Positions 1 through 64,000 of a stretch of DNA of 64,000 nt are shown in pieces. How positions within the stretch are numbered: the stretch's first letter is position 1; the number at the start of each line of letters is the position of its first letter. The position numbers and the translations under genes are program-made. Source of the DNA: Candidatus Poribacteria bacterium (GTDB lineage: Bacteria; Poribacteria; WGA-4E; WGA-3G); the NCBI GenBank assembly GCA_022821065.1, contig JAJEEK010000073.1, forward strand, positions 8,575 to 72,574, in the 5' to 3' direction. The notes beneath the pieces are model-generated. The model saw only the letters and a program-made list of their open reading frames with translations, did no database searches and was not told the origin of the DNA.

Positions 1-693
1 GTGTCTGGAGGTGATGGCGGTCTGTAAAACTTCGTCTTCAGGGGTTAGCACCTCAAGACATACCATATCGGTTCGAGCGACCATGATCTCTCGGGTGACT
101 TTGTCCGGTAAATCTAAGATTCGGGAGATCATTTCCCGTTCTTCTGGCTCTAAGATTTCTTGGCTATCACCGACACTGTCGAGTGTTTCTAAAACGTCAG
201 GGGATACGAGGGTATCTTGTGCTGAGGTTGCTGTGCCGCCGAAGATTCGGACGATGAGATTTGCGAGGAAATTCAGCGGTATCAAAACGAGAAAACCGCA
301 CCAATAGATAGCCCGGAGTGCGCTGAGTGCACGGATAGTTGCTGCACCGGTGCTGCCTCGTACGTAATTTTTGGGAAACAGTTCGGTAAAGATAACAAAA
401 CAGGCGACTGCGAGGGCTGCATTTGCAACTGGGTATTTCCAGATTGTCATAAACAGCATAACACCAACCACTATTAGGATGGTTTTTGCCGTGATAATCG
501 TCAACGAATAGCGTCGTGGATGTCGCAGCAGCGAAGTCAGCACTTCATACCGCTTGCCGCCTTCCTCAGCAAATTGGAGGATGTCGTCTCGCGTTAACCG
601 AGCGAGCAATGCTTCGGCAGTTGAGAACAAAGCGTTGACAATTAAGAGTATACCTAAGCTAACGAGTCTGATGGCTATGTTTAGGTCGTCCAA
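1..693 (-). CDS. CNNM/DUF21-CBS hemolysin/CorC-family membrane protein (partial, runs off window start)
   Basis: Manual minus-strand translation from TTG at 693: LDDLNIAIRLVSLGILLIVNALFSTAEALLARL... and REIMVARTDMV (CBS start). Frame open to position 1. Typical position after phoH-ybeY. Confidence 0.85.
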   Translation of the reverse strand, partial: MDDLNIAIRLVSLGILLIVNALFSTAEALLARLTRDDILQFAEEGGKRYEVLTSLLRHPRRYSLTIITAKTILIVVGVMLFMTIWKYPVANAALAVACFVIFTELFPKNYVRGSTGAATIRALSALRAIYWCGFLVLIPLNFLANLIVRIFGGTATSAQDTLVSPDVLETLDSVGDSQEILEPEEREMISRILDLPDKVTREIMVARTDMVCLEVLTPEDEVLQTAITSRH

Positions 694-747
694 ATGTAAA
701 ATTACACCCCCTATAGACTGGTGCTCGAACGTTTGCGAACAATCGTG

Positions 748-1236
748 CTACACGCCATGCAACAAACCGAAGATGGTTTCCTGTTTTTCAAACATAGTTG
801 TCGCCTGTTCCGGTGTCTGATGGTCATATCCGAGTAGATGTAAGACCCCGTGTACCGCGAGTAAAGCGACTTCGGTTTCAAGGCTATTGTAGGTTGTCAG
901 CTGCATTTCGGCTTTAAGGCTGCTATGGGTTGCACTGAATTGATCGCGGGTCTCCACCTGTCGCGATGCGGTTTCGAGGGAAATGACGAGATCACCCAGT
1001 AGATTCGGGTTTACATCAGCGTCTTCACCGTCCTGCATCGCAAACGCTAGCACATCTGTCGGGGCATCAATACCTCGGTAGTCGCGGTTGAGATGTGTGA
1101 TGTCAGCGTCGTCTGTTAGGAGAACACTCACTTCACAGGTTTCCGCGTCATGTGCTTTCAGCGTTGTGAGCACTGCATTGTGGATTATTTCTACATTAAA
1201 GGTGGTATTGCGACTCGTATTCGTAACGTGAATCAA
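748..1236 (-). CDS. ybeY: rRNA maturation RNase YbeY
   Basis: LNRDYRGIDAPTDVLAF, LGDLVIS and HGVLHLLGYDH motifs; follows phoH. Confidence 0.95.
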   Translation of the reverse strand: MIHVTNTSRNTTFNVEIIHNAVLTTLKAHDAETCEVSVLLTDDADITHLNRDYRGIDAPTDVLAFAMQDGEDADVNPNLLGDLVISLETASRQVETRDQFSATHSSLKAEMQLTTYNSLETEVALLAVHGVLHLLGYDHQTPEQATTMFEKQETIFGLLHGV

Positions 1237-1241
1237 AACGG

Positions 1242-2258
1242 TTATTCTTCGGTGGCGGTCACATTTGAAGGGTTAGTACCGTTGCGTTTCTTATTCTGTG
1301 GTGATGCCTGCTCGTAAGCCTCAACGATCCGTTGAACGAGTTCGTGCCGGACGACATCAACCCTTGAAAAATAGATGAACTCAATTCCCTTGATACCCGA
1401 CAATACTTCTTGTGCGTCAGCGAGACCTGAGACTTTGTGTGTCGGTAGATCGGTCTGCGTAATATCGCCTGTAACGACGGCTTTTGAGTCGAAACCGAGG
1501 CGGGTTAGGAACATCTTCATCTGTTCGATGGTAGCGTTTTGTGCTTCATCAAGAACGACGAACGAGTTATTGAGCGTTCTCCCACGCATGAAAGCGATCG
1601 GTGCCACCTCAATAACATTTCGCTCTATATATTTGTCGAGTGCATCCGGGGGCATCATATCGTAAAGTGCGTCATATAAGGGGCGTAGATATGGATGCAC
1701 CTTGTCTGCTATGTCGCCGGGTAGAAATCCGAGTTTTTCACCGGCTTCAACGGCGGGGCGCGTCAAGATGATACGACTCACCTGTCCACTTTTGAGAGCG
1801 GAGACAGCCATCGCCATCGCGAGATAAGTTTTCCCTGTTCCCGCTGGTCCGATACCGAAAACGAGGTCGTTGTGTTTGATCGCTTCAACGTACCTTTGCT
1901 GACCGGCAGTTTTAGGACGTATGACACCGCGTTTTGAGAATACCGGAATAGACTCGGCTCCAGTTTCACCCAAAGTGTCTCGTTCACCAGCACCCGATGC
2001 ACGAATTGCATAGTTGACATCGGTTGTCTGAATGCGTTCGCCTTTCCGGATGCGGTGAAGTAGAGATTCGAGAACCGTTGTCACCCGGTTAACTTCTGTG
2101 ACGTTCTCGCCGATGATAGCGATGTTGTCACTTTTCAAAACAACGCGGACATCGAAACCGTCTTCAATGATTTTTAAGAAGGCATCGCTTTGCCCGAAGA
2201 GGGCTTGCACTTCAGCGTTGCTCTGTATGGGAACACCTTTTGATTCTGGTCTTTGCAA
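1242..2258 (-). CDS. phoH: PhoH family ATPase
   Basis: GPAGTGKT Walker A, LTRPAVEAGEKLGFLPG, MRGRT, LDEAQN, GDITQTDL. Confidence 0.95.
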   Translation of the reverse strand: MQRPESKGVPIQSNAEVQALFGQSDAFLKIIEDGFDVRVVLKSDNIAIIGENVTEVNRVTTVLESLLHRIRKGERIQTTDVNYAIRASGAGERDTLGETGAESIPVFSKRGVIRPKTAGQQRYVEAIKHNDLVFGIGPAGTGKTYLAMAMAVSALKSGQVSRIILTRPAVEAGEKLGFLPGDIADKVHPYLRPLYDALYDMMPPDALDKYIERNVIEVAPIAFMRGRTLNNSFVVLDEAQNATIEQMKMFLTRLGFDSKAVVTGDITQTDLPTHKVSGLADAQEVLSGIKGIEFIYFSRVDVVRHELVQRIVEAYEQASPQNKKRNGTNPSNVTATEE

Positions 2259-2460
2259 TCGGATTCTAATCCTCCCGCTTTGTTATATGGGAGACTCGTA
2301 AGTTTCCCGTCTGTGTTTTGGTTAATCTAACAAAATTAAGAAAAAAAGTCAAATTTCACGGATTACGCGAATTCGGACTGTAAAAAGTAGGAGCCTCTGT
2401 ATGTAAATCTGCCAAGCTTATTTCAATTTTACACTGTTTTAAAATAAAAGTCAAGTATTT

Positions 2461-3063
2461 TTATTTTCGTCCATAAAATTTGACTTCACGGATTGAAGCA
2501 CCTTTGAGCGGAATCCACATTTTACGATCTTCGTCGTTGTGCCGGACGTTTTCCGGGTCTTCCAATGCATTTGCTGTCAATTGCAAGTAGTGAATCTCCC
2601 GCCCAATCTTGAATTTCACTGGCAGTGTGCCTTCCACGTCTATGCCTCGCTTATCCTCTACTGCCTCCAACGGGATTTTCCAGCTCGGCAGTGCTATCGC
2701 AGTGTCCAAAGTGAGGTTACGGATGGTGGATGCTGGATAGACTTCAACGTACGCAATATAGGTCGGTGCGTCCAGTTTGATCAACGTTTCCGTTTTGAGA
2801 CTACCTTCTACCCGACGCTGGTACTGCAGCGGTTGGGATACCCCTTTTACGATACTTCTAACAAATTCTTTTTTGATGGTTCCTTGTGCCCTAAAGGTGC
2901 CAACTGTTTCCAAGTTGCCGTCTACCATTTCAGGATTTTGGTCGCAGGTGAGACGTGATGCCGAAATTTCGATAGTTGGTACCTCTTGCAGCATCGCACA
3001 CCCGATAACACCAAACATCAGAGCCAGTAGAAGTCCACCGAATACTTGCATTTCATTTTTCAC
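2461..3063 (-). CDS. Putative lipoprotein, discoidin/F5-8-like; paralog of upstream gene
   Basis: GTG start after AGGAGG; signal ending VIGC; shares RLTC..NPE.VDGNLET, IKLDAPTY..YVEVYPAS and IREVKF with 3095-3709. Confidence 0.7.
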   Translation of the reverse strand: MKNEMQVFGGLLLALMFGVIGCAMLQEVPTIEISASRLTCDQNPEMVDGNLETVGTFRAQGTIKKEFVRSIVKGVSQPLQYQRRVEGSLKTETLIKLDAPTYIAYVEVYPASTIRNLTLDTAIALPSWKIPLEAVEDKRGIDVEGTLPVKFKIGREIHYLQLTANALEDPENVRHNDEDRKMWIPLKGASIREVKFYGRK

Positions 3064-3094
3064 AATGATTTTCCTCCTTGTCCTGTTTGCAAAG

Positions 3095-3709
3095 TCAAAG
3101 CGATTGTTGTACACCGAAAAACTTGACTTCACGAATCTCGGCACCTATGAGTGGAATTTCGACGCTTGAATTTGGGGTACGGGTAGAATTTTGTCTGTCT
3201 TCGATACCGTCTGCACTCATCCGTAGATAGAGGATTTCTCGCTGAATACTGAAGCGGACGGGTGTCAACCCTTCGATGTCTTGATGTTGCTTGTCGGAGA
3301 CCCGTTCAAAGGCAATATCAAAACGTGGGGGATCGTCAGTTGTCGTCATCAGTGCGAAATTCGGGATACGCCGTGAAGCAGGGTAGACCTCGACATAAGA
3401 GACATAGGTGGGTGCATCAAGTTTGATGATCGCTTCTGTGCGGCGGTTGCCATCAACCAGCGTTACATAACGCCGTTGCGCCTGGGTAATCCGTCGCGAC
3501 TTATCATCAAAGACTTGATACGCTTTCCGGACGACGCCATTCACAGCGAATGTACCAGCCGTCTCCAAGTTTCCATCTACGAATTCTGGGTTAGAGGGAC
3601 AGGTAAGACGTGATGATGGAATCTCTTCAACGGACTGGTTGAGTTGGGTCAGTATAGCACACCCCGTAACGCCGATGAGCAAAACGGTTAAACTGATTAG
3701 GATTCTCAT
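3095..3709 (-). CDS. Putative lipoprotein, discoidin/F5-8-like
   Basis: Lipobox VTGC; GGAGG RBS; tandem paralog of 2461-3063. Confidence 0.7.
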   Translation of the reverse strand: MRILISLTVLLIGVTGCAILTQLNQSVEEIPSSRLTCPSNPEFVDGNLETAGTFAVNGVVRKAYQVFDDKSRRITQAQRRYVTLVDGNRRTEAIIKLDAPTYVSYVEVYPASRRIPNFALMTTTDDPPRFDIAFERVSDKQHQDIEGLTPVRFSIQREILYLRMSADGIEDRQNSTRTPNSSVEIPLIGAEIREVKFFGVQQSL

Positions 3710-3786
3710 TTTACCTCCTATTGTATGCCTAAACGTTTTAGGTTGATTACGAAAACCACCTAAATGTAAATATTACATTAGGGTTG

Positions 3787-3810
3787 CGGCACACAGGGTG
3801 TGCCGACTAC
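3787..3810 (-). repeat. GTAG-type REP-like palindrome supplying the stop codon of the Ldh_2 gene
   Basis: Minus strand GTAGT-CGGCACAC-CCT-GTGTGCCG; the TAG is the stop at 3807-3809. Confidence 0.6.
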
Positions 3811-4853
3811 TTTAAAGGGACTTCAACGTCGAAACGTTCTGCGGCTTCAACAAGTCGATTCCACGTCGGTTCTTCGATCGGTATGCCTTCGCGGAGACGT
3901 TTCTCGCGGCTCCGTTCCTCAAATTCTCCGGGCACATAGATTTCGTCAACACCGGGTAATCGAGTAGATGATTTCACCCACTCCACGAGATAGGCGATCT
4001 CCTGTTCATAATCCGATAGGTCGATGAAATCCTCAATTTTGATTGCGAACATGACGATCCCGCTGGCACCGCGTGTCGGTTTTTCGCGGCTACATCCTGC
4101 CCAGGAGAGTCCACCAGCAATGGCATCCACCATCACACCGAGTCCGAACCCTTTGTGTCCAAACTGGAAACCGCCGAGCGGCATAACAGCAGTGTCTTGT
4201 GGACGTTCTCGGAATGTGTTCGGGTCCGTGATTGGTTTGCCTTCGGCATCTATCATCCACCCTTCCGGTATGGATTCACCGCGAGCGGTCTGAACGAGGA
4301 GTTTCCCGCCTGCGACGACGCTGAGCGTCATATCAAGCAGGAGCGGTTCGCCACCCTGACGCGGCACGGAGATGGCGACCGGGTTCGGTGGAAGTCTACG
4401 TGAAGTGCCGCCGTGCGGATGCATGAACCGTCCGCCGCCGTTGAGCAGGACGATCCCGATCATCCCAGCACGTGCTGCGATCGGTGGATATTCGCCCATC
4501 CGTCCGGCGTGTCCACACCTGTGTAAACCGACTGCACCGATAGTACAGGTTCGCGCCTTTTCAACAGCCATCTCCATCGCTTTGCGTGCGGCGACCATCC
4601 CGAGTGCACCGTTGGCGTTGATGACGGTGGCGGCACCGCTCTCTCTGACGACCTCCATTTTATCGGTGGCGGGTCCGCCTGCCATTCCGCCGATGTAGTT
4701 CGGCGCGTTGATGACACCGTGTGAATCGTGACCTGCAAGGTTAGAATCGACGACGTGGTCGCTAACGATACGCGCGTCTTCTTCTTCACCGCCAGCACCA
4801 CGATAGATGTTATATACAAATTCTCTTAAAACATCATGAGATATTGTTGGCAT
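3807..4853 (-). CDS. Ldh_2 family (malate/L-lactate/ureidoglycolate dehydrogenase-like) oxidoreductase
   Basis: GHDSHG, GHAGRMGEY, NPVAIS, GHKGFGL and PGEFE motifs. Confidence 0.9.
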   Translation of the reverse strand: MPTISHDVLREFVYNIYRGAGGEEEDARIVSDHVVDSNLAGHDSHGVINAPNYIGGMAGGPATDKMEVVRESGAATVINANGALGMVAARKAMEMAVEKARTCTIGAVGLHRCGHAGRMGEYPPIAARAGMIGIVLLNGGGRFMHPHGGTSRRLPPNPVAISVPRQGGEPLLLDMTLSVVAGGKLLVQTARGESIPEGWMIDAEGKPITDPNTFRERPQDTAVMPLGGFQFGHKGFGLGVMVDAIAGGLSWAGCSREKPTRGASGIVMFAIKIEDFIDLSDYEQEIAYLVEWVKSSTRLPGVDEIYVPGEFEERSREKRLREGIPIEEPTWNRLVEAAERFDVEVPLK

Positions 4854-4923
4854 AAATGTTTCCTTACTGAATTGAGGATTTTAAAATGAATAGAGATGTT
4901 TACAACGGAATTCGTCCCGCTGT

Positions 4924-5508
4924 CTACAGTTGATTTTCATGAAATTCGATACGTCTATAAATATCATCAAGGGATAAGTTACAATCAATTGAAGTAAGCG
5001 ATAGCACATCTTCAAGGGATCGGCATTCGGTTGGTTGCCATTCCGGGCCTTGCCGACGGTAACGTTCAACCCTTACTTCGTCTTGTGAAACAAGGATGTA
5101 TTCTCGCAAAGACGTAAGTTGCTGATAGTGCTTGAACTTTTCTCCACGATCATACGCTTGGGTTGATGGAGAAAGCACTTCTACTAAAACAATCGGGTTA
5201 AGGAGTGTATCAAAAGTGTTATCCTCAAAGCGCGGTTCACCACAAACGACGAGGACATCTGGATAAAAGTAGGAGACTTCTGGACTCGTCCGAACTCGTA
5301 TATCGTTGGTGTGGACTTCACATGTTCCACCTTTCAATTGGATATAAAGCTCTCCAGAAATATTCGTTACAATGAGGCTATGTGCATGACTAGCACCGGA
5401 CATGGCGATTATTTCCCCGCGCAAGTATTCATGTTTGATATCCGACTTACGTTCCCATGCAAGGTACGCCTCAGGCGTTAGATAGGTTTTTGCTGCAGCA
5501 GATGACAT
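4924..5508 (-). CDS. Uma2 family endonuclease (DUF820)
   Basis: KHEYLRGEIIAMSGAS, YPDVLVVC, VEVLSPST.AYDRGEKF; ATG after GGAGG. Confidence 0.9.
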   Translation of the reverse strand: MSSAAAKTYLTPEAYLAWERKSDIKHEYLRGEIIAMSGASHAHSLIVTNISGELYIQLKGGTCEVHTNDIRVRTSPEVSYFYPDVLVVCGEPRFEDNTFDTLLNPIVLVEVLSPSTQAYDRGEKFKHYQQLTSLREYILVSQDEVRVERYRRQGPEWQPTECRSLEDVLSLTSIDCNLSLDDIYRRIEFHENQL

Positions 5509-5563
5509 TATATGCCTCCATAAAAGTAATCTCATCCGTTTCTTGAAAATGGTTTAAAAGCTG

Positions 5564-6376
5564 CTATACCTGACGAAATCCGCTGTTCGTACGATGCCAG
5601 TTCCGTCCGTGGTCTGGATCGCGGAACTGGATATTTCTACCGAGCAGCTGCTTCAGCACATCATTTTCGCCTGCTAATTCGTCGTCAGTCAACTGTCGCG
5701 GCATATCTTCTTGCGGATAGATGACCGATCTGTTGTACATACCGAGCAATCCGACGCGCGGTGTGTCCGTTCGATTCGCCCGTGACTGATGCCAGATCGC
5801 ACCGTTTGTGAACATGATAGAACCTTTCGGTGCGACAGCAACGCTCATCTCAAGCTCCTCTGCCTCCCCTAATTCGGGACGACGGAGCGTTTTGTGTGAG
5901 CCTGGAATGCACGCTGTCGCGCCATTTTCTTCCGTGAAATCGTCTAACATCCAGACCGTCTGCCCGGTTAGCGAACCGGACGGAAAGGGTGCTTGCATCG
6001 CCCAATACGGATAGTCGATATGCCAGCCTCCATCGGGTGCTCCCGGTCCGACGATATTCGCTGTAAACGTCGAGGCGATGACATCTTCGCCGAGCATCCG
6101 TTTCCATACGGCGACGACGATCGGATGCTGAATGAAACGCCGGAAGATTGGCGATTTCCCGACGATTGCCCAGACGCGTCGGATTTTACCGTCACCGTAA
6201 CTGTGGTCAAAGCCGTTTGCGATGTCTTCTTCGACTAACTTCCAGATTACCTCGCGCGCTTCGTCCGCTTCATCATCAGTAATCACGTTTTCGATGATGT
6301 GGAAACCGATTTCGCGGAGGTCGCCTTCAACACGGTCAAGCCTTTCTGAATCCAATGCTGATCTGATGTGTAGCAT
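5564..6376 (-). CDS. Phytanoyl-CoA dioxygenase (PhyH) family protein
   Basis: WHID (HxD), LDDFTEENGAT..IPGSH, distal WH and R. Confidence 0.9.
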   Translation of the reverse strand: MLHIRSALDSERLDRVEGDLREIGFHIIENVITDDEADEAREVIWKLVEEDIANGFDHSYGDGKIRRVWAIVGKSPIFRRFIQHPIVVAVWKRMLGEDVIASTFTANIVGPGAPDGGWHIDYPYWAMQAPFPSGSLTGQTVWMLDDFTEENGATACIPGSHKTLRRPELGEAEELEMSVAVAPKGSIMFTNGAIWHQSRANRTDTPRVGLLGMYNRSVIYPQEDMPRQLTDDELAGENDVLKQLLGRNIQFRDPDHGRNWHRTNSGFRQV

Positions 6377-6390
6377 ATTTCACCTCTGTG

Positions 6391-7383
6391 CTACCGGAGA
6401 CGCGGTAAATTGCGGACTGCTGCAATAACCTGATCTTCCAAATCGTCGGCATCACTATCTGGGATCAGATTGTGCTTGTCCATCCACGCGATGTTTTCTG
6501 CGACACTCTCTACAACCGGCACTTGTGGACTGAAGTCCGGTAGCACCGCTGCGAGTTTCTCGGGACTGAAGATTTGCGTATGCCCGAAGTTGCCGCGTAA
6601 CCCACTAAATCGTTCAGGTGCCATGGCGATGAGTGTCTCTTGCGAGACATGCACGATTTCTATATCAACGCCGAGTGCATCTGCTGCCGCGCGGTGCCAT
6701 TCGTCCCACGTTCGCGCCTGCGGGTGGACGATGTTGTATATTTCGCCGAAGCAGTCGGATTTACCGAGTATATCTGTAAACGCAAAACTTGCGTCGCGAG
6801 ATGACAGGAATTGAAAATAATTTAATCCGTCGCCTGCGGAGAGGATCGGTTTGCCTTTCCGGAGCCGATCAATCCAGCTCCCATCACCACCGACTTGCCG
6901 ATGCAGATTTATGCCAGGACCGTGTGTATACGACGGTTTGAAGATAGTTACAGGGAACCCATCGCGTGCGTATGCTTCTAAGAGGAGGTCATCGGCTGCG
7001 ATTTTGCCGAGTCCGTAGCCGGACGTGCCTTGCAACGGTGCCGTCTCAGGAAGATTGATTCCGGCGAACGGCGGTCCATAGGTCATCACGGTTGAGCAGT
7101 GGACGAAGTGACCGACGCGTCCTTGGCATGCCCGTAAGGCGGAGGCGGCATCGTCGGCATTGAAGCTAATCATATCAATCACCGCATCCCACGCTTCCGC
7201 ACCGACTTTCGCCTCAAAATCCTCGCGATTTTTCCGGTCCCCGTTGATGACACGGACATCTGGCGGTGGTGGATCCCTGTGTTGTCCGCGGTTGAACAGG
7301 ACGATTTCGTGGTTTCGGTTTTTTAAGGCAGCAACAATTCCACGGCTGATGTTGCCCGTCCCACCGATAACTAAGACTTTCAT
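6391..7383 (-). CDS. NAD-dependent epimerase/dehydratase family
   Basis: VLVIGGTGNIS Rossmann motif; YGLGK. Confidence 0.85.
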   Translation of the reverse strand: MKVLVIGGTGNISRGIVAALKNRNHEIVLFNRGQHRDPPPPDVRVINGDRKNREDFEAKVGAEAWDAVIDMISFNADDAASALRACQGRVGHFVHCSTVMTYGPPFAGINLPETAPLQGTSGYGLGKIAADDLLLEAYARDGFPVTIFKPSYTHGPGINLHRQVGGDGSWIDRLRKGKPILSAGDGLNYFQFLSSRDASFAFTDILGKSDCFGEIYNIVHPQARTWDEWHRAAADALGVDIEIVHVSQETLIAMAPERFSGLRGNFGHTQIFSPEKLAAVLPDFSPQVPVVESVAENIAWMDKHNLIPDSDADDLEDQVIAAVRNLPRLR

Positions 7384-7424
7384 GGGTTATTTCCTTTCTC
7401 TATCAATTCGATTTCTATTTTCCT

Positions 7425-7724
7425 CTAATTGTTGCTTGTAGACTTATATTTTCGTCGCGTAAGGGAGATACCACCGAAACCGCTGATGATCGCGATGTAA
7501 AAGCCAAAATCGTACCACCATCCGGTGTTTTGGAATTCATAGACCCGGATATCCGGATTAAAAATGCCCCAAATCAGTGAAATTGGCGCGATCCAGCCGT
7601 GCCAGATGCCCCAGAAAAACCCTGCAGGTTTCTCGGCAGTATGTTTGCCATCACCGGGGACGCATCCCGCGGAAGTGATAAGTGTTATCAAAAGTAGTAA
7701 GCAAATCAGTTTTTGGGTATTCAT
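7425..7724 (-). CDS. Small conserved membrane lipoprotein
   Basis: SAGC lipobox; AGFFWGIWHGWIAP...NTGWWYDFGF; 4-nt overlap with upstream stop. Confidence 0.75.
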   Translation of the reverse strand: MNTQKLICLLLLITLITSAGCVPGDGKHTAEKPAGFFWGIWHGWIAPISLIWGIFNPDIRVYEFQNTGWWYDFGFYIAIISGFGGISLTRRKYKSTSNN

Positions 7725-8716
7725 TCTTTTACTCCGTTTTCATTATCAACGATTGCACGCGTCAATGCCCAATCCAAGCGTCGTCGGTAGTGTCCATCGC
7801 GGCGTATGCCTTTGAATGCTGTCAAGAAAACATCGTGCGTTTTCTCGCGGATTGTTGCTAAGCGATCATTGAGCATATCTATATCTACGTCCCACGGCAC
7901 GCCGATCTTCGTGATGGAACGGCAGTGGACACGGATTGGATAGTCTCCCAATTCTGCTGGTGGACAAAAACGGATAGAGGCGGAAACAGTGTTATCTATG
8001 GCGATGAGTCCGAGATTCCCATCAGGATCGTTGAACACAATACTGCGGTTGCCAGAAGGTTGCGGTAGGTGTCTGCGAAGTTCGTTGAGACCACCGAGGA
8101 ACCGATTGTTACGCCAGATCCTAACGTCTGGTGTTACGTGTGGTGCAAACAGCGCGAGACCTACCGGATGCTCCGTATCCTCAAACATAACTGAAACCCC
8201 CCTGCCCCCCTTATCAGGGGGGTAATTTGTTTTATCTTCTGTTTGCGGAACTAAAGAAATGAAGTCCTGCAATCGTTGTAGGAACAGACCGCTCCGAATG
8301 AACGCCTCTGGGATAATCGCTGCCACCCATCCGCAATGTGTCAAGCACTGTTCAAGCGCGTATTTGTAGAGATCGTCGTAGCGTGTTGCTTCTGGGAAAG
8401 GTAAACCTCGGCGTGTGGCGGAGTTGCGTGCTAACCACGGTGGATTGGTGATGCAGACATCAAAGCCTGTAGGAAAGTCGGCGAGTGTATCGCGTTGCAC
8501 AATCCCTTTCGCACCCGGCTTGATGTCAAAGAATGCCCAATCTCTGCATTGCAGGTTTGCTGCGTCAATCAGTTGTGGAATGTCTTTAGCACCTGCGAAC
8601 GGTTCTAAAGCCACTTGTTGTTCTAAGTGAGACGCTTCCGCCCATGACAGGAAAGGTTCGAGTTGAAACGGATTCCCGCGTGTGTAGTAGCGTCCACTCG
8701 CTCGTTTTTCGTCCAT
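7721..8716 (-). CDS. Putative orphan amino (N6-adenine) DNA methyltransferase, gamma-type motif order
   Basis: GRYYT (motif X), LEPFAG (motif I), ITNPPW (motif IV). Confidence 0.7.
   Translation of the reverse strand: MDEKRASGRYYTRGNPFQLEPFLSWAEASHLEQQVALEPFAGAKDIPQLIDAANLQCRDWAFFDIKPGAKGIVQRDTLADFPTGFDVCITNPPWLARNSATRRGLPFPEATRYDDLYKYALEQCLTHCGWVAAIIPEAFIRSGLFLQRLQDFISLVPQTEDKTNYPPDKGGRGVSVMFEDTEHPVGLALFAPHVTPDVRIWRNNRFLGGLNELRRHLPQPSGNRSIVFNDPDGNLGLIAIDNTVSASIRFCPPAELGDYPIRVHCRSITKIGVPWDVDIDMLNDRLATIREKTHDVFLTAFKGIRRDGHYRRRLDWALTRAIVDNENGVKE
8196..8225. repeat. Short G/C palindromic element read in-frame within the methyltransferase
   Basis: ACCCCCCTGCCCCCCTTATCAGGGGGGTAA; encodes YPPDKGGRGV on the minus strand. 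Confidence 0.55.
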
Positions 8717-8826
8717 GTTTTTAGTTCTTCGCGTTTTTCTGGTGGGTGAGTCTCTTGGGTATGCCTATTTTTGCCTGTCCAGAGGTTATACACAATTTTT
8801 TCGCTAACAAATGATTTGAAATAATT

Positions 8827-8946
8827 AGGACTTACGCACGCTGCTCTTTTGTAGCACGAACTTCATAGTTTGTGACACAAGAACGCCGTGTTTTCGGAGA
8901 AATCTCATCTAACAGGACGGTTTACAATCAAAATTGCGTAAGTCCT
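8827..8946. mobile_element. 120-bp MITE-like element, family A, copy 1
   Basis: TIR AGGACTTACGCA...TGCGTAAGTCCT; homologous copies at 14174, 27531, 37491 and 53611. Confidence 0.85.
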
Positions 8947-9043
8947 GATAATATAAGCGCATTTAACCGAAATGTCAAGCGAAATTTTCGTCTGAATCGG
9001 AACGAATCAGTTTACGGTTTTCTGCTGCTGGCAAGATTTCAAC

Positions 9044-9072
9044 TTGACCTATCCATCGAGTTTTGCTATAAT
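9044..9072 (+). promoter_or_regulatory. sigma70 promoter
   Basis: TTGACC-17-TATAAT with extended TG, upstream of 9160. Confidence 0.7.
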
Positions 9073-9159
9073 ATCGGCGGTTTAAGAGTCGGTAAAAGGT
9101 CGTGATATAAATGAGAGTCAGGTCATGTACAGCAACGAATCAATAGACTGGAGGAACCG

Positions 9160-9828
9160 ATGCGTTATTCAAATATAGTATCCGTCATACTCATGGTCGC
9201 AATGTTAACTTCTGTTGCTTCGGCAGGCGTATGGCAGGAAAATTTCGACAATGGACTCCCCGATGGTTGGAACGCTGTAAAAGGTGAGTGGGAAATTGAA
9301 AAAGATGCTTATGCCGAAACCTCTGGCGCGCAGTACGCCAAAACGATGTTTGGCGACGAAAATTGGGGCGATTATACCCTTGAAGTGGATGTGACCTTGG
9401 TGGAAAATGTGAACGTGAATGCGGCGGGTGTGTTAATCCGTGCCGATGCGGACGGCGACAACGGTATGCGGTTCTGGATCCGCACAGACCAGCATAAATG
9501 TCAATTCTCCCGATGGAAAGAGAACCAATTTGAGCATATCGTAACGCCTTTACCCGTTGATCCGGAAGTCGGCGAAACCTATCGGCTTAAGGTTATCGCA
9601 GAAGGACAGAATTACCAATGTTTCGTTGATGATGAACTCCTGTTTGAGGGAGACGATGATGCGAAATTCCGGGACAGTGGACGCATCGGCTTTATTTCTT
9701 ATGAGGCACACGTCCATTTCGATAACCTAAGCATTGACGGAGAGGACATCCCTTCTTTCGCTGTCGAACCGCACGGCAAACTTGCGACACATTGGGGACA
9801 ACTAAAAATGGACTTTGAGATTCAGTAA
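9160..9828 (+). CDS. Secreted DUF1080/LamG-like domain protein with Poribacteria-type C-terminal tag
   Basis: Signal peptide; WGDYTLEVDV, GRIGF..HFDNL; C-terminal AVEPHGKLATHWGQLK. Confidence 0.75.
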   Translation: MRYSNIVSVILMVAMLTSVASAGVWQENFDNGLPDGWNAVKGEWEIEKDAYAETSGAQYAKTMFGDENWGDYTLEVDVTLVENVNVNAAGVLIRADADGDNGMRFWIRTDQHKCQFSRWKENQFEHIVTPLPVDPEVGETYRLKVIAEGQNYQCFVDDELLFEGDDDAKFRDSGRIGFISYEAHVHFDNLSIDGEDIPSFAVEPHGKLATHWGQLKMDFEIQ

Positions 9829-9844
9829 CGGAGAGGAGGCAACG

Positions 9845-10693
9845 ATGGTAAGTGTTGAACGTCCATCTGAAATCGGAACACCTCGATGGGAGGGACCACA
9901 ACAACGGCAACTCCCTTTCGCACTTGATACCGCTGAAGTTGAAGCATATCGTGAGCAAGGATTCCTTATTCTTCGGAATGTGTTTCAACCTGATGAGGTT
10001 GAGATTTACCGCCAAGAGGCAGAACGGGTCGTTGATCGCGCTTTTTCGCTGAGTCGTGAATTCCAACTTGAACCGAAATACAATCTCCGGTTTGAGATGT
10101 TAGCAAACGGTCAACCGTGGAAAATCGACCCGTTTGTCAGTATCTCGCCACTATTTTCCGCGCTTGCTCGCGACAGACGGATTATGGATCGGTTGGCATC
10201 GCTATATGATGGTTATGAAGCGGTGCTGTTCAAAGATAAGCTGATCTTCAAACCGCCGGAGAGCCACGGTAACGGACTCCATCAGGATTACAATTGGTGG
10301 CAAGGCTTCCCACACAGTCTCCTTACAGTTTCTGTCGCACTTGACGCAAGCACAAAAGAGAATGGATGCACGGAACTGTGGACAGGGCACCATCAGGGCT
10401 TTTTGCATGAATCCGGTTCGCTTGACAAAGGACAGATTGAGCGCAAACGCCTCGCAAACGAAGAACACGTCCATGTAGAGTTAGCACCGGGGGATATGGC
10501 GATTTTTACCTGTTTCACGCCACACGCGGCGGCACCGAATAAATCCAATAGTGATCGACGCATGTTGTTTCTGAGTTACAATGACAGCAGGGACGGCGAA
10601 CACTATACTTCGCACTACGAACATTTCCGCTGGTATCGGACGCGCCCGGACCGTACGCCAGAGGCGGAACGAGAGAAGTATTATTTTCTTTAA
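9845..10693 (+). CDS. Phytanoyl-CoA dioxygenase (PhyH) family protein
   Basis: LHQDY, ALDASTKENGC, TPH..APN.S..DRR; GAGGAGG RBS. Confidence 0.9.
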   Translation: MVSVERPSEIGTPRWEGPQQRQLPFALDTAEVEAYREQGFLILRNVFQPDEVEIYRQEAERVVDRAFSLSREFQLEPKYNLRFEMLANGQPWKIDPFVSISPLFSALARDRRIMDRLASLYDGYEAVLFKDKLIFKPPESHGNGLHQDYNWWQGFPHSLLTVSVALDASTKENGCTELWTGHHQGFLHESGSLDKGQIERKRLANEEHVHVELAPGDMAIFTCFTPHAAAPNKSNSDRRMLFLSYNDSRDGEHYTSHYEHFRWYRTRPDRTPEAEREKYYFL

Positions 10694-10777
10694 TCCCGAT
10701 TGACAGGTAAACAAGAATTTGGTATTATACTTGACGATATGAACTTCTGACGCTCTTAACGAAACGAGGACGTTTTG

Positions 10778-11605
10778 ATGCCAATTACGGATGCAATGCC
10801 GGAACTCAAGCGGAAACTCCAGTTTTTTCCGGTTGGAAACGAGAATCCATCAACACTAACACCTGCCCAAATTGAGCAATTCAATGAAAACGGGTTTATT
10901 TCACCGTTGGATGTCTTCTCTGAGGCAGAGATCGCTGAACACCGCGCCTATTTCGACCAACTTATGAAAAAGGCGTTGGCAGCGGGGATGAACAGTTACT
11001 CCATCAACGGATGGCACACTACCTGTACCGGTCTCCACGACCTTGTTACAGAAGACAGAATCTTGGATTATGTGCAAGACCTACTCGGTGAAACGCTGAT
11101 CTGTTGGGGGACACACTACTTCTGCAAGATGCCGGGTGATGTGAAGCAGGTGAGTTGGCATCAGGATGCCTCCTACTGGCCTCTGTCTCCAAGCAAAACT
11201 GTTACCGTATGGCTCGCTATCGATGATGCTGCTATTGAGAACGGTGCGATGACTGTTATTCCGAAATCGCATCTGCACGGTCAGATCGCATTTGAACGGA
11301 GTACCGCTGAGGAAAAGAACGTCCTCGGTCAGACGGTGCATGGCGCATCACAATACGGCGACGCGCCTTTTCCTTTTCAGATGAAAGCTGGACAGATGTC
11401 GTTGCATTCCGATCTGTTATTACACGGATCTGAACCGAACGCTTCGGATCGACGGCGTTGCGGGTTGACGATGCGGTTCGTGCCGCCGGATGTCCACGCC
11501 GCAAATAATTGGAACCAACGCGCCATCATCGCCAGAGGCAACGATCCGAGTGGACATTGGGTTCACAACCCCCGTCCAGTTGAAGATAACATTCCAGAGC
11601 GGTAG
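10778..11605 (+). CDS. Phytanoyl-CoA dioxygenase (PhyH) family protein
   Basis: WHQDASYW, WLAIDDA..ENGAM, LLHGS.PN.SDRRR. Confidence 0.9.
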   Translation: MPITDAMPELKRKLQFFPVGNENPSTLTPAQIEQFNENGFISPLDVFSEAEIAEHRAYFDQLMKKALAAGMNSYSINGWHTTCTGLHDLVTEDRILDYVQDLLGETLICWGTHYFCKMPGDVKQVSWHQDASYWPLSPSKTVTVWLAIDDAAIENGAMTVIPKSHLHGQIAFERSTAEEKNVLGQTVHGASQYGDAPFPFQMKAGQMSLHSDLLLHGSEPNASDRRRCGLTMRFVPPDVHAANNWNQRAIIARGNDPSGHWVHNPRPVEDNIPER

Positions 11606-11649
11606 ATAGATTTCTTGAAAAGTCGGTTCAAGAGGGTTAAATTTTACGT

Positions 11650-12924
11650 ATGATTCAACTGATTCTACAACTTGTTTCTGATTTTAAGTCACTATTTCCA
11701 CGACGACTTATTTACGCTGCGATTTCAATCAGTAGTGCTGCCGCTTTTGTGTTGTTCGGTTATGAGTTTATCCGTTCCGTGTCCTCGTCGCTGTTCATTG
11801 AGGCGTATAGCGCGGAAAACCTCCCACGCGGTATGATGGCGATCCCACCGAGTATGATCGTGATGTTGTACTGCTACGGTCGCCTGCTCTCGTGGCTGGG
11901 CGCGACGCGTGCTTTGGCGATAACCTCGCTTTTTTCTTGTATCTTGATCCTCGGATGCTATGCTGCGCTTCTCCGAGGAATGGATTTCGCAGCAGCGATC
12001 ATCTATGTGTTTCGTGAAGCGTATATCGTGATCGTCATTGAGCAGTTCTGGTCGTTCGTCAACAGCGTCCTGACGACTGAACAAGCGAAACGTATTAACG
12101 GTCCCTTCTGTGCCGTTGCGTCTATCGGTTCATTTGCCGGTGGTATGCTCGTGAGCAGATGGGCAACCGTATTAGGAACTGAGGCACTACTCCTTTTCAC
12201 AGCGGCATCTCTCGTACCGACAGCGGTTTTCGGCGTAATTGCTTATAGATTCGGTGGTGAACCGAAACCGAGCGAGGAAGAGGCTGGCGGAAGGCTTGGG
12301 CATCTCGGTATAGGGACACTCTTTCGCTCCAGATACCTGATTTTTATCGGCGTATTGATCTTAAGCACGCAGCTGGTCTCTACGGTGCTGGATCTCCGTT
12401 TCAATGGATTGGCGGAGGTGGAACTCCCCGATAAGGATACACGGACAGCATTTTTCGGTCTTGTGTACGGATATCTTGGACTTGCCGCGGGTATCTTGCA
12501 ACTGGTGGTTGTGCCGTTGGCACTCAGATTTGTCGCCTTACGCTATCTTCATCTCGGTATTCCGATTGTTCATCTCGTCAGCAGTTTTGCGTTGACGGTT
12601 TCTCCCTCACTTCGAAGTGGGACAGGTGCATACGTCATCTTTAAAGCCTTAGATTACTCGATTTTCCGGGCAGCGAAAGAATTGTTCTATATGCCGCTCT
12701 CTTATGATTCACGCTACCGCGCGAAACAGATCATCGATTCGTTCGGATACCGGTTCTCAAAGGGTGGTAGTGCGGGTGTGATTGAAATGGTAAGATTGGG
12801 TGTCAAAACGATTCCGGGGATTGCGTTCTCAATTACGGCTATGGTCGCAGCGATAGTATGGACACCCATCGCTTTCAGTTTGACGCGGGCATATGAAAAA
12901 TTAGTAAACACGGAAAAGCCGTAA
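11650..12924 (+). CDS. Npt1/Npt2 (TLC ATP/ADP translocase-like) nucleotide transporter
   Basis: Multi-TM; FIRSVSSSLF, QFWSFVN, QAKRI, DYSIFRAAKELFYMPL...RYRAKQIIDSFGYRF. Confidence 0.8.
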   Translation: MIQLILQLVSDFKSLFPRRLIYAAISISSAAAFVLFGYEFIRSVSSSLFIEAYSAENLPRGMMAIPPSMIVMLYCYGRLLSWLGATRALAITSLFSCILILGCYAALLRGMDFAAAIIYVFREAYIVIVIEQFWSFVNSVLTTEQAKRINGPFCAVASIGSFAGGMLVSRWATVLGTEALLLFTAASLVPTAVFGVIAYRFGGEPKPSEEEAGGRLGHLGIGTLFRSRYLIFIGVLILSTQLVSTVLDLRFNGLAEVELPDKDTRTAFFGLVYGYLGLAAGILQLVVVPLALRFVALRYLHLGIPIVHLVSSFALTVSPSLRSGTGAYVIFKALDYSIFRAAKELFYMPLSYDSRYRAKQIIDSFGYRFSKGGSAGVIEMVRLGVKTIPGIAFSITAMVAAIVWTPIAFSLTRAYEKLVNTEKP

Positions 12925-12960
12925 ACGTCGAGCAGATTAGAATCTGCGGGCAGTATTGAA

Positions 12961-13018
12961 GGAAGAAAACTGGAAGGATGGAAGAGTGGAATTGTTCTAT
13001 TCCATCCTTATTCTTTCC
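12961..13018. repeat. GGAAG-rich inverted repeat between convergent genes (possible bidirectional terminator)
   Basis: AAGGATGGAA...TTCCATCCTT. Confidence 0.5.
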
Positions 13019-13034
13019 AAAGCGCACTGTTTAG

Positions 13035-14018
13035 TCAAATCTCATAACGGACGAGCTTCCGTGCTGCGTCAGTGATCTGATCCGCGTTCGGAATAACGAA
13101 ATTCTCCATCACTGGCGCGAAGGGAACAGGCACCGGCATCGCTGCGACGCGCTCAATCGGTGCATCGAGATAATCGAACGCCTCGCGCACCACAAGTGCT
13201 GCAATCTCCGCGCCAAACCCTGCCCGACCAACTGCTTCGTGTGCAATGAGCAACCGATTCGTCTTTTTCACGGAATCAAGAATGCTGTCCTTATCAAGCG
13301 GCATCAGCGTTCTCGGATCAACGACTTCAGCAGAGATGCCTTCGTCGGCAAGCGTATCTGCGGCAATAAGCGCGTTCAGAACCATCCGTGAAGTCGCGAG
13401 AATCGTGATGTCCTCACCTTCACGTTTGACATCCGCCACACCCAACGGGATTGTATACTCTTCGTCAGGTATTTCTCCCTCTTCTGTGTAGAGAAGTTTA
13501 TGTTCGATGAACATAATCGGGTTGTCGTCTCGGATGGCTGTTTTCAGTAATCCTTTTGCGTCGTAGGGAGTAGACGGCATCACGACGAGCAGCCCTGGAA
13601 TATGCACGAACCACGCTTCGAGGCTCTGCGCGTGCTGTGCTGCAGAGGATCGACCGGCACCACCCTGCGTCCGAATCACGAGCGGTACATCCAGCTGCCC
13701 GCCGACCATATAACGAATCTTCGCGACCTGGTTCACGATCTGGTCCATACCGACCGCTGTGAAATCAATGTACATCAGTTCGGCGACCGGACGCATCCCT
13801 GTGACCGCTGCACCGAGTGCTGTGCCGATGATCGCGGCTTCCGAGATCGGTGTATTTCGTATGCGATCTTTCCCGAAGTCTTTGAATAACCCGTCTGTTA
13901 CTTTATAAGCACCACCGTACTCGGCGATGTCTTCACCCATCAGAAAGACCGCGTCGTCGCGTTCCATCTCTTCTGCTAACGCTTCTTTGAGCGCGTCGCG
14001 ATACGTAATCGTCTTCAT
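13035..14018 (-). CDS. Alpha-ketoacid/acetoin dehydrogenase E1 beta subunit
   Basis: MGEDIAEYGG, NTPISE, GMRPVAELM, AQHAQS, PYDAKGLL, FDYLDAPI. Confidence 0.92.
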   Translation of the reverse strand: MKTITYRDALKEALAEEMERDDAVFLMGEDIAEYGGAYKVTDGLFKDFGKDRIRNTPISEAAIIGTALGAAVTGMRPVAELMYIDFTAVGMDQIVNQVAKIRYMVGGQLDVPLVIRTQGGAGRSSAAQHAQSLEAWFVHIPGLLVVMPSTPYDAKGLLKTAIRDDNPIMFIEHKLLYTEEGEIPDEEYTIPLGVADVKREGEDITILATSRMVLNALIAADTLADEGISAEVVDPRTLMPLDKDSILDSVKKTNRLLIAHEAVGRAGFGAEIAALVVREAFDYLDAPIERVAAMPVPVPFAPVMENFVIPNADQITDAARKLVRYEI

Positions 14019-14030
14019 CTTTTTAATTTA

Positions 14031-14158
14031 CCTTGCGGTTCGGTGAGGTGCGTTGAATAACCAACGTTCCTCTCCGTAAATCCGCCCTCCATTCTGCGGC
14101 GTACTTGAAGAAACGCCCAAGCAAAAACCCCATAAGCGATCTGCTTCATTACGGGCTA
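14031..14158. repeat. REP-like family C copy interrupted by a family B insert
   Basis: CCTTGCGGTTCGGTGAGGTG...CCGCCCTCCA[52 nt]CTTCATTACGGGCTA; matches reverse complement of 59696-59760. Confidence 0.75.
14092..14143 (+). mobile_element. ~53-nt family B mini-element, copy 1
   Basis: TGCGGCGTACTTGAAGAAAC...AGCAAAAACCCC core shared with 14216 and 45002. Confidence 0.75.
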
Positions 14159-14173
14159 AGGTTTAGGTTTAAT

Positions 14174-14346
14174 AGGACTTACCCATGATGCGCTTTCGTA
14201 CCACAAACTTCCAGTTTTGCGGCGTACTTGAAGAAACACCCCAGCAAAAACCCCAGATGCGAAGTGCATCGTGCCACAAAAACGCTGTGTTTTCCGAAAA
14301 ATTTCATCTAACACAACCGCCTACAGTCAAAAATTGCGTCCGCCCT
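14174..14346. mobile_element. Family A MITE copy (degenerate TIRs) carrying a nested family B insert
   Basis: AGGACTTACCCA...TGCGTCCGCCCT; 173 bp = 120 + 53. Confidence 0.8.
14216..14268 (+). mobile_element. ~53-nt family B mini-element, copy 2
   Basis: TGCGGCGTACTTGAAGAAACACCCCAGCAAAAACCCCAGATGCGAAGTGCA. Confidence 0.75.
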
Positions 14347-14358
14347 GTCTAAAAATCT

Positions 14359-15705
14359 TTACAACGCCTTTTCTGCCTTCAGCCACTCAAGCGTCTGTGT
14401 AAACGCTGCGACCGTTTCCGTGATGTCGTCGTCTGTATGCGCCGCTGTTGTCATTCCACCGTTGTTAGCAAGGTCAACACCGTTCAGCAACAACCCACAT
14501 CGGAGACGTTCCTGCATATCTGGATCGCTATTGCCTTTCAGTTTCCGATAATCCCATGTATACGGATCGAAATCGGAGGCACGAACATCCTTTTCGCCGT
14601 GTCCAATGAGCAGTCGAATCCCCGAAAATTCGCCGTAAACCACCCAGTCGAGTCTGTAATCGTCAATAATGCTGTTCAATTCTGTGCGAAGTCGGTCTGC
14701 TGTCCGATGTGCTTGTTTGTGGGGTTCACCTGTCTTGACGATGTTGAGCATCGCGATTCCTGCAGCGGCAGAGAGCGGATTCGCGTTGAAAGTGCCGGGA
14801 TGTGGCATTTTCAAACCGTCTGGTTCCGATTTCATTGAGATGAGTTCAAGAATCTCCGTTTTACCGACAAGTGCACCACCAGGGAGTCCGCCTGCCAAAA
14901 TCTTCGCGAGTGTCGTCATATCCGGTGTAACGTCGTAATGCGCTTGCGCGCCGCCCGGTGACACTCGGAACCCTGTAATCACTTCGTCGAAGATCAACAG
15001 AACGCCGTGCGCTTCTGTCAGTTCACGGAGCTGCTTTAAGAACGTTCCGTTTGTCGGGACGATACCGAAAGAGGCACCCGTCGGTTCGAGGATAACACAC
15101 GCGATGTCTTTATCCGTTTTCAATAACGTTTCAACAGCATCAATATCGTTCGGTGGACATAACAGCGTTGTGTCTCGTACCTCTTGTGGAATGCCGGGGA
15201 CACTCATATCGAAAGGTGGATATGCCCCTAAGATGAGGCTATCGTGCCAACCGTGGAAATGTCCCGTGAATTTCAACACTTTATTTTTACCGGTGTAGGT
15301 GCGAGCGAGGCGGATCGCCATCAACGTCGCTTCCGTACCGGAACTGACGAACCGAATACGCTCTGCTGACGGTATCAGCTGTGTCACGAGCGAACCCCAT
15401 TTCAGTTCCAACGGGTGGCATGCACCATAGTGTGTGCCGCGGTGCATCTGCGTCGTTACCGCTTCCACAACTTCCGGTGGATTATGTCCGAGGAGCAGCG
15501 CACCGTGTCCTGCCCAATAGTCGATGAATTCTTTACCGTCAAGCCCCCATTTTTTTGACCCGTCAGCACGCGTGATATAGATCGGAAAGGGAGACATATA
15601 TCGACCGTCGTGCGTTACACCGTCCGGAAACAGGCGGTTCGCTGTCTGCGCCATTTCTCTATCTTTTGCGAAAGTTTTTTGATAACGTTCTAAAATGGTG
15701 TGCAT
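14359..15705 (-). CDS. Class III PLP aminotransferase (glutamate-1-semialdehyde aminomutase-like)
   Basis: SSGTEAT, GHFHGWHD, LIFDEVITGFR, TLAKILAGGLP, GTFNANP. Confidence 0.88.
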   Translation of the reverse strand: MHTILERYQKTFAKDREMAQTANRLFPDGVTHDGRYMSPFPIYITRADGSKKWGLDGKEFIDYWAGHGALLLGHNPPEVVEAVTTQMHRGTHYGACHPLELKWGSLVTQLIPSAERIRFVSSGTEATLMAIRLARTYTGKNKVLKFTGHFHGWHDSLILGAYPPFDMSVPGIPQEVRDTTLLCPPNDIDAVETLLKTDKDIACVILEPTGASFGIVPTNGTFLKQLRELTEAHGVLLIFDEVITGFRVSPGGAQAHYDVTPDMTTLAKILAGGLPGGALVGKTEILELISMKSEPDGLKMPHPGTFNANPLSAAAGIAMLNIVKTGEPHKQAHRTADRLRTELNSIIDDYRLDWVVYGEFSGIRLLIGHGEKDVRASDFDPYTWDYRKLKGNSDPDMQERLRCGLLLNGVDLANNGGMTTAAHTDDDITETVAAFTQTLEWLKAEKAL

Positions 15706-16010
15706 CTTTTCGCCTCGTTTTTTCAGGTATTTGTGAATCATTATAGCATATTTCCGTTTTATATGCGAAATGAATTTTTCAACAGAAGTATTCAGCTTTC
15801 CTGCTTTTCAATTTTATGCAAAGCATCACGACCAAGTTGTCGCTCAGACAGTGAAATCCCCTCAAGCAGAAGATCAAAATATTGGAGAATTGATGCCTTT
15901 GTAAATGAAGAAATTTCCGTTGACACGTCCATATAAATAGTGTATACTCTATCAATATTGATTATTGGCCATAAGAGGAACACTATTCGTTATAGGTATG
16001 GAGAAGTTTG

Positions 16011-16883
16011 ATGTCTACCGATAGTCCAATGGCAGATCGCAATTTTTTAGATCCTATTTTCAAAGAGGTAATGACGTTTAACTTTGCTCAACTTGCCTTA
16101 CCTGTTGAAACGCAAGTGGAAATCAGTCGACTTCCTCGGACGATGGACGCTCTTGTTGTTCTTGAGCAGACCGCTGAACGGGAAAAGGTTCGTGTGCAAA
16201 CAGCGTTCAATTATTTTCGAGTCTACAATCAGATCGAATTCAAGGCAAAAAATGACCCACTAACACGGGATGAGTATAACTTTATCCGAGGACGCAGTTA
16301 CCTTTATCTCGGTGAAAAGCAGATATCTGCGTCTTTAATGACGATTACGATCATTTCCGCTCGACAACCGAGGAACGTTCTCTATCACTCCTCTCTTGAT
16401 GTGAAATGGGAATCCGAGGGCATAGGACATTACAAAAGCACAGATATCTTTCCGGTTCACCTATTTGTGTGCAACGAACTTGAACTCACTAAGAAAAATT
16501 ACCCGCTTCTTTTGTTTGCAACATCAAAAGAGAAGTTTCGCCAGTTTGTTGAACGTATTATAGGCGAGGACAATTTAACCTACATTTACTACGCGTCCCG
16601 TGTTGAACCGAAGATCACAAAGGAGATTTTAAAAATGGCTGGAAAACAGAGCTTATATGAAAAACAGCTTCGACGAATTATTGATAGCATGGGGGAAGAT
16701 CTATTAGAAAAAATGACCCCAGAAGAACGCGTGCGTGGCTTGACAGTTTCTGAACGTGTGCGTGGCTTGACAGTTTCTGAAATGTTAGCAGGACTTGACA
16801 TAGAAGATTTACGCGCATTGGATCCCGAAGAAAAAGCAGCACTCCTACAAGTGTTGGATCAACCAGACAAAACACAGAACTAA
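16011..16883 (+). CDS. Hypothetical protein, PD-(D/E)xK/Rpn-like, with C-terminal ERVRGLT repeats
   Basis: LPRTMDAL...QIEFK nuclease-like motif; C-terminal TPEERVRGLTVSERVRGL. Confidence 0.6.
   Translation: MSTDSPMADRNFLDPIFKEVMTFNFAQLALPVETQVEISRLPRTMDALVVLEQTAEREKVRVQTAFNYFRVYNQIEFKAKNDPLTRDEYNFIRGRSYLYLGEKQISASLMTITIISARQPRNVLYHSSLDVKWESEGIGHYKSTDIFPVHLFVCNELELTKKNYPLLLFATSKEKFRQFVERIIGEDNLTYIYYASRVEPKITKEILKMAGKQSLYEKQLRRIIDSMGEDLLEKMTPEERVRGLTVSERVRGLTVSEMLAGLDIEDLRALDPEEKAALLQVLDQPDKTQN
16723..16779 (+). repeat. 27-bp in-frame tandem repeat (2 copies)
   Basis: GAACG(C/T)GTGCGTGGCTTGACAGTTTCT x2. Confidence 0.8.
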
Positions 16884-16920
16884 ACAAGACGTATGTAAGA
16901 TAAACGTGAAGGAGCGTTTC

Positions 16921-18126
16921 ATGAAACAGATAGAAGGCGGAATTACCGCTGTTTCGGGTGTCCGGGCAGCGGGTATTCATGCCGGTATTAAAGCAGCGGA
17001 AGCGAAAGACGTGGCACTCATCGTTACGGATACACCAGCGACTGCTGCCGGAGTTTTCACTAAGAATAGCGTTACCGCCGCACCTGTCATCGTCTGTCGC
17101 GAGCATCTCAAAGCTGGTCAAGCGCAAGCCGTTATCATCAATAGTGGGAACGCCAACGCCTGCACCGGTGAGGTCGGCATGGCAAATGCACGACGGATGG
17201 CTGCCGCAACAGCAGAACAACTCGGCATAGACGCAACCCTCGTCTGTGTCTCTTCTACCGGTGTTATCGGACAGCAGTTGCCGATGGACAACGTCGAAAA
17301 CGGAATTCAAGCCGCCGCACGCGCACTGAACACCGAAGGTGGAAGCGATGCAGCCGAAGCGATTATGACAACCGATACGCATCCGAAGTCTGTTGCTGTA
17401 GAAATTGAGATCGGCGGTGCCTCTGTGAAGATCGGCGGGATTGCCAAGGGTTCCGGCATGATCGCACCAAATATGGCTACAATGCTCTCCTATCTGACAA
17501 CGGATGCTAAGATCAACGCTGAAACGCTTCAGGCTGCGCTCAGCCGTGTTGTAGATGACACCTATAACCTCTTAACCGTCGATACAGATCGCAGCACCAA
17601 TGATACAGTGTTGATTTTGGCGACTGGACATGCAAGTAACGCCGAAATTGTTACATCGGCTGGTAAAGATTACGAGGCGTTTTGTGAAGGACTTCAGTTC
17701 GTCTGCACCGAACTAGTAAAGATGCTCGCCCGCGATGGCGAAGGCGCGACGAAACTTGTTGAGGTGGTCGTTAAGGGCGCGGAAAATCGCGACGATGCGG
17801 AGAAAGCAGCACGTGCTGTTGCGGAGTCGCCACTCGTTAAAACCGCTGTGTTCGCCAACGATGCAAACTGGGGACGGATCATGATGGCGATCGGGAAATC
17901 AGGGGCGGAGTTCGATCCGTATCAAGTCGATGTCTATCTCGCCGATTATCAACTCGTCAAAGGAGGGATGGATGCCGGTTACGATGAAGATGAGGCGACC
18001 ACTCTGTTCGCACAAGATCCGGTCCGTATTACGATTGATCTCGCTGCGGGGGACACAGAAATAACGATGTGGACCTGCGATTACTCCTACGATTATATCC
18101 GAATCAATGCAGATTATCGGACATAA
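16921..18126 (+). CDS. argJ: Ornithine acetyltransferase ArgJ
   Basis: NSGNANACTG, AIMTTDT, KGSGMIAPNMATML, STNDTV, DGEGATK, NWGRI, INADYRT. Confidence 0.96.
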   Translation: MKQIEGGITAVSGVRAAGIHAGIKAAEAKDVALIVTDTPATAAGVFTKNSVTAAPVIVCREHLKAGQAQAVIINSGNANACTGEVGMANARRMAAATAEQLGIDATLVCVSSTGVIGQQLPMDNVENGIQAAARALNTEGGSDAAEAIMTTDTHPKSVAVEIEIGGASVKIGGIAKGSGMIAPNMATMLSYLTTDAKINAETLQAALSRVVDDTYNLLTVDTDRSTNDTVLILATGHASNAEIVTSAGKDYEAFCEGLQFVCTELVKMLARDGEGATKLVEVVVKGAENRDDAEKAARAVAESPLVKTAVFANDANWGRIMMAIGKSGAEFDPYQVDVYLADYQLVKGGMDAGYDEDEATTLFAQDPVRITIDLAAGDTEITMWTCDYSYDYIRINADYRT

Positions 18127-18153
18127 CCTTTATAAATAAGGATACCAAATACA

Positions 18154-18567
18154 ATGCGACACACAGCCGAAATCAAACTCGTAAATCTACAAGATTTACA
18201 TGCCGTAAGATTAGGTGTGAGGAAATCGAACGAAGTGCGGCAACTCACCGTTGCGGATGCGCTCGTTGATACTGGCGCGACACGTCTCTGCTTGCCAACG
18301 TCACTTATTGAACGACTCGGTCTCACACCTGTCAGCAAAAGGACTGCGCGGACCGCTGCCGGCATCGTGGAACGCACCGTCTATTCTGAGGTCGAATATA
18401 CGCTTTTAGAACGGAGCAGCACCATCCGGGTAACCAATCTACCTGAAGGCGCACCAGTGCTCATTGGGCACATGGTATTGGAAGAATTAGACCTCTGCGT
18501 TGATATGAAAAAAGGATTGATCTACAACCCCGCACACGGCGATGATTGGATCGAAGAACAACTCTAA
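18154..18567 (+). CDS. Clan AA aspartyl protease
   Basis: ALVDTGAT catalytic motif; VLIG..VLEELDL. Confidence 0.85.
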   Translation: MRHTAEIKLVNLQDLHAVRLGVRKSNEVRQLTVADALVDTGATRLCLPTSLIERLGLTPVSKRTARTAAGIVERTVYSEVEYTLLERSSTIRVTNLPEGAPVLIGHMVLEELDLCVDMKKGLIYNPAHGDDWIEEQL

Positions 18568-18631
18568 GCAGGTTGAACAATATAGAACGGAACAGAAAAC
18601 TCGGTCGGTTTCGACGGTGTCCCAAATTTTT

Positions 18632-18703
18632 TGACAAAAATTCAAATTTCTGCTATTCTAATGGAAAATTAATTTGACATTTAAAAGCAAATGTATTAAA
18701 CTA
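18632..18703 (+). promoter_or_regulatory. Tandem sigma70 promoters of the tRNA operon
   Basis: TTGACA...TATTCT and TTGACA...TAAACT. Confidence 0.6.
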
Positions 18704-18751
18704 TATATGCTTTTGAAGGTGTAGAAGGTTTTCTACACGGAAGTACAGGAT

Positions 18752-18826
18752 GCGGGAGTAGCTCAGTGGTAGAGCTCCACCTTGCCAAGGTGGAAGTCGC
18801 GAGTTCAAATCTCGTCTCCCGCTCCA
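18752..18826 (+). tRNA. tRNA-Gly(GCC)
   Basis: GCGGGAG acceptor, TTGCCAA anticodon loop, GTTCAAATC T-loop, 3' CCA. Confidence 0.96.
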
Positions 18827-18835
18827 TCTCTTTTT

Positions 18836-18910
18836 GGTGGCGTAGCCAAGTGGTAAGGCCAGGGCCTGCAAAGCTCTTATTCGTCGGTTCGATTCCGACC
18901 GCCACCTCCA
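18836..18910 (+). tRNA. tRNA-Cys(GCA)
   Basis: GGTGGCG acceptor, CTGCAAA loop, GTTCGATTC, 3' CCA. Confidence 0.95.
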
Positions 18911-18925
18911 TTATCTCTCCGAAAC

Positions 18926-18999
18926 GGGTGGTTAGCTCAGGTGGCTAGAGCGTTTGCTTGACATGCAAGAGGTCACAGGTTCAAGTCCTGTACCACCCA
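18926..18999 (+). tRNA. tRNA-Val(GAC), CCA not encoded
   Basis: GGGTGGT acceptor, TTGACAT loop, GTTCAAGTC. Confidence 0.93.
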
Positions 19000-19190
19000 T
19001 CCTTCCAAAATTCTGACCCTGAACGACAAAAACGTAGCGGATTTGATGCTGTGTTTTTTTAATTGGCATTTCCATTCGTATATCGTGTACAATTATTTCG
19101 TAAACGGTGTAGGAAAAAAGACGTTAAGTCTATTAAGACCAATTTTGAAGCCCACACGAATCGACACATAATATGTGAGAGTGAACCGCA

Positions 19191-20978
19191 ATGCGTGAAC
19201 CCAATCAACCCGAAGACTATTTACAACGCCTACGCCATTCGACCGCGCATATCATGGCGTATGCCGTCCAACAACTCTTTCCAGATGGCGAACGTACCGT
19301 TAAACTCGCGATCGGACCCCCGATCGAAAACGAGTTCTATTACGATATGGAGGTACCGCGCCCGATTACACCCGACGATTTTCCTGAAATCGAAAAGCAC
19401 ATGAAGGCGATGATTAAAGCGAATGTGCCTTTTCAACAGGAGACTTGGCGTTACGACGATGCCCGTGAATGGTTCAGCGAACGCGACCAGAAATTCAAAC
19501 TCGAATTAATCGATGGCATCTCCGATCGCGAAGTCAGCGCAAGCGATGAAGGCGTCGCTGACGAAGGCGTATCTATCTATCACAACGGCGATTTCACGGA
19601 CCTTTGCAAAGGACCGCACGTCGAAAAAACAAGCGAATGCCGATACTTCAAATTGCTCCGCGTTTCTGGAGCCTATTGGCGCGGCGATAGCAATCGCGAG
19701 CAGTTGCAACGAATTTACGGCACCGCATGGGAGACGAAAGCCGACCTTCAGGCGTACTTGACACAACGCGAGGAAGCCGCCAAACGCGACCATCGGAAAC
19801 TCGGGCGCGAGTTAGAGATTTTTCAGATGCATCCCGAATCGCCAGGGAGTCCGTTTTGGCTCCCGAAAGGCGCGCGCATCTATAACCTCTTGTCCGAAAA
19901 AGTACGAAAACTCTATCTCAGCGAAGGGTATCAAGAGGTACGGACACCGCTCATCTACGATAGTAGTCTTTGGGAAACCTCGGGGCATTGGGAGCATTTT
20001 AAGGACGATATGTTCATCATTGAAAACGAAGACGGCGAAACGGCAAGTGCACTCAAGCCGATGAACTGTCCCGCACACATGCTGATTTACAAAAGCGCGC
20101 GCCATAGCTACCGAGACCTGCCCTACCGTCTGCATGACCAAGGCGTGTTGCATCGCAACGAACCGACGGGTACGCTAACCGGTTTGTCCCGTGTCCGCCA
20201 GTTGTGCCAAGATGACGCACACAACTTCGTCACGGAAGACCAAATCGCGGATGAATACGAGCGTATCCTTGAACTCTTCCAACGCATTTACGGCACTTTC
20301 GATCTGCCGTTCCGATGCGATTTGAGTACCCGAAATCCGGAGAAGTTTATGGGCGATGTAGAGGTCTGGAATCGCGCAGAAGTAATACTTGAGGATGTGT
20401 TGAAAAACAATCAGATTGAGTATAGTGTTGATCCCGGCGAAGCGGCGTTCTACGGTCCTAAACTCGATTTTCAGGTGCGAGATTCGCTTAACCGGGACGT
20501 ACAATGTGCCACCGTGCAACTCGATTTTCAACTCCCGGAACGGTTCGATCTCATCTACGTCGCATCCGACGGGTCCGAAAAGCGACCAGTCGTGATCCAC
20601 CGCGCGATTTGTGGGAGTTTTGAACGGTTCATCGCAATGCTCATTGAGCATTATGCCGGTGCCTTCCCAACATGGCTCTCTCCGGTGCAATGTGTCGTCA
20701 TGACGATTAGCCAACGTTTCGTTGACTACGGTAGAGAGGTCGAACAACTTCTGTTGCAAAAAGGGTGTCGTGTTACGTTAGATAACAGCGATGACAAGAT
20801 CGGTGCAAAGATTCGCCAAGCCCGATTGCAACGTGTTCCCTATATGTTAATTATTGGTGGACGTGAGGAGGAGAACCGCACCGTCAGTGTCCGAAGTCGA
20901 GATGAAGGCGACATCGGCGCGATGGCACTTGATACCTTCGTCGACAAACTTGTCGCGGAAGCAGACTTGGATTTTTAA
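19191..20978 (+). CDS. thrS: Threonine--tRNA ligase
   Basis: LRHSTAH, DLCKGPH, KRDHRKLG, KPMNCP, QDDAH, AFYGPKLD, VIHRAI.GSFERF. Confidence 0.97.
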   Translation: MREPNQPEDYLQRLRHSTAHIMAYAVQQLFPDGERTVKLAIGPPIENEFYYDMEVPRPITPDDFPEIEKHMKAMIKANVPFQQETWRYDDAREWFSERDQKFKLELIDGISDREVSASDEGVADEGVSIYHNGDFTDLCKGPHVEKTSECRYFKLLRVSGAYWRGDSNREQLQRIYGTAWETKADLQAYLTQREEAAKRDHRKLGRELEIFQMHPESPGSPFWLPKGARIYNLLSEKVRKLYLSEGYQEVRTPLIYDSSLWETSGHWEHFKDDMFIIENEDGETASALKPMNCPAHMLIYKSARHSYRDLPYRLHDQGVLHRNEPTGTLTGLSRVRQLCQDDAHNFVTEDQIADEYERILELFQRIYGTFDLPFRCDLSTRNPEKFMGDVEVWNRAEVILEDVLKNNQIEYSVDPGEAAFYGPKLDFQVRDSLNRDVQCATVQLDFQLPERFDLIYVASDGSEKRPVVIHRAICGSFERFIAMLIEHYAGAFPTWLSPVQCVVMTISQRFVDYGREVEQLLLQKGCRVTLDNSDDKIGAKIRQARLQRVPYMLIIGGREEENRTVSVRSRDEGDIGAMALDTFVDKLVAEADLDF

Positions 20979-20982
20979 TTTG

Positions 20983-21092
20983 CAATCAACAATCAGCAGT
21001 CGGCGATCAGAAAGAGAACCTTGTGGGGGTTATCGTAAACATGCCTACCATATTGTGCTCTACTGACAGCCGAAGGCTGATGGCTGACAGCC
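20983..21092. repeat. Inverted heptamer-array repeat (family E)
   Basis: TCAGCAG-type units facing CTGA(C/T)(A/G)G-type units. Confidence 0.6.
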
Positions 21093-21115
21093 ATTCGTAA
21101 AAAGGAGCAGACCCC

Positions 21116-21751
21116 ATGGACAAAATTTTGACGGTTCCTAAACCTATCTTGTATAGATTGACAATTTATATCTTTCTCGTCGGAATAATAGCTTTTAGCG
21201 GTTGCAGTGCTTCAAAGCAGGTCACCCGTGTCGATACCGACACCACAATTGACCTGTCCGGACGCTGGAACGATACAGATTCGCGTATGGTGGCAGACGA
21301 GATTATCGGTGATTGTCTGAACCACCCCTGGATCAACAATCACGGGATAAGTACCGGTGATAAACCTGCTGTAATTGTCGGCGGCATCCGCAATAAAAGC
21401 ATGGAGCATATCGCTGTCGCTACATTCATCTCTGATATTGAACGTGCCTTTATCAATTCTGGGAAAGTTCGGACCGTCGCGAGTTCAAGTGAACGTGGCG
21501 AAATTCGTGAAGAGCGAGCGGATCAGGGCGAATTTGCTTCACTTGAAACCGTTAAACGGATGGGCCGCGAACTCGGTGCCGATTATATGATGACCGGTGA
21601 AATAAATACCATTGAAGACAGAGAGGGCGGCGATCAGGTCGTCTTCTATCAAACCGACCTTACACTGACAAACATCGAAACCAACGAGAAAGTTTGGATC
21701 GGTCAGAAAAAAATCAAGAAATTTATCGGACGAAGCAAATTTAAAATGTAG
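21116..21751 (+). CDS. lpoB: Penicillin-binding protein activator LpoB-like lipoprotein
   Basis: FSGC lipobox; DLSGRWNDTD, IRNKSMEHI, GADYM, EKVWIGQKKIKK. Confidence 0.8.
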   Translation: MDKILTVPKPILYRLTIYIFLVGIIAFSGCSASKQVTRVDTDTTIDLSGRWNDTDSRMVADEIIGDCLNHPWINNHGISTGDKPAVIVGGIRNKSMEHIAVATFISDIERAFINSGKVRTVASSSERGEIREERADQGEFASLETVKRMGRELGADYMMTGEINTIEDREGGDQVVFYQTDLTLTNIETNEKVWIGQKKIKKFIGRSKFKM

Positions 21752-21825
21752 AATATTCTCAACGCGTCTGTTTGGACGGGTCTCCGTGCCCGTCCACGCC
21801 TATTTTTTCAAATCTACGGAGGCAA

Positions 21826-23166
21826 ATGATCAAAACACTCCCTTTTCTGCTTATTATCTCTCTGATGATAGGGTGTGCTGGCTATAAGTTTCAAGAAGTC
21901 AGCAAAGCACTGGAAGCGGGCAAACCAGAGGATGCTTACACCTATCTTCAGAAACGCTCACCGAAAAACGCGGATATTCCTCACCAATTTGAATTAGGGT
22001 TGGCTGCCCATTACGCTAACCGATTTCCTGAAAGCAGCAAGGCTTTTGACTTAGCTGGAGATATTGCAGAGGACCGCTATACCAAGAGTGTTTCAAAAGA
22101 GTTAGGTTCACTTGTCACCACAGACAAATTACGTCCTTATTCCGGTACCCAGTACGAACGACTTTTAATCCATTATTACCGCGCACTCAACTACCTCTAC
22201 TTAAATCAATTAGATGGGGCATTGGTAGAAGGTCGACGTGCTACGGCTTTAATTAACTACTTCAAAGGTGAAGACGAGCAGTACGATTTCTTCGGAGCCG
22301 CATTCTTGGCACATTTTTCAGGTATGTTATTTGAAGCCGCGGGCGAGTGGAACAATGCGTTGATCTCTTACAAACAGGCAGCCGAATACTATAAAAATGC
22401 TGCAGAGAAAACGGGTGTGAACACACCAGAGGATATTGCACACGCACTCCTCCGATTAACACGTAGACTCGGTTTTACCGATGAGTTTGAACGTTACCGA
22501 AACCAGTATGGCGAACTACCTGAACACCCCGAAAACTATGGCGAACTGATCCTCTTCTACGAAAGCGGCTACGTTCCACCGAAGACGGAAACGGCTTTGA
22601 TGTTCCCTATCCTTAAAACAGACAAGGTGAACGATGCTGAAAAATTCGTACCGACACTGATAACACGCGAGGGAGCCGTCTATGAAGAGGTGAAGTTGGA
22701 ATATCTTCTACGCGTTGCGATGCCAACGATTGATTCTCACCGTCCCCGTTTTTCAGGGATCCGTGTAGCAGTAGACAGCAATCAAGAGACCCGTGGTGTG
22801 CTTGTCGAAGATGTAGAAAACATCGCGATTGAAACCTTTAATAAAGAACGTCCTATCATCCTTTTCCGAACGTTACTGCGTGGTGTGGGAAAATACCTGC
22901 TTTTCCGACAGGCAAAAAAGAAAAACGAAGCTTTAGGCATCCTTACAAATCTTGCCAGTGTTGTGTCAGAACAGGCAGACACGCGTTCTTGGCAAACGCT
23001 ACCGAATCAGATTTTTATGGTACGGATGCCGCTCCCCGCAGGTACACATAAACTCAAATACTCTTTCTTAAATACAAACGGGCAGGTTCACCGAAGTGTC
23101 CCTGGTCCAGAAATTGAAATTTACCCGAATCAGATAACTTTTCTCAATCATCGTACCTACGATTGA
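21826..23166 (+). CDS. COG3014-family TPR lipoprotein
   Basis: MIGC lipobox; YERLLIHYY..LNY, ADTRSWQTLP; usual neighbour of lpoB. Confidence 0.75.
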   Translation: MIKTLPFLLIISLMIGCAGYKFQEVSKALEAGKPEDAYTYLQKRSPKNADIPHQFELGLAAHYANRFPESSKAFDLAGDIAEDRYTKSVSKELGSLVTTDKLRPYSGTQYERLLIHYYRALNYLYLNQLDGALVEGRRATALINYFKGEDEQYDFFGAAFLAHFSGMLFEAAGEWNNALISYKQAAEYYKNAAEKTGVNTPEDIAHALLRLTRRLGFTDEFERYRNQYGELPEHPENYGELILFYESGYVPPKTETALMFPILKTDKVNDAEKFVPTLITREGAVYEEVKLEYLLRVAMPTIDSHRPRFSGIRVAVDSNQETRGVLVEDVENIAIETFNKERPIILFRTLLRGVGKYLLFRQAKKKNEALGILTNLASVVSEQADTRSWQTLPNQIFMVRMPLPAGTHKLKYSFLNTNGQVHRSVPGPEIEIYPNQITFLNHRTYD

Positions 23167-23194
23167 ACTTTACCTTGCAACATAGAGAAAGAAC

Positions 23195-24355
23195 ATGGAA
23201 CGTATCTATTTAGATTACAACGCTACAACACCACTCCGGACCGAAGTCCGAGATGCCATGATGCCGTATCTCACCGAGGCATTCGGTAACGGCTCCAGTA
23301 TCCACGCTTACGGACGCGAGGCACGCACTGCGATCGACAGTGCCCGTGAACAGGTCGCCGAACTCATCGGTGCCAAGAGTCCGAGCGAGATTGTCTTCAC
23401 AGGAAGCGGCACCGAATCGGACAATCACGCTATCAAAGGGCTGACCGAACTGCAAAAGAGCCGAGGTAAGGGCAACCATATCATCACCTCGTCTGTGGAG
23501 CATCACGCCGTCTTGCATACCTGCCACTATCTGGAGCAACGCGGTTTCGAGATAACCTATCTTCCTGTGGATAGGTACGGACGGATTAGCGTTGAACAAC
23601 TCCGTGATGCGATCCGTGAGACGACGGGGTTAATCTCCATCATGCACGTCAACAACGAGAACGGCACGATCCAACCGCTTCAGGAGATCTCTCAGATCGC
23701 ACAAGAACACGAGATCCCTTTCCATACCGATGCCGTGCAGTCAATCGGCAAATTAGAGATGAACGTTCAGGAACTCGGCGTGAACCTGCTCTCACTCTCC
23801 GGACACAAAATTTATGCCCCGAAAGGTATCGGTGTCCTCTATATCCGCCGCGGGACGCGATTGGCAAATCTCGTTCACGGGGGCGCACACGAGCGCAACC
23901 GTCGCGCTGGATCCGAAAATGTTCCAGCGATTGTCGGACTCGGTGTTGCTGCCGAACTTGCGAAACAGGAGCAGGACGTTTATGCCCAACATCTCAATGC
24001 TTTGACGTGCCGGTTACGCGAAGGCTTGGATACACATATTGATCGGCTACACTACAACGGACATCCCGAACACTGTGCCCCCGGGACCCTTAACGTCTCC
24101 TTTGAGAATGTCGAGGGCGAAAGTCTCATCTTACGTTTGGATATGGAGGGTATCTGTGTCTCGACCGGTTCTGCGTGTACCTCTGGTTCTATGGAGCCGT
24201 CGCATGTGCTCGCAGCCCTCGGTCTACCACCACGCTTGGCACAAGGCACCGTCCGTTTCTCCTTGGGTCGGAACATAACCGAAGCAGAGATTGATGCAGT
24301 AATCGCCAAGTTACCGAAAATCATCCAACAGATGCGGGCCCTGTATAGAGGTTAA
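23195..24355 (+). CDS. Cysteine desulfurase (IscS/NifS family)
   Basis: IYLDYNATTP, HTDAVQ, SGHKIY.PKGIG, STGSACTSG. Confidence 0.95.
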   Translation: MERIYLDYNATTPLRTEVRDAMMPYLTEAFGNGSSIHAYGREARTAIDSAREQVAELIGAKSPSEIVFTGSGTESDNHAIKGLTELQKSRGKGNHIITSSVEHHAVLHTCHYLEQRGFEITYLPVDRYGRISVEQLRDAIRETTGLISIMHVNNENGTIQPLQEISQIAQEHEIPFHTDAVQSIGKLEMNVQELGVNLLSLSGHKIYAPKGIGVLYIRRGTRLANLVHGGAHERNRRAGSENVPAIVGLGVAAELAKQEQDVYAQHLNALTCRLREGLDTHIDRLHYNGHPEHCAPGTLNVSFENVEGESLILRLDMEGICVSTGSACTSGSMEPSHVLAALGLPPRLAQGTVRFSLGRNITEAEIDAVIAKLPKIIQQMRALYRG

Positions 24356-24595
24356 GACTTTAATGCTTGAAAAACTAAACCACGAGATTGAGATTGTCGT
24401 TCACCAAAGATCTGCTGATACCCTACCTACAAAACCCCATATCTCAACTTCTGCTGGCAACCTACAAAGGGATTCCGTTACTGGTACTTAATGTAGGAAC
24501 GCCGAAAATAGCCCGTTTTTGTGCAGCTTAAAGCGGATATTGTCCCTTTCCGGGCAGTTAATCCGTATATTACCTGCAAATTCAACGTTTTAGCG

Positions 24596-24612
24596 TTGGC
24601 ACGGAATTTGCT
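24596..24612 (+). promoter_or_regulatory. sigma54 (-24/-12) promoter
   Basis: TTGGCACGGAATTTGCT, exact GG-N10-GC consensus, 40 bp before 24652. Confidence 0.85.
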
Positions 24613-24651
24613 GCTACCTCCACAATAGTTATTTTTGGGAGGTAATGAAAA

Positions 24652-26115
24652 ATGGGTGGAAAAAGAACTTCAAGTGCTCTTATAGTTTCCGTACTACTTC
24701 ACCTTGTTGTGGTGTTCGTTACGGGTATCTATCTAATTACACAAACACCAAAATTCCAAGAATTCATAGGTGTCGAAGTGCTCCAACACAAAGTACCACC
24801 GGGACCTAAGGTACGGAAATCTATTACGAAACGGAAGCTTCCGGTGAGAAATACTGTTGCCCAACAGATTCAGTTGCCACCTCGTGTAACGGCTGTATTT
24901 CTTGACAAGCTCGTTTTCCAACAGCGAACGGTGCTTGAAATTCCAAAACAGACTATTAAGGTCAATCCACCAATTGACCCAAATCTGCTGAGAATCGTAA
25001 CAGAGAAGCAGCTCGTCCCTACAATCCTAACAGAGACAAATTTAATGGTATCGGATGCTCCGGATGCCTTGGCATTCTCGGCACCTGTGGTAACTGTCCC
25101 TTCTGTTAGACTGGCGAACACCTATCGCGGGGTCGCTGGTACCGCCGTGCAGGTGAAGGTCGCTTTTGAACGTCCGCCTGGACTTACAATGGTAGAAAAC
25201 GTCGGTGCCGCGCGTGACGCACTCAGCGATGTTGTTGAAAACATTGTCCTCGGTAATAACGAAGTACTGCCACTGCCAAAAGGCGACCCTGGTGGACGCG
25301 TTATCGGTAGAGGTAAGGACATTCGCGGTGTTCTCCGTTTCACACGGATCCGGCACAGTCTCTCTGACTGGTGGGCGGATGCATCTTCGCTCAACGCATT
25401 AACGATTTGGCTCAATGAGCGCACGAAAATCAAAACCGATATGAACGTTGAAGGCGGCGCAGTGAAACTCACCGATGCAAACCTCCTCAATACACCACTC
25501 GTCTTCATGACAGGACACGATCCAGCCTTTGTTCGGAACCGTAATCTTGTCGGAAAAGGATATAGTGGTGGTAGAATGGACAGTCGTTTCAATGAAGCAG
25601 AAGCAGCAGGACTGCGTCGCTACCTCGTTGAAAAAGGTGGGTTTCTGGTCTTTGACGACTGCGGCGTGAACGCACCCACACAGGCGATGGCGCGTCTCTT
25701 CCTCGCACAGATGCGTTACGTCATGCCTGAGTACCAAGTTGAGCGGATTTCCAACAACCACGAAGTTTATAATAACTTCTATCGAATGGGGGGACCGCCT
25801 ATCGGTTTTGATATCTTCTGGTGGGGCACACGTCCACCGAAACGGAATTACCTTGAAGGTGTTTCTGTTGGCAACAGGTTATCGGTTATTGTTGTCCGTC
25901 GCGACTATATGTGCGCGATGGAGACAGTGAGTATCCCAACACGCAGTGTGCACTATTCCCCCGGTGTCTATCGTTTCATGACGAATGTTGTCGTGTACGC
26001 GTTGACGCACGGTCAAATCTCTGATTACTCCGACTATATCCCCGAACACATCTTAGCCAAAAAGGAACTCCCGACGCGCCCACCTCACATCGCAGATATT
26101 GCCGATTTTAAATAA
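24652..26115 (+). CDS. DUF4159 domain protein with N-terminal membrane anchor
   Basis: SVLLHL anchor; PLVFMTGHD, LRRYLVEKGGFLVFDDCG, NVVVYALTH. Confidence 0.75.
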   Translation: MGGKRTSSALIVSVLLHLVVVFVTGIYLITQTPKFQEFIGVEVLQHKVPPGPKVRKSITKRKLPVRNTVAQQIQLPPRVTAVFLDKLVFQQRTVLEIPKQTIKVNPPIDPNLLRIVTEKQLVPTILTETNLMVSDAPDALAFSAPVVTVPSVRLANTYRGVAGTAVQVKVAFERPPGLTMVENVGAARDALSDVVENIVLGNNEVLPLPKGDPGGRVIGRGKDIRGVLRFTRIRHSLSDWWADASSLNALTIWLNERTKIKTDMNVEGGAVKLTDANLLNTPLVFMTGHDPAFVRNRNLVGKGYSGGRMDSRFNEAEAAGLRRYLVEKGGFLVFDDCGVNAPTQAMARLFLAQMRYVMPEYQVERISNNHEVYNNFYRMGGPPIGFDIFWWGTRPPKRNYLEGVSVGNRLSVIVVRRDYMCAMETVSIPTRSVHYSPGVYRFMTNVVVYALTHGQISDYSDYIPEHILAKKELPTRPPHIADIADFK

Positions 26116-26228
26116 GGTTTAGCCGCTGTTCACTCAGGGCTAATTATACTATAGTTTGGACAATTTTCAGACATAGCACTCCGAAAACCGCGCTTACAAG
26201 CCTGCTGGCAAACGCCGTTTTTTTCTTA

Positions 26229-26256
26229 TTGACAAAAAAAGCAGATTAGATAAAAT
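26229..26256 (+). promoter_or_regulatory. sigma70 promoter
   Basis: TTGACA-16-TAAAAT. Confidence 0.6.
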
Positions 26257-26294
26257 AAGGTGCATATTTTCGGAATATACAACACCGCTTATTA

Positions 26295-26425
26295 GATCTG
26301 CTGACGAGGTTTCCGAACCGCGTTTACCATTCATATCAGAAATCCAACAGGTCCCTAAACCCGTCGCGAATTGACCAGAAACCCGCCCGTAATGAAATGG
26401 AGGGGTTTTTGATTGGGCGTTTCTG
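26295..26425 (+). promoter_or_regulatory. Candidate attenuator/riboswitch leader with intrinsic terminator
   Basis: Alternative stems GACGAGGTTT/AAACCCGTC, AAACCCGCCC/GGAGGGGTTTTT and CAGAAACCCGCCC/GGGCGTTTCTG. Confidence 0.45.
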
Positions 26426-26451
26426 CAGCCCAGGAGGCCATAAATTAAAAA

Positions 26452-27528
26452 ATGGAAAAGACGCATCTACTTCAGGCACCCCACCTACACGCTATCGCAC
26501 GAAACATATTTGTCGCCGCAGGTACAACACGGCACATCGCCGAGGATGTCGCCGAGATACTTGTCAACGCCCATCTCGCCGGACACGATTCACACGGACT
26601 CCTGCGCGTTCCAGCCTATTTGCGCGGGATCGATGCCGGACATCTGAAACCCGCTGCGGAACCCAAAGTCCTCGCAGAGACACCGAATACCTTGCGCATT
26701 GATGCACAACACGGCTTTGGACACTACGTCTCACGTTGGTCAATCCATAGAGCCATCGAGAAGGCGAAATCCGCTGCTTCCTGCAGTGTCAGCATCAGTA
26801 ACATTGGACATATCGGACGGTTAGGCGAATATGCAGAAGCCACAGCGAGAGCCGGATGTATAGGACTTATTACTGTCGGGGTCGGCGGCAAAGGCGCAGG
26901 ACCGACAGTGCCTTATGGCGGTTCGCAAGGCACTTTCAGCACCAATCCCATCGCATTGGGCGTGCCAACTGGCGATGACAGTCCATTTATCGTTGACTAC
27001 GCCACAAGTGTCATCGCGGAAGGGAAGATACAGGTCGCGCGGAGTAAAGGGATAGATTTACCGGAGGGTTGCATCCTTGATAAAAATGGGCAGCCAAGCA
27101 TCAAACCTGCCGATTTCTACGATGGCGGCGCGCTCCTCGCGTTCGGAAAACATAAAGGTTATGCACTCGCGATGTTCACGTGTCTCCTCGGCGGGTTGGC
27201 AGGAACTTATGACGTGGAAAGCGGGAGAATGAACGGCACCTTCATGCAAGCAATTGATGTCAGTGCCTTCACACCCCTTGAAGAATACCAGAAAGGCGTT
27301 CGCGCCTTCTTAGACGGCATTAAATCAACACCACCCGCACAAGGTTTCGATGAGGTATTGGTCCCTGGTGATTTTGAGTCCCGTTCCCGCGAGCAACGTT
27401 TAAAAGACGGTGTTGAGATACCTGATACGATCTACAATCAATTACAAGAGTGTGCAGATAAACTCGGCATATCCATCGGTGAAGACACCGTTGAAGATGA
27501 TGACAAAGCACACTACGGTCCTATTTAA
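26452..27528 (+). CDS. Ldh_2 family oxidoreductase
   Basis: GHDSHG, GHIGRLGEY, TNPI, KHKGYAL, VPGDFE. Confidence 0.9.
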   Translation: MEKTHLLQAPHLHAIARNIFVAAGTTRHIAEDVAEILVNAHLAGHDSHGLLRVPAYLRGIDAGHLKPAAEPKVLAETPNTLRIDAQHGFGHYVSRWSIHRAIEKAKSAASCSVSISNIGHIGRLGEYAEATARAGCIGLITVGVGGKGAGPTVPYGGSQGTFSTNPIALGVPTGDDSPFIVDYATSVIAEGKIQVARSKGIDLPEGCILDKNGQPSIKPADFYDGGALLAFGKHKGYALAMFTCLLGGLAGTYDVESGRMNGTFMQAIDVSAFTPLEEYQKGVRAFLDGIKSTPPAQGFDEVLVPGDFESRSREQRLKDGVEIPDTIYNQLQECADKLGISIGEDTVEDDDKAHYGPI

Positions 27529-27530
27529 AT

Positions 27531-27650
27531 AGGACTTACGCATGCTGCTCTTTATGTACCACAATCTGTTAGATTGTGGTTCAAAAACGCTGGATTGGAC
27601 GAAAAATTTTATCTAACAGAGCGATTTACACCCAAAAGTGCGTAAGTCCT
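27531..27650. mobile_element. Family A 120-bp MITE
   Basis: Perfect TIR AGGACTTACGCA/TGCGTAAGTCCT; near-identical to the 53611 copy. Confidence 0.88.
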
Positions 27651-27692
27651 GTTAAAAACCGTGTTATAGGAACAGAATAGGAGAAAGCCATC

Positions 27693-28727
27693 GTGAGGCA
27701 TATATTTAAAGCTGCAGACCTCCAGAAATTCACAAACGATCTCTTTGTCGCCGCAGGTACGCCAAAACACATCGCGGATACCGTTGCCGAGATCTTGATA
27801 AAAGCCAACCTCGCTGGACACGATTCACACGGCGTACTTCGGATTCCGTCTTACCTTGAAGGCATCGAAAACGGCGGCATCCAACCCGCTGCTGAACCGA
27901 ATGTGCTTCGTGAAACGGAAAACACGCTTCATATTGATGGCGAAAAAGGTTTCGGACACCATACGGCGCGTTACGCAATCCGCCGCGCAATCGAGAAAGC
28001 GAAAAACGAACGCACCTGCTTCGCAACACTTGTTCGGACAGGACACATCGGTAGGCTCGGTGAATACGGTCAGGAAGCCGCTGAATCTGGATGTATCGGA
28101 ATTATCACAGTCGGTGGCGGTTCAAAGGGCGGTGGACGGATTCTCCCGTTTGGCGGTGCCCTTGGCGCACTCGGTACGAACCCGATTTCTATCGGTATCC
28201 CGACGGGTGATCATAGACCCTTCCTGATTGATTTCGCAACGAGTATGATCGCAAACGGCAAAACCTACGTCGCTACCAGCGAAAATCGAGATCTGCCTGA
28301 AGGGTGCGTCGTGGATAAACACGGGAACCCGACCGTCAAAACCGCCGAATATAACGATGGTGGTAACCTATTGGCATTCGGCAGACACAAGGGCTACGCG
28401 CTGTCTCTCTATGTGGCACTGATTGGCGGATTGGCGGGGACGTTTAATATTGAAACCGGACAGATGAGCGGACTCCATATCCAAGTGATAGATGTCAACG
28501 CCTTTACACCGCTTGAAGAATACCAGAAAGGCGTTCGGGCATTTTTAGATGCTATCAAGGCGACACCGCCGGCACACGGGTTTGATGAAGTGTTAGTTCC
28601 GGGTGATTTTGAAGCCAACTCACGAGCACATCGTCTGGCAAACGGTATCGATATACCGGATACCATCTATCAGCAGCTTTCGGAGTGTGCTGAAAAGTTG
28701 GACGTTCCAATGGCACAAGTCCAATGA
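27693..28727 (+). CDS. Ldh_2 family oxidoreductase (tandem paralog)
   Basis: Same motifs as 26452; shared AFTPLEEYQKGVRAFLD. Confidence 0.9.
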   Translation: MRHIFKAADLQKFTNDLFVAAGTPKHIADTVAEILIKANLAGHDSHGVLRIPSYLEGIENGGIQPAAEPNVLRETENTLHIDGEKGFGHHTARYAIRRAIEKAKNERTCFATLVRTGHIGRLGEYGQEAAESGCIGIITVGGGSKGGGRILPFGGALGALGTNPISIGIPTGDHRPFLIDFATSMIANGKTYVATSENRDLPEGCVVDKHGNPTVKTAEYNDGGNLLAFGRHKGYALSLYVALIGGLAGTFNIETGQMSGLHIQVIDVNAFTPLEEYQKGVRAFLDAIKATPPAHGFDEVLVPGDFEANSRAHRLANGIDIPDTIYQQLSECAEKLDVPMAQVQ

Positions 28728-28765
28728 TTTAACGTGAGTTCGAAAAAAAAAACACAAATGTTGCC

Positions 28766-28995
28766 GTAGGTTGGGTTGAGCCATAAATGCCGAAAAAACA
28801 GCGGATTGATACGAAAAGTGCCGATCTGCGATGAATCACCTGTGTACATAGTGATAGCGAAACCCAACAACCCAAACGCTATAGGTGGAAAAAATAAGTT
28901 GGGTTTCACTCATGTTTGGTAATTTCAGGTTTTTCGATGAACTTGAAAGTTTTCCGTATGCAGCCTCCCTTAAGATTTCGTTCAACCCAACCTAC
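28766..28995. repeat. REPIN-like composite palindrome (family D)
   Basis: GTAGGTTGGGTTGA...TCAACCCAACCTAC ends; inner GAAACCCAAC/GTTGGGTTTC. Confidence 0.8.
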
Positions 28996-29027
28996 GAATT
29001 CCCATGTTAAAACGACTGATTTAGGTG

Positions 29028-31562
29028 ATGCATTCTATGTCGCTCAAGTTTCTCCGCCTTACCATAACGATTTTGTTGATGCTTCCGTTCACTGCCTTCA
29101 CGCAGGAGCATACCTTTTTTAGACACGGCGGTAGCGTGAGGACAGTGGCATATTCTCCAGTGAATTCGGCTGTCGTCGCGAGTGCCGGGGACAGTCGGGC
29201 AGTCAGGTTATGGGATTTGCAGGATGACACTGTGACAACACTCGGTTCACACGCAGACACCGTCAACGCCGTCGCCTTTTCACCGGACGGTCAGCTGCTC
29301 GCAACTGGTGGTGATGACTATGCTTGTAAACTGTGGGATGTTTCACTTAAAAGGCGGATCGCGACCTTTGAACATATTACCAATAGAAACCGATCACAAA
29401 TTAAAGCGGTTGACTTTTCCGCTAATGGACAGCTGCTGGCTACCGCTGGAGTCGATGTAAAATTGTGGAACGTCCAGACCCGGGCGGAAATAGGCACGCT
29501 TGAACACGGTAATTGGGTACTGGCAATCGCCTTCTCACCGGATGGACAATTTCTTGCTACAGGGGACCAAAACGGACAGGTTAATGTCTGGGACGTTCAA
29601 AGGCAACAGCTTGTTGCACAATTCACAGGCGACACCTCGGCAGTCTACACGGTTAAATTTTCTCCGGATGGTAAAGTTCTCGCTGGTGCGGGGTACACTG
29701 GAGAAATTGGGTTGTGGAAAGTAGAGAATTGGGAGCGTCTCGGCACGCTCTCTGTGAGCGCGACCGTTTCCGCGATAGACTTTTCACCCGATAGCACCAC
29801 ACTCGCCAGTACAGGTTACGAATCTGTGAACCTCTGGACAGTTAGCAACGGTGAAAGGATTGCCTCACTTACAGGACATATAGGGTGGGCTAATGCGGTA
29901 GCCTTTTCATCGGATGGAGAGACACTCATCAGTGGCGGTAATGACGAGATGCTCCGTCTCTGGAATGTCACCCCCTACGCTTCCCCAACGCAAGAAATCG
30001 TGCGGGTGATCTATTTCCTCCCACGCGGTCGCAGTCTGCAACCGGATATGTGGACAAAACTGGATAGGCTGATAAGAGACGTACAAAACTTCTATGCAGA
30101 TGAGATGGAACGCAACGGGTTCGGCAGAAAAACCTTTACCTTTGAAACCGATGAAGATGGTGAAACGCTCGTCTATCGCGTTGATGGACAGTCCAACGAT
30201 TGGCATTATCACACACAGACGCAAGAGAAAGTCTATGCCGAAGTCGCCTCTCAGTTTGACATGACAAAGCACGTCTATCTCATTGTTGTAGACATTAGCA
30301 GTGAATCCATTGAACATGAAGATATATGTGGCGTAGGTGGCGGAAATTGGTTTGAAAATGAGGAACTGATACGGAGCGGTGGCGGATATGCCATCGTCCC
30401 TGCGTCCGGTCGATGTTTTGATGCTGAAACTGGCACGGTCGTGACGGCGCATGAACTCGGACACGCCTTCGGATTGGAACACGATTTTCGAGACGATACC
30501 TATATTATGTCCTACGGTGCAGCACCTGACAGGTTGTCTAAATGTGCTGCAGGTTGGTTGGATGCAAATCGCTTGTTTAACACCGACCAAACTGCTTTCA
30601 ATGAGCTGACACTGCTACAGATGCTCACACCAACCGCTTACGCACCGAACGCTGAGGATTTTAGCCTCCAATTTGCTATAGCAGATATAGACGGTATCCA
30701 CCAAATCCAATTGCTCGTTCCGACGACCTCCGAAGACCCCGCAGAGGGTATCAAGCTGCACAGTTGTATGGACGGACATGCACAGAACAGCACCTTCAAA
30801 TTTGAAACACCGACACTAACCGAATACCGAGAAAACACTGTGGCACTTCAAGTCATTGATGTGTACGGTAATATCACGCGGCAGGAATATACGCTCACGG
30901 CAGATGATACACTGATTGTCGAAAACATCGAAAACCCGATAGATGTCAACGGCGACGGAACGGTTAGTGTTGACGATCTAACGTTAGTTATAGAAAGTTT
31001 CGGCGAAACGATTCCAAAGGATGCCGATCCGAACCCCGATGTCAATCGAGATGGCGTTGTCGACATTATAGATGTCTTCTTGGTTTTTGAACAGTTGGAC
31101 AACGTGCCAACAGCACCCGCACTGCACACGCTCACAGCTGCAGACCTCCGAACTTGGATCAACCAAGCCAAGTACCTTGATATCTCAGATGATGCTCCGC
31201 AACTCCGCGCTGATACCGTGGAAAAGGGGATTGCTATCCTTGAACATCTCCTTGCAACACTGGTGCCGGTAGAGACACTACTCCTCCCGAATTACCCGAA
31301 CCCGTTCAATCCGGAGACATGGATTCCCTATCAACTCGCTGAAGCAGCGGATGTGACGCTATACATTTATTCTATGAACGGCGTTTTGGTGCGGATATTG
31401 AGATTGGGGCATCAGTCAGAGGGAATGTATCGAAATCGAAATCGTGCAGCGTACTGGAACGGCAAAAATGAACACGGCGAACCTGTGGCAAGTGGGGTCT
31501 ATGTCTATACGCTAACGGCAGGAGATTTTACAGCGACACGCAAGATGTTGATACGAAAGTAG
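29028..31562 (+). CDS. Secreted WD40 + zinc metallopeptidase + dockerin + FlgD-like tail protein
   Basis: About 7 WD40 repeats; HELGHAFGLEH; DVNGDG/DVNRDG; LLPNYPNPFNPETWIPYQLA...ATRKMLIRK. Confidence 0.85.
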   Translation: MHSMSLKFLRLTITILLMLPFTAFTQEHTFFRHGGSVRTVAYSPVNSAVVASAGDSRAVRLWDLQDDTVTTLGSHADTVNAVAFSPDGQLLATGGDDYACKLWDVSLKRRIATFEHITNRNRSQIKAVDFSANGQLLATAGVDVKLWNVQTRAEIGTLEHGNWVLAIAFSPDGQFLATGDQNGQVNVWDVQRQQLVAQFTGDTSAVYTVKFSPDGKVLAGAGYTGEIGLWKVENWERLGTLSVSATVSAIDFSPDSTTLASTGYESVNLWTVSNGERIASLTGHIGWANAVAFSSDGETLISGGNDEMLRLWNVTPYASPTQEIVRVIYFLPRGRSLQPDMWTKLDRLIRDVQNFYADEMERNGFGRKTFTFETDEDGETLVYRVDGQSNDWHYHTQTQEKVYAEVASQFDMTKHVYLIVVDISSESIEHEDICGVGGGNWFENEELIRSGGGYAIVPASGRCFDAETGTVVTAHELGHAFGLEHDFRDDTYIMSYGAAPDRLSKCAAGWLDANRLFNTDQTAFNELTLLQMLTPTAYAPNAEDFSLQFAIADIDGIHQIQLLVPTTSEDPAEGIKLHSCMDGHAQNSTFKFETPTLTEYRENTVALQVIDVYGNITRQEYTLTADDTLIVENIENPIDVNGDGTVSVDDLTLVIESFGETIPKDADPNPDVNRDGVVDIIDVFLVFEQLDNVPTAPALHTLTAADLRTWINQAKYLDISDDAPQLRADTVEKGIAILEHLLATLVPVETLLLPNYPNPFNPETWIPYQLAEAADVTLYIYSMNGVLVRILRLGHQSEGMYRNRNRAAYWNGKNEHGEPVASGVYVYTLTAGDFTATRKMLIRK

Positions 31563-31698
31563 AACGCATCCAACAAAAACGCGAACCCAAATCGATTTTA
31601 CAACTGACACCTTGATTGGAAAAATAGAGGCTTGTGGTGTAAAAATATGCAGAAAATTTTCTGAATTCTGAAAAAACGCATTTTTTTGAAAATTTAAT

Positions 31699-31727
31699 TT
31701 GACAAAACCCTCTTCAGAGAGTATAAT
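31699..31727 (+). promoter_or_regulatory. Consensus sigma70 promoter
   Basis: TTGACA-17-TATAAT. Confidence 0.8.
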
Positions 31728-31740
31728 TAGTCTCGTAAGT

Positions 31741-31780
31741 TATCGATTAATATCGGTAAATATCGGTAAATATCGTAAGT
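31741..31780 (+). repeat. Four TATCG units at 10-bp period (putative operator array)
   Basis: TATCGATTAA TATCGGTAAA TATCGGTAAA TATCGTAAGT. Confidence 0.7.
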
Positions 31781-32044
31781 CGTTGAACGCGACTATTTAC
31801 ACATTTCGATGAATACTGCTAACTTTTGTGAAAGGTTAATGAATAGAATGGCGGTCATGAGGAGCAGATTTTTGGATCCTTTAAAAAGAAATCGCTTGGA
31901 TGCGACGATAGATGTTCGGGTATCCGTGCTGTGCGGTATGCCTGATGCTACTGCATTGCCACCCCTGGTCCCCCTCCCCCCCCCCGCGCTTTGCAACCGT
32001 TAAGTGTTTTCTCGAGATTGCTCCGGTTCCGGAGAACTTACCTT

Positions 32045-32093
32045 CCCGCGTGTTGCCTTTGTCAGCGACAAAGCATTGCATAGCGGGTTTTTT
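32045..32093 (+). terminator. Intrinsic terminator
   Basis: CCCGC..CTTTGTC-AGC-GACAAAG..GCGGG followed by T6. Confidence 0.7.
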
Positions 32094-32149
32094 GTGTTGC
32101 ATCGTAGACGATCCACTAAGCGTGTTCCGTAACGTTGCGACTTTTTTCT

Positions 32150-32178
32150 TTGACAACAACACTGGAATGTGCTACACT
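32150..32178 (+). promoter_or_regulatory. sigma70 promoter (extended -10)
   Basis: TTGACA-17-TACACT with TGn. Confidence 0.65.
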
Positions 32179-32475
32179 TACGCATATCTCCTATTGTTGT
32201 TGTCATGAATTTGTAAATGGCAGCCTCTTCTATTTTGAGGTGCGCCGAGGGTGCGGACACACCCATCGACGCGGCACTGCCATACCAATACTATGACAGC
32301 GCTAACCTAATTGTAACACATAATGGATGCATTTTGTAAAACTTTTAGGTTAGCACCTTATATCAGAACACAGAGGATTGCCTGACACCTTCCTTTTCCT
32401 TGTTGCGTTCCGGCAATACCCCAATCAGTTGTGTAAAACATCAAACGGTTTTCAAATCCTAAAGGAGCATATCAG

Positions 32476-33189
32476 ATGCTTACGAAAAAGTTTTACATTC
32501 CGATCGGTGCGTTAATCATCGCGCTCGTTGCGATAGCGTTTTTTGCGTTGCGTTCAGAAGAACCAAGCGAACCGATTGTAATTTACAAGACGGTTACACC
32601 GGTAAAGCGTTCCGTAACACCGACAACGCAAGCGCGTACAGTTCCCGCGTCAATGGCGATAGAGGAGACCACAGAGAAAACAACTGTATCAACTTCCGAA
32701 ACCTCTATATCCACTTCGGAATTTACGAGATCAGAACTACTGGCGAGGTTTCCGCAATATGATTTCCATAGTCCAGAAAGCAAGGAAAACCTTCACGCGA
32801 TTTTAAGAAATGAGAAAATCCTTGCGGAACTCCGAGCGGGTAATGCGGAGTTGGAGCGTAAGATTGCGATACGCGAAGCACAAAAGGAATTAGTCTCTTA
32901 CCTTCAAATCGAGAAGTCTCGACTGGATAGAGATTATCCAGATTTTATGTTGTTCATTGAGAAATATCCGAACCCAGAGAGAGATGATTTTATTCGAGAA
33001 TACCCGGATGCATCGGAGCGTGAAGTGTTTAAGAACCGTGTTTTAGAAGCAGGTCGTATTATCTCCGAAGCAGCGGATCGTATCCTTGAAACCCCTGGTA
33101 TGCGTGAAGAATTGGATCGGGCGTTTCTTGCTGAATTAGAACGCTTTTCCTCTCTCGGTGAGCGGATAGGGGGCTTGTTAGATGACTAA
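32476..33189 (+). CDS. Hypothetical protein with N-terminal membrane anchor
   Basis: AAGGAG RBS; hydrophobic N-terminus; Thr/Ser linker; helical C-terminal part. Confidence 0.75.
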   Translation: MLTKKFYIPIGALIIALVAIAFFALRSEEPSEPIVIYKTVTPVKRSVTPTTQARTVPASMAIEETTEKTTVSTSETSISTSEFTRSELLARFPQYDFHSPESKENLHAILRNEKILAELRAGNAELERKIAIREAQKELVSYLQIEKSRLDRDYPDFMLFIEKYPNPERDDFIREYPDASEREVFKNRVLEAGRIISEAADRILETPGMREELDRAFLAELERFSSLGERIGGLLDD

Positions 33190-33844
33190 ATACACAAGTT
33201 TCCTATTGCTATTGATTTTTATATTTTCGAGTTTATTCTTTCTTTCTGTTCCGCAAATCGTTTATGGTCACGCTGGTGAAGGTTCTCACGAGCATCCTCA
33301 TCCGCCATTACAGAATTGCATGACTTGTGGTAAGCCCGATGTTCCTGGTCAACACTTCTGTGAAGAAGCAGAACGTGAGAAACAAGAAACACAGGTACAG
33401 ATCAGCAACGAACGCGCGAATCGCAAACGGCTTGAAGAAAAGTATAACGATGACAAAGATAAAAGTGCTGGCGATCTCGTAGTGGAAATATGGGTCAGTG
33501 GTTACGAGACCGGCGAGCAAGCCGTTATTAAGGTTCTGGAATGGGTTACAAATAAGGAAGGTTCAGTAGAGTGTCAAGGTTGTGACGACTGGGTCTCCGA
33601 AGAACTGGAACATTGGGGAACAGGCAATTGCGCGATTGGACACGAATATTGGACGTGTCGACGTGGTGAAAACGAAGCACATGCGGGTTGCTACTGGGTA
33701 GACGAACCCGAAACCAACCCTGATAGTATGTACGAAGGTGCTAAATACTCGATTACCTGTAGTCAATGTAGTAACACTTCATACACCAACAATGAAAGCG
33801 AGTATGAGGCTTGGCAGGAAGGTTTCTGTTGCGATGGCTATTAG
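33182..33844 (+). CDS. Secreted Cys/His-rich hypothetical protein
   Basis: Signal peptide; CMTC, CQGC, CSQC, terminal CC; overlaps upstream stop. Confidence 0.75.
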   Translation: MTKYTSFLLLLIFIFSSLFFLSVPQIVYGHAGEGSHEHPHPPLQNCMTCGKPDVPGQHFCEEAEREKQETQVQISNERANRKRLEEKYNDDKDKSAGDLVVEIWVSGYETGEQAVIKVLEWVTNKEGSVECQGCDDWVSEELEHWGTGNCAIGHEYWTCRRGENEAHAGCYWVDEPETNPDSMYEGAKYSITCSQCSNTSYTNNESEYEAWQEGFCCDGY

Positions 33845-34104
33845 TTTAAGACACTGGAGGTTTCCTACAGGAAAGATAATCGGTAGGTTTCCATCTTGAA
33901 AACAGATTTGCGGGCGTTGATTTTCAGCGTCCGCTTTTTTTTTTCCATCTACCAGGCTCCGACTTTTGCGTGTAACTCCGTTGCTTTTTCAGCACGCCCA
34001 TATCTCTTGGGTGTTTCTTGTCGCTCGCGATCTTGTGAAAAAACGTTAACATCTGCGGATGAAAACAAAAATTAAAACCGAAAACTAAATAGTCCTGTGA
34101 GACG

Positions 34105-34184
34105 CGGAAATCGCGCTTGACATTATACCGCCGTAGTGTCATACTTAACCTTGTAAAATTGATTCTGTTTTTGAAAGTATGTGG
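34105..34184 (+). promoter_or_regulatory. Duplicated promoter block, copy 1
   Basis: TTGACA-17-CATACT within an ~80-bp direct repeat of 35823-35902. Confidence 0.75.
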
Positions 34185-34258
34185 CCAGATCCGAGAACGA
34201 AGAAAACGCTTGAGATTTTCTTGGAGGAAAGAGCCGCTGAAAACGGAAGGTGAACACC

Positions 34259-34759
34259 ATGAAAACTTTGAAGACGTTACTCGTTCTTTTTCTCTTTGTC
34301 ACCGCGATCTCGGGTTGCAGTGTGAAGCAGGTCAATGAGCCTCACGAAAATCAACCGCTTCCAAACACAGCAGATGTCCGTGATAAACAGGCGGCCCCTA
34401 AAGCAGATTTCATCCCCGGGTTCCATCCGTTTAAAGATGACCCAGACAATCCGAGTCCGCATAACCCCTTCATCCGGAAGTACGGGGATATCCCAGAAGT
34501 CCGCACCTATATCCGACTCAAGCAAAAACTTGCATACGGACACGGACTGAACATTGATGAGGCAATAGAACTCTATACCGCAGAATACCACCTCTATCCC
34601 TCAGATGCCACAAAAGCAAACTTAAAAAAGTGGAAAAAGGACAAAGAGCGATACATAAGACTGGGGGTCGATATGGGTGGACCTGTACTCTTCGACAGCA
34701 GGGATGCCATCGAAGATCCGAATGCTAAAGAGCAGGTAGACACGACATCGGGGGATTAA
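34259..34759 (+). CDS. Hypothetical lipoprotein
   Basis: ISGC lipobox; KYGDIPEVRTY motif. Confidence 0.7.
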   Translation: MKTLKTLLVLFLFVTAISGCSVKQVNEPHENQPLPNTADVRDKQAAPKADFIPGFHPFKDDPDNPSPHNPFIRKYGDIPEVRTYIRLKQKLAYGHGLNIDEAIELYTAEYHLYPSDATKANLKKWKKDKERYIRLGVDMGGPVLFDSRDAIEDPNAKEQVDTTSGD

Positions 34760-34828
34760 TTCCGTCGACTAAGTTCTATTGATATTTTCGCGCGGTTGCA
34801 TCTCATACGGATGTGTCTGGAATGCAAC

Positions 34829-35145
34829 CCATAGGTGTCAATTTAGAGCGATGGGATTTTTGTAGGTTGGGTTGAACGGCACTAAAAATCAAAAGTTAGT
34901 ACCCGAAAGAACATCAACACAAACATAGCAGTATATTCGCACAGAAACAGAGTGAAACCCAACGTTTTCTGAGCTGAGATTATGGAAGCGGGCTGGTAGG
35001 TTGCGTTGGGTTTCGCTCCTTCCGTGATTGATATGATCGGTTAGTGTGTCAAAATGTGCTTGGTTTATCCGGATCGTCTTCTCGGTTCCGCTCAACCCAA
35101 CCTACGATACGACGAGGTTTATTCTCCTTAAATTGACACTTATGG
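34829..35145. mobile_element. Composite element: outer IR element containing a family D REPIN (34862-35105)
   Basis: Outer IR CCATAGGTGTCAATTTA/TAAATTGACACTTATGG; flanking 21/22 direct repeat GGATGTGTCTGG(A/G)ATGCAACCC. Confidence 0.7.
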
Positions 35146-35196
35146 ATGTGTCTGGGATGCAACCCTATCCCCACATCAGCAGAAGGAGGGCCTTTA

Positions 35197-35685
35197 ATGG
35201 ATCCTAAAAAAACGCTGACCAGACCCGAAAAGACGGTGGAGGCAGCAGAGAAAGAGAAACAAGCATCCGCAGAGGCACAGGCAGTGGAACCAACCCTGCA
35301 GGATGTTGACGATATGCTCAGCGTAGCCGAGGCGGCCCCCGAAAAGTTGGAAGCAGCTGGAAAAGAAACAGGGGTAGACTATAATTTTGAAGTGGAGAAC
35401 GCGGCTCTCATGAAAACGGGATTAAAAATTTTGACAGGGAAACCCGTTTCGGAGGAAGAGGACTCAGACTTCAGAGAGCAGGCACTGCCCCTAAAGGAAG
35501 TTATCGGCGAATCACTCCGCAAGGAGAACGCCGAAAAAACACCCGAAGAGCGCGCGAAGACTGCTAAAAGAATTAGAAAGGTGCTGGGGCCTTTTCTTTC
35601 TAATAAATTCATGGAAAGAATATTAGTAGAACTCAATGTCGTTGACCCCGAGGCACCGTCTGAACCCGATAAGGAAAACGCGTAA
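35197..35685 (+). CDS. Hypothetical acidic protein
   Basis: AAGGAGG RBS; open frame; Glu/Ala-rich. Confidence 0.6.
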   Translation: MDPKKTLTRPEKTVEAAEKEKQASAEAQAVEPTLQDVDDMLSVAEAAPEKLEAAGKETGVDYNFEVENAALMKTGLKILTGKPVSEEEDSDFREQALPLKEVIGESLRKENAEKTPEERAKTAKRIRKVLGPFLSNKFMERILVELNVVDPEAPSEPDKENA

Positions 35686-35822
35686 CCACGCCGTGTTTGG
35701 ACGGATGAAACGCCTCCCTTTCAAACGCATCGGTACGGGTCTGATCTGCTTCGGTCTCCTCTCCTTCACCTTCTGGATCCGTATCCAAAATGAACCCCCT
35801 CAAACAATTACACACCCCCATA

Positions 35823-35902
35823 CGGAAATTACGTTTGACATTATACCGCCGTAGTGTTATACTTAACTTTGTAAAATTGATTCTGTTTTGAAAGGATGTT
35901 GG
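35823..35902 (+). promoter_or_regulatory. Duplicated promoter block, copy 2
   Basis: TTGACA-17-TATACT upstream of the SDR gene. Confidence 0.75.
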
Positions 35903-35931
35903 GCATTATTGCAAGCCCACATTGAAACATA

Positions 35932-36723
35932 ATGAACCTCGGACTCACGGATAAAGTTGCAGTTGTAGGTGCTTCAAGCAAAGGTCTCGGACGCGCAATC
36001 GCTCTCGGTTTAGCACAAGAGGGCGCGAAAGTCACCATCTGCGCAAGAGACAGCGAAACACTAAAAGCGACAGCGGACGACATTCGTAAACAGACCGGCA
36101 CTGAGGTGTTAGCCGTGCCGACGGATGTTAGTCAACCAGATCAAGTTGAAAACCTTATTAGCACAGCGATTGACCATTTTGGCGGCATTGACATTTTAGT
36201 TAACAATGCAGGCGGCCCCAGAGCGGGACGGTTTGATGACCTCGCGGCACAGGATTACCAAGACGCGGTCCACCTGAACCTGATGAGTACAATCAACCTC
36301 TGCCGTGGTGTTGTGCCGTCAATGCGTTCACGCGGCGGTGGACGGATTATCAATCTTACCTCTGTCTCTGTTAAACAACCCGTCGATAACCTGATGTTAT
36401 CAAATATGGCGCGTACGGGTGTGATCGGCTTCGCGAAAACACTCGCAACGGAGTTGGCACCGGACAAAATTTTGGTCAACAACGTCTGTCCGGGTATCAT
36501 CTTCACCGACCGTATCCAGCAGTTAGCGACGGTACGTGCCGAAGAAGCTGGCATCACCTTTGATGAGGCACTCGAAAAGATGACAGCAGATATCCCACTC
36601 GGCAGAATCGGTGACCCAGATGAATTTGCGACCTTAGTTGTATTCCTCGCCTCGGAACGCGCAAGCTACATAACAGGAACGACTATTCAAGTAGACGGCG
36701 GCATGGTCAGATCATTGCTCTAA
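35932..36723 (+). CDS. SDR family oxidoreductase (3-oxoacyl-ACP reductase-like)
   Basis: GASSKGLG, ILVNNAGGP, ASYITG..IQVDGG. Confidence 0.9.
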   Translation: MNLGLTDKVAVVGASSKGLGRAIALGLAQEGAKVTICARDSETLKATADDIRKQTGTEVLAVPTDVSQPDQVENLISTAIDHFGGIDILVNNAGGPRAGRFDDLAAQDYQDAVHLNLMSTINLCRGVVPSMRSRGGGRIINLTSVSVKQPVDNLMLSNMARTGVIGFAKTLATELAPDKILVNNVCPGIIFTDRIQQLATVRAEEAGITFDEALEKMTADIPLGRIGDPDEFATLVVFLASERASYITGTTIQVDGGMVRSLL

Positions 36724-36750
36724 TGTGCTTGGACGGAGGTGTGATGAACG

Positions 36751-37467
36751 ATGCTGGTATCTGTAATCATTCCTGCGTTCAACGAAGAGCAAACGATCGG
36801 GCAGGTCATTGAGGCTGTGCATTCAGTGCCGATCGAAAAACAGATCATCGTCGTCAACGACGGTTCCACTGACGGAACTTATGAGGTACTTGAGGAACTA
36901 CAGGCAGTTCATACGCTAACGGTCGTCCATTGTCAAGAGAATAGCGGCAAAGGGTTCGCGATTCGGCAAGGACTACCGCAGGTAAAAGGAGAGACAGTCG
37001 TTATTCAGGATGCAGACATGGAATTGTCCCCAACAGACCTCGTGGACCTTCTGAAACCGTTTGAGCGGGATGATGTTCAAGTCGTTTACGGGTCGAGGTT
37101 TCTGAACGGGCGCGGAAATGCAAGTCTTCATAATTTTATTGCGAATCGTCTCCTCGCGACCTATACGAACCTCCTTTACGGCTGCCGTATCACCGATGAA
37201 TCTACCGGTTACAAAGCCTTTTCTACAGAACTGATAACACGACTGAACTTGACGTGTGAAGGCTTTGAATTCTGTCCGGAAGTGACGGCTAAAATCTTAC
37301 GTGCCGGGTATCGTATCCATGAGGTGCCCGTCTCCTACTTTCCGCGGACAAAGAAGGAGGGTAAGAAACTCCGATTCTGGTCGGACGGGTTATTTGCCGC
37401 GTGGACACTCTTAAAATATCGATTCGTTTCAAAAACAGAACTTTTCAAAAGTACGGCGCACGATTAA
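36751..37467 (+). CDS. Glycosyltransferase family 2 (DPM1-like)
   Basis: SVIIPAFNE, NDGSTDGT, IQDADME, VYGSRF. Confidence 0.9.
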   Translation: MLVSVIIPAFNEEQTIGQVIEAVHSVPIEKQIIVVNDGSTDGTYEVLEELQAVHTLTVVHCQENSGKGFAIRQGLPQVKGETVVIQDADMELSPTDLVDLLKPFERDDVQVVYGSRFLNGRGNASLHNFIANRLLATYTNLLYGCRITDESTGYKAFSTELITRLNLTCEGFEFCPEVTAKILRAGYRIHEVPVSYFPRTKKEGKKLRFWSDGLFAAWTLLKYRFVSKTELFKSTAHD

Positions 37468-37490
37468 TGACAGCACAACTTAACAATACA

Positions 37491-37609
37491 AGGACTTAGG
37501 CATGCTGCTCTTTTGTACCACAAACTGTTAGTTTGTGACATAAGAACGCTGTGTTTTCAGAAAAATTTCATCTAACAGAACCACCTACTGTCAAGAGTGC
37601 ATAAGTCCT
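37491..37609. mobile_element. Family A MITE (119 bp)
   Basis: AGGACTTAGGCA...TGCATAAGTCCT. Confidence 0.82.
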
Positions 37610-37645
37610 GAATACAATAGTAAATCCAAGAGATCAGTGAGATTT

Positions 37646-39157
37646 ATGAAAGCTCGATTCTTATTTTTGGTCACACTCGTTACTTTTCTGGTAGTAATAT
37701 GTTCGGCAAAAGGTTTTTCACAAGAGGGGACCGTGCCTGAGGGTATGGTTCGGCTCATCTATTTTCTCCCGAAGGATAGCCAAGCGCAACCGAACATAAA
37801 CGCGAAACTTGATACTTGGATAAAAGAGGTTCAGCAACTATATAGCGACGAACTGATGCGCTATGGATTTGGGAGGAAAACTTTCCAGCTTGAAACCGAT
37901 GCGAACGGTAAAGCCGTTGTTCATCGCGTTGACGGTCTATCCGACGAAGCACATTATCATCACGGGACGTTTTCTAAGATCATCAAAGAGGTTTCCGAGC
38001 GGTTTGATGGTTCAAAGCACGCCTACCTCATTGTTGTAGAAACAAGTATCTTTGAAGGCGGCAGGAGTTGTGGAAAGGCAAATGGAAATGGTAGAACGGG
38101 TGGTTATGCCATGGTTCCCGCCACGGGAAACTGTGTTGCCGAAAATGTTGTCGTAGGGTTAGTCGCACATGAACTCGGTCATGTGTTCGGGTTGCCCCAC
38201 GATTTCCGCAGTGATACGTATATTATGTCTTATGGTCGACATTTAAGACGCAAGATCTCGCAATGTGCAGCTGAATGGCTGAGTGCGCATCCATACTTTA
38301 ATTGGCCCCGGAGAGGTGTTAATCAACCAACAGCGATCCAGATGCTTTCGTTTCAAGAAGAACCGCCCGACAAAATCCGGTTCCGCTTTCAGGTCTCCGA
38401 TGCCGATGGACTCGCTCAAGCGCAGTTAATCACTTTAACAACGGCGATACCTGTCGCTGCCGGATCGTCGGAGTTGATTGCCTGTCAGTCCTTAACCGGC
38501 AAATACAGTATCTCGACGTTTGTTACCACTGAACTGACAGTTCGTCCTGTGGAGGTCATTTCGCTCAGGGTCTTGGATAAGAAAGGCAACGTTGCTTCGC
38601 AGTCGTTTCCGATACAACGCGGTTCGGCTCCAGGACCGAAAATAGGCGGACCCTGGTTATGGATGATCGTCTCGACCGGTGAGAGAGGCGGCGCGGCTGC
38701 AGCGAAGTCTGGTATAGATTATCTCGAACAGGCAAGTAAAGGCAAAGTAACGGAAAAACAGATCGCTACTAAGGGCGCGACCGCCGGAGAAACCGTCGGA
38801 AGCAAAGCTTGGACACGCGGCTGGCTCGCATCGACGGGGAAAAATAATATCCAAAAAATGCTGTCAAAGATCGGCTTAGGATCCGGTGATATAGATGACT
38901 ATGTCGCTTACGGCAGTATTATAATCACGTCCCCGCGGAAGCAACAAACAACGATGTTCGCTGGTAGCGATGATGCCGTTAAAGTCTGGCTTAATGGAGA
39001 ATTGGTTCATAGGAATCCCGTCGATCGGTCATCTATCAACTACCAAGACTATTTTCCTGTTAACCTCAAACAGGGCAGAAATGTCTTATTAGTCGCAGTT
39101 TATGAGAACAGAATGGACTGGAGCGGGTTTTTTGGGTTTAGAAACGATAAAAAATAG
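37646..39157 (+). CDS. Secreted zinc metallopeptidase-domain protein
   Basis: Signal; VRLIYFLP, HELGHVFGLPH, YIMSYG (Met-turn); C-terminal GSDDAVKVWLNG beta domain. Confidence 0.8.
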   Translation: MKARFLFLVTLVTFLVVICSAKGFSQEGTVPEGMVRLIYFLPKDSQAQPNINAKLDTWIKEVQQLYSDELMRYGFGRKTFQLETDANGKAVVHRVDGLSDEAHYHHGTFSKIIKEVSERFDGSKHAYLIVVETSIFEGGRSCGKANGNGRTGGYAMVPATGNCVAENVVVGLVAHELGHVFGLPHDFRSDTYIMSYGRHLRRKISQCAAEWLSAHPYFNWPRRGVNQPTAIQMLSFQEEPPDKIRFRFQVSDADGLAQAQLITLTTAIPVAAGSSELIACQSLTGKYSISTFVTTELTVRPVEVISLRVLDKKGNVASQSFPIQRGSAPGPKIGGPWLWMIVSTGERGGAAAAKSGIDYLEQASKGKVTEKQIATKGATAGETVGSKAWTRGWLASTGKNNIQKMLSKIGLGSGDIDDYVAYGSIIITSPRKQQTTMFAGSDDAVKVWLNGELVHRNPVDRSSINYQDYFPVNLKQGRNVLLVAVYENRMDWSGFFGFRNDKK

Positions 39158-39225
39158 GAATATAGAACGTATGAGTCGTAATTTAGATTATATCAAATAA
39201 ATATTTGGAGGTTAAATTGCTAATT

Positions 39226-40839
39226 ATGTTTAAGCAATTAATTTATTCTATGCTTGTTTTCTCTTTGGTGATGGGTGTATCCTTCTCTGCACTCGGGCAC
39301 GGTGAAGGCGCCACACTGTTAGAGGATGTCAACAAAGATGGTATCGTGAACATTCAAGACCTTGTACTCGTCTCAGCAGCGTTTGGACAGCCCGGTGATC
39401 GCACTGCAGAACAGAACCCGGATGTCAACCGCGACGGCATTGTCAATGTGTTGGACCTTGTTCGCGTGAGCAACAGTTTCGGTCAAACTGAGGTCAATGA
39501 CAGTTCTACATATCACGATATTCAGGACTATATTTTTGATAAGAGTTGTGCAAACAGTACTTGCCACGCTGCACCCGCGAATGCCGGTAACTTGAATCTG
39601 ACCTACGGAACATCTTACTACGATTTGGTCGGACGCGTACCCCAGAATCCCTCGGCTGCAGCTGCGGGTATGAAACTGGTGGATCCGGAGAACCCAGACA
39701 ACAGTTTCCTTTTGACAAAACTGATGGGGCCAGAGTCCCCCGATCAAGGCGCACGTATGCCGTTCCTTAGTGGTGTCCTCCACGACGGTAAAATAGATGC
39801 GATTCGGACCTGGATTGAGGCGGGCGCCCCGCAGACAGGGAAAGTCGCAGGTATCGGTGACCTCGGTGTTTTACGCGACCCTGACGAAGTGTTTGAACCC
39901 CCCGCGCCACCGCCACCCGGTGAAGGATATCAACTCCATTTGCCGCCTTTCAAGATTGAACCCGGCACTGAACGTGAAGTCTATTACTCCACCCAAATCA
40001 AAGATGAAAATGGAAATCCGGTAGAAGAGGACATCTTTATTAATAGAGTAGAAATCTTCTATCCTTCTGGTAGTCATCACTTCATCGTATACCGTCTGAC
40101 AGAGGAAGGTTTGGCGAACGGTGTTCAAGACAGAGGTATCATACCTGGAATTGGTGTCAATTCGGAAGATCAATTCCGTGAACTCGATACAGATGACCCG
40201 CAAGTCCTCGGCAATTTTGGTGTCGATAGGCTTTTCGTCGTCGGAACACAAACCGATGAGACTATGTACGCGTTTCCAGAAGGCGTAGGGTTACGATTAC
40301 CGGGGGACACCGTTTACGACCTTAATTCGCATTACATCAATCTGCTCGGTGATGAGACCTTGGTTGGTGAAACCTATGTCAATATCTACACAATTCCAGA
40401 AGAAGAGGTCAAATACGAAGCTGTTGAAATTTTCGTTTCTAACAGAGCCATCAACGTGCCGCCCGGTACAACGCGCGTCGCCAAATTAACGTGGTATGTT
40501 GAAGATGAATTGGAACGCCGAGGGCACGACCCAGATACCGAATTGTTTGTCTTTTTACTCACATCTCACATGCACAGACACGGCGAATTGTTTGAGATTT
40601 TCCAAAAATCGACAGGTGAGCTGCTCCACCGGAGTATCGCTTACGACGATGCACCTATTGACCTCTTTAATCCGGTCCTCCAGTTAGATTCTGATGATGG
40701 AATCCATTTTCAGTGTACCCATGCCAACTACGATACAAATGAACCTCTCATATTCGGACTTACATCCGAGGATGAGATGTGTATCATCTTTGGTTACTAT
40801 TATATCCCGACTGAAAGAGCAGGCTCTATCATAAGATAG
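39226..40839 (+). CDS. Secreted dockerin + CxxxxCH + copper type II (PHM/DBH-like) monooxygenase
   Basis: DVNKDG/DVNRDG; SCANSTCH; GSHHF, NSHYIN, SHMH, EDEMC. Confidence 0.7.
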   Translation: MFKQLIYSMLVFSLVMGVSFSALGHGEGATLLEDVNKDGIVNIQDLVLVSAAFGQPGDRTAEQNPDVNRDGIVNVLDLVRVSNSFGQTEVNDSSTYHDIQDYIFDKSCANSTCHAAPANAGNLNLTYGTSYYDLVGRVPQNPSAAAAGMKLVDPENPDNSFLLTKLMGPESPDQGARMPFLSGVLHDGKIDAIRTWIEAGAPQTGKVAGIGDLGVLRDPDEVFEPPAPPPPGEGYQLHLPPFKIEPGTEREVYYSTQIKDENGNPVEEDIFINRVEIFYPSGSHHFIVYRLTEEGLANGVQDRGIIPGIGVNSEDQFRELDTDDPQVLGNFGVDRLFVVGTQTDETMYAFPEGVGLRLPGDTVYDLNSHYINLLGDETLVGETYVNIYTIPEEEVKYEAVEIFVSNRAINVPPGTTRVAKLTWYVEDELERRGHDPDTELFVFLLTSHMHRHGELFEIFQKSTGELLHRSIAYDDAPIDLFNPVLQLDSDDGIHFQCTHANYDTNEPLIFGLTSEDEMCIIFGYYYIPTERAGSIIR

Positions 40840-40847
40840 CGTCAGGA

Positions 40848-40932
40848 ACAGTTTCCAGTTAACAGTTTCCAGTTTCCAGAGAAGAGACCTCTTTTCTTAA
40901 CTGGTGACTGGTGACTGGGTACTGGGTACTGT
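40848..40932. repeat. Inverted heptamer-array repeat (family E)
   Basis: (CAGTTTC)n facing (ACTGG(T/G)(G/T))n. Confidence 0.7.
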
Positions 40933-40937
40933 CTCAT

Positions 40938-42821
40938 ATGACTACCACTTTAAGAAAAAAAGATAACTTCATAGATGCCTTAGCACACCGGATACTGATA
41001 TGCGATGGTGCTATCGGAACTGAACTTCGCAAACGGATACCCGCACATCTGCAGTGCGTTGATGCCTGCAACATTTCTACAGAGCATGCCGAGAAGGTGA
41101 TGGCGGTTCATCGCGCTTATGCCGACGCCGGGGCCGATGTTATCCAGACGAATACCTATCAGGCAAATAGAGAAGCGTTAGCAGTCCACGGTTTAACTGA
41201 ACAGGTCGAAGAAATTAACAAAACTGGTGTGTTCCTAGCACGCGAAGCGGCAACCGAGGCAAATTATATAGCAGGTTCCGTTGGACCGATTTCGTTCCAA
41301 AATTTTGATGCTGCGGTGCCTGCTACCAAAACAATCCGACAAATCTTCAAACAACAGATGGATGCACTCGTTGACGCAGGTGTTGATCTCCTCATTCTCG
41401 AAACTTTCGTCTCCCCGAAACAGGCAGAAGTCGCTACGAAACAGGCACTCACTTACGGGGTCCCTGTCATCGTTGAGATTAGCGGTGTTTCAGGTGGAAC
41501 TGTCGGTGCTGGCGTGGATGTACGTGTCTTCGCGCAGGAGTTGGAGCAACTCGGTGCACACGCAGTCGGTATCAATTGCCGGGGACCGCACGATCTGGTT
41601 GAAGCGATGGAACTCCTCGCGCCTGTCATCAAAGTACCGATTGCCGTTCAACCCAACGCTGGCAATCCGAGAGTCGAGCAAGGCGAAGTGGCGGTCTCCT
41701 ATACGGTGGAGGCTGAGGTTTTTAGGGACTACGTCAGAAAACTGGTTGAACTCGGCGCAAACATGATTGGCGGTTGTTGCGGAACGACCCCGGAATATAC
41801 AGCAAGGATCCGACAGGTCATCGGAGGACGTGAACCTGTCCAACGTGAGTCAAGGATCTTCGTCCTCCCGAAAATCAGGTCAGGGGGTGTTTCTTCAAGG
41901 GCGCCTCGCCCCTACAATAACCCTGTGCAGCAGGTATTTGAAACACGCGAACGTATCGTGAGTGTAGAGATGCGCGCCAATACATTCCCCCAATTGCGGG
42001 CGATGCTGAAGGAAGCAGAGCGGCTCGCCGCAATCGGTGTAGACCTGTTTGATGTGACCGACAATTCCGGTGCAGCGGTGAACATCGGTGCTGTGGGTAC
42101 GGCGTATCGGCTTCAGCAGGCAACACAGATTCCGACGCTCATCCATTGGACAACCCGATCGCGTAATCTCATCAGTATGCAATCGCACCTGTTAGAAGCA
42201 GAGGCGTTGGGCGTTCGGGGCATCGTCGCTTTATCCGGGGACCATCCGAAAGTCGGTCCTTATGAGACGGCGAGTCTTGTGCCAGATGTCCGGGGCGCGG
42301 TTCAGTTGATGAAACTTATCGCTCGGTTGAATCAAGGGCAGCTTGCCGACGGGTCATCTATTGGTGATCCCTGTGGATTTTACTATGGCGGGGGTTTCAC
42401 AATCGCCGAGAATCTCCAACCGCACGTCAAACATCTCGCAAATAAGGTGGCACAAGGGGCTAATTTCGCCTATACACAACCCGTCTGGACTTACGAGGAC
42501 ATCGCGCGCGCCCAGCAGGCGACAGGACATCTCGGTATAAAGATGCTTTATGGAATATTACCACTCACCAGCTTCCGCAGTGCCTCCTATCTACGCGACA
42601 ATTTAGGGCTTTATATCCCTCAGTTTATCGTTGACAAATTCCGTGACCTCGGAGATACCGCCGCAAAAGAACTCGGTATGCGGTTATGTTTGGAACTGGT
42701 TCGAGACATCCGTAATCTGGATGAGTGTGAAATTGACGGTATCTATTTAATCCCACCTGCTCGGATGAATTGGAAAAACAGAGCCAGTGTCATCTCGGAG
42801 ATCGTTAGAGCCTACCGTTAG
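40938..42821 (+). CDS. Bifunctional homocysteine S-methyltransferase / methylenetetrahydrofolate reductase (YitJ-like)
   Basis: DGAIGTEL, GINC, QPNAGNP, IGGCCGTTP; C-terminal MTHFR domain (VTDN, ALSGD, YTQP). Confidence 0.88.
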   Translation: MTTTLRKKDNFIDALAHRILICDGAIGTELRKRIPAHLQCVDACNISTEHAEKVMAVHRAYADAGADVIQTNTYQANREALAVHGLTEQVEEINKTGVFLAREAATEANYIAGSVGPISFQNFDAAVPATKTIRQIFKQQMDALVDAGVDLLILETFVSPKQAEVATKQALTYGVPVIVEISGVSGGTVGAGVDVRVFAQELEQLGAHAVGINCRGPHDLVEAMELLAPVIKVPIAVQPNAGNPRVEQGEVAVSYTVEAEVFRDYVRKLVELGANMIGGCCGTTPEYTARIRQVIGGREPVQRESRIFVLPKIRSGGVSSRAPRPYNNPVQQVFETRERIVSVEMRANTFPQLRAMLKEAERLAAIGVDLFDVTDNSGAAVNIGAVGTAYRLQQATQIPTLIHWTTRSRNLISMQSHLLEAEALGVRGIVALSGDHPKVGPYETASLVPDVRGAVQLMKLIARLNQGQLADGSSIGDPCGFYYGGGFTIAENLQPHVKHLANKVAQGANFAYTQPVWTYEDIARAQQATGHLGIKMLYGILPLTSFRSASYLRDNLGLYIPQFIVDKFRDLGDTAAKELGMRLCLELVRDIRNLDECEIDGIYLIPPARMNWKNRASVISEIVRAYR

Positions 42822-42834
42822 CGGCTCCACTTAA

Positions 42835-43013
42835 TGGTTATCAGTACGCAGTACGGTTTTTCTGCGAAAACCTTTCGGTTATCAGTTGTCAGTGGCCAGT
42901 CGCCAGTTAAAAAAAAGAAACTTGATGAACCAGACTCTCACTGCGAGGCACTCTTAACTGGTAACTCGTAACTGGAAACTGGAAACTATTTCCACTGACA
43001 ACTGATAACTGAC
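42835..43013. repeat. Inverted heptamer-array repeat (family E), long composite
   Basis: TATCAGT/TGTCAGT/GCCAGT units facing AACTGGT/AACTGGA/AACTGA units. Confidence 0.7.
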
Positions 43014-43020
43014 ATAAACT

Positions 43021-44949
43021 ATGCAAACTCGTGAAACGACCCGCTCATCAACCCGTGTTACAGGACGTTCGCTTCTCTTAGGCGTTTTACTCATCCCTGT
43101 CAACGTCTATTGGATGACACTTGTTGAGGTGAAGTACTACTCACTTGACGGTTCGTGTCTTCCGCTTTTTATCCAGCCTGTTTTCATTATGTTTGTCTGC
43201 GTCCTCGCGAACTGTGTGTTGAAATACCTTGCACCGCGGCAAATGCTACAGCAGGGGGAGTTACTCACAGTTTATATTATGGTGGCGATCTCCTGTACGT
43301 TCGCCGGACACGACACGATGCAGAACATGTTCGGCAGTATCGCGCATCCATTCCGGTTCGCGACGGACGAGAACGAATGGCAGGCACTCTTTTTTCGGTA
43401 TCTACCGACGTGGCTCACCATCTCGGATGCACAGAGTTTGCAAGGCTTCTACGAGGGCGAAGCGACTTTCTATACAAAGCACAACTTTTCGGTCTGGATA
43501 AAGCCGCTGATCTTCTGGGGTCTCTTTTTCCTAATTATGATGTTCATGATGCTCTGCATCAATACACTCGTCCGCAAACGCTGGGCAGAACAAGAGAAAT
43601 TGGCGTATCCGATTATCCAACTCCCGCTCCGACTTTCGGAGGATGGCGGTATCCTTCTCCTGAAGAATCGGATGATGTGGATGGGGTTCAGTATCGCTGT
43701 AGTCATCGGTGTGATTAATGGAGTCCACTATCTTTTCCCACAGTTTCCAGAGATCCCATATATCAAGCGGACAGCCGTATTCCAGAATATCTTCACCGAG
43801 CGTCCGTGGAACGTTATTCGCGGCACGCGAATCTCGATATATCCGTTTGCTGTCGGGTTAGCCTTTTTTCTACCGTTGGACCTCTCCTTTTCCTGCTGGT
43901 TTTTCTTTGTCGTGCGTTTAGCGGAGTTCGTCATCGGTGCAGCACTCGGTACGCGCTATTTCCCAGCACTGAACGAGCAAGCTTACGGTGCTTGGATCGC
44001 GCTTTTCTTGCTTGCGCTCTGGGTCACACGTCAGCATTTAAGCGAGGTATTGAAAAAGGTGTTCGGGTTTAAATCGCGTCTTGACGATTCCAATGAACCG
44101 ATGCCGTATCGTGCAGCCTTCTTAGGTATTCTCGGATCGCTCGTCGCGCTCGGTATCTTCGCTTCTCTGGCAGGGATGGCGTTATGGGTTGCGGGTGTTT
44201 TCTTCGGCGTCTATTTTCTGCTCTCTTTCGCGATCACGCGCGTCCGCGCGGAACTCGGCACACCGCACGAAATTTATTACGTGAATCCGCACGATATGTT
44301 GGCAACCGTAGGTGGCACGCGTCGGTTCGATCCAAGCAGTCTCACGATTATGTCGCTCTTCTACTGGTTCAATCGCGGCTACCGGAACCATCCGATGCCG
44401 AACCAGATTGAGGCGTTTAAATTGGGAGAAGCGACAGGGATGGGAAACCGGCGTTTATGGATGGCGATGCTGATCGCAATCGTTGTCGGGATCCTGGCGA
44501 CCTTTTGGGCGAACCTCGACATCACCTTCCGAAACGGTGCCGTTGCGAAAGCCGGTGGTTTCAAGGATTGGGTCGGTCGAGAATCGTTCAGTCGGTTGCA
44601 GCGATGGCTCCATAATCCAGCAGAACCGAACGTTATCGGTATGGGGTTTATGGGGATCGGTGCGTTGTTGACATTCGTGATGATGTATATGCGGATGCAT
44701 TTCTTGTGGTGGCCCTTCCATCCTGCAGGCTATGCACTCGCGATCAGTTTCGCAATGGACTATTTCTGGTTCGCCTTCTTCGTGGCATGGTTCCTGAAGC
44801 TAATGATTCTACGGCACGGCGGTTTGCGGCTGCATCGCAAAGTCGCACCCCTATTTTTAGGACTAATCTTAGGCGATTACGTCATCGGCAGCACCTGGGC
44901 AATCATCGGCCCCCTATCCGGCTTGCGTACCTATAAGATCTTCATCTAA
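43021..44949 (+). CDS. Polytopic membrane protein (DUF6785/DUF6784, OPT-like putative transporter)
   Basis: Many TMs; RWAEQEKLAYPI, WWPFHPAGY, PLFLGLILGD. Confidence 0.7.
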   Translation: MQTRETTRSSTRVTGRSLLLGVLLIPVNVYWMTLVEVKYYSLDGSCLPLFIQPVFIMFVCVLANCVLKYLAPRQMLQQGELLTVYIMVAISCTFAGHDTMQNMFGSIAHPFRFATDENEWQALFFRYLPTWLTISDAQSLQGFYEGEATFYTKHNFSVWIKPLIFWGLFFLIMMFMMLCINTLVRKRWAEQEKLAYPIIQLPLRLSEDGGILLLKNRMMWMGFSIAVVIGVINGVHYLFPQFPEIPYIKRTAVFQNIFTERPWNVIRGTRISIYPFAVGLAFFLPLDLSFSCWFFFVVRLAEFVIGAALGTRYFPALNEQAYGAWIALFLLALWVTRQHLSEVLKKVFGFKSRLDDSNEPMPYRAAFLGILGSLVALGIFASLAGMALWVAGVFFGVYFLLSFAITRVRAELGTPHEIYYVNPHDMLATVGGTRRFDPSSLTIMSLFYWFNRGYRNHPMPNQIEAFKLGEATGMGNRRLWMAMLIAIVVGILATFWANLDITFRNGAVAKAGGFKDWVGRESFSRLQRWLHNPAEPNVIGMGFMGIGALLTFVMMYMRMHFLWWPFHPAGYALAISFAMDYFWFAFFVAWFLKLMILRHGGLRLHRKVAPLFLGLILGDYVIGSTWAIIGPLSGLRTYKIFI

Positions 44950-45001
44950 CGTTGCTCGATAAATCGCACAGCGACAAATCCTCCGTTTGTAGTAGGGCAA
45001 T

Positions 45002-45054
45002 TCTGCGGCGTACTTGAAGAAACACCCCAGCAAAAACCCCAAATGCGAAGTGCA
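45002..45054 (+). mobile_element. ~53-nt family B mini-element, copy 3, inside a GTAG-GGGCAAT/ATTGCCC hairpin
   Basis: GTAGTAGGGCAAT[TCTGCGGCGTACTTGAAG...GAAGTGCA]TTATTGCCCG. Confidence 0.75.
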
Positions 45055-45167
45055 TTATTGCCCGTTTATTACCGAATATTCCCTTGACTTTTCGTCTAAT
45101 GTATGGTAGATTTAAAATAAAATCCTCTCCCCACCATTCCGAAATAAAATGAAGGTTATTACTCTCT

Positions 45168-47045
45168 ATGCGAAAACAAAACTTCAACGAAAAACTTATC
45201 CGATTACTCAAAGATAACCCAGACCTCCTTGACGACGCAGGTGAACTCATCCCGGCTGCTGTCAGAGACCATGCATGGCGACTTAACCACGACCTAATCA
45301 GGTTACTCCTTACTGACAATGAGATAAAGGCAAAGTTCTTTGACGAAATTGACGGGCATTGGGTCTTCAACCACAATATCTTCATTAACTACATCACCGA
45401 CAAAAACTTCCTTGCCAACTCCTACACCCGATTCCGTAATAAGATCGGTTTGAACATCGGAGACAAATTCCTCCGTGAACGCGGCGAAGTCTCACTCGTC
45501 TGGCCCTATAAAGATTGTGTCTTAGAGGGTGGGCAAACAAAGGAAGAAGAAAAGCGCAAAGAGATTTTCTTCAACGAAATCCTTGCGCAAGACGAACTCA
45601 ATCGAATGTTCGATCCAAAGGTCCTCACCAACTGGAAACGCTATACCGCTGAAAGCGATACCAATGAAATCAGGGGGGTAAATTGTGATAAGTATCATAA
45701 AAATGGAATTGGAGAGTTTAGACGGGATGAAAACGGCACGATTCGAGAAAATCTCATCATCAAGGGCAACAATCTCATCGCGCTCCACACCCTCAAACAG
45801 CAATTCCGTGGGCAGGTAAAGGTGATTTATATTGACCCACCCTATAACACCGGAACCGATAGTTTCGGCTACAATGATAGTTTTAACCATTCCAGTTGGC
45901 TGACCTTTATGAAAAACCGATTGGAAGTGGCAAAGGAACTATTAACAGATGATGGCGTGTTTTTTGCCAGTTGTGATGACAACGAGCAAGCACATTTGAA
46001 AATTTTAATGGACGAAATCTTTGGCAATGAGAATTTCATTACCAATTTTGTAGTCATCCGTGCCGAAGGCGGTGGCCTCGCTAAACAAGTTGTGAAAGGA
46101 CACGATTATCTGTTGACCTATGCAAAGAACATCGAAAATTTTGAACCCTTAAGAAGGCCAAAAGATATCAGAGGCAAAATTGTTGAAAAAGATGGTAAGA
46201 AATATTGGATTGAAGAAGACTGGTTGAGAGTAGAATTCGGGAAATATGGGACTTGTTACTATGAAGATATTGAGAAGATTAAAGGGAAAGCTAAAAAAGA
46301 TGAAATTGATCAAGGTATAAAAGACGGTCAGTACATCCTTCTGAATAAAGGAAAAAACAAAACAATTGTCGGGAGATATAGAGCATTAGATGAAGATGGA
46401 TCAAAGTTTTATTCTGTTTTAAAACACCTTAATGCAGACGGTAAGAATGAACTAAAGGATCTTATGGGTGAAGATATTTTTGCTTTTCCAAAGCCAACTG
46501 CATTGCTAAAAGAGATCATACTCGGTGCTACTTTTTTTAAAAAAGATAAAGATGCCATTATTCTCGACTTCCACGCTGGTTCAGGAACTGCTGCACATGC
46601 TGTTTTAGAATTGAACAAGCAAGATAATGGAAATCGCAAATTTATTTTGGTTGAGCAGATGGATTATGTTGAAGATGTCACCGTTCCACGTGTGGAAAAA
46701 GTAATAAAAAATCAGGGCGACGGTGATTTCATCTATTGCGAATTGATGGAATATAATCAAGTCTACATAGACAAAATCCAATCCGCGCAATCTGCTAAAG
46801 AACTCGTAACACTCTGGCAAGACATCGCCGAAAACTCGTTCCTGAACTGGTATGTCAACGAACAAATGCCGCGAGATGCAGTAAACGATTTCATCGCCAT
46901 TGACGACTTTGAAAAACAGAAACACCTACTGGCAGAGCTGCTGGATAAGAACCAACTTTACGTCAATCTCTCCGAAATAGAGGATGCGGATTTTGCGGTG
47001 AGTGCGGAAGATAAGGCGTTGAATGGGGCGTTTTATGGAAAATAG
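45168..47045 (+). CDS. mod: Type III restriction-modification DNA methyltransferase (Mod)
   Basis: NLIIKGNNL, IYIDPPYN, FPKP, ILDFHAGSGT (beta order); cognate res downstream. Confidence 0.92.
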   Translation: MRKQNFNEKLIRLLKDNPDLLDDAGELIPAAVRDHAWRLNHDLIRLLLTDNEIKAKFFDEIDGHWVFNHNIFINYITDKNFLANSYTRFRNKIGLNIGDKFLRERGEVSLVWPYKDCVLEGGQTKEEEKRKEIFFNEILAQDELNRMFDPKVLTNWKRYTAESDTNEIRGVNCDKYHKNGIGEFRRDENGTIRENLIIKGNNLIALHTLKQQFRGQVKVIYIDPPYNTGTDSFGYNDSFNHSSWLTFMKNRLEVAKELLTDDGVFFASCDDNEQAHLKILMDEIFGNENFITNFVVIRAEGGGLAKQVVKGHDYLLTYAKNIENFEPLRRPKDIRGKIVEKDGKKYWIEEDWLRVEFGKYGTCYYEDIEKIKGKAKKDEIDQGIKDGQYILLNKGKNKTIVGRYRALDEDGSKFYSVLKHLNADGKNELKDLMGEDIFAFPKPTALLKEIILGATFFKKDKDAIILDFHAGSGTAAHAVLELNKQDNGNRKFILVEQMDYVEDVTVPRVEKVIKNQGDGDFIYCELMEYNQVYIDKIQSAQSAKELVTLWQDIAENSFLNWYVNEQMPRDAVNDFIAIDDFEKQKHLLAELLDKNQLYVNLSEIEDADFAVSAEDKALNGAFYGK

Positions 47046-47079
47046 ACAATTTTAAATTGAGGAGGTTTACTCAAGCATA

Positions 47080-47715
47080 ATGCTTACGAAAAATCAACAA
47101 ACCGTCTTTAATTGGTTGAACGACAAACTCCAGTTGCCAGTGTTCGCGGAAACGTACAAGGGAGCATTGGATCTCCTAGATCGTAAATCGTCGGGTTATA
47201 TCACCTTTGTATCTCATGCCGGCAGAGATTTGATGAACAGACTTGCTGCGACCGTGAAAGGTATCGAAAGTCAACAGGATCAACAAAGGAATCGCTTAGA
47301 TGAGTTACAAAACTATTGGAAAAACGAGTGGGGAACCGAGAGGATCAACAAAGTGGGCGATTCTGGGAACGGACATTTAATCCCTTATAGAGTTTGTGAA
47401 CAGATAAAAAATCTGATTGATGCCCACAAAGCAGGTCGCCTCCGAGCCTCAGATAGGGATAACTTGTTCTTTACTACTTTTTTGGATTATGCTGACAAAG
47501 AGAGAATTCCGCGGAATTTTGTGAAAGAATGGAAAGGCGCAAGAACGTGGTTTCAGGCACACGCCCATCTACGAAAGCCGGATTTTCGCCAAAATGTGTC
47601 ATCTGAAGTGGCAATGCATTTTAGGAATCTTGATAACTTTCTATACGTCGCTGCAAGCAGCGAATTTGAACGGATAAGGGGTATCCATGAAATCTTGGAA
47701 GAAACCAACGAATGA
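47080..47715 (+). CDS. Hypothetical protein, HEPN-like (candidate nuclease effector)
   Basis: GAGGAGG RBS; SHAGRDLMNRL and WFQAHAH motifs reminiscent of helical HEPN/Abi-like domains. Confidence 0.6.
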   Translation: MLTKNQQTVFNWLNDKLQLPVFAETYKGALDLLDRKSSGYITFVSHAGRDLMNRLAATVKGIESQQDQQRNRLDELQNYWKNEWGTERINKVGDSGNGHLIPYRVCEQIKNLIDAHKAGRLRASDRDNLFFTTFLDYADKERIPRNFVKEWKGARTWFQAHAHLRKPDFRQNVSSEVAMHFRNLDNFLYVAASSEFERIRGIHEILEETNE

Positions 47716-50578
47716 AATGATAGATAAGGCTCTAGGATCGGTTAAAAAGGAAACTGACCGTCAGTATTTCTTTTCTCGACTGAAAAATCCTATGTGGATT
47801 CAACCTCTCGCTGAGCAAGGCTATTTTCAGTCCCCCCCGAATATCAGGCGTTTTGACGATGGTTCTATTCAATTTCCTTTCTGGCCGGAGCTTCATTACC
47901 TCAAAAACGTGTCCAATGAAGCCCCCAATGAGGTTATTAACTTAGTACTGAGTCTTCCCAAAGTTGATAACTCAAGGGTCTACGATGGCATCTTGGATAT
48001 TGCATTGCAACTCCATGGAGAGCAATCTGTGAAACTTAAGCCCAAGATACTAGAATATACAAGTATGGAGCATCAGCTTTTGCCACATAAATACGCAGAT
48101 TTGTTGGCACATTGGGCAGCGGGGAATCAAACATCGGCTGCATTAGAACTCTTAAAGGAACTCGTCGCTTTTGCCCGCCACCCACGATCAGAGGGCAAAC
48201 AGAGACATAGAAAAGAAGATCCGATGAATTTCGGTACCACACTTTATCCATTTCCTCGTTTCAACTCTTGGGGATACTCTGAGATATTGACCAAGGGAGT
48301 TCATCCTCTCGCTGAGAAGGATCCCTACAAAGTTGCTTGTCTCCTCATTCATGCCACGGAGAATATGATTCGCTTGCGGATCCATCAGGCGGATCTTGAC
48401 AAGTCAGCAGACCTTTCCGAAATTTGGTGTCCTCGCCTTCATGAATCAAATAGGAACCATGAAGATCCCGAGAAAGCCCTATCTCATGCCTTGGCCTTTG
48501 CATGCGAAAAGGTATACGAAAAGTCACCCAATACAATTGCCGACTTGGATAGGAGACTGCGAAAGCAACAGTGGAATATTTTCAAACGCCTGCGTCAGCA
48601 CCTTTATGCTCGATATCCAAATGAACAAACCAAACCCTGGATCCGGGAATTGATTCTGGAACGTGAAGATTATGACCAAGCACAACACTCTTACGAATTT
48701 CAGCAGATGATACGACAGGCTTGTGAGCACTTTGGTGAGACATTACTGAGAAAAAAAGAACGTATAGGCATCTTTAACGCTATCTATAGCGGACCGTCAA
48801 AAGAAGATTTCCGTGATTTTATGGGAGAGAAATTTACTGAGGAAGGTTTCCAGAAACGCCAACATTATTTTCATCGGCAGCAATTTAAGCCTTTCACGTC
48901 TGTGCTATTTGGGAAATATAAAACTCACTTCCAAGAGTTGGAAGCTAAAGCCGATGATCCAATTTCTGAAGAGGATTACCTGCCATTTAAAACAGAGGTT
49001 GGATCCGTGTCTAATCGCAGCCCCCAATCCGCTGAGGACCTTGCAAATCTTACAGATGAGGCGTTACTCACCTACATAAACGATTGGGAAACAAAAGACA
49101 AATTTTCTGGACGTGATCCGTTTGTAGAGATAAACATTGAAGCACTCGCCGGTACTTTTCAAACTGTTTTCAAGGAGTCAATTATCCCTGACACGAATAG
49201 ACTCAAGTTCTGGATGAAAAACCGTGAAAGCATTAAACGTCCTATTTATGTGCGGATGATGATTAATGCAATGCAAGCGAGCGTAAAGGAAAAGAATTTC
49301 TACCAACTCAACGAATGGTTAATATTCTGTGAATGGGTGCTTTCACATCCTGACGAAGGGGCAGACACTGACTATATAATCAGCGACGAGTCCAGAGAGA
49401 ATCCACACTGGGCTAATTCACGCCGGGCAGTCACTGACTTCATTGGCGTATGTCTTGAGAAGGATGTAGATGTCCCAATTACTGCACGAGAACAACTCGC
49501 GAAACTCTTGGAAATACTTTGTACGCAATATGATAGGCGATTGGATGAGAATAAACCAACGATCTTGCCCCCTTATGATCCATTCACTGAAGGCATCAAT
49601 AATACGCGAAGCCGGACGCTGGAGAATCTGGTCAAATTCGGTTTCTGGCTGCGGAGACAGGATTCGGATACCGATGTCTCATCAGAAGTAACGACAATCC
49701 TTGAAAAACGCTTTGTCCCGGGAATCGAACATCCCTTGACACTGCCGGAGTATGCCGTTCTAGGTATGAACTACCCTCGGATTGTTAATCTCAACAAAAC
49801 ATGGGCGATCAAGCATAAATCAGGCTTTTTCCCACGGGAGGTGTTATCTATATGGCTAGCAGCATTTGAGAGTCTCGTGAAATATAATGAACCGTCCAAA
49901 ACTATTTTTCAGATTCTTCGAGATGACTTTAATTTGGCATTGGAACATCTGACAGATTTCAAAAAGCGAAACCTCTCTGGAAAAGGACCAATTGATATCC
50001 TCGGAGAACACTTGTTCACCTACTATTTGTGGGAAGTGTATCCACTCAAGGGAGAAGAAAGCCTGCTTGAACGATACTACGAACAAACCAATAGCAATCC
50101 GGAGCATTGGGCTAATTTATTCAATGATATCGGTTATCGCTTGTCAAACAGTGGGGGGCAATTAACTCAAAATCTGAAAGACAGAATAACTGATTTCTTT
50201 AAGTGGCGCTTGAAAGAAAGAGAAGAGACAGAACTTCGGCAGTTTACTTTTTGGCTGGAAGCCGAGTGCCTAGAAGCTGAATGGCGGTTGGATGCCTATT
50301 CCAAGATTCTGGATATCTGTAAAATTGAGGATGGCGGAATTCGGTTAGAAGCGTTATGTAAGATGCTTCCAGATTACACAGCGCAAGTGGTTGAGTGCTT
50401 CGCTAAGCTAACCGATGGAATCAAAGATGACAATATTTACATCCGAACTGAGGAGGCGAAAACTGTCCTGAAAGCTGGTCTGAAAAGCAGTGACGAAAAT
50501 GTACATCGTAAGGCAGAACGGGCCCGTGACAATCTACTCCGGGCGGGCAGATTTGATTTATTGAATCTGGACGATTGA
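47687..50578 (+). CDS. Large predicted alpha-helical hypothetical protein (candidate defence sensor)
   Basis: 963-aa open frame; YFFSRLKNPMWIQPL..GYFQSPP N-terminus; no P-loop or other catalytic motif seen. Confidence 0.8.
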   Translation: MKSWKKPTNEMIDKALGSVKKETDRQYFFSRLKNPMWIQPLAEQGYFQSPPNIRRFDDGSIQFPFWPELHYLKNVSNEAPNEVINLVLSLPKVDNSRVYDGILDIALQLHGEQSVKLKPKILEYTSMEHQLLPHKYADLLAHWAAGNQTSAALELLKELVAFARHPRSEGKQRHRKEDPMNFGTTLYPFPRFNSWGYSEILTKGVHPLAEKDPYKVACLLIHATENMIRLRIHQADLDKSADLSEIWCPRLHESNRNHEDPEKALSHALAFACEKVYEKSPNTIADLDRRLRKQQWNIFKRLRQHLYARYPNEQTKPWIRELILEREDYDQAQHSYEFQQMIRQACEHFGETLLRKKERIGIFNAIYSGPSKEDFRDFMGEKFTEEGFQKRQHYFHRQQFKPFTSVLFGKYKTHFQELEAKADDPISEEDYLPFKTEVGSVSNRSPQSAEDLANLTDEALLTYINDWETKDKFSGRDPFVEINIEALAGTFQTVFKESIIPDTNRLKFWMKNRESIKRPIYVRMMINAMQASVKEKNFYQLNEWLIFCEWVLSHPDEGADTDYIISDESRENPHWANSRRAVTDFIGVCLEKDVDVPITAREQLAKLLEILCTQYDRRLDENKPTILPPYDPFTEGINNTRSRTLENLVKFGFWLRRQDSDTDVSSEVTTILEKRFVPGIEHPLTLPEYAVLGMNYPRIVNLNKTWAIKHKSGFFPREVLSIWLAAFESLVKYNEPSKTIFQILRDDFNLALEHLTDFKKRNLSGKGPIDILGEHLFTYYLWEVYPLKGEESLLERYYEQTNSNPEHWANLFNDIGYRLSNSGGQLTQNLKDRITDFFKWRLKEREETELRQFTFWLEAECLEAEWRLDAYSKILDICKIEDGGIRLEALCKMLPDYTAQVVECFAKLTDGIKDDNIYIRTEEAKTVLKAGLKSSDENVHRKAERARDNLLRAGRFDLLNLDD

Positions 50579-50584
50579 TCAAGG

Positions 50585-50941
50585 CTGTATCTATTCATCT
50601 TGCATCGCCGTCCGACAGAAGAACATGAAGAATTGCAAACACTGGTTCACCAGCACATTCAGGAAACATCCCGCAAAGAGGAGAGAGAAAAAATGGCACA
50701 GACAATGGCTGAATACCTAATTGAACAAGGTGAAAAACAAGGCGAAAAGCGTGGTGAAAGACGTGGTGAAACGCGAGCAAAACGGGAGGATATCCTCAAG
50801 TTGCTACGCCTTCGATTTGATTCGGTTCCCGAATCCGTTGCCAGCAGAATTACCTCAATACGGAGTCTTTCGCGACTTAATACGCTTTTTGATAGAGTAG
50901 CGACGGCTAAAACACTTGATGACATTGATTGGGAAAACTAA
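50585..50941 (+). pseudogene. 3' fragment of an Rpn/YhgA-like (transposase_31-like) gene
   Basis: Frame reads LYLFILHRRP...EQGEKQGEKRGERRGE...LRLRFDSVP with no convincing RBS or start; begins right after the 963-aa stop. Confidence 0.6.
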
Positions 50942-50949
50942 AGTTTACG

Positions 50950-53544
50950 ATGCTTGAGCAATTTTTACATGAACAACTCACTATCGCTTTCAGCTACGGG
51001 GTCCCCAAACCCGAAATACCGGATAGCATCACGCAAAATCTGAATCCTGAATTTGAGTTGCGTCCCTACCAAGAAGACGCTTATGTGAGTTTCGTTCACT
51101 ACTTCAACACCGATCTCCCCGGTAAAGAAAAACCGCTCCACCTGCTATTCAACATGGCAACCGGCAGCGGCAAAACCCTCATCATGGCAGGGCTGATCCT
51201 TTACCTCTATGAGAAAGGCTACCGCAACTTCCTCTTTTTCGTCAATTCTACCAATATCATCGAAAAAACGAAAGACAACTTCCTCAACCCACGCGCCGCA
51301 AAATACCTTTTCAGTCAAGACATCCGTTTTGAAGGGAAGCCGGTCACCGTGACGCAGGTTGACAATTTCGAGGGAGTCAACGAAAACGACATCAATATCT
51401 GCTTCACCACAATCCAGCAGCTCCACACCGATATGACAACACAAAAGGAAGACGCCTTAACTTATGAGAATTTCGTTGAGCAGCAAATTGTGTTGTTAGC
51501 AGATGAAGCGCACCATATAAATGTTAGCACCAAGTCTCAACAAGGGATGCAACTGTTTGAAAGTTGGGAAAACACGGTCGAGCGTATTTTTAAGTCCAAT
51601 AATACCAATCTATTGCTGGAATTCACTGCTACCCACGATTACGAAACACCTACGATGGTAGAGAAGTATCGGAACAAAGTTATCAATCGCTATGATCTGA
51701 TAAACTTTCGGAACGATAAGTTTTCAAAAGAGGTTGTGCTTGTGCATTCCGATTTGGATCAGGACTCACGTATCTTGCAGGCACTTATTCTCAATCAGTA
51801 CAAACAAGAAGTTGCAGCGAAAAACGGCATTAACCTAAAACCCGTCATTCTGTTTAAGGCACAACGGACAATCACACAATCACAAGAAAACAAAGAAAAC
51901 TTTCACAAACTGATTGATGGGCTAACTGGGGACCGACTTCAGGATATTCGGAAATCGCACCTTGAGATTGTTCAACGCGCGTTCCGCTTCTTTGATGAAA
52001 ATAACATGAGTGCTGAGGGTTTGGCGCAACGCTTGAAATCTGAGTTTCAGGAAGCATACTGCCTCTCGGTTAACGATGAAAACGAAAAAAAGAACTATCA
52101 GATGCAAGTCAACACGCTTGAAGACAAAGATAATCCGATCCGTGCAATCTTTGCCGTGCAGAAACTCAACGAAGGATGGGATGTCCTAAACCTATTTGAT
52201 ATTGTCCGTTGCTACGAAGCGCGCGATTCAGGCAAAAACAGAATCGGAAAAACGACAATCTCCGAAGCACAACTTATCGGGCGCGGTGCCCGCTATTTCC
52301 CTTTTGTCCTGCCAGATCACCCAGACCGGTTCCGCCGAAAGTTTGATGAGGAACTCAACCATGAATTGCGCGTGTTGGAAGAATTGCATTACCACAGCAT
52401 TCACGATTCGCGCTACATCTCCGAAATCCGAACTGCACTCATTGAGCAAGGGATGATGGACGAGCGTGTTATAACTCGCGAACTAAAGTTGAAGGACGAG
52501 TTTAAGAAAACCAATTTTTACAAATACGGCGTTATTTGGCTCAATGATCAGGTCCCGAAAGACTATCGACACGTCCAATCCTTTGACAATCTCGCGCCTC
52601 TCAGTGTGAAGCAGAAAAATTATGAATATACGATCCATACAGGTGCCGCAGGTGAAACCACTGTGATGGAAGAGGACACAACACCGATGCAACAAAACGG
52701 CGATGGGTGGGATATACCCGTCGTTGATATTGAACAGAATATTCTTAGATCCGCAATTGCCCGCAATCCGTTCTTCACCTTTGCATCGCTCAAACGGTAC
52801 TGTCCACATTTAACATCCATCCGCGAATTTATGACATCAGAGAATTATTTAGGCAGCTTGGCAATCACTTTCAAGGGAAATCTCGCCTATTTAGAAGAGA
52901 ACCGTCCAGCAAAACTGTCCGCATGTGAAGGGTTGTTAAGTCAAATCGAGACCGAAATTCGGCAACAAATCACTGAATACGAAGGAACAAAACACTTTCG
53001 ACCGAGACATGTCCACGATATTTTTAAAGATAAACTTCTGAAATTCGATGCCCGAAACCCACGCGCCACTATTGATTGGCAGTTTGAAGATCAGGACTGG
53101 TTTCCTTTCAACACGCTTTACGGCACGAGCGAAGAAAAAGTCTTCGTGGATCTGTTAATCAGAAAGATTAAAGATTTAGCCATAGATTACGACGACATCT
53201 ATCTACTTCGCAACGAAATGCATTTTGCCATCTACAACTTCTCTGATGGACAAGCGTTCTATCCCGATTTTGCCTTGTTCCTTCAAGAGAAAAAAGGGAA
53301 AGTGGTATGTTATCAATTTTTCGTTGAACCCAAAGGTAAATTCCTCCAAATGCATGACCAATGGAAAGAAAACTTCATGCGCGATATTACCACCGAATTT
53401 AAGGACAAACTCCTAACATTTGAAAACACAAAATACCGGTTGATTGGTTTGCCATTCTATAATGAAGAAAATGAAAACCCATTTTGGGAAGCTCTTGATG
53501 CTACTTTAACGAATACAAATCATATGCAAGAACAGAACAATTGA
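50950..53544 (+). CDS. res: Type III restriction endonuclease subunit (Res)
   Basis: MATGSGKT, ADEAHH, EFTAT, LNEGWDV, QLIGRGAR, YPDF..VEPKG. Confidence 0.92.
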   Translation: MLEQFLHEQLTIAFSYGVPKPEIPDSITQNLNPEFELRPYQEDAYVSFVHYFNTDLPGKEKPLHLLFNMATGSGKTLIMAGLILYLYEKGYRNFLFFVNSTNIIEKTKDNFLNPRAAKYLFSQDIRFEGKPVTVTQVDNFEGVNENDINICFTTIQQLHTDMTTQKEDALTYENFVEQQIVLLADEAHHINVSTKSQQGMQLFESWENTVERIFKSNNTNLLLEFTATHDYETPTMVEKYRNKVINRYDLINFRNDKFSKEVVLVHSDLDQDSRILQALILNQYKQEVAAKNGINLKPVILFKAQRTITQSQENKENFHKLIDGLTGDRLQDIRKSHLEIVQRAFRFFDENNMSAEGLAQRLKSEFQEAYCLSVNDENEKKNYQMQVNTLEDKDNPIRAIFAVQKLNEGWDVLNLFDIVRCYEARDSGKNRIGKTTISEAQLIGRGARYFPFVLPDHPDRFRRKFDEELNHELRVLEELHYHSIHDSRYISEIRTALIEQGMMDERVITRELKLKDEFKKTNFYKYGVIWLNDQVPKDYRHVQSFDNLAPLSVKQKNYEYTIHTGAAGETTVMEEDTTPMQQNGDGWDIPVVDIEQNILRSAIARNPFFTFASLKRYCPHLTSIREFMTSENYLGSLAITFKGNLAYLEENRPAKLSACEGLLSQIETEIRQQITEYEGTKHFRPRHVHDIFKDKLLKFDARNPRATIDWQFEDQDWFPFNTLYGTSEEKVFVDLLIRKIKDLAIDYDDIYLLRNEMHFAIYNFSDGQAFYPDFALFLQEKKGKVVCYQFFVEPKGKFLQMHDQWKENFMRDITTEFKDKLLTFENTKYRLIGLPFYNEENENPFWEALDATLTNTNHMQEQNN

Positions 53545-53610
53545 ACCTACTAACATCAATTAGGTTTTGAACTACGTGCCTGCTTAAAGCCGAACATCCA
53601 CTGCAATAAT

Positions 53611-53730
53611 AGGACTTACGCATGTTCCTCTTTATGTACCACAATCTGTTAGATTGTGGTTCAAAAACGCTGGATTGGACGAAAGATTTCATCTAACAGA
53701 GCGATTTACATCCGAAATTGCGTAAGTCCT
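53611..53730. mobile_element. Family A 120-bp MITE
   Basis: Perfect TIR; near-identical to the 27531 copy. Confidence 0.88.
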
Positions 53731-53746
53731 AAATAAGATAAAAGAC

Positions 53747-54763
53747 ATGAATCTACCCGTTGGGAAACTCAAACACGATTTCTTAAAAGAGCTGCTGCCC
53801 ACAAGCGACAGGAGCACAGACGTAATTGTTGGTCCACAACTCGGTGAAGATGCCGCAGTCATCAAGTTCGGGGACAACTATCTCGTTGCAACCAGCGATC
53901 CGATTACCTTTGCGACGGAAGATATTGGATGGTACGTGGTATGCGTCAACAGTAATGACATCGCAGCGATGGGTGCCGTACCGAAATGGCTCCTGGTAAC
54001 CCTATTGTTACCGGAAGACACAACACCTGAAATGGTGCGCGACATCATGACGCAACTCACACAAGCATGTGAGACGTTTGACATTGCCCTGTGTGGTGGA
54101 CACACCGAAGTCACACCCGCCGTAACACAACCTGTTGTCGTAGGACAAATGATGGGAGTTGCCTCCAAGGATTCCTTGTTCACTTCGGCGGATGCTCGTA
54201 TAGGGGATGTCTTAATTCTTACAAAAGGACTCGGCATCGAAGCGACTGCGATCATCGCGCGCGAGCGGGAAGCGCAGGTACGTGAGAAATACGATGCCTT
54301 ATTCTTGGAGCAAGCGAAGAACTATCTCACGGATCCGGGAATTTCTGTGCTAAAGGATGCACAAATCGCGATCGCTACCGGCGGCGTACACGCTATGCAC
54401 GATGTGACAGAGGGCGGTGTCGCAACTGCTGTTTATGAGTTAGCGACTGCAGCTGAGTTAGGCGCAGTTGTCTATTCAGATAAACTTCTCGGTTCACCAA
54501 CATTATATAGCCATATAACACGGACACTGTGCGATATGTTCGCGCTGAATCCGATCGGTGTTATTTCATCGGGTGCCATGTTAATCGCAGCAGCACCCGA
54601 AAAAGGCGAAACGATTTGCCAAGACCTTGGTAAAGCCGGTATCAACGCGGGCATTGTCGGAAAGCTATTGCCATCCGAGCGCGGAATGTCGCTGGAAGAT
54701 GCCACCGGTACACGACAACCCCTACCTATTTTTGAGACAGATGAAATCGCTAAACTTTTGTAG
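53747..54763 (+). CDS. AIR synthase/HypE-like family protein
   Basis: GEDAAV, DPITF, NDIAAMGA, GGHTEVT, MHDVTEGG. Confidence 0.85.
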   Translation: MNLPVGKLKHDFLKELLPTSDRSTDVIVGPQLGEDAAVIKFGDNYLVATSDPITFATEDIGWYVVCVNSNDIAAMGAVPKWLLVTLLLPEDTTPEMVRDIMTQLTQACETFDIALCGGHTEVTPAVTQPVVVGQMMGVASKDSLFTSADARIGDVLILTKGLGIEATAIIAREREAQVREKYDALFLEQAKNYLTDPGISVLKDAQIAIATGGVHAMHDVTEGGVATAVYELATAAELGAVVYSDKLLGSPTLYSHITRTLCDMFALNPIGVISSGAMLIAAAPEKGETICQDLGKAGINAGIVGKLLPSERGMSLEDATGTRQPLPIFETDEIAKLL

Positions 54764-54786
54764 CAGTTGGGTAATCCAACCCCTAC
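54760..54786 (+). repeat. GTAG REP-like palindrome supplying the stop codon
   Basis: GTAGCAGTTGGGTAATCCAACCCCTAC. Confidence 0.5.
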
Positions 54787-54852
54787 AAACTATCGTTTGG
54801 GGTCCCTATCGCGGCGTGTAAACATATTTTCGGAACTTATAATAAATAAAAA

Positions 54853-55521
54853 ATGGAAACTGAATTACGAGATTACCCGCTAACGAGTACTATCATCAAG
54901 TTAAAAACAGGTCGGGTTCAACTCACGCTTATAAAAGAACCCGACTGGTTCCTTGAGCAGCTGAGTCGAGAGGACAACGAAGGCAAACTCTACCTTCCGT
55001 ACTGGACCTATCTCTGGGAGTCTTCAATCGCGCTTGCGCGCCATGTAGAGCAACTCAGCACACACTTAAAAAATACAGATGTCTTAGAAATTGGCTGTGG
55101 GTTCGGACTGACAGGGATCGTCGCGTGTCGGATCGGTGCGCGAGTGGTTTTCACCGATATAGAACGAGATGCACTGCACTTCGCATACCATAACGCGGAG
55201 CAAAACGGTGTTAATCAACATGCCGATTTCGTTCAGATGGATTGGAATACACCGTGCTTCAATCGTAAATTCCGCTATATCCTCGCCGCCGATGTCATCT
55301 ATGAAGAACATCACTGGGAACCGATTTTGATGCTACTTCAGAACTGTCTTGCCCCTAACGGTGTCGCTCTCTTTTCTGAACCGAACCGGAACAACGCTGT
55401 CGGGTTTTTCAAACGGCTCAAGACCAACGGTTTTACCTATCAGAAATCTACCGATCCTGTCACATTAGACAAACAAACCTCCCAAGTTTCTATCTATACT
55501 ATACGACGTGCGAAGGCGTAA
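54853..55521 (+). CDS. SAM-dependent methyltransferase (family 16, protein-lysine-like)
   Basis: LPYWTYLWESS, VLEIGCGFG, ILAADVIYE. Confidence 0.85.
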   Translation: METELRDYPLTSTIIKLKTGRVQLTLIKEPDWFLEQLSREDNEGKLYLPYWTYLWESSIALARHVEQLSTHLKNTDVLEIGCGFGLTGIVACRIGARVVFTDIERDALHFAYHNAEQNGVNQHADFVQMDWNTPCFNRKFRYILAADVIYEEHHWEPILMLLQNCLAPNGVALFSEPNRNNAVGFFKRLKTNGFTYQKSTDPVTLDKQTSQVSIYTIRRAKA

Positions 55522-55589
55522 GAACGTTGGCATTGTCGTATCATCTCTAGTCTTCTGTTCCTCCAACATTCAATTTCCTTTCTCCATAT

Positions 55590-55638
55590 TGCCCAAAAAA
55601 CAGGAAAATCGGTTTCCATTCTGCTAAAAAAACAGGCA
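55590..55638 (+). promoter_or_regulatory. Pair of NtrC-like enhancer sites
   Basis: TGCCCAAAAAACAGGAA (55590) and TGCTAAAAAAACAGGCA (55622), 32 bp apart, about 100-145 bp upstream of the sigma54 site. Confidence 0.6.
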
Positions 55639-55732
55639 GCAATTGGTATCCTACGGACAGTCTGTAGGGTTTTTATTTTCTCAAAGCCTGATATGTCCTT
55701 ATATGTCTTACGGAGAACCTCCACCCATACTT

Positions 55733-55749
55733 TTGGCAAGGTTTTTGCT
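55733..55749 (+). promoter_or_regulatory. sigma54 promoter
   Basis: TTGGCAAGGTTTTTGCT (GG-N10-GC). Confidence 0.75.
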
Positions 55750-55808
55750 ACACTAATAAAATAATACGCATTATATTTACGCAGAATTCATTTTGGAAAG
55801 GGTAGAAA

Positions 55809-56411
55809 ATGGAAAAAATCAGCGCAATGCCGAGCGTTTTAATCATTGACAACAATCCGGAACGTGTAATTCTGTTAGTCGAAATCTTAGAAGCGAGTCG
55901 GTATAATGTTTCTGCCCCTTTGCGTTTGCAGAAAGGCGTAGTAGATCAGGTTTCACGCTTAAAACCGGACATCATACTGATTGGTGTCGATTTTCCGGGA
56001 CAGGCGGTACTCGATTGGGTTACAGCACTTTACGAGAGTTACCCGTGTCCGACAGTCATGTTCTCGCGTGATGAGCGACCACAGACGATACAGGCGGCAA
56101 CGCATGCTGGTGTATCGGCGTATGCTGTTGGGAAACTCACCGCTGCCCGCGTGAAAACGATTATTGAAGCAGCTGTCGCAAGGTTCTGTGAATTTCGGGC
56201 ATTGCGACAGGAACTCGAAAAAACGAAACTGGACCTTGCCGAACGTAAAATCATTGAACGTGCAAAAGAGATGGTCGCCCAGCAGCGCGGCTGTACCGAA
56301 GCGCAGGCGTATCAGATTTTGCGGAAAATGGCGATGAATCGTAGAAGACGGCTTGCAGAAATCTCACAGGACATTCTGTCGGCTTCAGAGGTATTGACAA
56401 ACAAATTGTAG
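55809..56411 (+). CDS. ANTAR-domain antiterminator with pseudo-receiver (NasT-like)
   Basis: LAERKIIERAK...AYQILRKMAMN ANTAR motif; receiver has IILIG in place of the phospho-Asp. Confidence 0.88.
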   Translation: MEKISAMPSVLIIDNNPERVILLVEILEASRYNVSAPLRLQKGVVDQVSRLKPDIILIGVDFPGQAVLDWVTALYESYPCPTVMFSRDERPQTIQAATHAGVSAYAVGKLTAARVKTIIEAAVARFCEFRALRQELEKTKLDLAERKIIERAKEMVAQQRGCTEAQAYQILRKMAMNRRRRLAEISQDILSASEVLTNKL

Positions 56412-56495
56412 GAAACATCAAAATTGCGTGTTCAACCTAAAACAGAACAATATATTTCGCGCATAGGCAAAAATTATAAATAATAAAAACACCCA

Positions 56496-56568
56496 GCCAA
56501 CGATGGCCTGGGACCAGACACAGGTGTCTATCTGGCTAAGCATTCTGCTTACCGATGGACACCTTTTT
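56496..56568 (+). promoter_or_regulatory. ANTAR dual-hairpin RNA element overlapping an intrinsic terminator
   Basis: GCC-AACGAT-GGC and GAC-ACAGGT-GTC (A1/G4 hexaloops); terminator GGTGTCTATC/GATGGACACC + T5. Confidence 0.85.
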
Positions 56569-56616
56569 AATTTTTATTCACCCAATAGGGCAGCTATTTC
56601 TAAAGGAGATTCAAAA

Positions 56617-58200
56617 GTGAACCGACGTAAAAAGAGAACCATTCCTGAAAGTCGAAGGGTGCGTTCAGCACCAACAGCAGTTGTCAGGAAAAGGAAATCT
56701 AAAATACACGCTGCGGAAATTCTCAAGCGAGAAAAAAATGGGCTTGAGGTCATCAATGACATTCCGAACTACATTCGGAACGGTTGGGAGTCGATCCCAC
56801 CAAACGAACGAGACCGACTTAAGTGGGTCGGTGTCTTTTACCGAAAACAGACGCCCGGGGCATTTATGATGCGTCTCCGCATGTCCAGCGGATTTAGCAA
56901 TGCTGAACAGTTTCATGCGATTGCTGAGATCGGCGAGGCACACGGGCCCGGATTTGTAGATTTCACGACCCGTCAGCAGATTCAACTCCGCGGTTTCGCG
57001 ATTGAGAATGTCCAGCACATCTGGAATCGACTTGAGGAGGTCGGTTTAGGTTCACTCCAAACCGGTTTCGACAACATTCGCGGTGTGATTGGATGTCCGG
57101 TTGCAGGATTAACCCCCAACGAGCTCTTTGATGCTTCGCATGTCGGTAGAGAGTTCACGCGACTTATTGTCGGCAATAAAGAGTTTACCGATATTCCACG
57201 GAAATTTAATGTCGGTATCACGGGATGTTTGGATAACTGTACCCATACCGCCGCACAGGACATTGCGCTCACACCCGCAGTAAAGGAGATTGATGGTCAA
57301 GAGATAAAAGGTTTTAACGTCGCTGTCGGCGGAAAGATGGGATCTGGGGGGTATACCCCCGCACAGCCGCTTGATGTATTTATTCTCCCCGAAGAAGCTG
57401 CAGTTTTATGTGCGGATATTACGCTAATCTTCCGGGATCACGGACCCCGGACAGCTCGGAATAAATCGCGTCTTGCTTTTCTGATTGCAGATTGGGGTGT
57501 AGAAAAATTCCGAAAAGAATTAGAAAGTCGTCGGCACAGAAAACAGCCGCTCCTGACAGCCGGTAAAGATATGCGCGGGAAGAAAAAAACCGACCACACC
57601 GGTATTTTCTCACAGAAAGAGCCACACCTCAACTATGTAGGGCTTGTTGTGCCTGTCGGACGTATCACGACGACGCAGCTTTTCGAGGTCGCACGACTCG
57701 CAGATAAATACGGGAACGGCGACATCCGCCTCACGCAAGGGCAAAACCTGATTATCACCAATGTACCGGACACAAAGATCGGCGACTTAACTGCGGAACC
57801 GCTCCTACAAGAACTTCGCTACGAGCCTTCGGAGATTAGGCGCGGGACGGTGAGTTGCACAGGGATCGACTACTGCCACTTTTCGCTTATTGAAACAAAA
57901 GAACGTGCAATGGAAGCCATTCGGCATTTGGAAGCAAAACTCGGCAATACAAAACCGTTGACGATACACTGGTCTGGATGTCCGAACGGGTGTGGTAACC
58001 ACGCTGCTGCAGACATCGGGCTCCTCGGTAAAAAGGTTAAGATTGATGGTGCCGTTACCGATGCGGTGGACGTGTTCCTCAAGGGAGATGCGAGCGCAAA
58101 TCCTAAGGTCGCGCCCAAAGTACTGGAAAACGTCCCTTGCGATAAGTTACCCCAAGTCCTCGAAGGGCTCATCCCTTACCTTTCACGGAGATTTTTTTAA
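56617..58200 (+). CDS. nirA: Ferredoxin--nitrite reductase
   Basis: FMMRLR, TTRQQIQ, PRKFNV, SCTG..YC, HWSGCPNGCG; GTG start after AAGGAG. Confidence 0.9.
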   Translation: MNRRKKRTIPESRRVRSAPTAVVRKRKSKIHAAEILKREKNGLEVINDIPNYIRNGWESIPPNERDRLKWVGVFYRKQTPGAFMMRLRMSSGFSNAEQFHAIAEIGEAHGPGFVDFTTRQQIQLRGFAIENVQHIWNRLEEVGLGSLQTGFDNIRGVIGCPVAGLTPNELFDASHVGREFTRLIVGNKEFTDIPRKFNVGITGCLDNCTHTAAQDIALTPAVKEIDGQEIKGFNVAVGGKMGSGGYTPAQPLDVFILPEEAAVLCADITLIFRDHGPRTARNKSRLAFLIADWGVEKFRKELESRRHRKQPLLTAGKDMRGKKKTDHTGIFSQKEPHLNYVGLVVPVGRITTTQLFEVARLADKYGNGDIRLTQGQNLIITNVPDTKIGDLTAEPLLQELRYEPSEIRRGTVSCTGIDYCHFSLIETKERAMEAIRHLEAKLGNTKPLTIHWSGCPNGCGNHAAADIGLLGKKVKIDGAVTDAVDVFLKGDASANPKVAPKVLENVPCDKLPQVLEGLIPYLSRRFF

Positions 58201-58349
58201 TTATAACCTCCTGAACCGCGACCCATCACATTACGCGTTTGTGCAGTTCTAACGAAACTGTACCCTGCAACAACAGCACAAGCGATGAGAACGGAAACGC
58301 AGCTAAACCTTGAAACGCTGCTGACCGAACCACAAGGAAAATTTAAAAA

Positions 58350-59699
58350 ATGGAGATAAAAAATAAAGCGACACGAATAAATCTTTTTAGTTTAAAAACG
58401 ATTCAGATGCGCACCTTTCACACCACGTGGTTTGCATTCTTTCTGGCATTCTTCGGCTGGTTCGGGATCGCCCCATTGATGGCAATCGTGCGCGAAGACC
58501 TAATGTTAACAAAAACACAGATCGGTAATACAATTATCGCTTCCGTTGCGATTACAGTGCTGGTTCGCGTCTTAATCGGCCCGATTTGCGATAAGATCGG
58601 CGCTCGGAAGACGTATACATGGTTATTAATCCTCGGTTCGCTGCCTGTGATGGGGATCGGACTCGCTCAGAATTACGAAACCTTCCTTCTGTTTCGACTG
58701 GCAATCGGTGCGATTGGTGCGGCGTTCGTCATCACGCAATATCACACTTCGATGATGTTCGCGCCAAACGTTATCGGCACGGCAAATGCAACAACCGCCG
58801 GATGGGGTAACCTGGGTGGTGGTGTCACACAAATGGTGATGCCACTCATCTTTACGGCTGTTCTGAGTTTCGGTGTGAACCAATTCCTCGGATGGCGACT
58901 GGCGATGATTGTTCCCGGCATTGCACTGTTTATGACTGGATTCGCATATTATTTTTTCACCCAAGATGCCCCCGATGGAAACTATAAAGAACTTCGCGCC
59001 CGCGGTGATCTTGACCCCTCCGCAGGCAAAGGCATGGCATCCTTCATGCTGGCGATTAAAGACTACCGCGTTTGGGCACTTTTCGTCATTTATGCAGCCT
59101 GTTTCGGGGTCGAATTGACAATCAACAACGTCGCAGCACTCTACTATCACGATCATTTCGAGTTGGACGTCAAAACCGCAGGACTTATCGCCGGTTTGTT
59201 CGGTGTGATGAATATCTTTGCGCGGACTCTTGGCGGCTTTTTCTCCGACCTTTTTGCAAAAAATATGGGACTCCGTGGACGTGTTATGTTCCTCTTCATT
59301 GTCCTGTTAGGTGAAGGGGTCATGTTGATGCTCTTCTCGCAAATGGCGGTGCTTGTGCTTGCAGTTGGCGTGATGATTGTCTTTAGTCTCTTTGTACAGA
59401 TGTCTGAAGGCGCAACATTTGGCATAGTTCCGTTTATCAATAGGAAAGCATTGGGAGCCGTCGCTGGTATCGTCGGCGCAGGTGGAAACGCTGGCGCTGT
59501 TGCAGCGGGTTTCCTGTTCCGTTCCGAGAGTATAACAATGCAGCAAGGTTTGCTATATCTCGGCATCATGGTCGCAGTCGCCTCTATTGCTACGGCACTC
59601 GTAAGGTTCTCGCCGGCAGTCCAAGCCGTCGAGAAAAAGGCGTTTGATGCTGCCCTCGCGGAGAGACAACGTCTGAAAGCGGATGTACAAAGCGCGTAG
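58350..59699 (+). CDS. narK: NarK/NRT2 nitrate/nitrite MFS transporter
   Basis: QMRTFHTTW, ANATTAGWGNLGGG, FARTLGG, GIVGAGGNAG. Confidence 0.9.
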   Translation: MEIKNKATRINLFSLKTIQMRTFHTTWFAFFLAFFGWFGIAPLMAIVREDLMLTKTQIGNTIIASVAITVLVRVLIGPICDKIGARKTYTWLLILGSLPVMGIGLAQNYETFLLFRLAIGAIGAAFVITQYHTSMMFAPNVIGTANATTAGWGNLGGGVTQMVMPLIFTAVLSFGVNQFLGWRLAMIVPGIALFMTGFAYYFFTQDAPDGNYKELRARGDLDPSAGKGMASFMLAIKDYRVWALFVIYAACFGVELTINNVAALYYHDHFELDVKTAGLIAGLFGVMNIFARTLGGFFSDLFAKNMGLRGRVMFLFIVLLGEGVMLMLFSQMAVLVLAVGVMIVFSLFVQMSEGATFGIVPFINRKALGAVAGIVGAGGNAGAVAAGFLFRSESITMQQGLLYLGIMVAVASIATALVRFSPAVQAVEKKAFDAALAERQRLKADVQSA

Positions 59700-59760
59700 C
59701 CCGTAACGAAGTGGAGGGCGGGTCTACTAAATACCTAATTCACCTCACCTAACCGCAAGG
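59696..59760 (+). repeat. REP-like family C, uninterrupted copy; supplies narK stop
   Basis: GTAGCCCGTAACGAAGTGGAGGGCGG...CACCTCACCTAACCGCAAGG. Confidence 0.7.
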
Positions 59761-59772
59761 AAAAATAAAAAA

Positions 59773-61911
59773 ATGCACAACCTACCTGACCAAACCGTAA
59801 AGAAAAATAAAAAAACAGGAAAAGCGGTCTGTCCCTATTGTGGGGTCGGTTGCGTGATTCGCGCAACCGTCCGCGATAATAAAATCACAAGAATTTCAGC
59901 GGACGACGATATCGCGCCAAATTACGGAATGCTCTGTCCGAAGGGTGCACATCTGAAACAGGTCTTTCAAAATCATGAGGGTAGACTTCCATACCCGATG
60001 ATTCGCGACCGACGCGGTGAACCCCCGCGCGAAGTTTCATGGGACGAGGCTATCGTTTTCACAGCAAATAGGCTTCACGAAATCCAATTGAAGCACGGCA
60101 AGGACGCTATTGCGTTCTACGGCTCCGGGCAATTAGATACGGAGGCTTCCTATATTTTCAATAAATTGTTCAAAGGCTTTCTTCGGACGAACAACGTAGA
60201 CACAAACAGTCGGCTCTGTATGTCGTCTGCGGTGGTCGGTTATATGCAGGCATTCGGCTCAGACGGTCCACCTACCTGTTATGACGATATTCAGCATGCC
60301 GATGTCTTTCTGATCATCGGTGCGAATATGGCGGTAAACCATCCCGTGCTGTTCCAGATGATTCGGAAGCGACGCGCATTAGATCCTAATGTGCGGATTA
60401 TCGCTGTAGACCCGCGCCGGACGAAGACAGCAGATTTCGCAGATATCCATGTGCCACTCGCACCGGGGAGCGATGTCGCTTTTCTTCAACTCATCGCCAA
60501 ACGCCTCCTTGCGATCGGACGGATTGATAAACGTTTCGTTCGTAGAAGCACAGAGAATTTCAGTGCATACCAAAACCACTTGCAAAGTTTAGACGAAGAC
60601 GCGCTCCTCGCTGCCTGTGATATTCATCCAGCCCGTATTGACGAAATCGTTGAATATCTCTCTAAACCGAGTCGATTGCTCAGTTTCTATTGCCAAGGCA
60701 CGAATCAGAGCACAAGCGGCGTTGATAAAAATGTCGCGCTTATCAACTTGCACCTCCAGTTAGGTGAAGTTGGCATAAAGGGTGCCGGTCCGTTCTCGTT
60801 GACCGGACAACCGAATGCAATGGGTGGCAGAGAGGTCGGTTACTTGTCCCATCAGTTGCCGGGTTATCGTGTTGTTACCAATGATATGCACCGTGCCTAT
60901 CTGGAAGGCGCATGGCGCGTACCACCGGGTAGTATTGACCCGAAACCCGGACTGACAGCCGTGCCGATGTTTGAAGCAGCAGCCGAGGGCAAGGTTCGGG
61001 CACTCTGGATCGCCTGCACCAACCCAGCCGTCAGCATGCCTGATACAAAAGTATCGCAAGCAGGTTTACGTCGCGCCGATTTGGTCATCGTGCAGGATTG
61101 TTATTATCCGACAGAGACTGCGGAATACGCGGACGTGCTGCTTCCAGCGGCGCAGTGGGGTGAAAAGCAAGGGACAATGACGAACAGTGAACGCCTTGTT
61201 GTACGGAGCGATCAGTTCCTGACCCCTCCCGGCGAAGCGAAGCCGGATTGGTGGATATTCGCGCAAGTCGCGAAAATGCTCGGATTTAAACGAAATTTCG
61301 ATTTCTACACTGCTGAAGAGATTTGGGATGAATACCGGCTTCTGACAGCAGGCACCCCGTGCGATCAATTCGGAATGACAAACGAACGGCTCGCCAAGAC
61401 ATCGCTACGCTGGCCCTGTCCGCATCCACGGCATCCGGGCACGGCGCGCCGGTACGTCCGTACGAAGTTTTTCACCGAATCTGGTAAGGCACAGTTCAAA
61501 ACACCTGTTTATCAACCACCCGATGAGGAGGTAAACGAGGAGTTCCCGCTCGGATTGACGACGGGACGAATAGAAAGCCAGTGGCATACGCGCACCCGAA
61601 CAGGTAAGGTGCCGCAGCTGGTGCGTAAGGAACCAGAACCCTTTGTAGAAATCCATCCAGACGATGCTGTAGAAAACGGTGTTGAAGAAGGCGAGTGGAT
61701 CTATCTCGTCGGGCGACGTGGACGGTGTTATGCCAAGGCACGTGTCACCGAAGCGATTCGTCGAGGCTTACTCTTCACACCGTTCCATTGGGGAGACCTC
61801 TTCCACGCCGAAACCAATGCAAACTATGTCACGAATCCTGCTTTTGATCCCGTATCTAAGCAGCCAGAATTAAAATTCTGCGCCGTGCGGATTGAGACTG
61901 AAGATTCATAG
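59773..61911 (+). CDS. narB: Assimilatory nitrate reductase catalytic subunit (NarB/NasA type)
   Basis: CPYCGVGC...LCPKG, NSRLCMSSA, LTGQPNAMGGRE, QWHTRTRTG, DPVSKQPELK. Confidence 0.88.
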   Translation: MHNLPDQTVKKNKKTGKAVCPYCGVGCVIRATVRDNKITRISADDDIAPNYGMLCPKGAHLKQVFQNHEGRLPYPMIRDRRGEPPREVSWDEAIVFTANRLHEIQLKHGKDAIAFYGSGQLDTEASYIFNKLFKGFLRTNNVDTNSRLCMSSAVVGYMQAFGSDGPPTCYDDIQHADVFLIIGANMAVNHPVLFQMIRKRRALDPNVRIIAVDPRRTKTADFADIHVPLAPGSDVAFLQLIAKRLLAIGRIDKRFVRRSTENFSAYQNHLQSLDEDALLAACDIHPARIDEIVEYLSKPSRLLSFYCQGTNQSTSGVDKNVALINLHLQLGEVGIKGAGPFSLTGQPNAMGGREVGYLSHQLPGYRVVTNDMHRAYLEGAWRVPPGSIDPKPGLTAVPMFEAAAEGKVRALWIACTNPAVSMPDTKVSQAGLRRADLVIVQDCYYPTETAEYADVLLPAAQWGEKQGTMTNSERLVVRSDQFLTPPGEAKPDWWIFAQVAKMLGFKRNFDFYTAEEIWDEYRLLTAGTPCDQFGMTNERLAKTSLRWPCPHPRHPGTARRYVRTKFFTESGKAQFKTPVYQPPDEEVNEEFPLGLTTGRIESQWHTRTRTGKVPQLVRKEPEPFVEIHPDDAVENGVEEGEWIYLVGRRGRCYAKARVTEAIRRGLLFTPFHWGDLFHAETNANYVTNPAFDPVSKQPELKFCAVRIETEDS

Positions 61912-61930
61912 GTGCGAACCCAATTATGTT

Positions 61931-61956
61931 GTAGGGCGAGGTCCTTGTGCCTCGCC
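61931..61956. repeat. GTAG REP-like hairpin between convergent genes
   Basis: GTAG-GGCGAGG-TCCTTGTG-CCTCGCC. Confidence 0.55.
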
Positions 61957-61982
61957 ATCTCTCTTACTGATCTAATAGAAGG

Positions 61983-62324
61983 TTAGTTGGTTTTGGTGGA
62001 ATCTGTTTCCAAATCTAAAACGAACCTGATAGTGTTCTTAATTTCTGCCATTACATAGTCTGAAAGTTTGCCAAGTCTCCGCTCAAATCGAATCTTCTCT
62101 ATAGACCCTAATCCTTGCACATTAACGTAAGATTGTTGATTAAGAAACCTCAACCTTGGAAGTGCTACCTCATACTGACTTTCCCTGTATTGGGTTGTTA
62201 AGGGGATATAGATTATTAGATTTCGTGGTGGATCCGGATCGTAACGCGATACCACAAGCACAGGTCGGAGTCTCGCTGTTAAACCGAGGTCCGCCAACCA
62301 AATCTCACCGGGATACGGGTTCAT
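61983..62324 (-). CDS. PemK/MazF family toxin
   Basis: GEIWLADLG...RPVLVVS...IPLTT...RLGKLS. Confidence 0.88.
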   Translation of the reverse strand: MNPYPGEIWLADLGLTARLRPVLVVSRYDPDPPRNLIIYIPLTTQYRESQYEVALPRLRFLNQQSYVNVQGLGSIEKIRFERRLGKLSDYVMAEIKNTIRFVLDLETDSTKTN

Positions 62325-62490
62325 CAAGTATGTCCAAAACTTCCTGTTCTACAGCACGCGATCGCATTATATCCAATGCATCTTGGTCTGCAAGATCAAT
62401 GATTTCCAAAATTCGTTCCCTGACCGTCGCTGCAATATTCGGTTCCCATTCGCGTAATTTCGCGTCTAATCTTTCAACTAAAATATCCAT
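62305..62490 (-). CDS. Putative antitoxin
   Basis: 61-aa acidic ORF overlapping the toxin start. Confidence 0.7.
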   Translation of the reverse strand: MDILVERLDAKLREWEPNIAATVRERILEIIDLADQDALDIMRSRAVEQEVLDILDEPVSR

Positions 62491-62749
62491 CGGTTTTTCT
62501 CCGTTGTTTTATCTCTATTGAAAAATGATAAACGAGTACCTGAAATAATACAACAATTAGGAAAGAGAATCAACAAAAAAGTATACCTGATACTTTCCGT
62601 TGTTCCTCACAAACTTCAAAGTAGTCCTCAAGTGCCTGCTGCATCTCTTCCTGAAATTCAGTTATCCTGAGTGAAAAAAGAAAGGGCAGGCACGAATACC
62701 TGCCCATAACAACCAACGAATAGGAACGCCGGTTTCGGAAATCTAAAAG

Positions 62750-64000
62750 TTACACCGTGGGTGGCGTAATCTCATAGTTCACGCCTCTGTGACAGATAAT
62801 CATGGAGAGAGCACCCTTGGCAAGTTTGGAATATTTTGCCAAGTCAGGCAGATGGTTCATCAGTTCGTAATAGACTTCGCTGTCAAACTCAACCATTTGT
62901 CGCTCCGATGTCCCGTCATACTCATTGTCTACCCAGATACCGTTTTGGTAATGAAAAGCCTTACGTCCGATATATTTCATATCAGCGTCCTGCCTCTTAT
63001 GCCGAGCGGATTTCCGTTCTTCTAATTCTTGGTTGTACATAATCCTCTCGGCAATAGGTATCGCTGATGTGTAGGCATCTGAAAGCGTTGATATGTAGTT
63101 CGTTTCCAGTGAACCATCGTCTGCTGCAATGAACGATGTGTAAGGGGTTCGTACGCCATACTTTTTGCTAAGGCGTTCAATCTCTTTATAAAGTTCGTCA
63201 CTTCCATCACCCAGTGCAGCTTGGTCCACCAGTTCAGCTATTCTGCCTTGTGCCCAGAGATGCGGCAAGTAATCGTGGTCAGGTTCAAGTTCAGAGAAGT
63301 GAACGTCTTTGGAGAATTCGTATTGTTCGCTGCCGATGATTCCGCGAAGTTGTAGGACAGTGTCACCGTGTCCTTCATAACGACCGAGGACAGTCAACTG
63401 TTCCTCACGGAACAGGTCTGGTAGATTTTTCGGGGTTAATTCTTTCGTAATGATCTCCCCGAACTTGATCCCAATATCCACCAACACAGGTTCGTTCATT
63501 TTTCTCAAGAGAGAGGACACAGCATCTTCAATGTCTTCATTTGGTGTTACATAGTTACGCGTTCCACCGTTATCCGCCGCCATTTTGTCAAGTAAGTGGT
63601 CATTTATATCGTACCCTACACCGAATACAAAGATGCGGGATAGATTCCGGTTCGCTTTCGCGACATTTTCGAGAATCTGGGCTGCGTTCGTTACGCCTAC
63701 AGTCGGACATCCATCAGTCAGGAAAACGATAATCCGCGGCCGGTTCGGCTCCGGGTTCTCCGCTAACGCAACACGCAGTGCCTCATTAATGTTCGTCATA
63801 CCGCGTCCTTCAATGCCATCAATAAACGCGAAGGCTTTTTCACGTCCATCCTTCACGTCTATAAGTTTGTGAGACATGGCTGTAGAGTCGCGCCAGCGTT
63901 CTCCACCGAACCACTCTTCACCTCTGCTAAGTCTATCCGCAAGGGAGGTGATATCTTCGTTGAAGACAATGAGATTGAACCGGTCACCTTCGTTTAGGTT
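62750..64000 (-). CDS. VIT/vWA (inter-alpha-trypsin inhibitor-like) domain protein, partial
   Basis: Frame open to window end (NLNEGDRFNLIVFN...); TNINEAL, VFLTDG.PT, IFVFGVG, LWAQGRI, TPYTSF. Confidence 0.85.
   Translation of the reverse strand, partial: NLNEGDRFNLIVFNEDITSLADRLSRGEEWFGGERWRDSTAMSHKLIDVKDGREKAFAFIDGIEGRGMTNINEALRVALAENPEPNRPRIIVFLTDGCPTVGVTNAAQILENVAKANRNLSRIFVFGVGYDINDHLLDKMAADNGGTRNYVTPNEDIEDAVSSLLRKMNEPVLVDIGIKFGEIITKELTPKNLPDLFREEQLTVLGRYEGHGDTVLQLRGIIGSEQYEFSKDVHFSELEPDHDYLPHLWAQGRIAELVDQAALGDGSDELYKEIERLSKKYGVRTPYTSFIAADDGSLETNYISTLSDAYTSAIPIAERIMYNQELEERKSARHKRQDADMKYIGRKAFHYQNGIWVDNEYDGTSERQMVEFDSEVYYELMNHLPDLAKYSKLAKGALSMIICHRGVNYEITPPTV

Follow-up and report, generated by a model that had tools for sequence, protein, structure and literature searches.

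The 53-nt insert that recurs within repeats of the sponge symbiont Candidatus Poribacteria is composed of two tiny modules, one nested in the other. The outer module, X, has a length of 32 nt and two 4-bp hairpins (plain form TGCGGCGTACTCGCCCAGATGCGAAGTGCATC), and the inner module, the core, comprises 21–23 nt and stands in place of two bases (CG) in the left hairpin of X. Each was also found alone, X without the core and the core without X. The window, i.e., the whole stretch of 64,000 nucleotides that was analysed, contains three copies of X carrying the core (X::core), all on the plus strand (14095–14146, 14218–14270 and 45004–45056). A 20-mer from the original prediction matched three times in the window (at 14095, 14218 and 45004), with 0.00 matches expected from 100 dinucleotide shuffles. 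The three predicted copies thus exist, with boundaries 2–3 nt further to the right, and the window copies also bear out that the insert lacks a long terminal inverted repeat (TIR). The features of the window are:

14019–14162, minus strand: host 1, a family C repeat, which is a 5' leader with a GTAG-tagged hairpin at its end; abuts the ATG at 14016–14018 (minus strand) of the open reading frame 13035–14018
14095–14146, plus strand: copy 1, X subfamily iii with core, right hairpin arms AAGC/GCTT; in the family C hairpin loop, junction CCATTC / CATTACGG
14106–14128, plus strand: core in copy 1, variant with ACGCCCAAG; plain X has CG there
14173–14346, plus strand: host 2, a MITE A with inverted ends AGGACTTAC.. 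/ ..GCGT, the right end degenerate
14218–14270, plus strand: copy 2, X subfamily i with core, X ending in C; within the 3' arm of the hairpin at the centre of MITE A, junction AGTTT / GTG
14229–14251, plus strand: core in copy 2, TGAAGAAACACCCCAGCAAAAAC
26405–26426, minus strand: a fourth, diverged core in a short family C leader, at the CG position that cores usually occupy, adjoining a start codon; a partial match outside the genome-wide set of 133 defined by up to 3 mismatches
44989–45063, plus strand: host 3, a REP-type hairpin with GTAG tag and arms GGGCAAT and ATTGCCC, X::core in its loop; itself nested in a larger repeat whose ends are of the ATTACCGAA type
45004–45056, plus strand: copy 3, X subfamily ii with core, A at position 18, ending in T; immediately 3' of GGGCAATTC
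45015–45037, plus strand: core in copy 3
59696–59772, plus strand: family C copy without X and without core, reading CG then CCCTCCA on the other strand; ATG at 59773

The original prediction regarded the 53-mer as one element that had moved three times. The 53-mer is not a single unit but a 32-nt X with a separate core of ~22 nt; X and the core differ in their genome distribution and in their insertion rule. The three copies represent three X subfamilies, every one of them linked to its own class of host, and the core struck all three at one identical site. Both the composite nature of the 53-mer and the three subfamilies in the window had been missed. The 42 X candidates in the genome include 19 plain ones, 17 with the core and 4 with small insertions of other kinds. 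The core has 133 copies in the genome at no more than 3 mismatches (0–1 for each of five shuffled cores), of which 98 were assigned by rule to repeat classes other than X.

The three hosts were identified correctly. For family C, the uninterrupted copy listed above was confirmed, and a start codon lies 9–11 nt away in 102 of 262 matches to the head of the repeat. Better-matched empty sites of this family, both paralogous and orthologous, place the insertion point at CCATT(T/C) / CATTACGG, and a paralogous copy carries a plain X at the same site. Host 2 is a lengthened MITE A of ~174 bp, compared with 120–123 bp for the basic form, as confirmed by the length classes of the 199 paired copies in the genome: 157 have 120–128 bp and lack X, and 12 have 174–176 bp and contain X::core. 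A MITE A with plain X has 154 bp. The GTAG-tagged GGGCAAT/ATTGCCC hairpin of host 3 was likewise confirmed.

In the window the insert had been noted only inside other repeats, and this holds almost without exception across the whole genome. Of 45 X copies assessed by reading, 41 lie immediately behind another X or in a hairpin that can be recognised as a repeat, the placement of the other 4 being unclear. The hosts of X comprise loops of REP-type hairpins of several families, either arm of the MITE A hairpin, and the hairpin of the 5' leader, altogether at least 6 unrelated kinds. The core occupies at least 10 kinds of host repeat, other cores included (28 of 133 copies); 117 of 133 copies fell into a defined host class by rule, and 11 of the remaining 16 lie in repeats as judged by eye. 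Both modules are mostly intergenic: long open frames make up 87% of the genome and contain 17 of 133 cores and 6 of 42 X copies.

Insertion of X follows a site and orientation rule. The preceding base is T in 40 of 42 copies of this genome. In 51 distinct contexts, derived from 84 plain X copies in other Poribacteria records, the preceding triplets were TTT (27), ATT (9), TTC (8), CAT (4), GTT (2) and ATC (1); the T-rich triplets TTT, ATT and TTC thus account for 44 of the 51, the four CAT cases are X copies behind another X, and the orientation of X was the same in all 51. In the MITE A hairpin X occurs in both arms, on its own strand always with AGTTT before and GTG after it. No target duplication flanked X at any filled/empty pair compared, and the ends of X are constant to within a base despite unrelated right flanks (GTG, CCAACC, ATTG and CATTAC). 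Neither X nor the core has the TIR and target-site duplication of a MITE, or the GTAG-type tag 5' of an imperfect hairpin that characterises REPs and is present in the hosts.

X starts with TGC before the first hairpin, and its hairpins begin 3 nt and 1 nt from the ends. The pair formed by positions 6 and 13 was C-G in 75, T-A in 41, T-G in 3 and C-A in none of 119 copies; a C-A mismatch does occur in 3 copies of this genome. In the right hairpin of subfamily iii AAGC/GCTT replaces ATGC/GCAT. This covariation represents two or three lineages and not many events. Folding of the three window copies as single-stranded DNA was no better than that of shuffled sequences (z = -1.2, -0.5 and -2.3). 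Subfamily i resides in MITE A, subfamily ii in REPs and subfamily iii in family C, and in two genomes of the sister genus (48 and 59 X matches) all six X copies read occupy the same REP loop. A large share of the copies has therefore arisen passively, so that X has inserted independently fewer times than its copy number suggests.

For the core, filled and empty sites could be paired for 58 of the 133 copies in at least 7 host kinds. The core swaps in for ~2 nt, mostly CG, directly before CC(C/T). A CTAC lies within 12 nt on its 3' side in 43 of 133 copies and on its 5' side in none, and in GTAG-tagged repeats the core is located directly beside the tag, on the strand opposite to GTAG. Across 83 distinct contexts the right junction was CC or AC in 68 and the left neighbour T in 57. 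The core has no hairpin and resembles two similar 12-mers; its first four bases differ by host family, and tandem or partial arrays occur.

Copies 1 and 3 show that the modules are also present or absent at orthologous sites. Of 11 relatives compared at the locus of copy 1, two (G017 and G018) have the family C leader, in both cases with a core at the CG site and without X, where the window reads CG; in the other nine, a short spacer free of repeats or some other sequence is found instead. Where copy 3 lies, one relative (G122, locus L143) shows the same hairpin and both flanks without X::core.

Among sampled genomes, X was detected in 38 of 44 of the genus and 3 of 32 of the sister genus. The core was detected in 41 of the 44; outside the genus it matched no more than once per genome. 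Reversed-pattern controls gave 0. The core is essentially confined to one genus, three complete genomes of which lack any core, and X is patchy. The sequence of the core is near-identical over dozens of species and essentially missing in sister genera that share the REP hosts and the RAYTs. All named records with X or the core are Poribacteria, the remaining records being MAGs. No Rfam family matches the modules.

A RAYT or IS200-family gene flanked by the 53-mer sequence, as had been proposed, was not found at 13 Y1/TnpB loci of this genome or at 30 Y1 loci of five relatives. The genome has 5 Y1 loci and 15 TnpB-like matches; X ends were detected at 0 of 13 loci, with only chance similarity of 8–9-mers, and split X ends at 0 of the 30 loci of the relatives. 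X occurs near 3 of these 30, and in the one that was read whole X copies, some of them interrupted, lie inside REP hosts. Two RAYT genes of this genome are flanked by REP hairpins (GCCCCTACGGGGC) with cores nearby, and neither RAYT is flanked by X. Of 121 genomes, 76 have the RAYT family found beside cores and 50 have the core, and these sets disagree: two genomes have this family without the core, and a search for the family gave nothing in 8 or more genomes with 37–85 core matches. A mobiliser of the HUH/RAYT type, as originally suggested, would be compatible with the anatomy of X and is a poor fit for the core. As the modules lie almost only in repeats, are present or absent at orthologous sites and lack a transposase gene of their own, the reading of the insert as a non-autonomous parasite of repeats is supported.

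The explanation that we consider somewhat better than an even bet is that X and the core are two nested non-autonomous mini-elements, X being moved by an enzyme and the core separately, and both being copied along with their hosts. X would integrate in one orientation right after a T-rich triplet in the hairpin loop or arm of other repeats, through a trans-acting enzyme for single-stranded DNA, presumably of the HUH kind (IS200/IS605 or RAYT-like), and hairpins may be targeted because the triplet is exposed there as a single strand. The nesting, the rules of site and orientation, the differences between orthologous loci and the restriction of the modules to repeats and to Poribacteria are observed, whereas the enzyme and its action on single strands are inferred. 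Since the ends of the core are not clean, its mechanism probably differs from that of X and may be patch repair directed by a template or the transfer of a strand at nicked DNA. After insertion, both modules would be copied passively whenever the host repeat multiplies.

A dedicated enzyme may be dispensable if the patches spread among hairpin repeats when replication or repair switches templates, or through gene conversion guided by microhomology, mobility being a by-product of a hairpin-crowded genome. We regard this as unlikely, yet as the most serious competitor. The exchange of ~2 nt, the microhomology-like junctions of the core, its host-dependent first four bases, its likeness to two 12-mers and its arrays all fit such a process, as do the lack of a cognate transposase among the loci searched and the failure of the RAYT family to track the core. 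However, microhomology cannot set the 3' end of X, which is constant amid unrelated right flanks, and the orientation of X to the T-rich triplet is fixed in every context; the core is conserved in dozens of species, yet essentially missing from sister genera with the same REPs and RAYTs. The modules might instead be selected functional motifs working in loops, such as an element of the leader RNA or a site to which a protein or RNA binds, and not selfish DNA. The family C core in the 5' leader beside the ribosome-binding stretch of many genes, the strong conservation across species and the single orientation of the core relative to GTAG tags point that way, but the one comparable core locus is filled in two relatives and empty in the window, the sites orthologous to copies 1 and 3 lack X::core, the modules occur in either orientation to adjoining genes and inside MITEs, REPs and each other, and three complete genomes of the genus do without the core, so that with no Rfam match either we judge this improbable.

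Two further readings, in which the 53-mer belongs permanently to the interior of a single larger element or results from misassembly of a repeat-rich draft genome, can practically be dismissed. The assembly consists of 124 contigs, many of which end in repeats, and X subfamily correlates with host class, but both versions are refuted by filled and empty copies: 157 of 199 MITE A copies lack the insert, the unrelated host kinds number at least 6, and the same modules are found in single-contig genomes of other species. Beyond the two-element explanation, it is conceivable, although we would not favour it, that Poribacteria carry a hierarchy of 20–35-nt "nano-transposons" which are still moving, served by a trans-acting enzyme not so far connected with them, and which select single-stranded triplets or GTAG-adjacent sites within the hairpins of other repeats. 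Besides X and the core, this hierarchy would include two or more further modules located within X.

Independently mobile elements of 20–30 nt mark the lower size limit of transposable DNA, and if the "nano-transposon" reading is true they would provide a second, independent case of the phenomenon represented by the small dispersed repeats (SDRs) of cyanobacteria, in an unrelated uncultured phylum and with clear site rules, four nesting levels and a sharp phylogenetic edge. Because the core is essentially confined to one genus and missing from three of its complete genomes, and X is patchy, the mobiliser could then be traced by presence/absence profiling, which has not been possible so far for SDRs; the search for the enzyme is thereby opened to comparative genomics and simple single-strand DNA assays. 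The modules also alter how long REPs, MITEs and a widespread 5' leader are and how they fold, break assemblies, and can mislead repeat annotation, as in the case of the composite 53-mer.

IS200/IS605 elements and their non-autonomous derivatives integrate 3' of a short, specific target without duplicating it, have no terminal inverted repeats, carry subterminal hairpins that the transposase reads, keep a fixed orientation to their target and are moved by a Y1 HUH transposase (TnpA); these properties are summarised in part in PMC3479197. X resembles them in its position 3' of a short sequence without duplication, its lack of TIRs, its fixed orientation and, putatively, a small hairpin close to either end. 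X is ~10x smaller than known derivatives, however, and with hairpins only 3 nt and 1 nt from its ends there is no room for separate guide sequences, unlike in IS200/IS605; a full-length element combining X ends with Y1 was not found at the 13 and 30 loci mentioned. The hosts of X and the core are classical GTAG-plus-hairpin REPs, and BIMEs are mosaics of short motifs. The RAYT of Escherichia coli cuts single-stranded DNA at CT beside REPs and can transfer strands (PMC3479197), and by analogy such activity would in principle be able to patch short stretches next to GTAG tags. Compared with REPs and REPINs, X lacks a 5' GTAG, does not form an inverted doublet and flanks no RAYT, whereas the core has no hairpin and does not follow the presence of the RAYT family found beside it. 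IS1397, ISKpn1, ISPpu9 and ISPpu10 target REP hairpins (PMC12288879, PMC8450116 and PMC3116915). These are likewise mobile DNA that chooses repeat hairpins as landing site, but they are full-size, gene-carrying elements of the IS3 and IS110 families, whereas X and the core have 22–32 nt and no gene.

The closest known kind appears to be the cyanobacterial SDRs, to which the modules are likened by description and not by sequence. SDR1–8 of the Nostocaceae, reportedly treated by Elhai and co-workers in Genome Research in 2008 (18:1484), are said to be restricted to that family, to be nested in one another and in mini-transposons and to differ between orthologous sites. To our knowledge, they are the only described case of independently mobile 20–30-nt elements. 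The modules share with them their tiny size in many dispersed copies, the core with 21–23 nt and 133 copies lying in the SDR range of ~21–27 nt and X with 32 nt and 45 copies slightly above it, as well as nesting in other repeats and in each other, presence or absence at orthologous sites, and the lack of a known mobiliser or function. SDR5 is presented in PMC13756078 as a 21-nt sequence without a known function, and in PMC4390886 as inserted precisely between bases 3 and 4 of HIP1. In contrast to such clean insertion the core swaps 2 nt, and X differs in its two hairpins and in its position behind a T-rich triplet. The hosts differ as well: in Poribacteria they are a MITE, a 5' leader and REP hairpins with a GTAG tag, and in the Nostocaceae, cyanobacteria of another phylum, HIP1 or heptamer arrays.

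The original prediction described a 53-nt element (53-mer) in three copies within three different host repeats. Both points were confirmed by matches to a 20-mer at 14095, 14218, and 45004, all on the plus strand (0.00 expected from shuffled sequences), and by reading of the surrounding sequence.

53-mer copies (insert boundaries as redrawn) and hosts in the window
14095-14146, plus strand: 53-mer copy 1
14218-14270, plus strand: 53-mer copy 2
45004-45056, plus strand: 53-mer copy 3
14019-14162, minus strand: host 1, family C, a repeat terminating in a GTAG-tagged hairpin
59696-59772, plus strand: uninterrupted family C copy
14173-14346: host 2, a MITE (MITE A) with AGGACTTACGCA-type ends
44989-45063: host 3, a GTAG hairpin with arms GGGCAAT and ATTGCCC

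The source genome has a size of 5.14 Mb in 124 contigs and a G + C content of 47.7%; the window belongs to its contig C31. An Rfam search of the window yielded three tRNAs at gathering scores and nothing else. The segment to the right of copy 3 (45138-45800) matches several different places in many relatives, lacks synteny with the left gene, and is probably another mobile or multi-copy gene.

Across the genome, 199 MITE A copies were located by pairing the two outer parts of this repeat: 157 have a length of 120-128 bp, two of 154 bp, and 12 of 174-176 bp. The 154-bp form contains a 32-nt insert, X (TGCGGCGTACTCGCCCAGATGCGAAGTGCATC, e.g., at 15019-15050 of contig C2), and the 174-176-bp form contains X with an extra 21-23 nt inside it. 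This inner module, the core (TGAAGAAACACCCCAGCAAAAAC at 14229-14251 of the window), has 133 copies in the genome at up to three mismatches, against 0, 0, 0, 0, and 1 matches for five shuffled cores, and only 19 of the 133 lie within X. The 53-mer is the composite X::core, and it is likely that its two nested modules are mobilized in trans or were formerly mobile. Genome-wide, 42 X candidates were found: 19 are plain, 17 carry the core, three have another hairpin insert, of 34 nt, between the X hairpins, one carries a longer insert, one is a divergent form, and one is a doubtful match within an open frame. With four additional copies of a third subfamily, the total is 45 credible copies.

Between its hairpins, X carries at least two further tiny hairpin modules, one of 34 nt (in three different host repeats) and one of 38-70 nt; such copies lie on contigs of the source genome (C6:164, C72:5168, C77:76707, C55:7809) and in a Y1 locus of a relative (L186, 2203-2290). 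In MITE A copies measuring 149-152 bp or 238-276 bp (e.g., C120:12234, C121:729), further inserts were noticed: seven copies have, at a second site, a G/C-rich hairpin about 30 nt long, and several hold whole other MITEs in the central hairpin.

Two sets of 4 bp can pair within X, GGCG with CGCC and ATGC with GCAT, forming possible hairpins. In 119 plain copies (112 loci), the first hairpin has C-G as its third pair 75 times, T-A 41 times, T-G three times, and C-A never; in the source genome, 11 copies have the arms GGCG/CGCC, six have GGTG/CACC, and three have the mismatched GGCG/CACC. The second hairpin of the third subfamily is AAGC/GCTT. This covariation supports pairing, yet it represents two or three lineages, not many events. 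For the three copies in the window, DNA fold prediction gave results no better than for shuffled sequences (z = -1.2, -0.5, and -2.3), and the thermodynamic backing for the hairpins is weak.

The notion of one element jumping three times did not hold up, as the three 53-mers belong to three X subfamilies. Copy 2, with G at position 18 and a final C, represents subfamily i, the MITE A type; copy 3, with A at that position and a final T, represents subfamily ii, the REP type; and copy 1, marked by its AAGC/GCTT hairpin, represents subfamily iii, the family C type. The subfamily i state was found in 18 and the subfamily ii state in 53 distinct contexts, and a family C copy on contig C23 carries a plain subfamily iii X at the site that copy 1 occupies in its host. 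Because the subfamily marks differ, the 53-mer is not one unit that moved three times; the alternatives are entry of the core into three X subfamilies at one site, or an exchange of halves between X copies. Among the matches listed, X::core composites recur in other species.

Hosts of the 45 credible X copies, assigned by reading the flanks
MITE A central hairpin: 23 of 45
REP family with GGTGCGGTT-type arms: 8 of 45
GGGCAAT REP: 2 of 45
Related GTGCGAT-type REP: 3 of 45
Another GTAG REP: 1 of 45
Family C: 3 of 45
Directly behind another X: 1 of 45
Unclear: 4 of 45

A T precedes X in 40 of the 42 candidates of the source genome. Within MITE A, X has AGTTT before and GTG after it and occurs in either palindrome arm, always following AGTTT on its own strand; the two arms are one target, read on either strand. 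Other Poribacteria records contributed 84 plain copies, corresponding to 51 distinct contexts, in which the preceding triplet is TTT (27), ATT (9), TTC (8), CAT (4), GTT (2), or ATC (1), with the four CAT contexts representing tandem copies behind another X. The right flanks in these contexts have nothing in common, and no flank duplication was detected in any comparison of filled and empty X sites. Both 40-nt flanks were repeated according to BLAST for 49 of 133 cores, 24 of 42 X, and 25 of 400 controls, a test that undercounts short REP hosts, and host classes from the immediate flanks were used instead.

Hosts of the 133 core copies
X: 19 of 133
GGTTCGGTT-type REPs: 18 of 133
Another core, inverted: 17 of 133
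Family C: 15 of 133
Other GTAG- or GCAG-tagged hairpins: 15 of 133
GCGAG REP loop: 13 of 133
Another core, direct: 11 of 133
GCCCCTACGGGGC hairpin: 6 of 133
GTCGCGTAGCGAC hairpin: 3 of 133
Unclassified by rule: 16 of 133 (11 of them also in repeats, judged by eye)

Filled and empty versions of one host could be paired by BLAST for 58 of the 133 core copies. The empty form in most hosts is CG followed by CC(C/T), and CG is replaced by the core when filled; this applies to X, to the hairpin GCCCCTACGGGGC, to family C, to a REP whose site is preceded by ACAG, and to the core as its own host. In three other hosts, two different bases are replaced. Since two bases are replaced, be it CG or another pair, core insertion is not clean. 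The first four bases of the core vary by host family (GAAG 74, TAAG 21, CAAG 11, GGGG 9, GCAG 9, others 9). The core is consistently oriented: CTAC, the complement of the GTAG tag, occurs on its 3' side, no more than 12 nt away, in 43 of 133 copies, and in no copy on its 5' side.

At the locus of copies 1 and 2, 11 relatives were compared. In nine, the spacer contains neither family C nor MITE A: it measures about 50 bp in six and about 120 bp in two, and in the ninth it consists of 660 bp of other sequence. A further relative has 102 bp containing other repeats. In G018 and G017, family C is present at the place of copy 1, adjoining the same start codon, with a core where the window reads CG and with X absent between CCATTT and CATTACGG. 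At the copy 3 locus, one relative (G122) has the same GTAG hairpin with the same sequence on both sides and nothing after GGGCAATTC; the left gene of G122 shares 92% identity with that of the window, and the 100-nt anchor beside the site 96%. The other 17 relatives with this anchor have unrelated sequence at the site.

Sequencing runs holding the locus are mostly labeled as sponge metagenomes, as are all four runs compared with the locus. Assembled contigs of one such run contain family C without X::core (side of 30 letters, depth 199) beside the filled path (depth 130), and many joints in this run stem from paralogues and other species. As the contigs represent a mixed community, the empty form was not counted as evidence and is only a hint of population polymorphism.

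Family C, with a basic length of about 77 nt, is a widespread 5' leader cassette, found in the window at 14019-14162 (minus strand), 59696-59772 (plus strand), and 26380-26450 (minus strand). Its head, which includes an AAGGAA stretch resembling a ribosome-binding site, has 262 matches in the genome, with a start codon 9-11 nt away in 102 (exactly 10 nt in 74). Where relatives lack family C, the 5' UTR of the same gene differs, and family C matched no Rfam family. It could be a mobile element that supplies a leader or RBS, or else a large family of cis-regulatory sequences.

All matches in exact-pattern scans for the core and X, with one genome per species, were to records of Candidatus Poribacteria, apart from a few unnamed MAGs. 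A cyanobacterial origin or direct identity with the small dispersed repeats (SDRs) of cyanobacteria was rejected, every named match being from Poribacteria. The first X pattern left out subfamily i (CCCAGATG), so that counts obtained with it are lower bounds: of 44 genomes sampled from the genus of the source organism, at least 38 contained X (1-82 matches each), as did at least three of 32 from the sister genus (48 and 59 matches in two of them), the single sampled genome of one further genus, and at least one of 14 in another; the remaining 30 genomes had no match, and the reversed pattern had none anywhere. All six copies read in the two X-rich sister-genus genomes sit in one REP loop, and their numbers may reflect multiplication of this host REP. 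The core was found in 41 of the 44 genomes of the genus (2-106 matches, most in the source genome; absent from G073, G016, and G116) and elsewhere with at most one match per genome (control 0). Since the two X-rich sister-genus genomes have no core, and two genomes with 81 and 83 core matches have no match to the first X pattern, X and the core are independent. On viral contigs, 13 matches to a 17-mer of X, none with the rest of X, were attributed to chance, and the core had one match, in a REP-like context.

The original prediction also suggested looking for a RAYT/IS200-family gene flanked by the 53-mer, and none was found in 13 Y1/TnpB loci of the source genome or in 30 Y1 loci of five relatives. 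The source genome contains five Y1 loci and 15 TnpB-like (PF07282) hits, and one tnpA-tnpB pair (contig C120), and the 13 loci had no similarity to X beyond chance 6-9-mers. Two Y1 genes are RAYT-like (L111, C2:6615-9959, and L112, C121:7827-11171) and both are flanked by inverted GCCCCTACGGGGC hairpins, with other REPs and self-nested cores nearby, an arrangement resembling a REPtron. Solo left or right X halves in the source genome, considered as traces of an autonomous parent, were rejected as variants or interrupted copies and not gene-flanking ends. Among 30 Y1 loci of five relatives, X motifs lay within 1.5 kb of only three, and the one read (L186) has X copies, intact or interrupted, within REP hosts and no gene framed by split ends. 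Between the members of a 1.7-kb X pair in the sister genus (L127), no evident transposase was present among ORFs of at least 100 aa; a 2.8-kb pair (L128) was scanned for repeat motifs only. The RAYT on contig C2 was rejected as core mobilizer, since the distributions do not match: its family occurs in 76 of the 121 genomes sampled from the phylum, including two without the core, and searching with this query (E 1e-10) gave no match in at least eight genomes that have 37-85 core matches, some of them single-contig.

Single-strand HUH transposition of the IS200/IS605 kind might move X, a mechanism to which we assign slightly less than an even chance. X shows the combination that this kind of transposition yields: one orientation, insertion just after a short T-rich sequence, the absence of a duplication and of inverted ends, and a small predicted hairpin near each end. 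The family properties used for this comparison are in part those summarized in a published account (PMC3479197). Hairpin loops would expose the T-rich triplet as single strand, and tandem copies fit the HUH model because X ends in AT plus C or T; against it stand the missing parent element, the position of the hairpins very near the ends, and the weak folds. For the core, we infer from the two-base loss, the variable 5' edge, and the GTAG adjacency a patch-type event at a nick. The patching could be strand transfer by a REP-processing enzyme: according to the same account, the E. coli RAYT cuts at CT near REPs and can join strands (PMC3479197). However, the tested RAYT family does not track the core, and templated repair would be an alternative. 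The distribution is sufficiently sharp for an enzyme search to be tractable.

Literature searches yielded no description of REPs, MITEs, or nested small repeats in Poribacteria. The nearest described kind are the SDRs of Nostocaceae, considered here through papers citing them. According to these papers, SDR5 is a 21-nt repeat precisely inserted within HIP1 (PMC4390886, PMC13756078) whose function remains unknown (PMC13756078), and the authors describing REPINs counted SDRs among the repeats for which RAYT-like systems might account (PMC3116915). X and the core behave in the same way as SDRs, but differ from them in phylum, hosts, and site rules.

Follow-up and report, generated by a model that had tools for sequence, protein, structure and literature searches.

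What do two genes do that lie between the methyltransferase gene (mod) and the restriction gene (res) of a Type III restriction-modification (R-M) system? This question is raised by a 64,000-nucleotide stretch of DNA from a Candidatus Poribacteria bacterium (termed here the window), in which five open reading frames (ORFs), all on the plus strand, follow each other in the order mod, orfA, orfB, a remnant of an Rpn-family gene, and res. An earlier note, made from the sequence alone, had seen in orfA and orfB an uncharacterised cassette and a candidate new anti-phage system, consisting perhaps of a HEPN/Abi-like RNase effector and a helical-repeat sensor. The same-strand, two-gene cassette agrees with the ORF list and recurs in many genomes, and its assignment to defence is upheld by the homology of orfB to the sensor of Dsr1. 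The claim of novelty does not hold for the sensor, which belongs to the Dsr1/Avs7 sensor family, a family already described, with many swapped effectors, in the text of a preprint (PMC12803255).

A Type III operon with two additional genes

The mod gene (45168-47045, plus strand) encodes a 625-residue R-M methyltransferase that matches the Pfam families N6_N4_Mtase (E 1.6e-33) and TypeIII_RM_meth (E 4.8e-19) as well as the PADLOC model MTase_III (E 2e-144); the res gene (50929-53544, plus strand) encodes an 871-residue restriction subunit that matches Pfam ResIII (E 1e-30) and PADLOC REase_III (E 5.4e-138), the latter over residues 20-858 and profile positions 16-858 of 873. Both reading frames are intact and carry the domains that define a Type III Mod and Res. 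When mod is compared with 27 related loci, tiles from its central part (~45950-46550) match only 2 of them, as against 10-15 for the flanks--a variability as would be expected for the target-recognition region.

In the window mod and res are not adjacent: they lie 3.9 kb apart, separated by orfA (47080-47715, plus strand; 211 residues), orfB (47687-50578, plus strand; 963 residues), the start of which shares 29 nt with the end of orfA and is read in the +1 frame, and a third ORF (50600-50941, plus strand; 113 residues, with a TTG start). The last of these, described in the earlier note as a start-less, Rpn-like fragment, has only weak matches of its own (TIGR01784, E 0.018; DUF4351, E 0.066). 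Judged by its paralogues, it is a genuine 3' remnant of an Rpn-family (PD-(D/E)XK transposase-like) gene rather than a full-length one, since it corresponds only to the C-terminal ~110 residues of frames that elsewhere in the genome are 345-375 residues long at full length and with which it shares 46-52% identity; four such frames (on C63, C12, C71 and C87) match the NCBIfam Rpn family TIGR01784, two of them above the cut-off. No terminator-like site was found on the plus strand in the interval from mod to res, and orfA and orfB are probably co-transcribed with the R-M genes. A sigma-70-like site upstream of mod (45084-45112, plus strand; TTGACT-17-TAGATT, 9/12) is a possible operon promoter, to be read as a consensus match only because the region holds fewer such sites (9) than does shuffled sequence (mean 15.5).

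Putative sensor and predicted effector

The larger protein, orfB, matches the PADLOC Dsr1 model (PDLC04166) with an E-value of 1.1e-23, residues 5-753 aligning with profile positions 302-1018 of 1227 (E 2.4e-22 when the whole genome is scanned). Residues 440-915 also align with a Dsr1-like ORF or fragment in the same genome (hhalign 81.8%, E 1e-5, 422 columns), which itself matches the Dsr1 model with an E-value of 8.7e-153. The AF2 model of orfB (pLDDT 81) is an all-alpha solenoid, for which the matches from Foldseek are all generic solenoids of the HEAT/importin-like type (TM ~0.2). Neither an NTPase nor any other Pfam domain was found in its 963 residues, in keeping with the earlier description of a helical-repeat sensor devoid of an NTPase motif. 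Pfam likewise finds no SIR2 domain in orfA or orfB, and the PADLOC match of orfB starts only at profile position 302. By these profile comparisons orfB is a homologue of the non-SIR2 sensor part of Dsr1; the similarity is remote and the trigger of Dsr1 is for this reason not transferable to orfB.

The smaller protein, orfA, is all-helical and belongs to an unannotated family with 558 representatives. It has no match of its own in Pfam, NCBIfam, PADLOC or the PDB, and no Pfam family is common to the 102 family members scanned; the PADLOC check for an already named system thus yields Dsr1 for orfB and nothing for orfA. The conserved residues of orfA are W12, Y26, H46, R49, N53, W80, F158, H163, F181, L206 and N210, of which His46, Arg49, Asn53 and His163 show no variation among 30 close relatives and a conservation of at least 90% across 102 diverse ones. 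The two motifs that had been called HEPN/Abi-like, SHAGRDL (residues 45-51) and WFQAHAH (residues 157-163), are indeed present and hold conserved His and Arg residues, but their assignment to HEPN finds no support: no HEPN family in Pfam matches orfA or the 102 family members, conservation follows the pattern H46-x2-R49-x3-N53 plus H163 as opposed to the R-x4-6-H of HEPN, and an Arg that precedes H161/H163 by 6-8 residues in the window's orfA is not conserved among its relatives.

What orfA may be is suggested instead by proteins in which effector and sensor are fused. Fusions of ~1180 residues account for 20 among 120 orfB relatives listed, and the orfA profile aligns with the N-domains of 20 fused forms (hhalign 94.5%, E 7.5e-8, 192 columns), His46, Arg49 and His163 pairing with H, R and H. 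In all four fusions tested the N-domain matches PF18165 (pP_pnuc_1; E 8.8e-7 to 1.2e-4), as does the fused protein at a further locus (L020); these matches are mostly ~35 residues long and mostly fall under the curated cut-off, the gathering score of 26.3 bits being passed by P0064 (29.1 bits, E 8.8e-7) and not by the other three tested. An ESM Atlas feature search links orfA to a PF18165 cluster (0.90, 190 shared features); direct comparison of PF18165 with orfA yields no match even at E ≤10, and none for the 102 family members. Profile comparison therefore suggests that orfA and PF18165 are distantly related, a homology that is indirect because the comparison runs through the fused forms. 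Since the AF2 model of orfA is too poor for fold comparison (pLDDT 44.6), the term 'nuclease' rests on a predicted family label and on four conserved polar residues. Of the RNase effector proposed earlier, then, the effector part stands as likely--in relatives a homologous domain forms the N-terminal part of a fusion with the sensor--and the nuclease part as a prediction.

The two genes also travel together. orfA immediately precedes orfB at 23 of the 27 related loci; of the remaining four, one has the genes fused, one is decayed, and two are ended by the end of a contig. A true orfA-type N-terminus is found in four of the fusions (P0270, P0294, P0322 and P0387), and in the phylum sample 16 of the 57 orfB copies reside in open frames of at least 1176 residues. 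The pair thus looks like one functional unit and, with orfB matching the Dsr1 sensor and orfA aligning with the N-domain of the fused forms, like a split sensor and effector of a known defence kind.

Linkage to restriction-modification and its possible meanings

Among the 151 genomes sampled from the phylum, orfB occurs in 55 (57 copies), including decayed copies, and in 19 of the 56 genomes of the same genus--a patchy distribution, like that of an accessory gene. The res family of the window adjoins 35 of the 57 copies, always on the same strand, in 29 cases downstream at up to 3.5 kb (12 of them at a distance of 33-45 nt) and in 6 cases upstream at up to 6 kb, though these counts are not independent, since most of the loci are related and come from one phylum. 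At 8 of the 27 related loci the pair is flanked by a full mod on its upstream side and a full res on its downstream side. The pair recurs, moreover, next to several kinds of R-M genes in three bacterial phyla, so that the R-M link proposed in the earlier note is both real and recurrent. In other phyla are found the Type I-like order hsdR-like, M-S/S, orfA, orfB (G407 and L040) and the order SNF2-like helicase, Eco57I-like methylase, orfA, orfB, with gaps of 6-7 nt (L041, L043, L044, L045 and L047); hsdS abuts orfA in L016, and an MmeI-family gene lies just downstream of the pair in L018. That the pair sits so tightly behind a methylase gene, on the same strand, in four or more R-M architectures goes beyond ordinary defence-island clustering. 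In a tree of orfB sequences, clades track the type of R-M partner, and R-M-less copies are nested within R-M-linked clades.

The preferred explanation, which is given an even chance of being correct, is that orfA and orfB make up, between them, a split immune protein with a sensor of the Dsr1/Avs7 kind. The sensor, orfB, would bind a phage protein made during infection--possibly the major capsid protein, by analogy with EcDsr1 and SeAvs7. Its partner, orfA, would take the place of the SIR2 NADase of Dsr1 and would sit on the N-terminal part of orfB, where binding of the trigger would release or activate it; once activated, orfA would cut RNA or DNA and thereby stop the infected cell (abortive infection). 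Carried in R-M operons just behind the methyltransferase or specificity gene, the pair would form a fallback against phages that restriction fails to stop, and it could also work where R-M genes are lacking. This autonomy is suggested by 22 of the 57 orfB copies, mostly open frames, that have no such res within 12 kb or on their own contig; by a locus syntenic with the window (L021) that keeps only orfA, orfB and a remnant of res; and by the R-M-less copies nested in the tree.

The placement after a methylase gene would equally fit a direct functional coupling, which forms no part of the preferred explanation. Such coupling is the essence of a rival that is judged unlikely, namely that, by a logic like that of PrrC and EcoprrI, the pair watches the R-M system and not a structural component of a phage. 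The target of orfB would then be the methyltransferase or specificity subunit, an anti-restriction protein (such as a DNA mimic) with which a phage attacks that subunit, or a restriction product, and blocked restriction would unleash orfA. This rival draws on the same-strand placement of orfA, with gaps of 6-40 nt or overlaps, right behind a methyltransferase or specificity gene in at least four architectures (Type III mod, Type I-like M-S/S, hsdS and Eco57I-like methylase); on four loci (L004, L005, L015 and L017) at which a remnant of the 3' end of mod is still attached upstream of orfA and mod is otherwise lost; and on the correspondence between orfB clades and R-M partners, which would fit co-adaptation. 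Yet the res-distant, mostly open copies just mentioned, and the persistence of R-M-less copies inside R-M-linked clades, are at odds with such a dependence, and the partners themselves (Type I, Type III, SNF2 plus methylase, and MmeI) are structurally unlike, which argues against one conserved contact. Moreover, the sole experimental data for the sensor family point, according to the preprint text (PMC12803255), to the capsid protein.

Equally improbable is a purely incidental association, in which the mod-res interval of these sponge-symbiont genomes is an insertion hotspot, orfA and orfB are one cargo among others, and co-transfer, free of any regulatory or functional tie, is all that links them to R-M genes. 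Other cargo does occur in the same intervals: DUF3800 genes with a partner of unknown nature (L001, L011 and L025), DDE transposases (L006 and L023), HTH/Peptidase_M78 genes (L008 and L025, the latter with a DUF4411 gene alongside), and the Rpn remnant between orfB and res, which is seen at one of the 27 related loci (L001); such cargo is under-sampled here because the loci were chosen for holding orfB. A tandem array of mod copies with remnants of orfA and orfB (L019) points the same way. Against this, orfA keeps a fixed place right after the methylase gene across several R-M types and three phyla, and among the roughly 104 full-length res copies of the phylum sample some 28 (a hand count) have orfB beside them, a regularity far above that of a random cargo site. 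Very unlikely, finally, are accessory restriction-enzyme subunits that modulate Mod and Res (as a scaffold or as a specificity or licensing factor), or a non-defence function. In favour of these readings are the place of the genes inside an operon between two enzyme subunits and the lack of a proven catalytic fold in orfA; against them stand the homology of orfB to the sensor of a proven defence protein, the existence of fused single-protein and R-M-less forms, the dissimilarity of the R-M partners and the patchy, accessory-like distribution.

Comparison with known systems

The split immune protein favoured here has its nearest counterpart in Dsr1, which, like orfB, has a large helical-repeat sensor, with the effector placed N-terminally to the sensor in both logics. 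The two differ in that the effector of Dsr1 is a SIR2 NADase, in place of which the pair has a different, unannotated helical domain; in that Dsr1 is a single polypeptide, whereas the window's pair consists of two overlapping genes (though fused relatives exist); and in that the pair is embedded in an R-M operon. The text of the 2026 preprint (PMC12803255) reports that the sensor shared by Avs7 and Dsr1 recognises, and is triggered by, the phage major capsid protein, as is EcDsr1, a trigger that for orfA and orfB can only be surmised by analogy. It further reports that this sensor is combined with effectors of several kinds (NADase, nuclease, kinase and 'HEPN-like'), that the paired effectors are required for defence, and that adjacent genes were analysed, so that split forms are covered too (PMC12803255). 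The term 'restriction-modification' does not occur in the text of its newest version; the supplementary tables may list these proteins (PMC12803255). Avs7 and the proteins with swapped effectors have their sensor family in common with orfB, assuming that the PADLOC Dsr1 match carries over; Avs7 has a STAND NTPase and the pair has none. One protein described in that text, a 'HEPN-like RNase' with this sensor, comes from a Streptomyces strain (PMC12803255). A 1090-residue protein on a Streptomyces plasmid (L029) has an N-domain of ~174 residues followed by a sensor matching orfB (E 9e-19); this N-domain carries an SH..RE...L motif similar to that of orfA, and the overall similarity of the two is weak (hhalign E 0.0012, probability 19%). 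As for PF18165 ('Predicted pPIWI-associating nuclease'), a homologous N-domain is seen in the fused relatives, with orfA itself below detection; a literature search found no papers on this family, the nuclease activity of which is only predicted.

PrrC, an anticodon nuclease within the EcoprrI Type Ic R-M locus, is an accessory, suicide-type back-up layer; it consists of one polypeptide, carries an ABC-type ATPase domain and is kept silent by the R-M complex. It has its location within an R-M operon in common with orfA and orfB, for which no NTPase or PrrC-type match was found in Pfam, NCBIfam or PADLOC; where PrrC joins an ABC-ATPase-like N-domain to an anticodon nuclease domain, the pair would combine a sensor and an effector of another family. 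The sensor-effector kind to which orfA and orfB appear to belong was already known, and what is new is the linkage of the pair to R-M genes.

Layout of the locus and the sensor-like gene orfB

The Type III restriction-modification (R-M) genes mod and res of the window are separated, as an earlier note had read from the sequence, by a 211-aa frame, an overlapping 963-aa frame and an Rpn-like fragment, and every element of this layout is borne out by the ORF list and by domain searches. All five frames lie on the forward strand: mod (45168-47045; 625 aa), a methyltransferase gene matching Pfam N6_N4_Mtase (E 1.6e-33), TypeIII_RM_meth (E 4.8e-19) and PADLOC MTase_III (E 2e-144); orfA (47080-47715; 211 aa); orfB (47687-50578; 963 aa), which overlaps orfA by 29 nt; a 113-aa frame with a TTG start (50600-50941); and res (50929-53544; 871 aa), which matches Pfam ResIII (E 1e-30) and, over nearly its full length, PADLOC REase_III (E 5e-138). 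The 113-aa frame has weak matches of its own (TIGR01784, E 0.018; DUF4351, E 0.066) and resembles the last ~110 residues of longer frames (345-375 aa) located at other sites in this genome (46-52% identity), which themselves match TIGR01784, two of them exceeding the cut-off; judged by these paralogues, it is a true Rpn-family remnant. By consensus scan only, there is a promoter-like site upstream of mod and no terminator-like site on the forward strand between mod and res. The G+C content is 0.38-0.46 across 45.5-53.5 kb, as against about 0.48-0.53 in the flanks.

Comparisons were made with 27 related loci from species-representative genomes (23 of Poribacteria, one of these being termed 'uncultured Poribacteria', one of a 'Poribacteria bacterium', two of Gammaproteobacteria MAGs and one of Latescibacterota). 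The centre of mod (45950-46550) has a DNA match in only 2 of these loci, versus 10-15 for the ends of the gene, as would be expected where target-recognition regions are swapped. The flanks of the locus (40911-44949 and 53747-54763) are housekeeping-like, encoding a homocysteine S-methyltransferase/MTHFR fusion, a DUF6785/DUF6784 protein and an AIR-synthase-related protein; one R-M-less copy of the orfA-orfB pair (L021) shares these flanking genes, as judged by ORF sizes. That locus is syntenic with the window, having MTHFR-like and DUF6785 genes before and an AIR-synthase-like gene after, and it retains orfA-orfB together with a res remnant.

Searches of Pfam, NCBIfam and PDB sequences return no match for orfB. 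Its residues 5-753 match positions 302-1018 (of 1227) of the PADLOC model (PDLC04166) for Dsr1, a defence protein consisting of a SIR2 effector and a helical-repeat sensor, with E 1.1e-23 (E 2.4e-22 in a whole-genome scan), and the portion of Dsr1 thus matched is the part behind the SIR2 domain. Contig C46 of the same genome contains, at 5870-7546, a strong match to the Dsr1 model (E 8.7e-153, profile positions 678-1224), with which residues 440-915 of the orfB profile align (hhalign, 81.8%, E 1e-5, 422 columns). Because residues 5-753 of orfB match the Dsr1 model and residues 440-915 align with this second ORF, the similarity covers the entire sensor region. The C46 ORF is 568 aa long (1480-3186 in locus L031), has no Pfam match and is followed, at 3222-4676, by an open-ended 485-aa ORF; it could represent a Dsr1-like gene that has been truncated or split. 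The AF2 model of orfB is an all-helical solenoid (pLDDT 81), for which Foldseek finds in the PDB only generic HEAT/importin/CAND1-type solenoids (TM about 0.2) and no specific DSR structure--a result that says no more of the modelled protein than 'alpha solenoid'. According to the text, supplements aside, of a 2026 preprint (PMC12803255), Avs7 and Dsr1 have a bilobed TPR sensor in common; SeAvs7 and EcDsr1 are both triggered by the phage major capsid protein; and this sensor is also found without a STAND NTPase, beside NADase, nuclease, kinase and 'HEPN-like' effectors, adjacent sequences having been analysed there too for split proteins.

The orfA family and its pairing with orfB

Close relatives of orfA number 427, and at the 50% identity level the family counts 558 representatives; none of these proteins bears a family name. 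A Pfam scan of 102 diverse members reveals no common family, and PDB searches with the orfA sequence and with the deeper family profile yield nothing meaningful. Conservation across these members reaches 90% or more at W12, Y26, H46, R49, N53, W80, F158, H163, F181, L206 and N210, which include the histidines and the arginine that the earlier note had picked out. The note had also proposed a HEPN-like protein. orfA matches no HEPN family in Pfam, and its conserved motif (H-x2-R-x3-N plus a distant His) differs from the R-x4-6-H of HEPN proteins. The AF2 model of orfA (30-row alignment; pLDDT 44.6) is too poor for fold searching.

Twenty of the 120 orfB relatives listed are about 1180 aa long and begin with a ~225-aa N-terminal domain, which in all four tested matches PF18165 (pP_pnuc_1, labelled 'Predicted pPIWI-associating nuclease' in Pfam) with E 8.8e-7 to 1.2e-4, only one match exceeding the cut-off and most spanning about 35 residues; the fused protein of L020 also matches PF18165. 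The orfA family profile aligns with these fused N-terminal domains (hhalign, 94.5%, E 7.5e-8, 192 columns) in such a way that H46, R49 and H163 stand opposite H, R and H; a shallow orfA alignment reaches only 54%. A PF18165 cluster is likewise listed by an ESM Atlas feature search with orfA (0.90, 190 shared features), and four fusions (P0270, P0294, P0322 and P0387) possess a true orfA-type N-terminus. From the alignment and from these last fusions it follows that orfA is, so far as sequence comparison goes, a divergent, separately encoded, stand-alone version of the domain in the effector position of the fused proteins, with a predicted role as a nuclease.

A tblastn search of a plasmid collection with orfB matched only five weak records, which include a Streptomyces plasmid (L029) whose fused relative adjoins a Tn7-like transposon, a Haloferax plasmid encoding a 1483-aa hypothetical protein, and two Legionella plasmids matched over 9% of the query only. 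In the Streptomyces protein a ~174-aa N-terminal domain with a similar motif, weakly similar to orfA (E 0.0012, probability 19%), precedes an orfB-like sensor.

orfA lies directly upstream of orfB in 23 of the 27 loci, always with the same ~26-29-nt overlap, the remainder being fused (one), having a decayed orfA (one) or being cut by a contig end (two). This overlap, which puts orfB in the +1 frame (47687-47715 in the window), is retained at nearly every split locus; it may serve translational coupling, or it may allow an occasional frameshift that yields a fusion protein. A predicted complex of orfA with residues 1-780 of orfB has a median score of 0.47 (runs 0.47, 0.46 and 0.56; best of three controls 0.01), with a partner pLDDT of at least 67 and the runs agreeing in at least 41% of contacts, which is graded as 'weak support'. 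Of 80 solved complexes 58 attain the mark applied, as do 2 of 110 mismatched pairs; at scores of 0.60 or less, however, only 7 of the 80 attain it, together with both of the mismatches that pass. Own alignments were supplied, so that these calibration counts are rough, and the score is counted neither for nor against binding. The real argument for binding is the fused forms. In L047 (8871-13794) two opposite-strand genes interrupt orfB, and orfA is joined to the first 258 residues of orfB; in L044 (2432-6529) a second orfB-like gene (1365 aa), with a longer, uncharacterised N-terminal region, lies beside the pair.

A polyA 'transcriptomic' metagenome run contains a 2615-nt contig, about 93% identical to the window, that corresponds to 46799-49216 and spans, for a related strain, the 3' end of mod, orfA and the initial half of orfB; a contig spanning these genes is no proof of a single transcript, DNA carry-over is possible, and the uncovered parts carry no meaning. 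The same contig omits most of mod, joining 45641 to 46799 with 122 other letters between.

Association with restriction-modification genes

Among the 27 loci, the pair (hereafter orfAB) stands between a complete mod (upstream) and a complete res (downstream) in 8 and likewise, though decayed, in 1 more; it has res downstream and a contig-cut upstream side in 2; the order res-mod-orfA-orfB in 3; a full mod only in 1; and a mod reduced to its last 30-50 codons, just before orfA, in 4. Remnants of the mod 3' end (60-84% identity) lie just upstream of orfA, mod being otherwise missing, in L004, L005, L015 and L017 (about 8100-8350), and also directly after orfB in L002 and L010 (about 12010-12540); such remnants may mark recombination joints by which the cassette moves. 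In L019 (1-8300) three tandem mod copies, interleaved with orfA/orfB fragments, precede an intact mod-orfA-orfB-res array, which suggests repeated duplication or recombination at the locus.

Sampled evenly across the phylum, 151 genomes yield orfB in 55 and the window-type res family in 98. Of the 57 full or nearly full orfB copies, 29 are followed on the same strand by res at a distance of up to 3.5 kb (33-45 nt in 12 of them), 6 are preceded by a same-strand res no more than 6 kb away, and 22 have no res on the contig or within 12 kb; a hand count places orfB beside about 28 of the roughly 104 res copies of full length. One or more in-frame stop codons interrupt about one in three of the full-length res matches in the sample, including some directly beside orfAB; this could mean frequent res inactivation or assembly error.

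Outside Poribacteria orfAB is rare, occurring in 2 of 400 Gammaproteobacteria genomes (the centre genome counted) and in 11 of 168 of Latescibacterota. There too it stands behind a methylase or specificity gene. Genome G407 and locus L040 share the order hsdR-like gene, N6_Mtase+S fusion, half-S gene, orfA, orfB, their hsdR-like genes being 70% identical across the two phyla; in L016 an hsdS-like gene abuts orfA. In five loci (L041, L043, L044, L045 and L047) orfA and orfB come after a gene for an Eco57I-like methylase (about 1100 aa; 24-26% identity by tblastn), at gaps of 6-7 nt; upstream of the methylase gene lies an SNF2-like helicase gene (about 1120 aa) in every one except L043, where the contig start truncates the locus. 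An MmeI-family enzyme is encoded 300 nt downstream in L018, and no R-M gene was found with the queries used in L013 or in the fused forms L042 and L046. In a maximum-likelihood tree built from 35 orfB sequences by a quick search (with a midpoint root for drawing only), Type III-linked Poribacteria, SNF2/methylase-linked Latescibacterota and the two Type I-linked copies form three separate, well-supported clades, within which R-M-less copies are nested. From this topology it follows that the R-M link is old, was formed with several unlike partners and was sometimes lost while orfAB persisted.

Interpretation and relation to known systems

The reading favored here, which we consider evenly poised between right and wrong, is that orfAB is a split Dsr1-type immune protein, with a phage-sensing orfB and a toxic orfA. 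orfB would sense a phage protein produced during infection. Held on the N-terminal part of orfB, orfA would act as the toxic component, probably by nuclease activity. Carriage in R-M operons would make the pair a second layer of defense, and it could also act alone.

The main rival, which we think unlikely, is that orfAB guards restriction itself, in the logic of PrrC, the suicide nuclease inside the EcoprrI R-M locus. It draws its best argument from the fixed place of orfAB after the methylase gene in four architectures, to which the many intact R-M-less copies and the dissimilarity of the partners are the best counter-arguments. An elaboration, tentative and likewise improbable, makes orfAB a dedicated, portable companion of R-M systems with four or more dissimilar architectures (Type III, Type I-like, SNF2 helicase with methylase, and MmeI-type) that reads out the state of restriction: its signal could be a phage anti-restriction protein, a methylase or specificity subunit that is blocked, or a product of restriction, and failure of restriction would lead it to kill the cell or to degrade nucleic acids. 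If so, it would represent a general PrrC-like guard composed of a Dsr1-type sensor and a new nuclease fold.

The mod-res interval also holds other cargo: a DUF3800 gene with an unannotated 417-512-aa partner (L001, 5434-7972; L011, 6025-8099; L025, 5759-8345), an HTH/Peptidase_M78 (ImmA/IrrE-like) gene (L008, 12323-14842; L025, 12091-13756, with an adjoining DUF4411 gene), and DDE transposases. Hence the interval does take insertions. That orfAB is purely a hitch-hiker is an alternative about as unlikely as the guard reading. The R-M companionship of orfAB is a real and testable pattern. That orfAB is an R-M subunit or has a role outside defense is very improbable.

The earlier note had put the pair forward as a candidate new system, and orfAB is less novel than that, since the text of PMC12803255 had already set out the sensor family, the exchange of effectors and the split forms. 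Literature searches found no paper on PF18165/pP_pnuc_1 or a pPIWI-associating nuclease, nothing relevant to this domain in work on pPIWI, predicted nucleases and HEPN, and only general papers on Type III R-M or Poribacteria defense; nothing was found in print on orfAB, on the orfA effector family or on a systematic R-M linkage, the supplements of PMC12803255, which possibly list these proteins, lying outside the search, and the term 'restriction-modification' is absent from the newest-version text of that preprint, again supplements apart.

If the split-immune-protein reading is right, the Dsr1/Avs7 sensor toolkit gains a new, unannotated family of effectors, with 558 representatives at the 50% identity level, the predicted-only pP_pnuc_1-like nuclease superfamily becomes testable, and a natural split form becomes available that is convenient for studying how a sensor controls its effector. 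It would also provide a clean, recurrent second-layer immune module wired into several types of R-M operon, and would inform the question of whether neighbouring defense systems merely travel together or cooperate. The pair further aids annotation of the very defense-rich genomes of uncultured sponge symbionts, in which it is common (55 of the 151 sampled).

As regards known systems, neither membership among HEPN proteins nor membership in PF18165 is demonstrable for orfA, and assignment of orfAB to Dsr1 fails twice, inasmuch as the pair lacks a SIR2 domain and consists of two polypeptides rather than one. In sequence orfAB is unlike PrrC; in its mode of working it is likened to the proteins that carry the Dsr1/Avs7 sensor.
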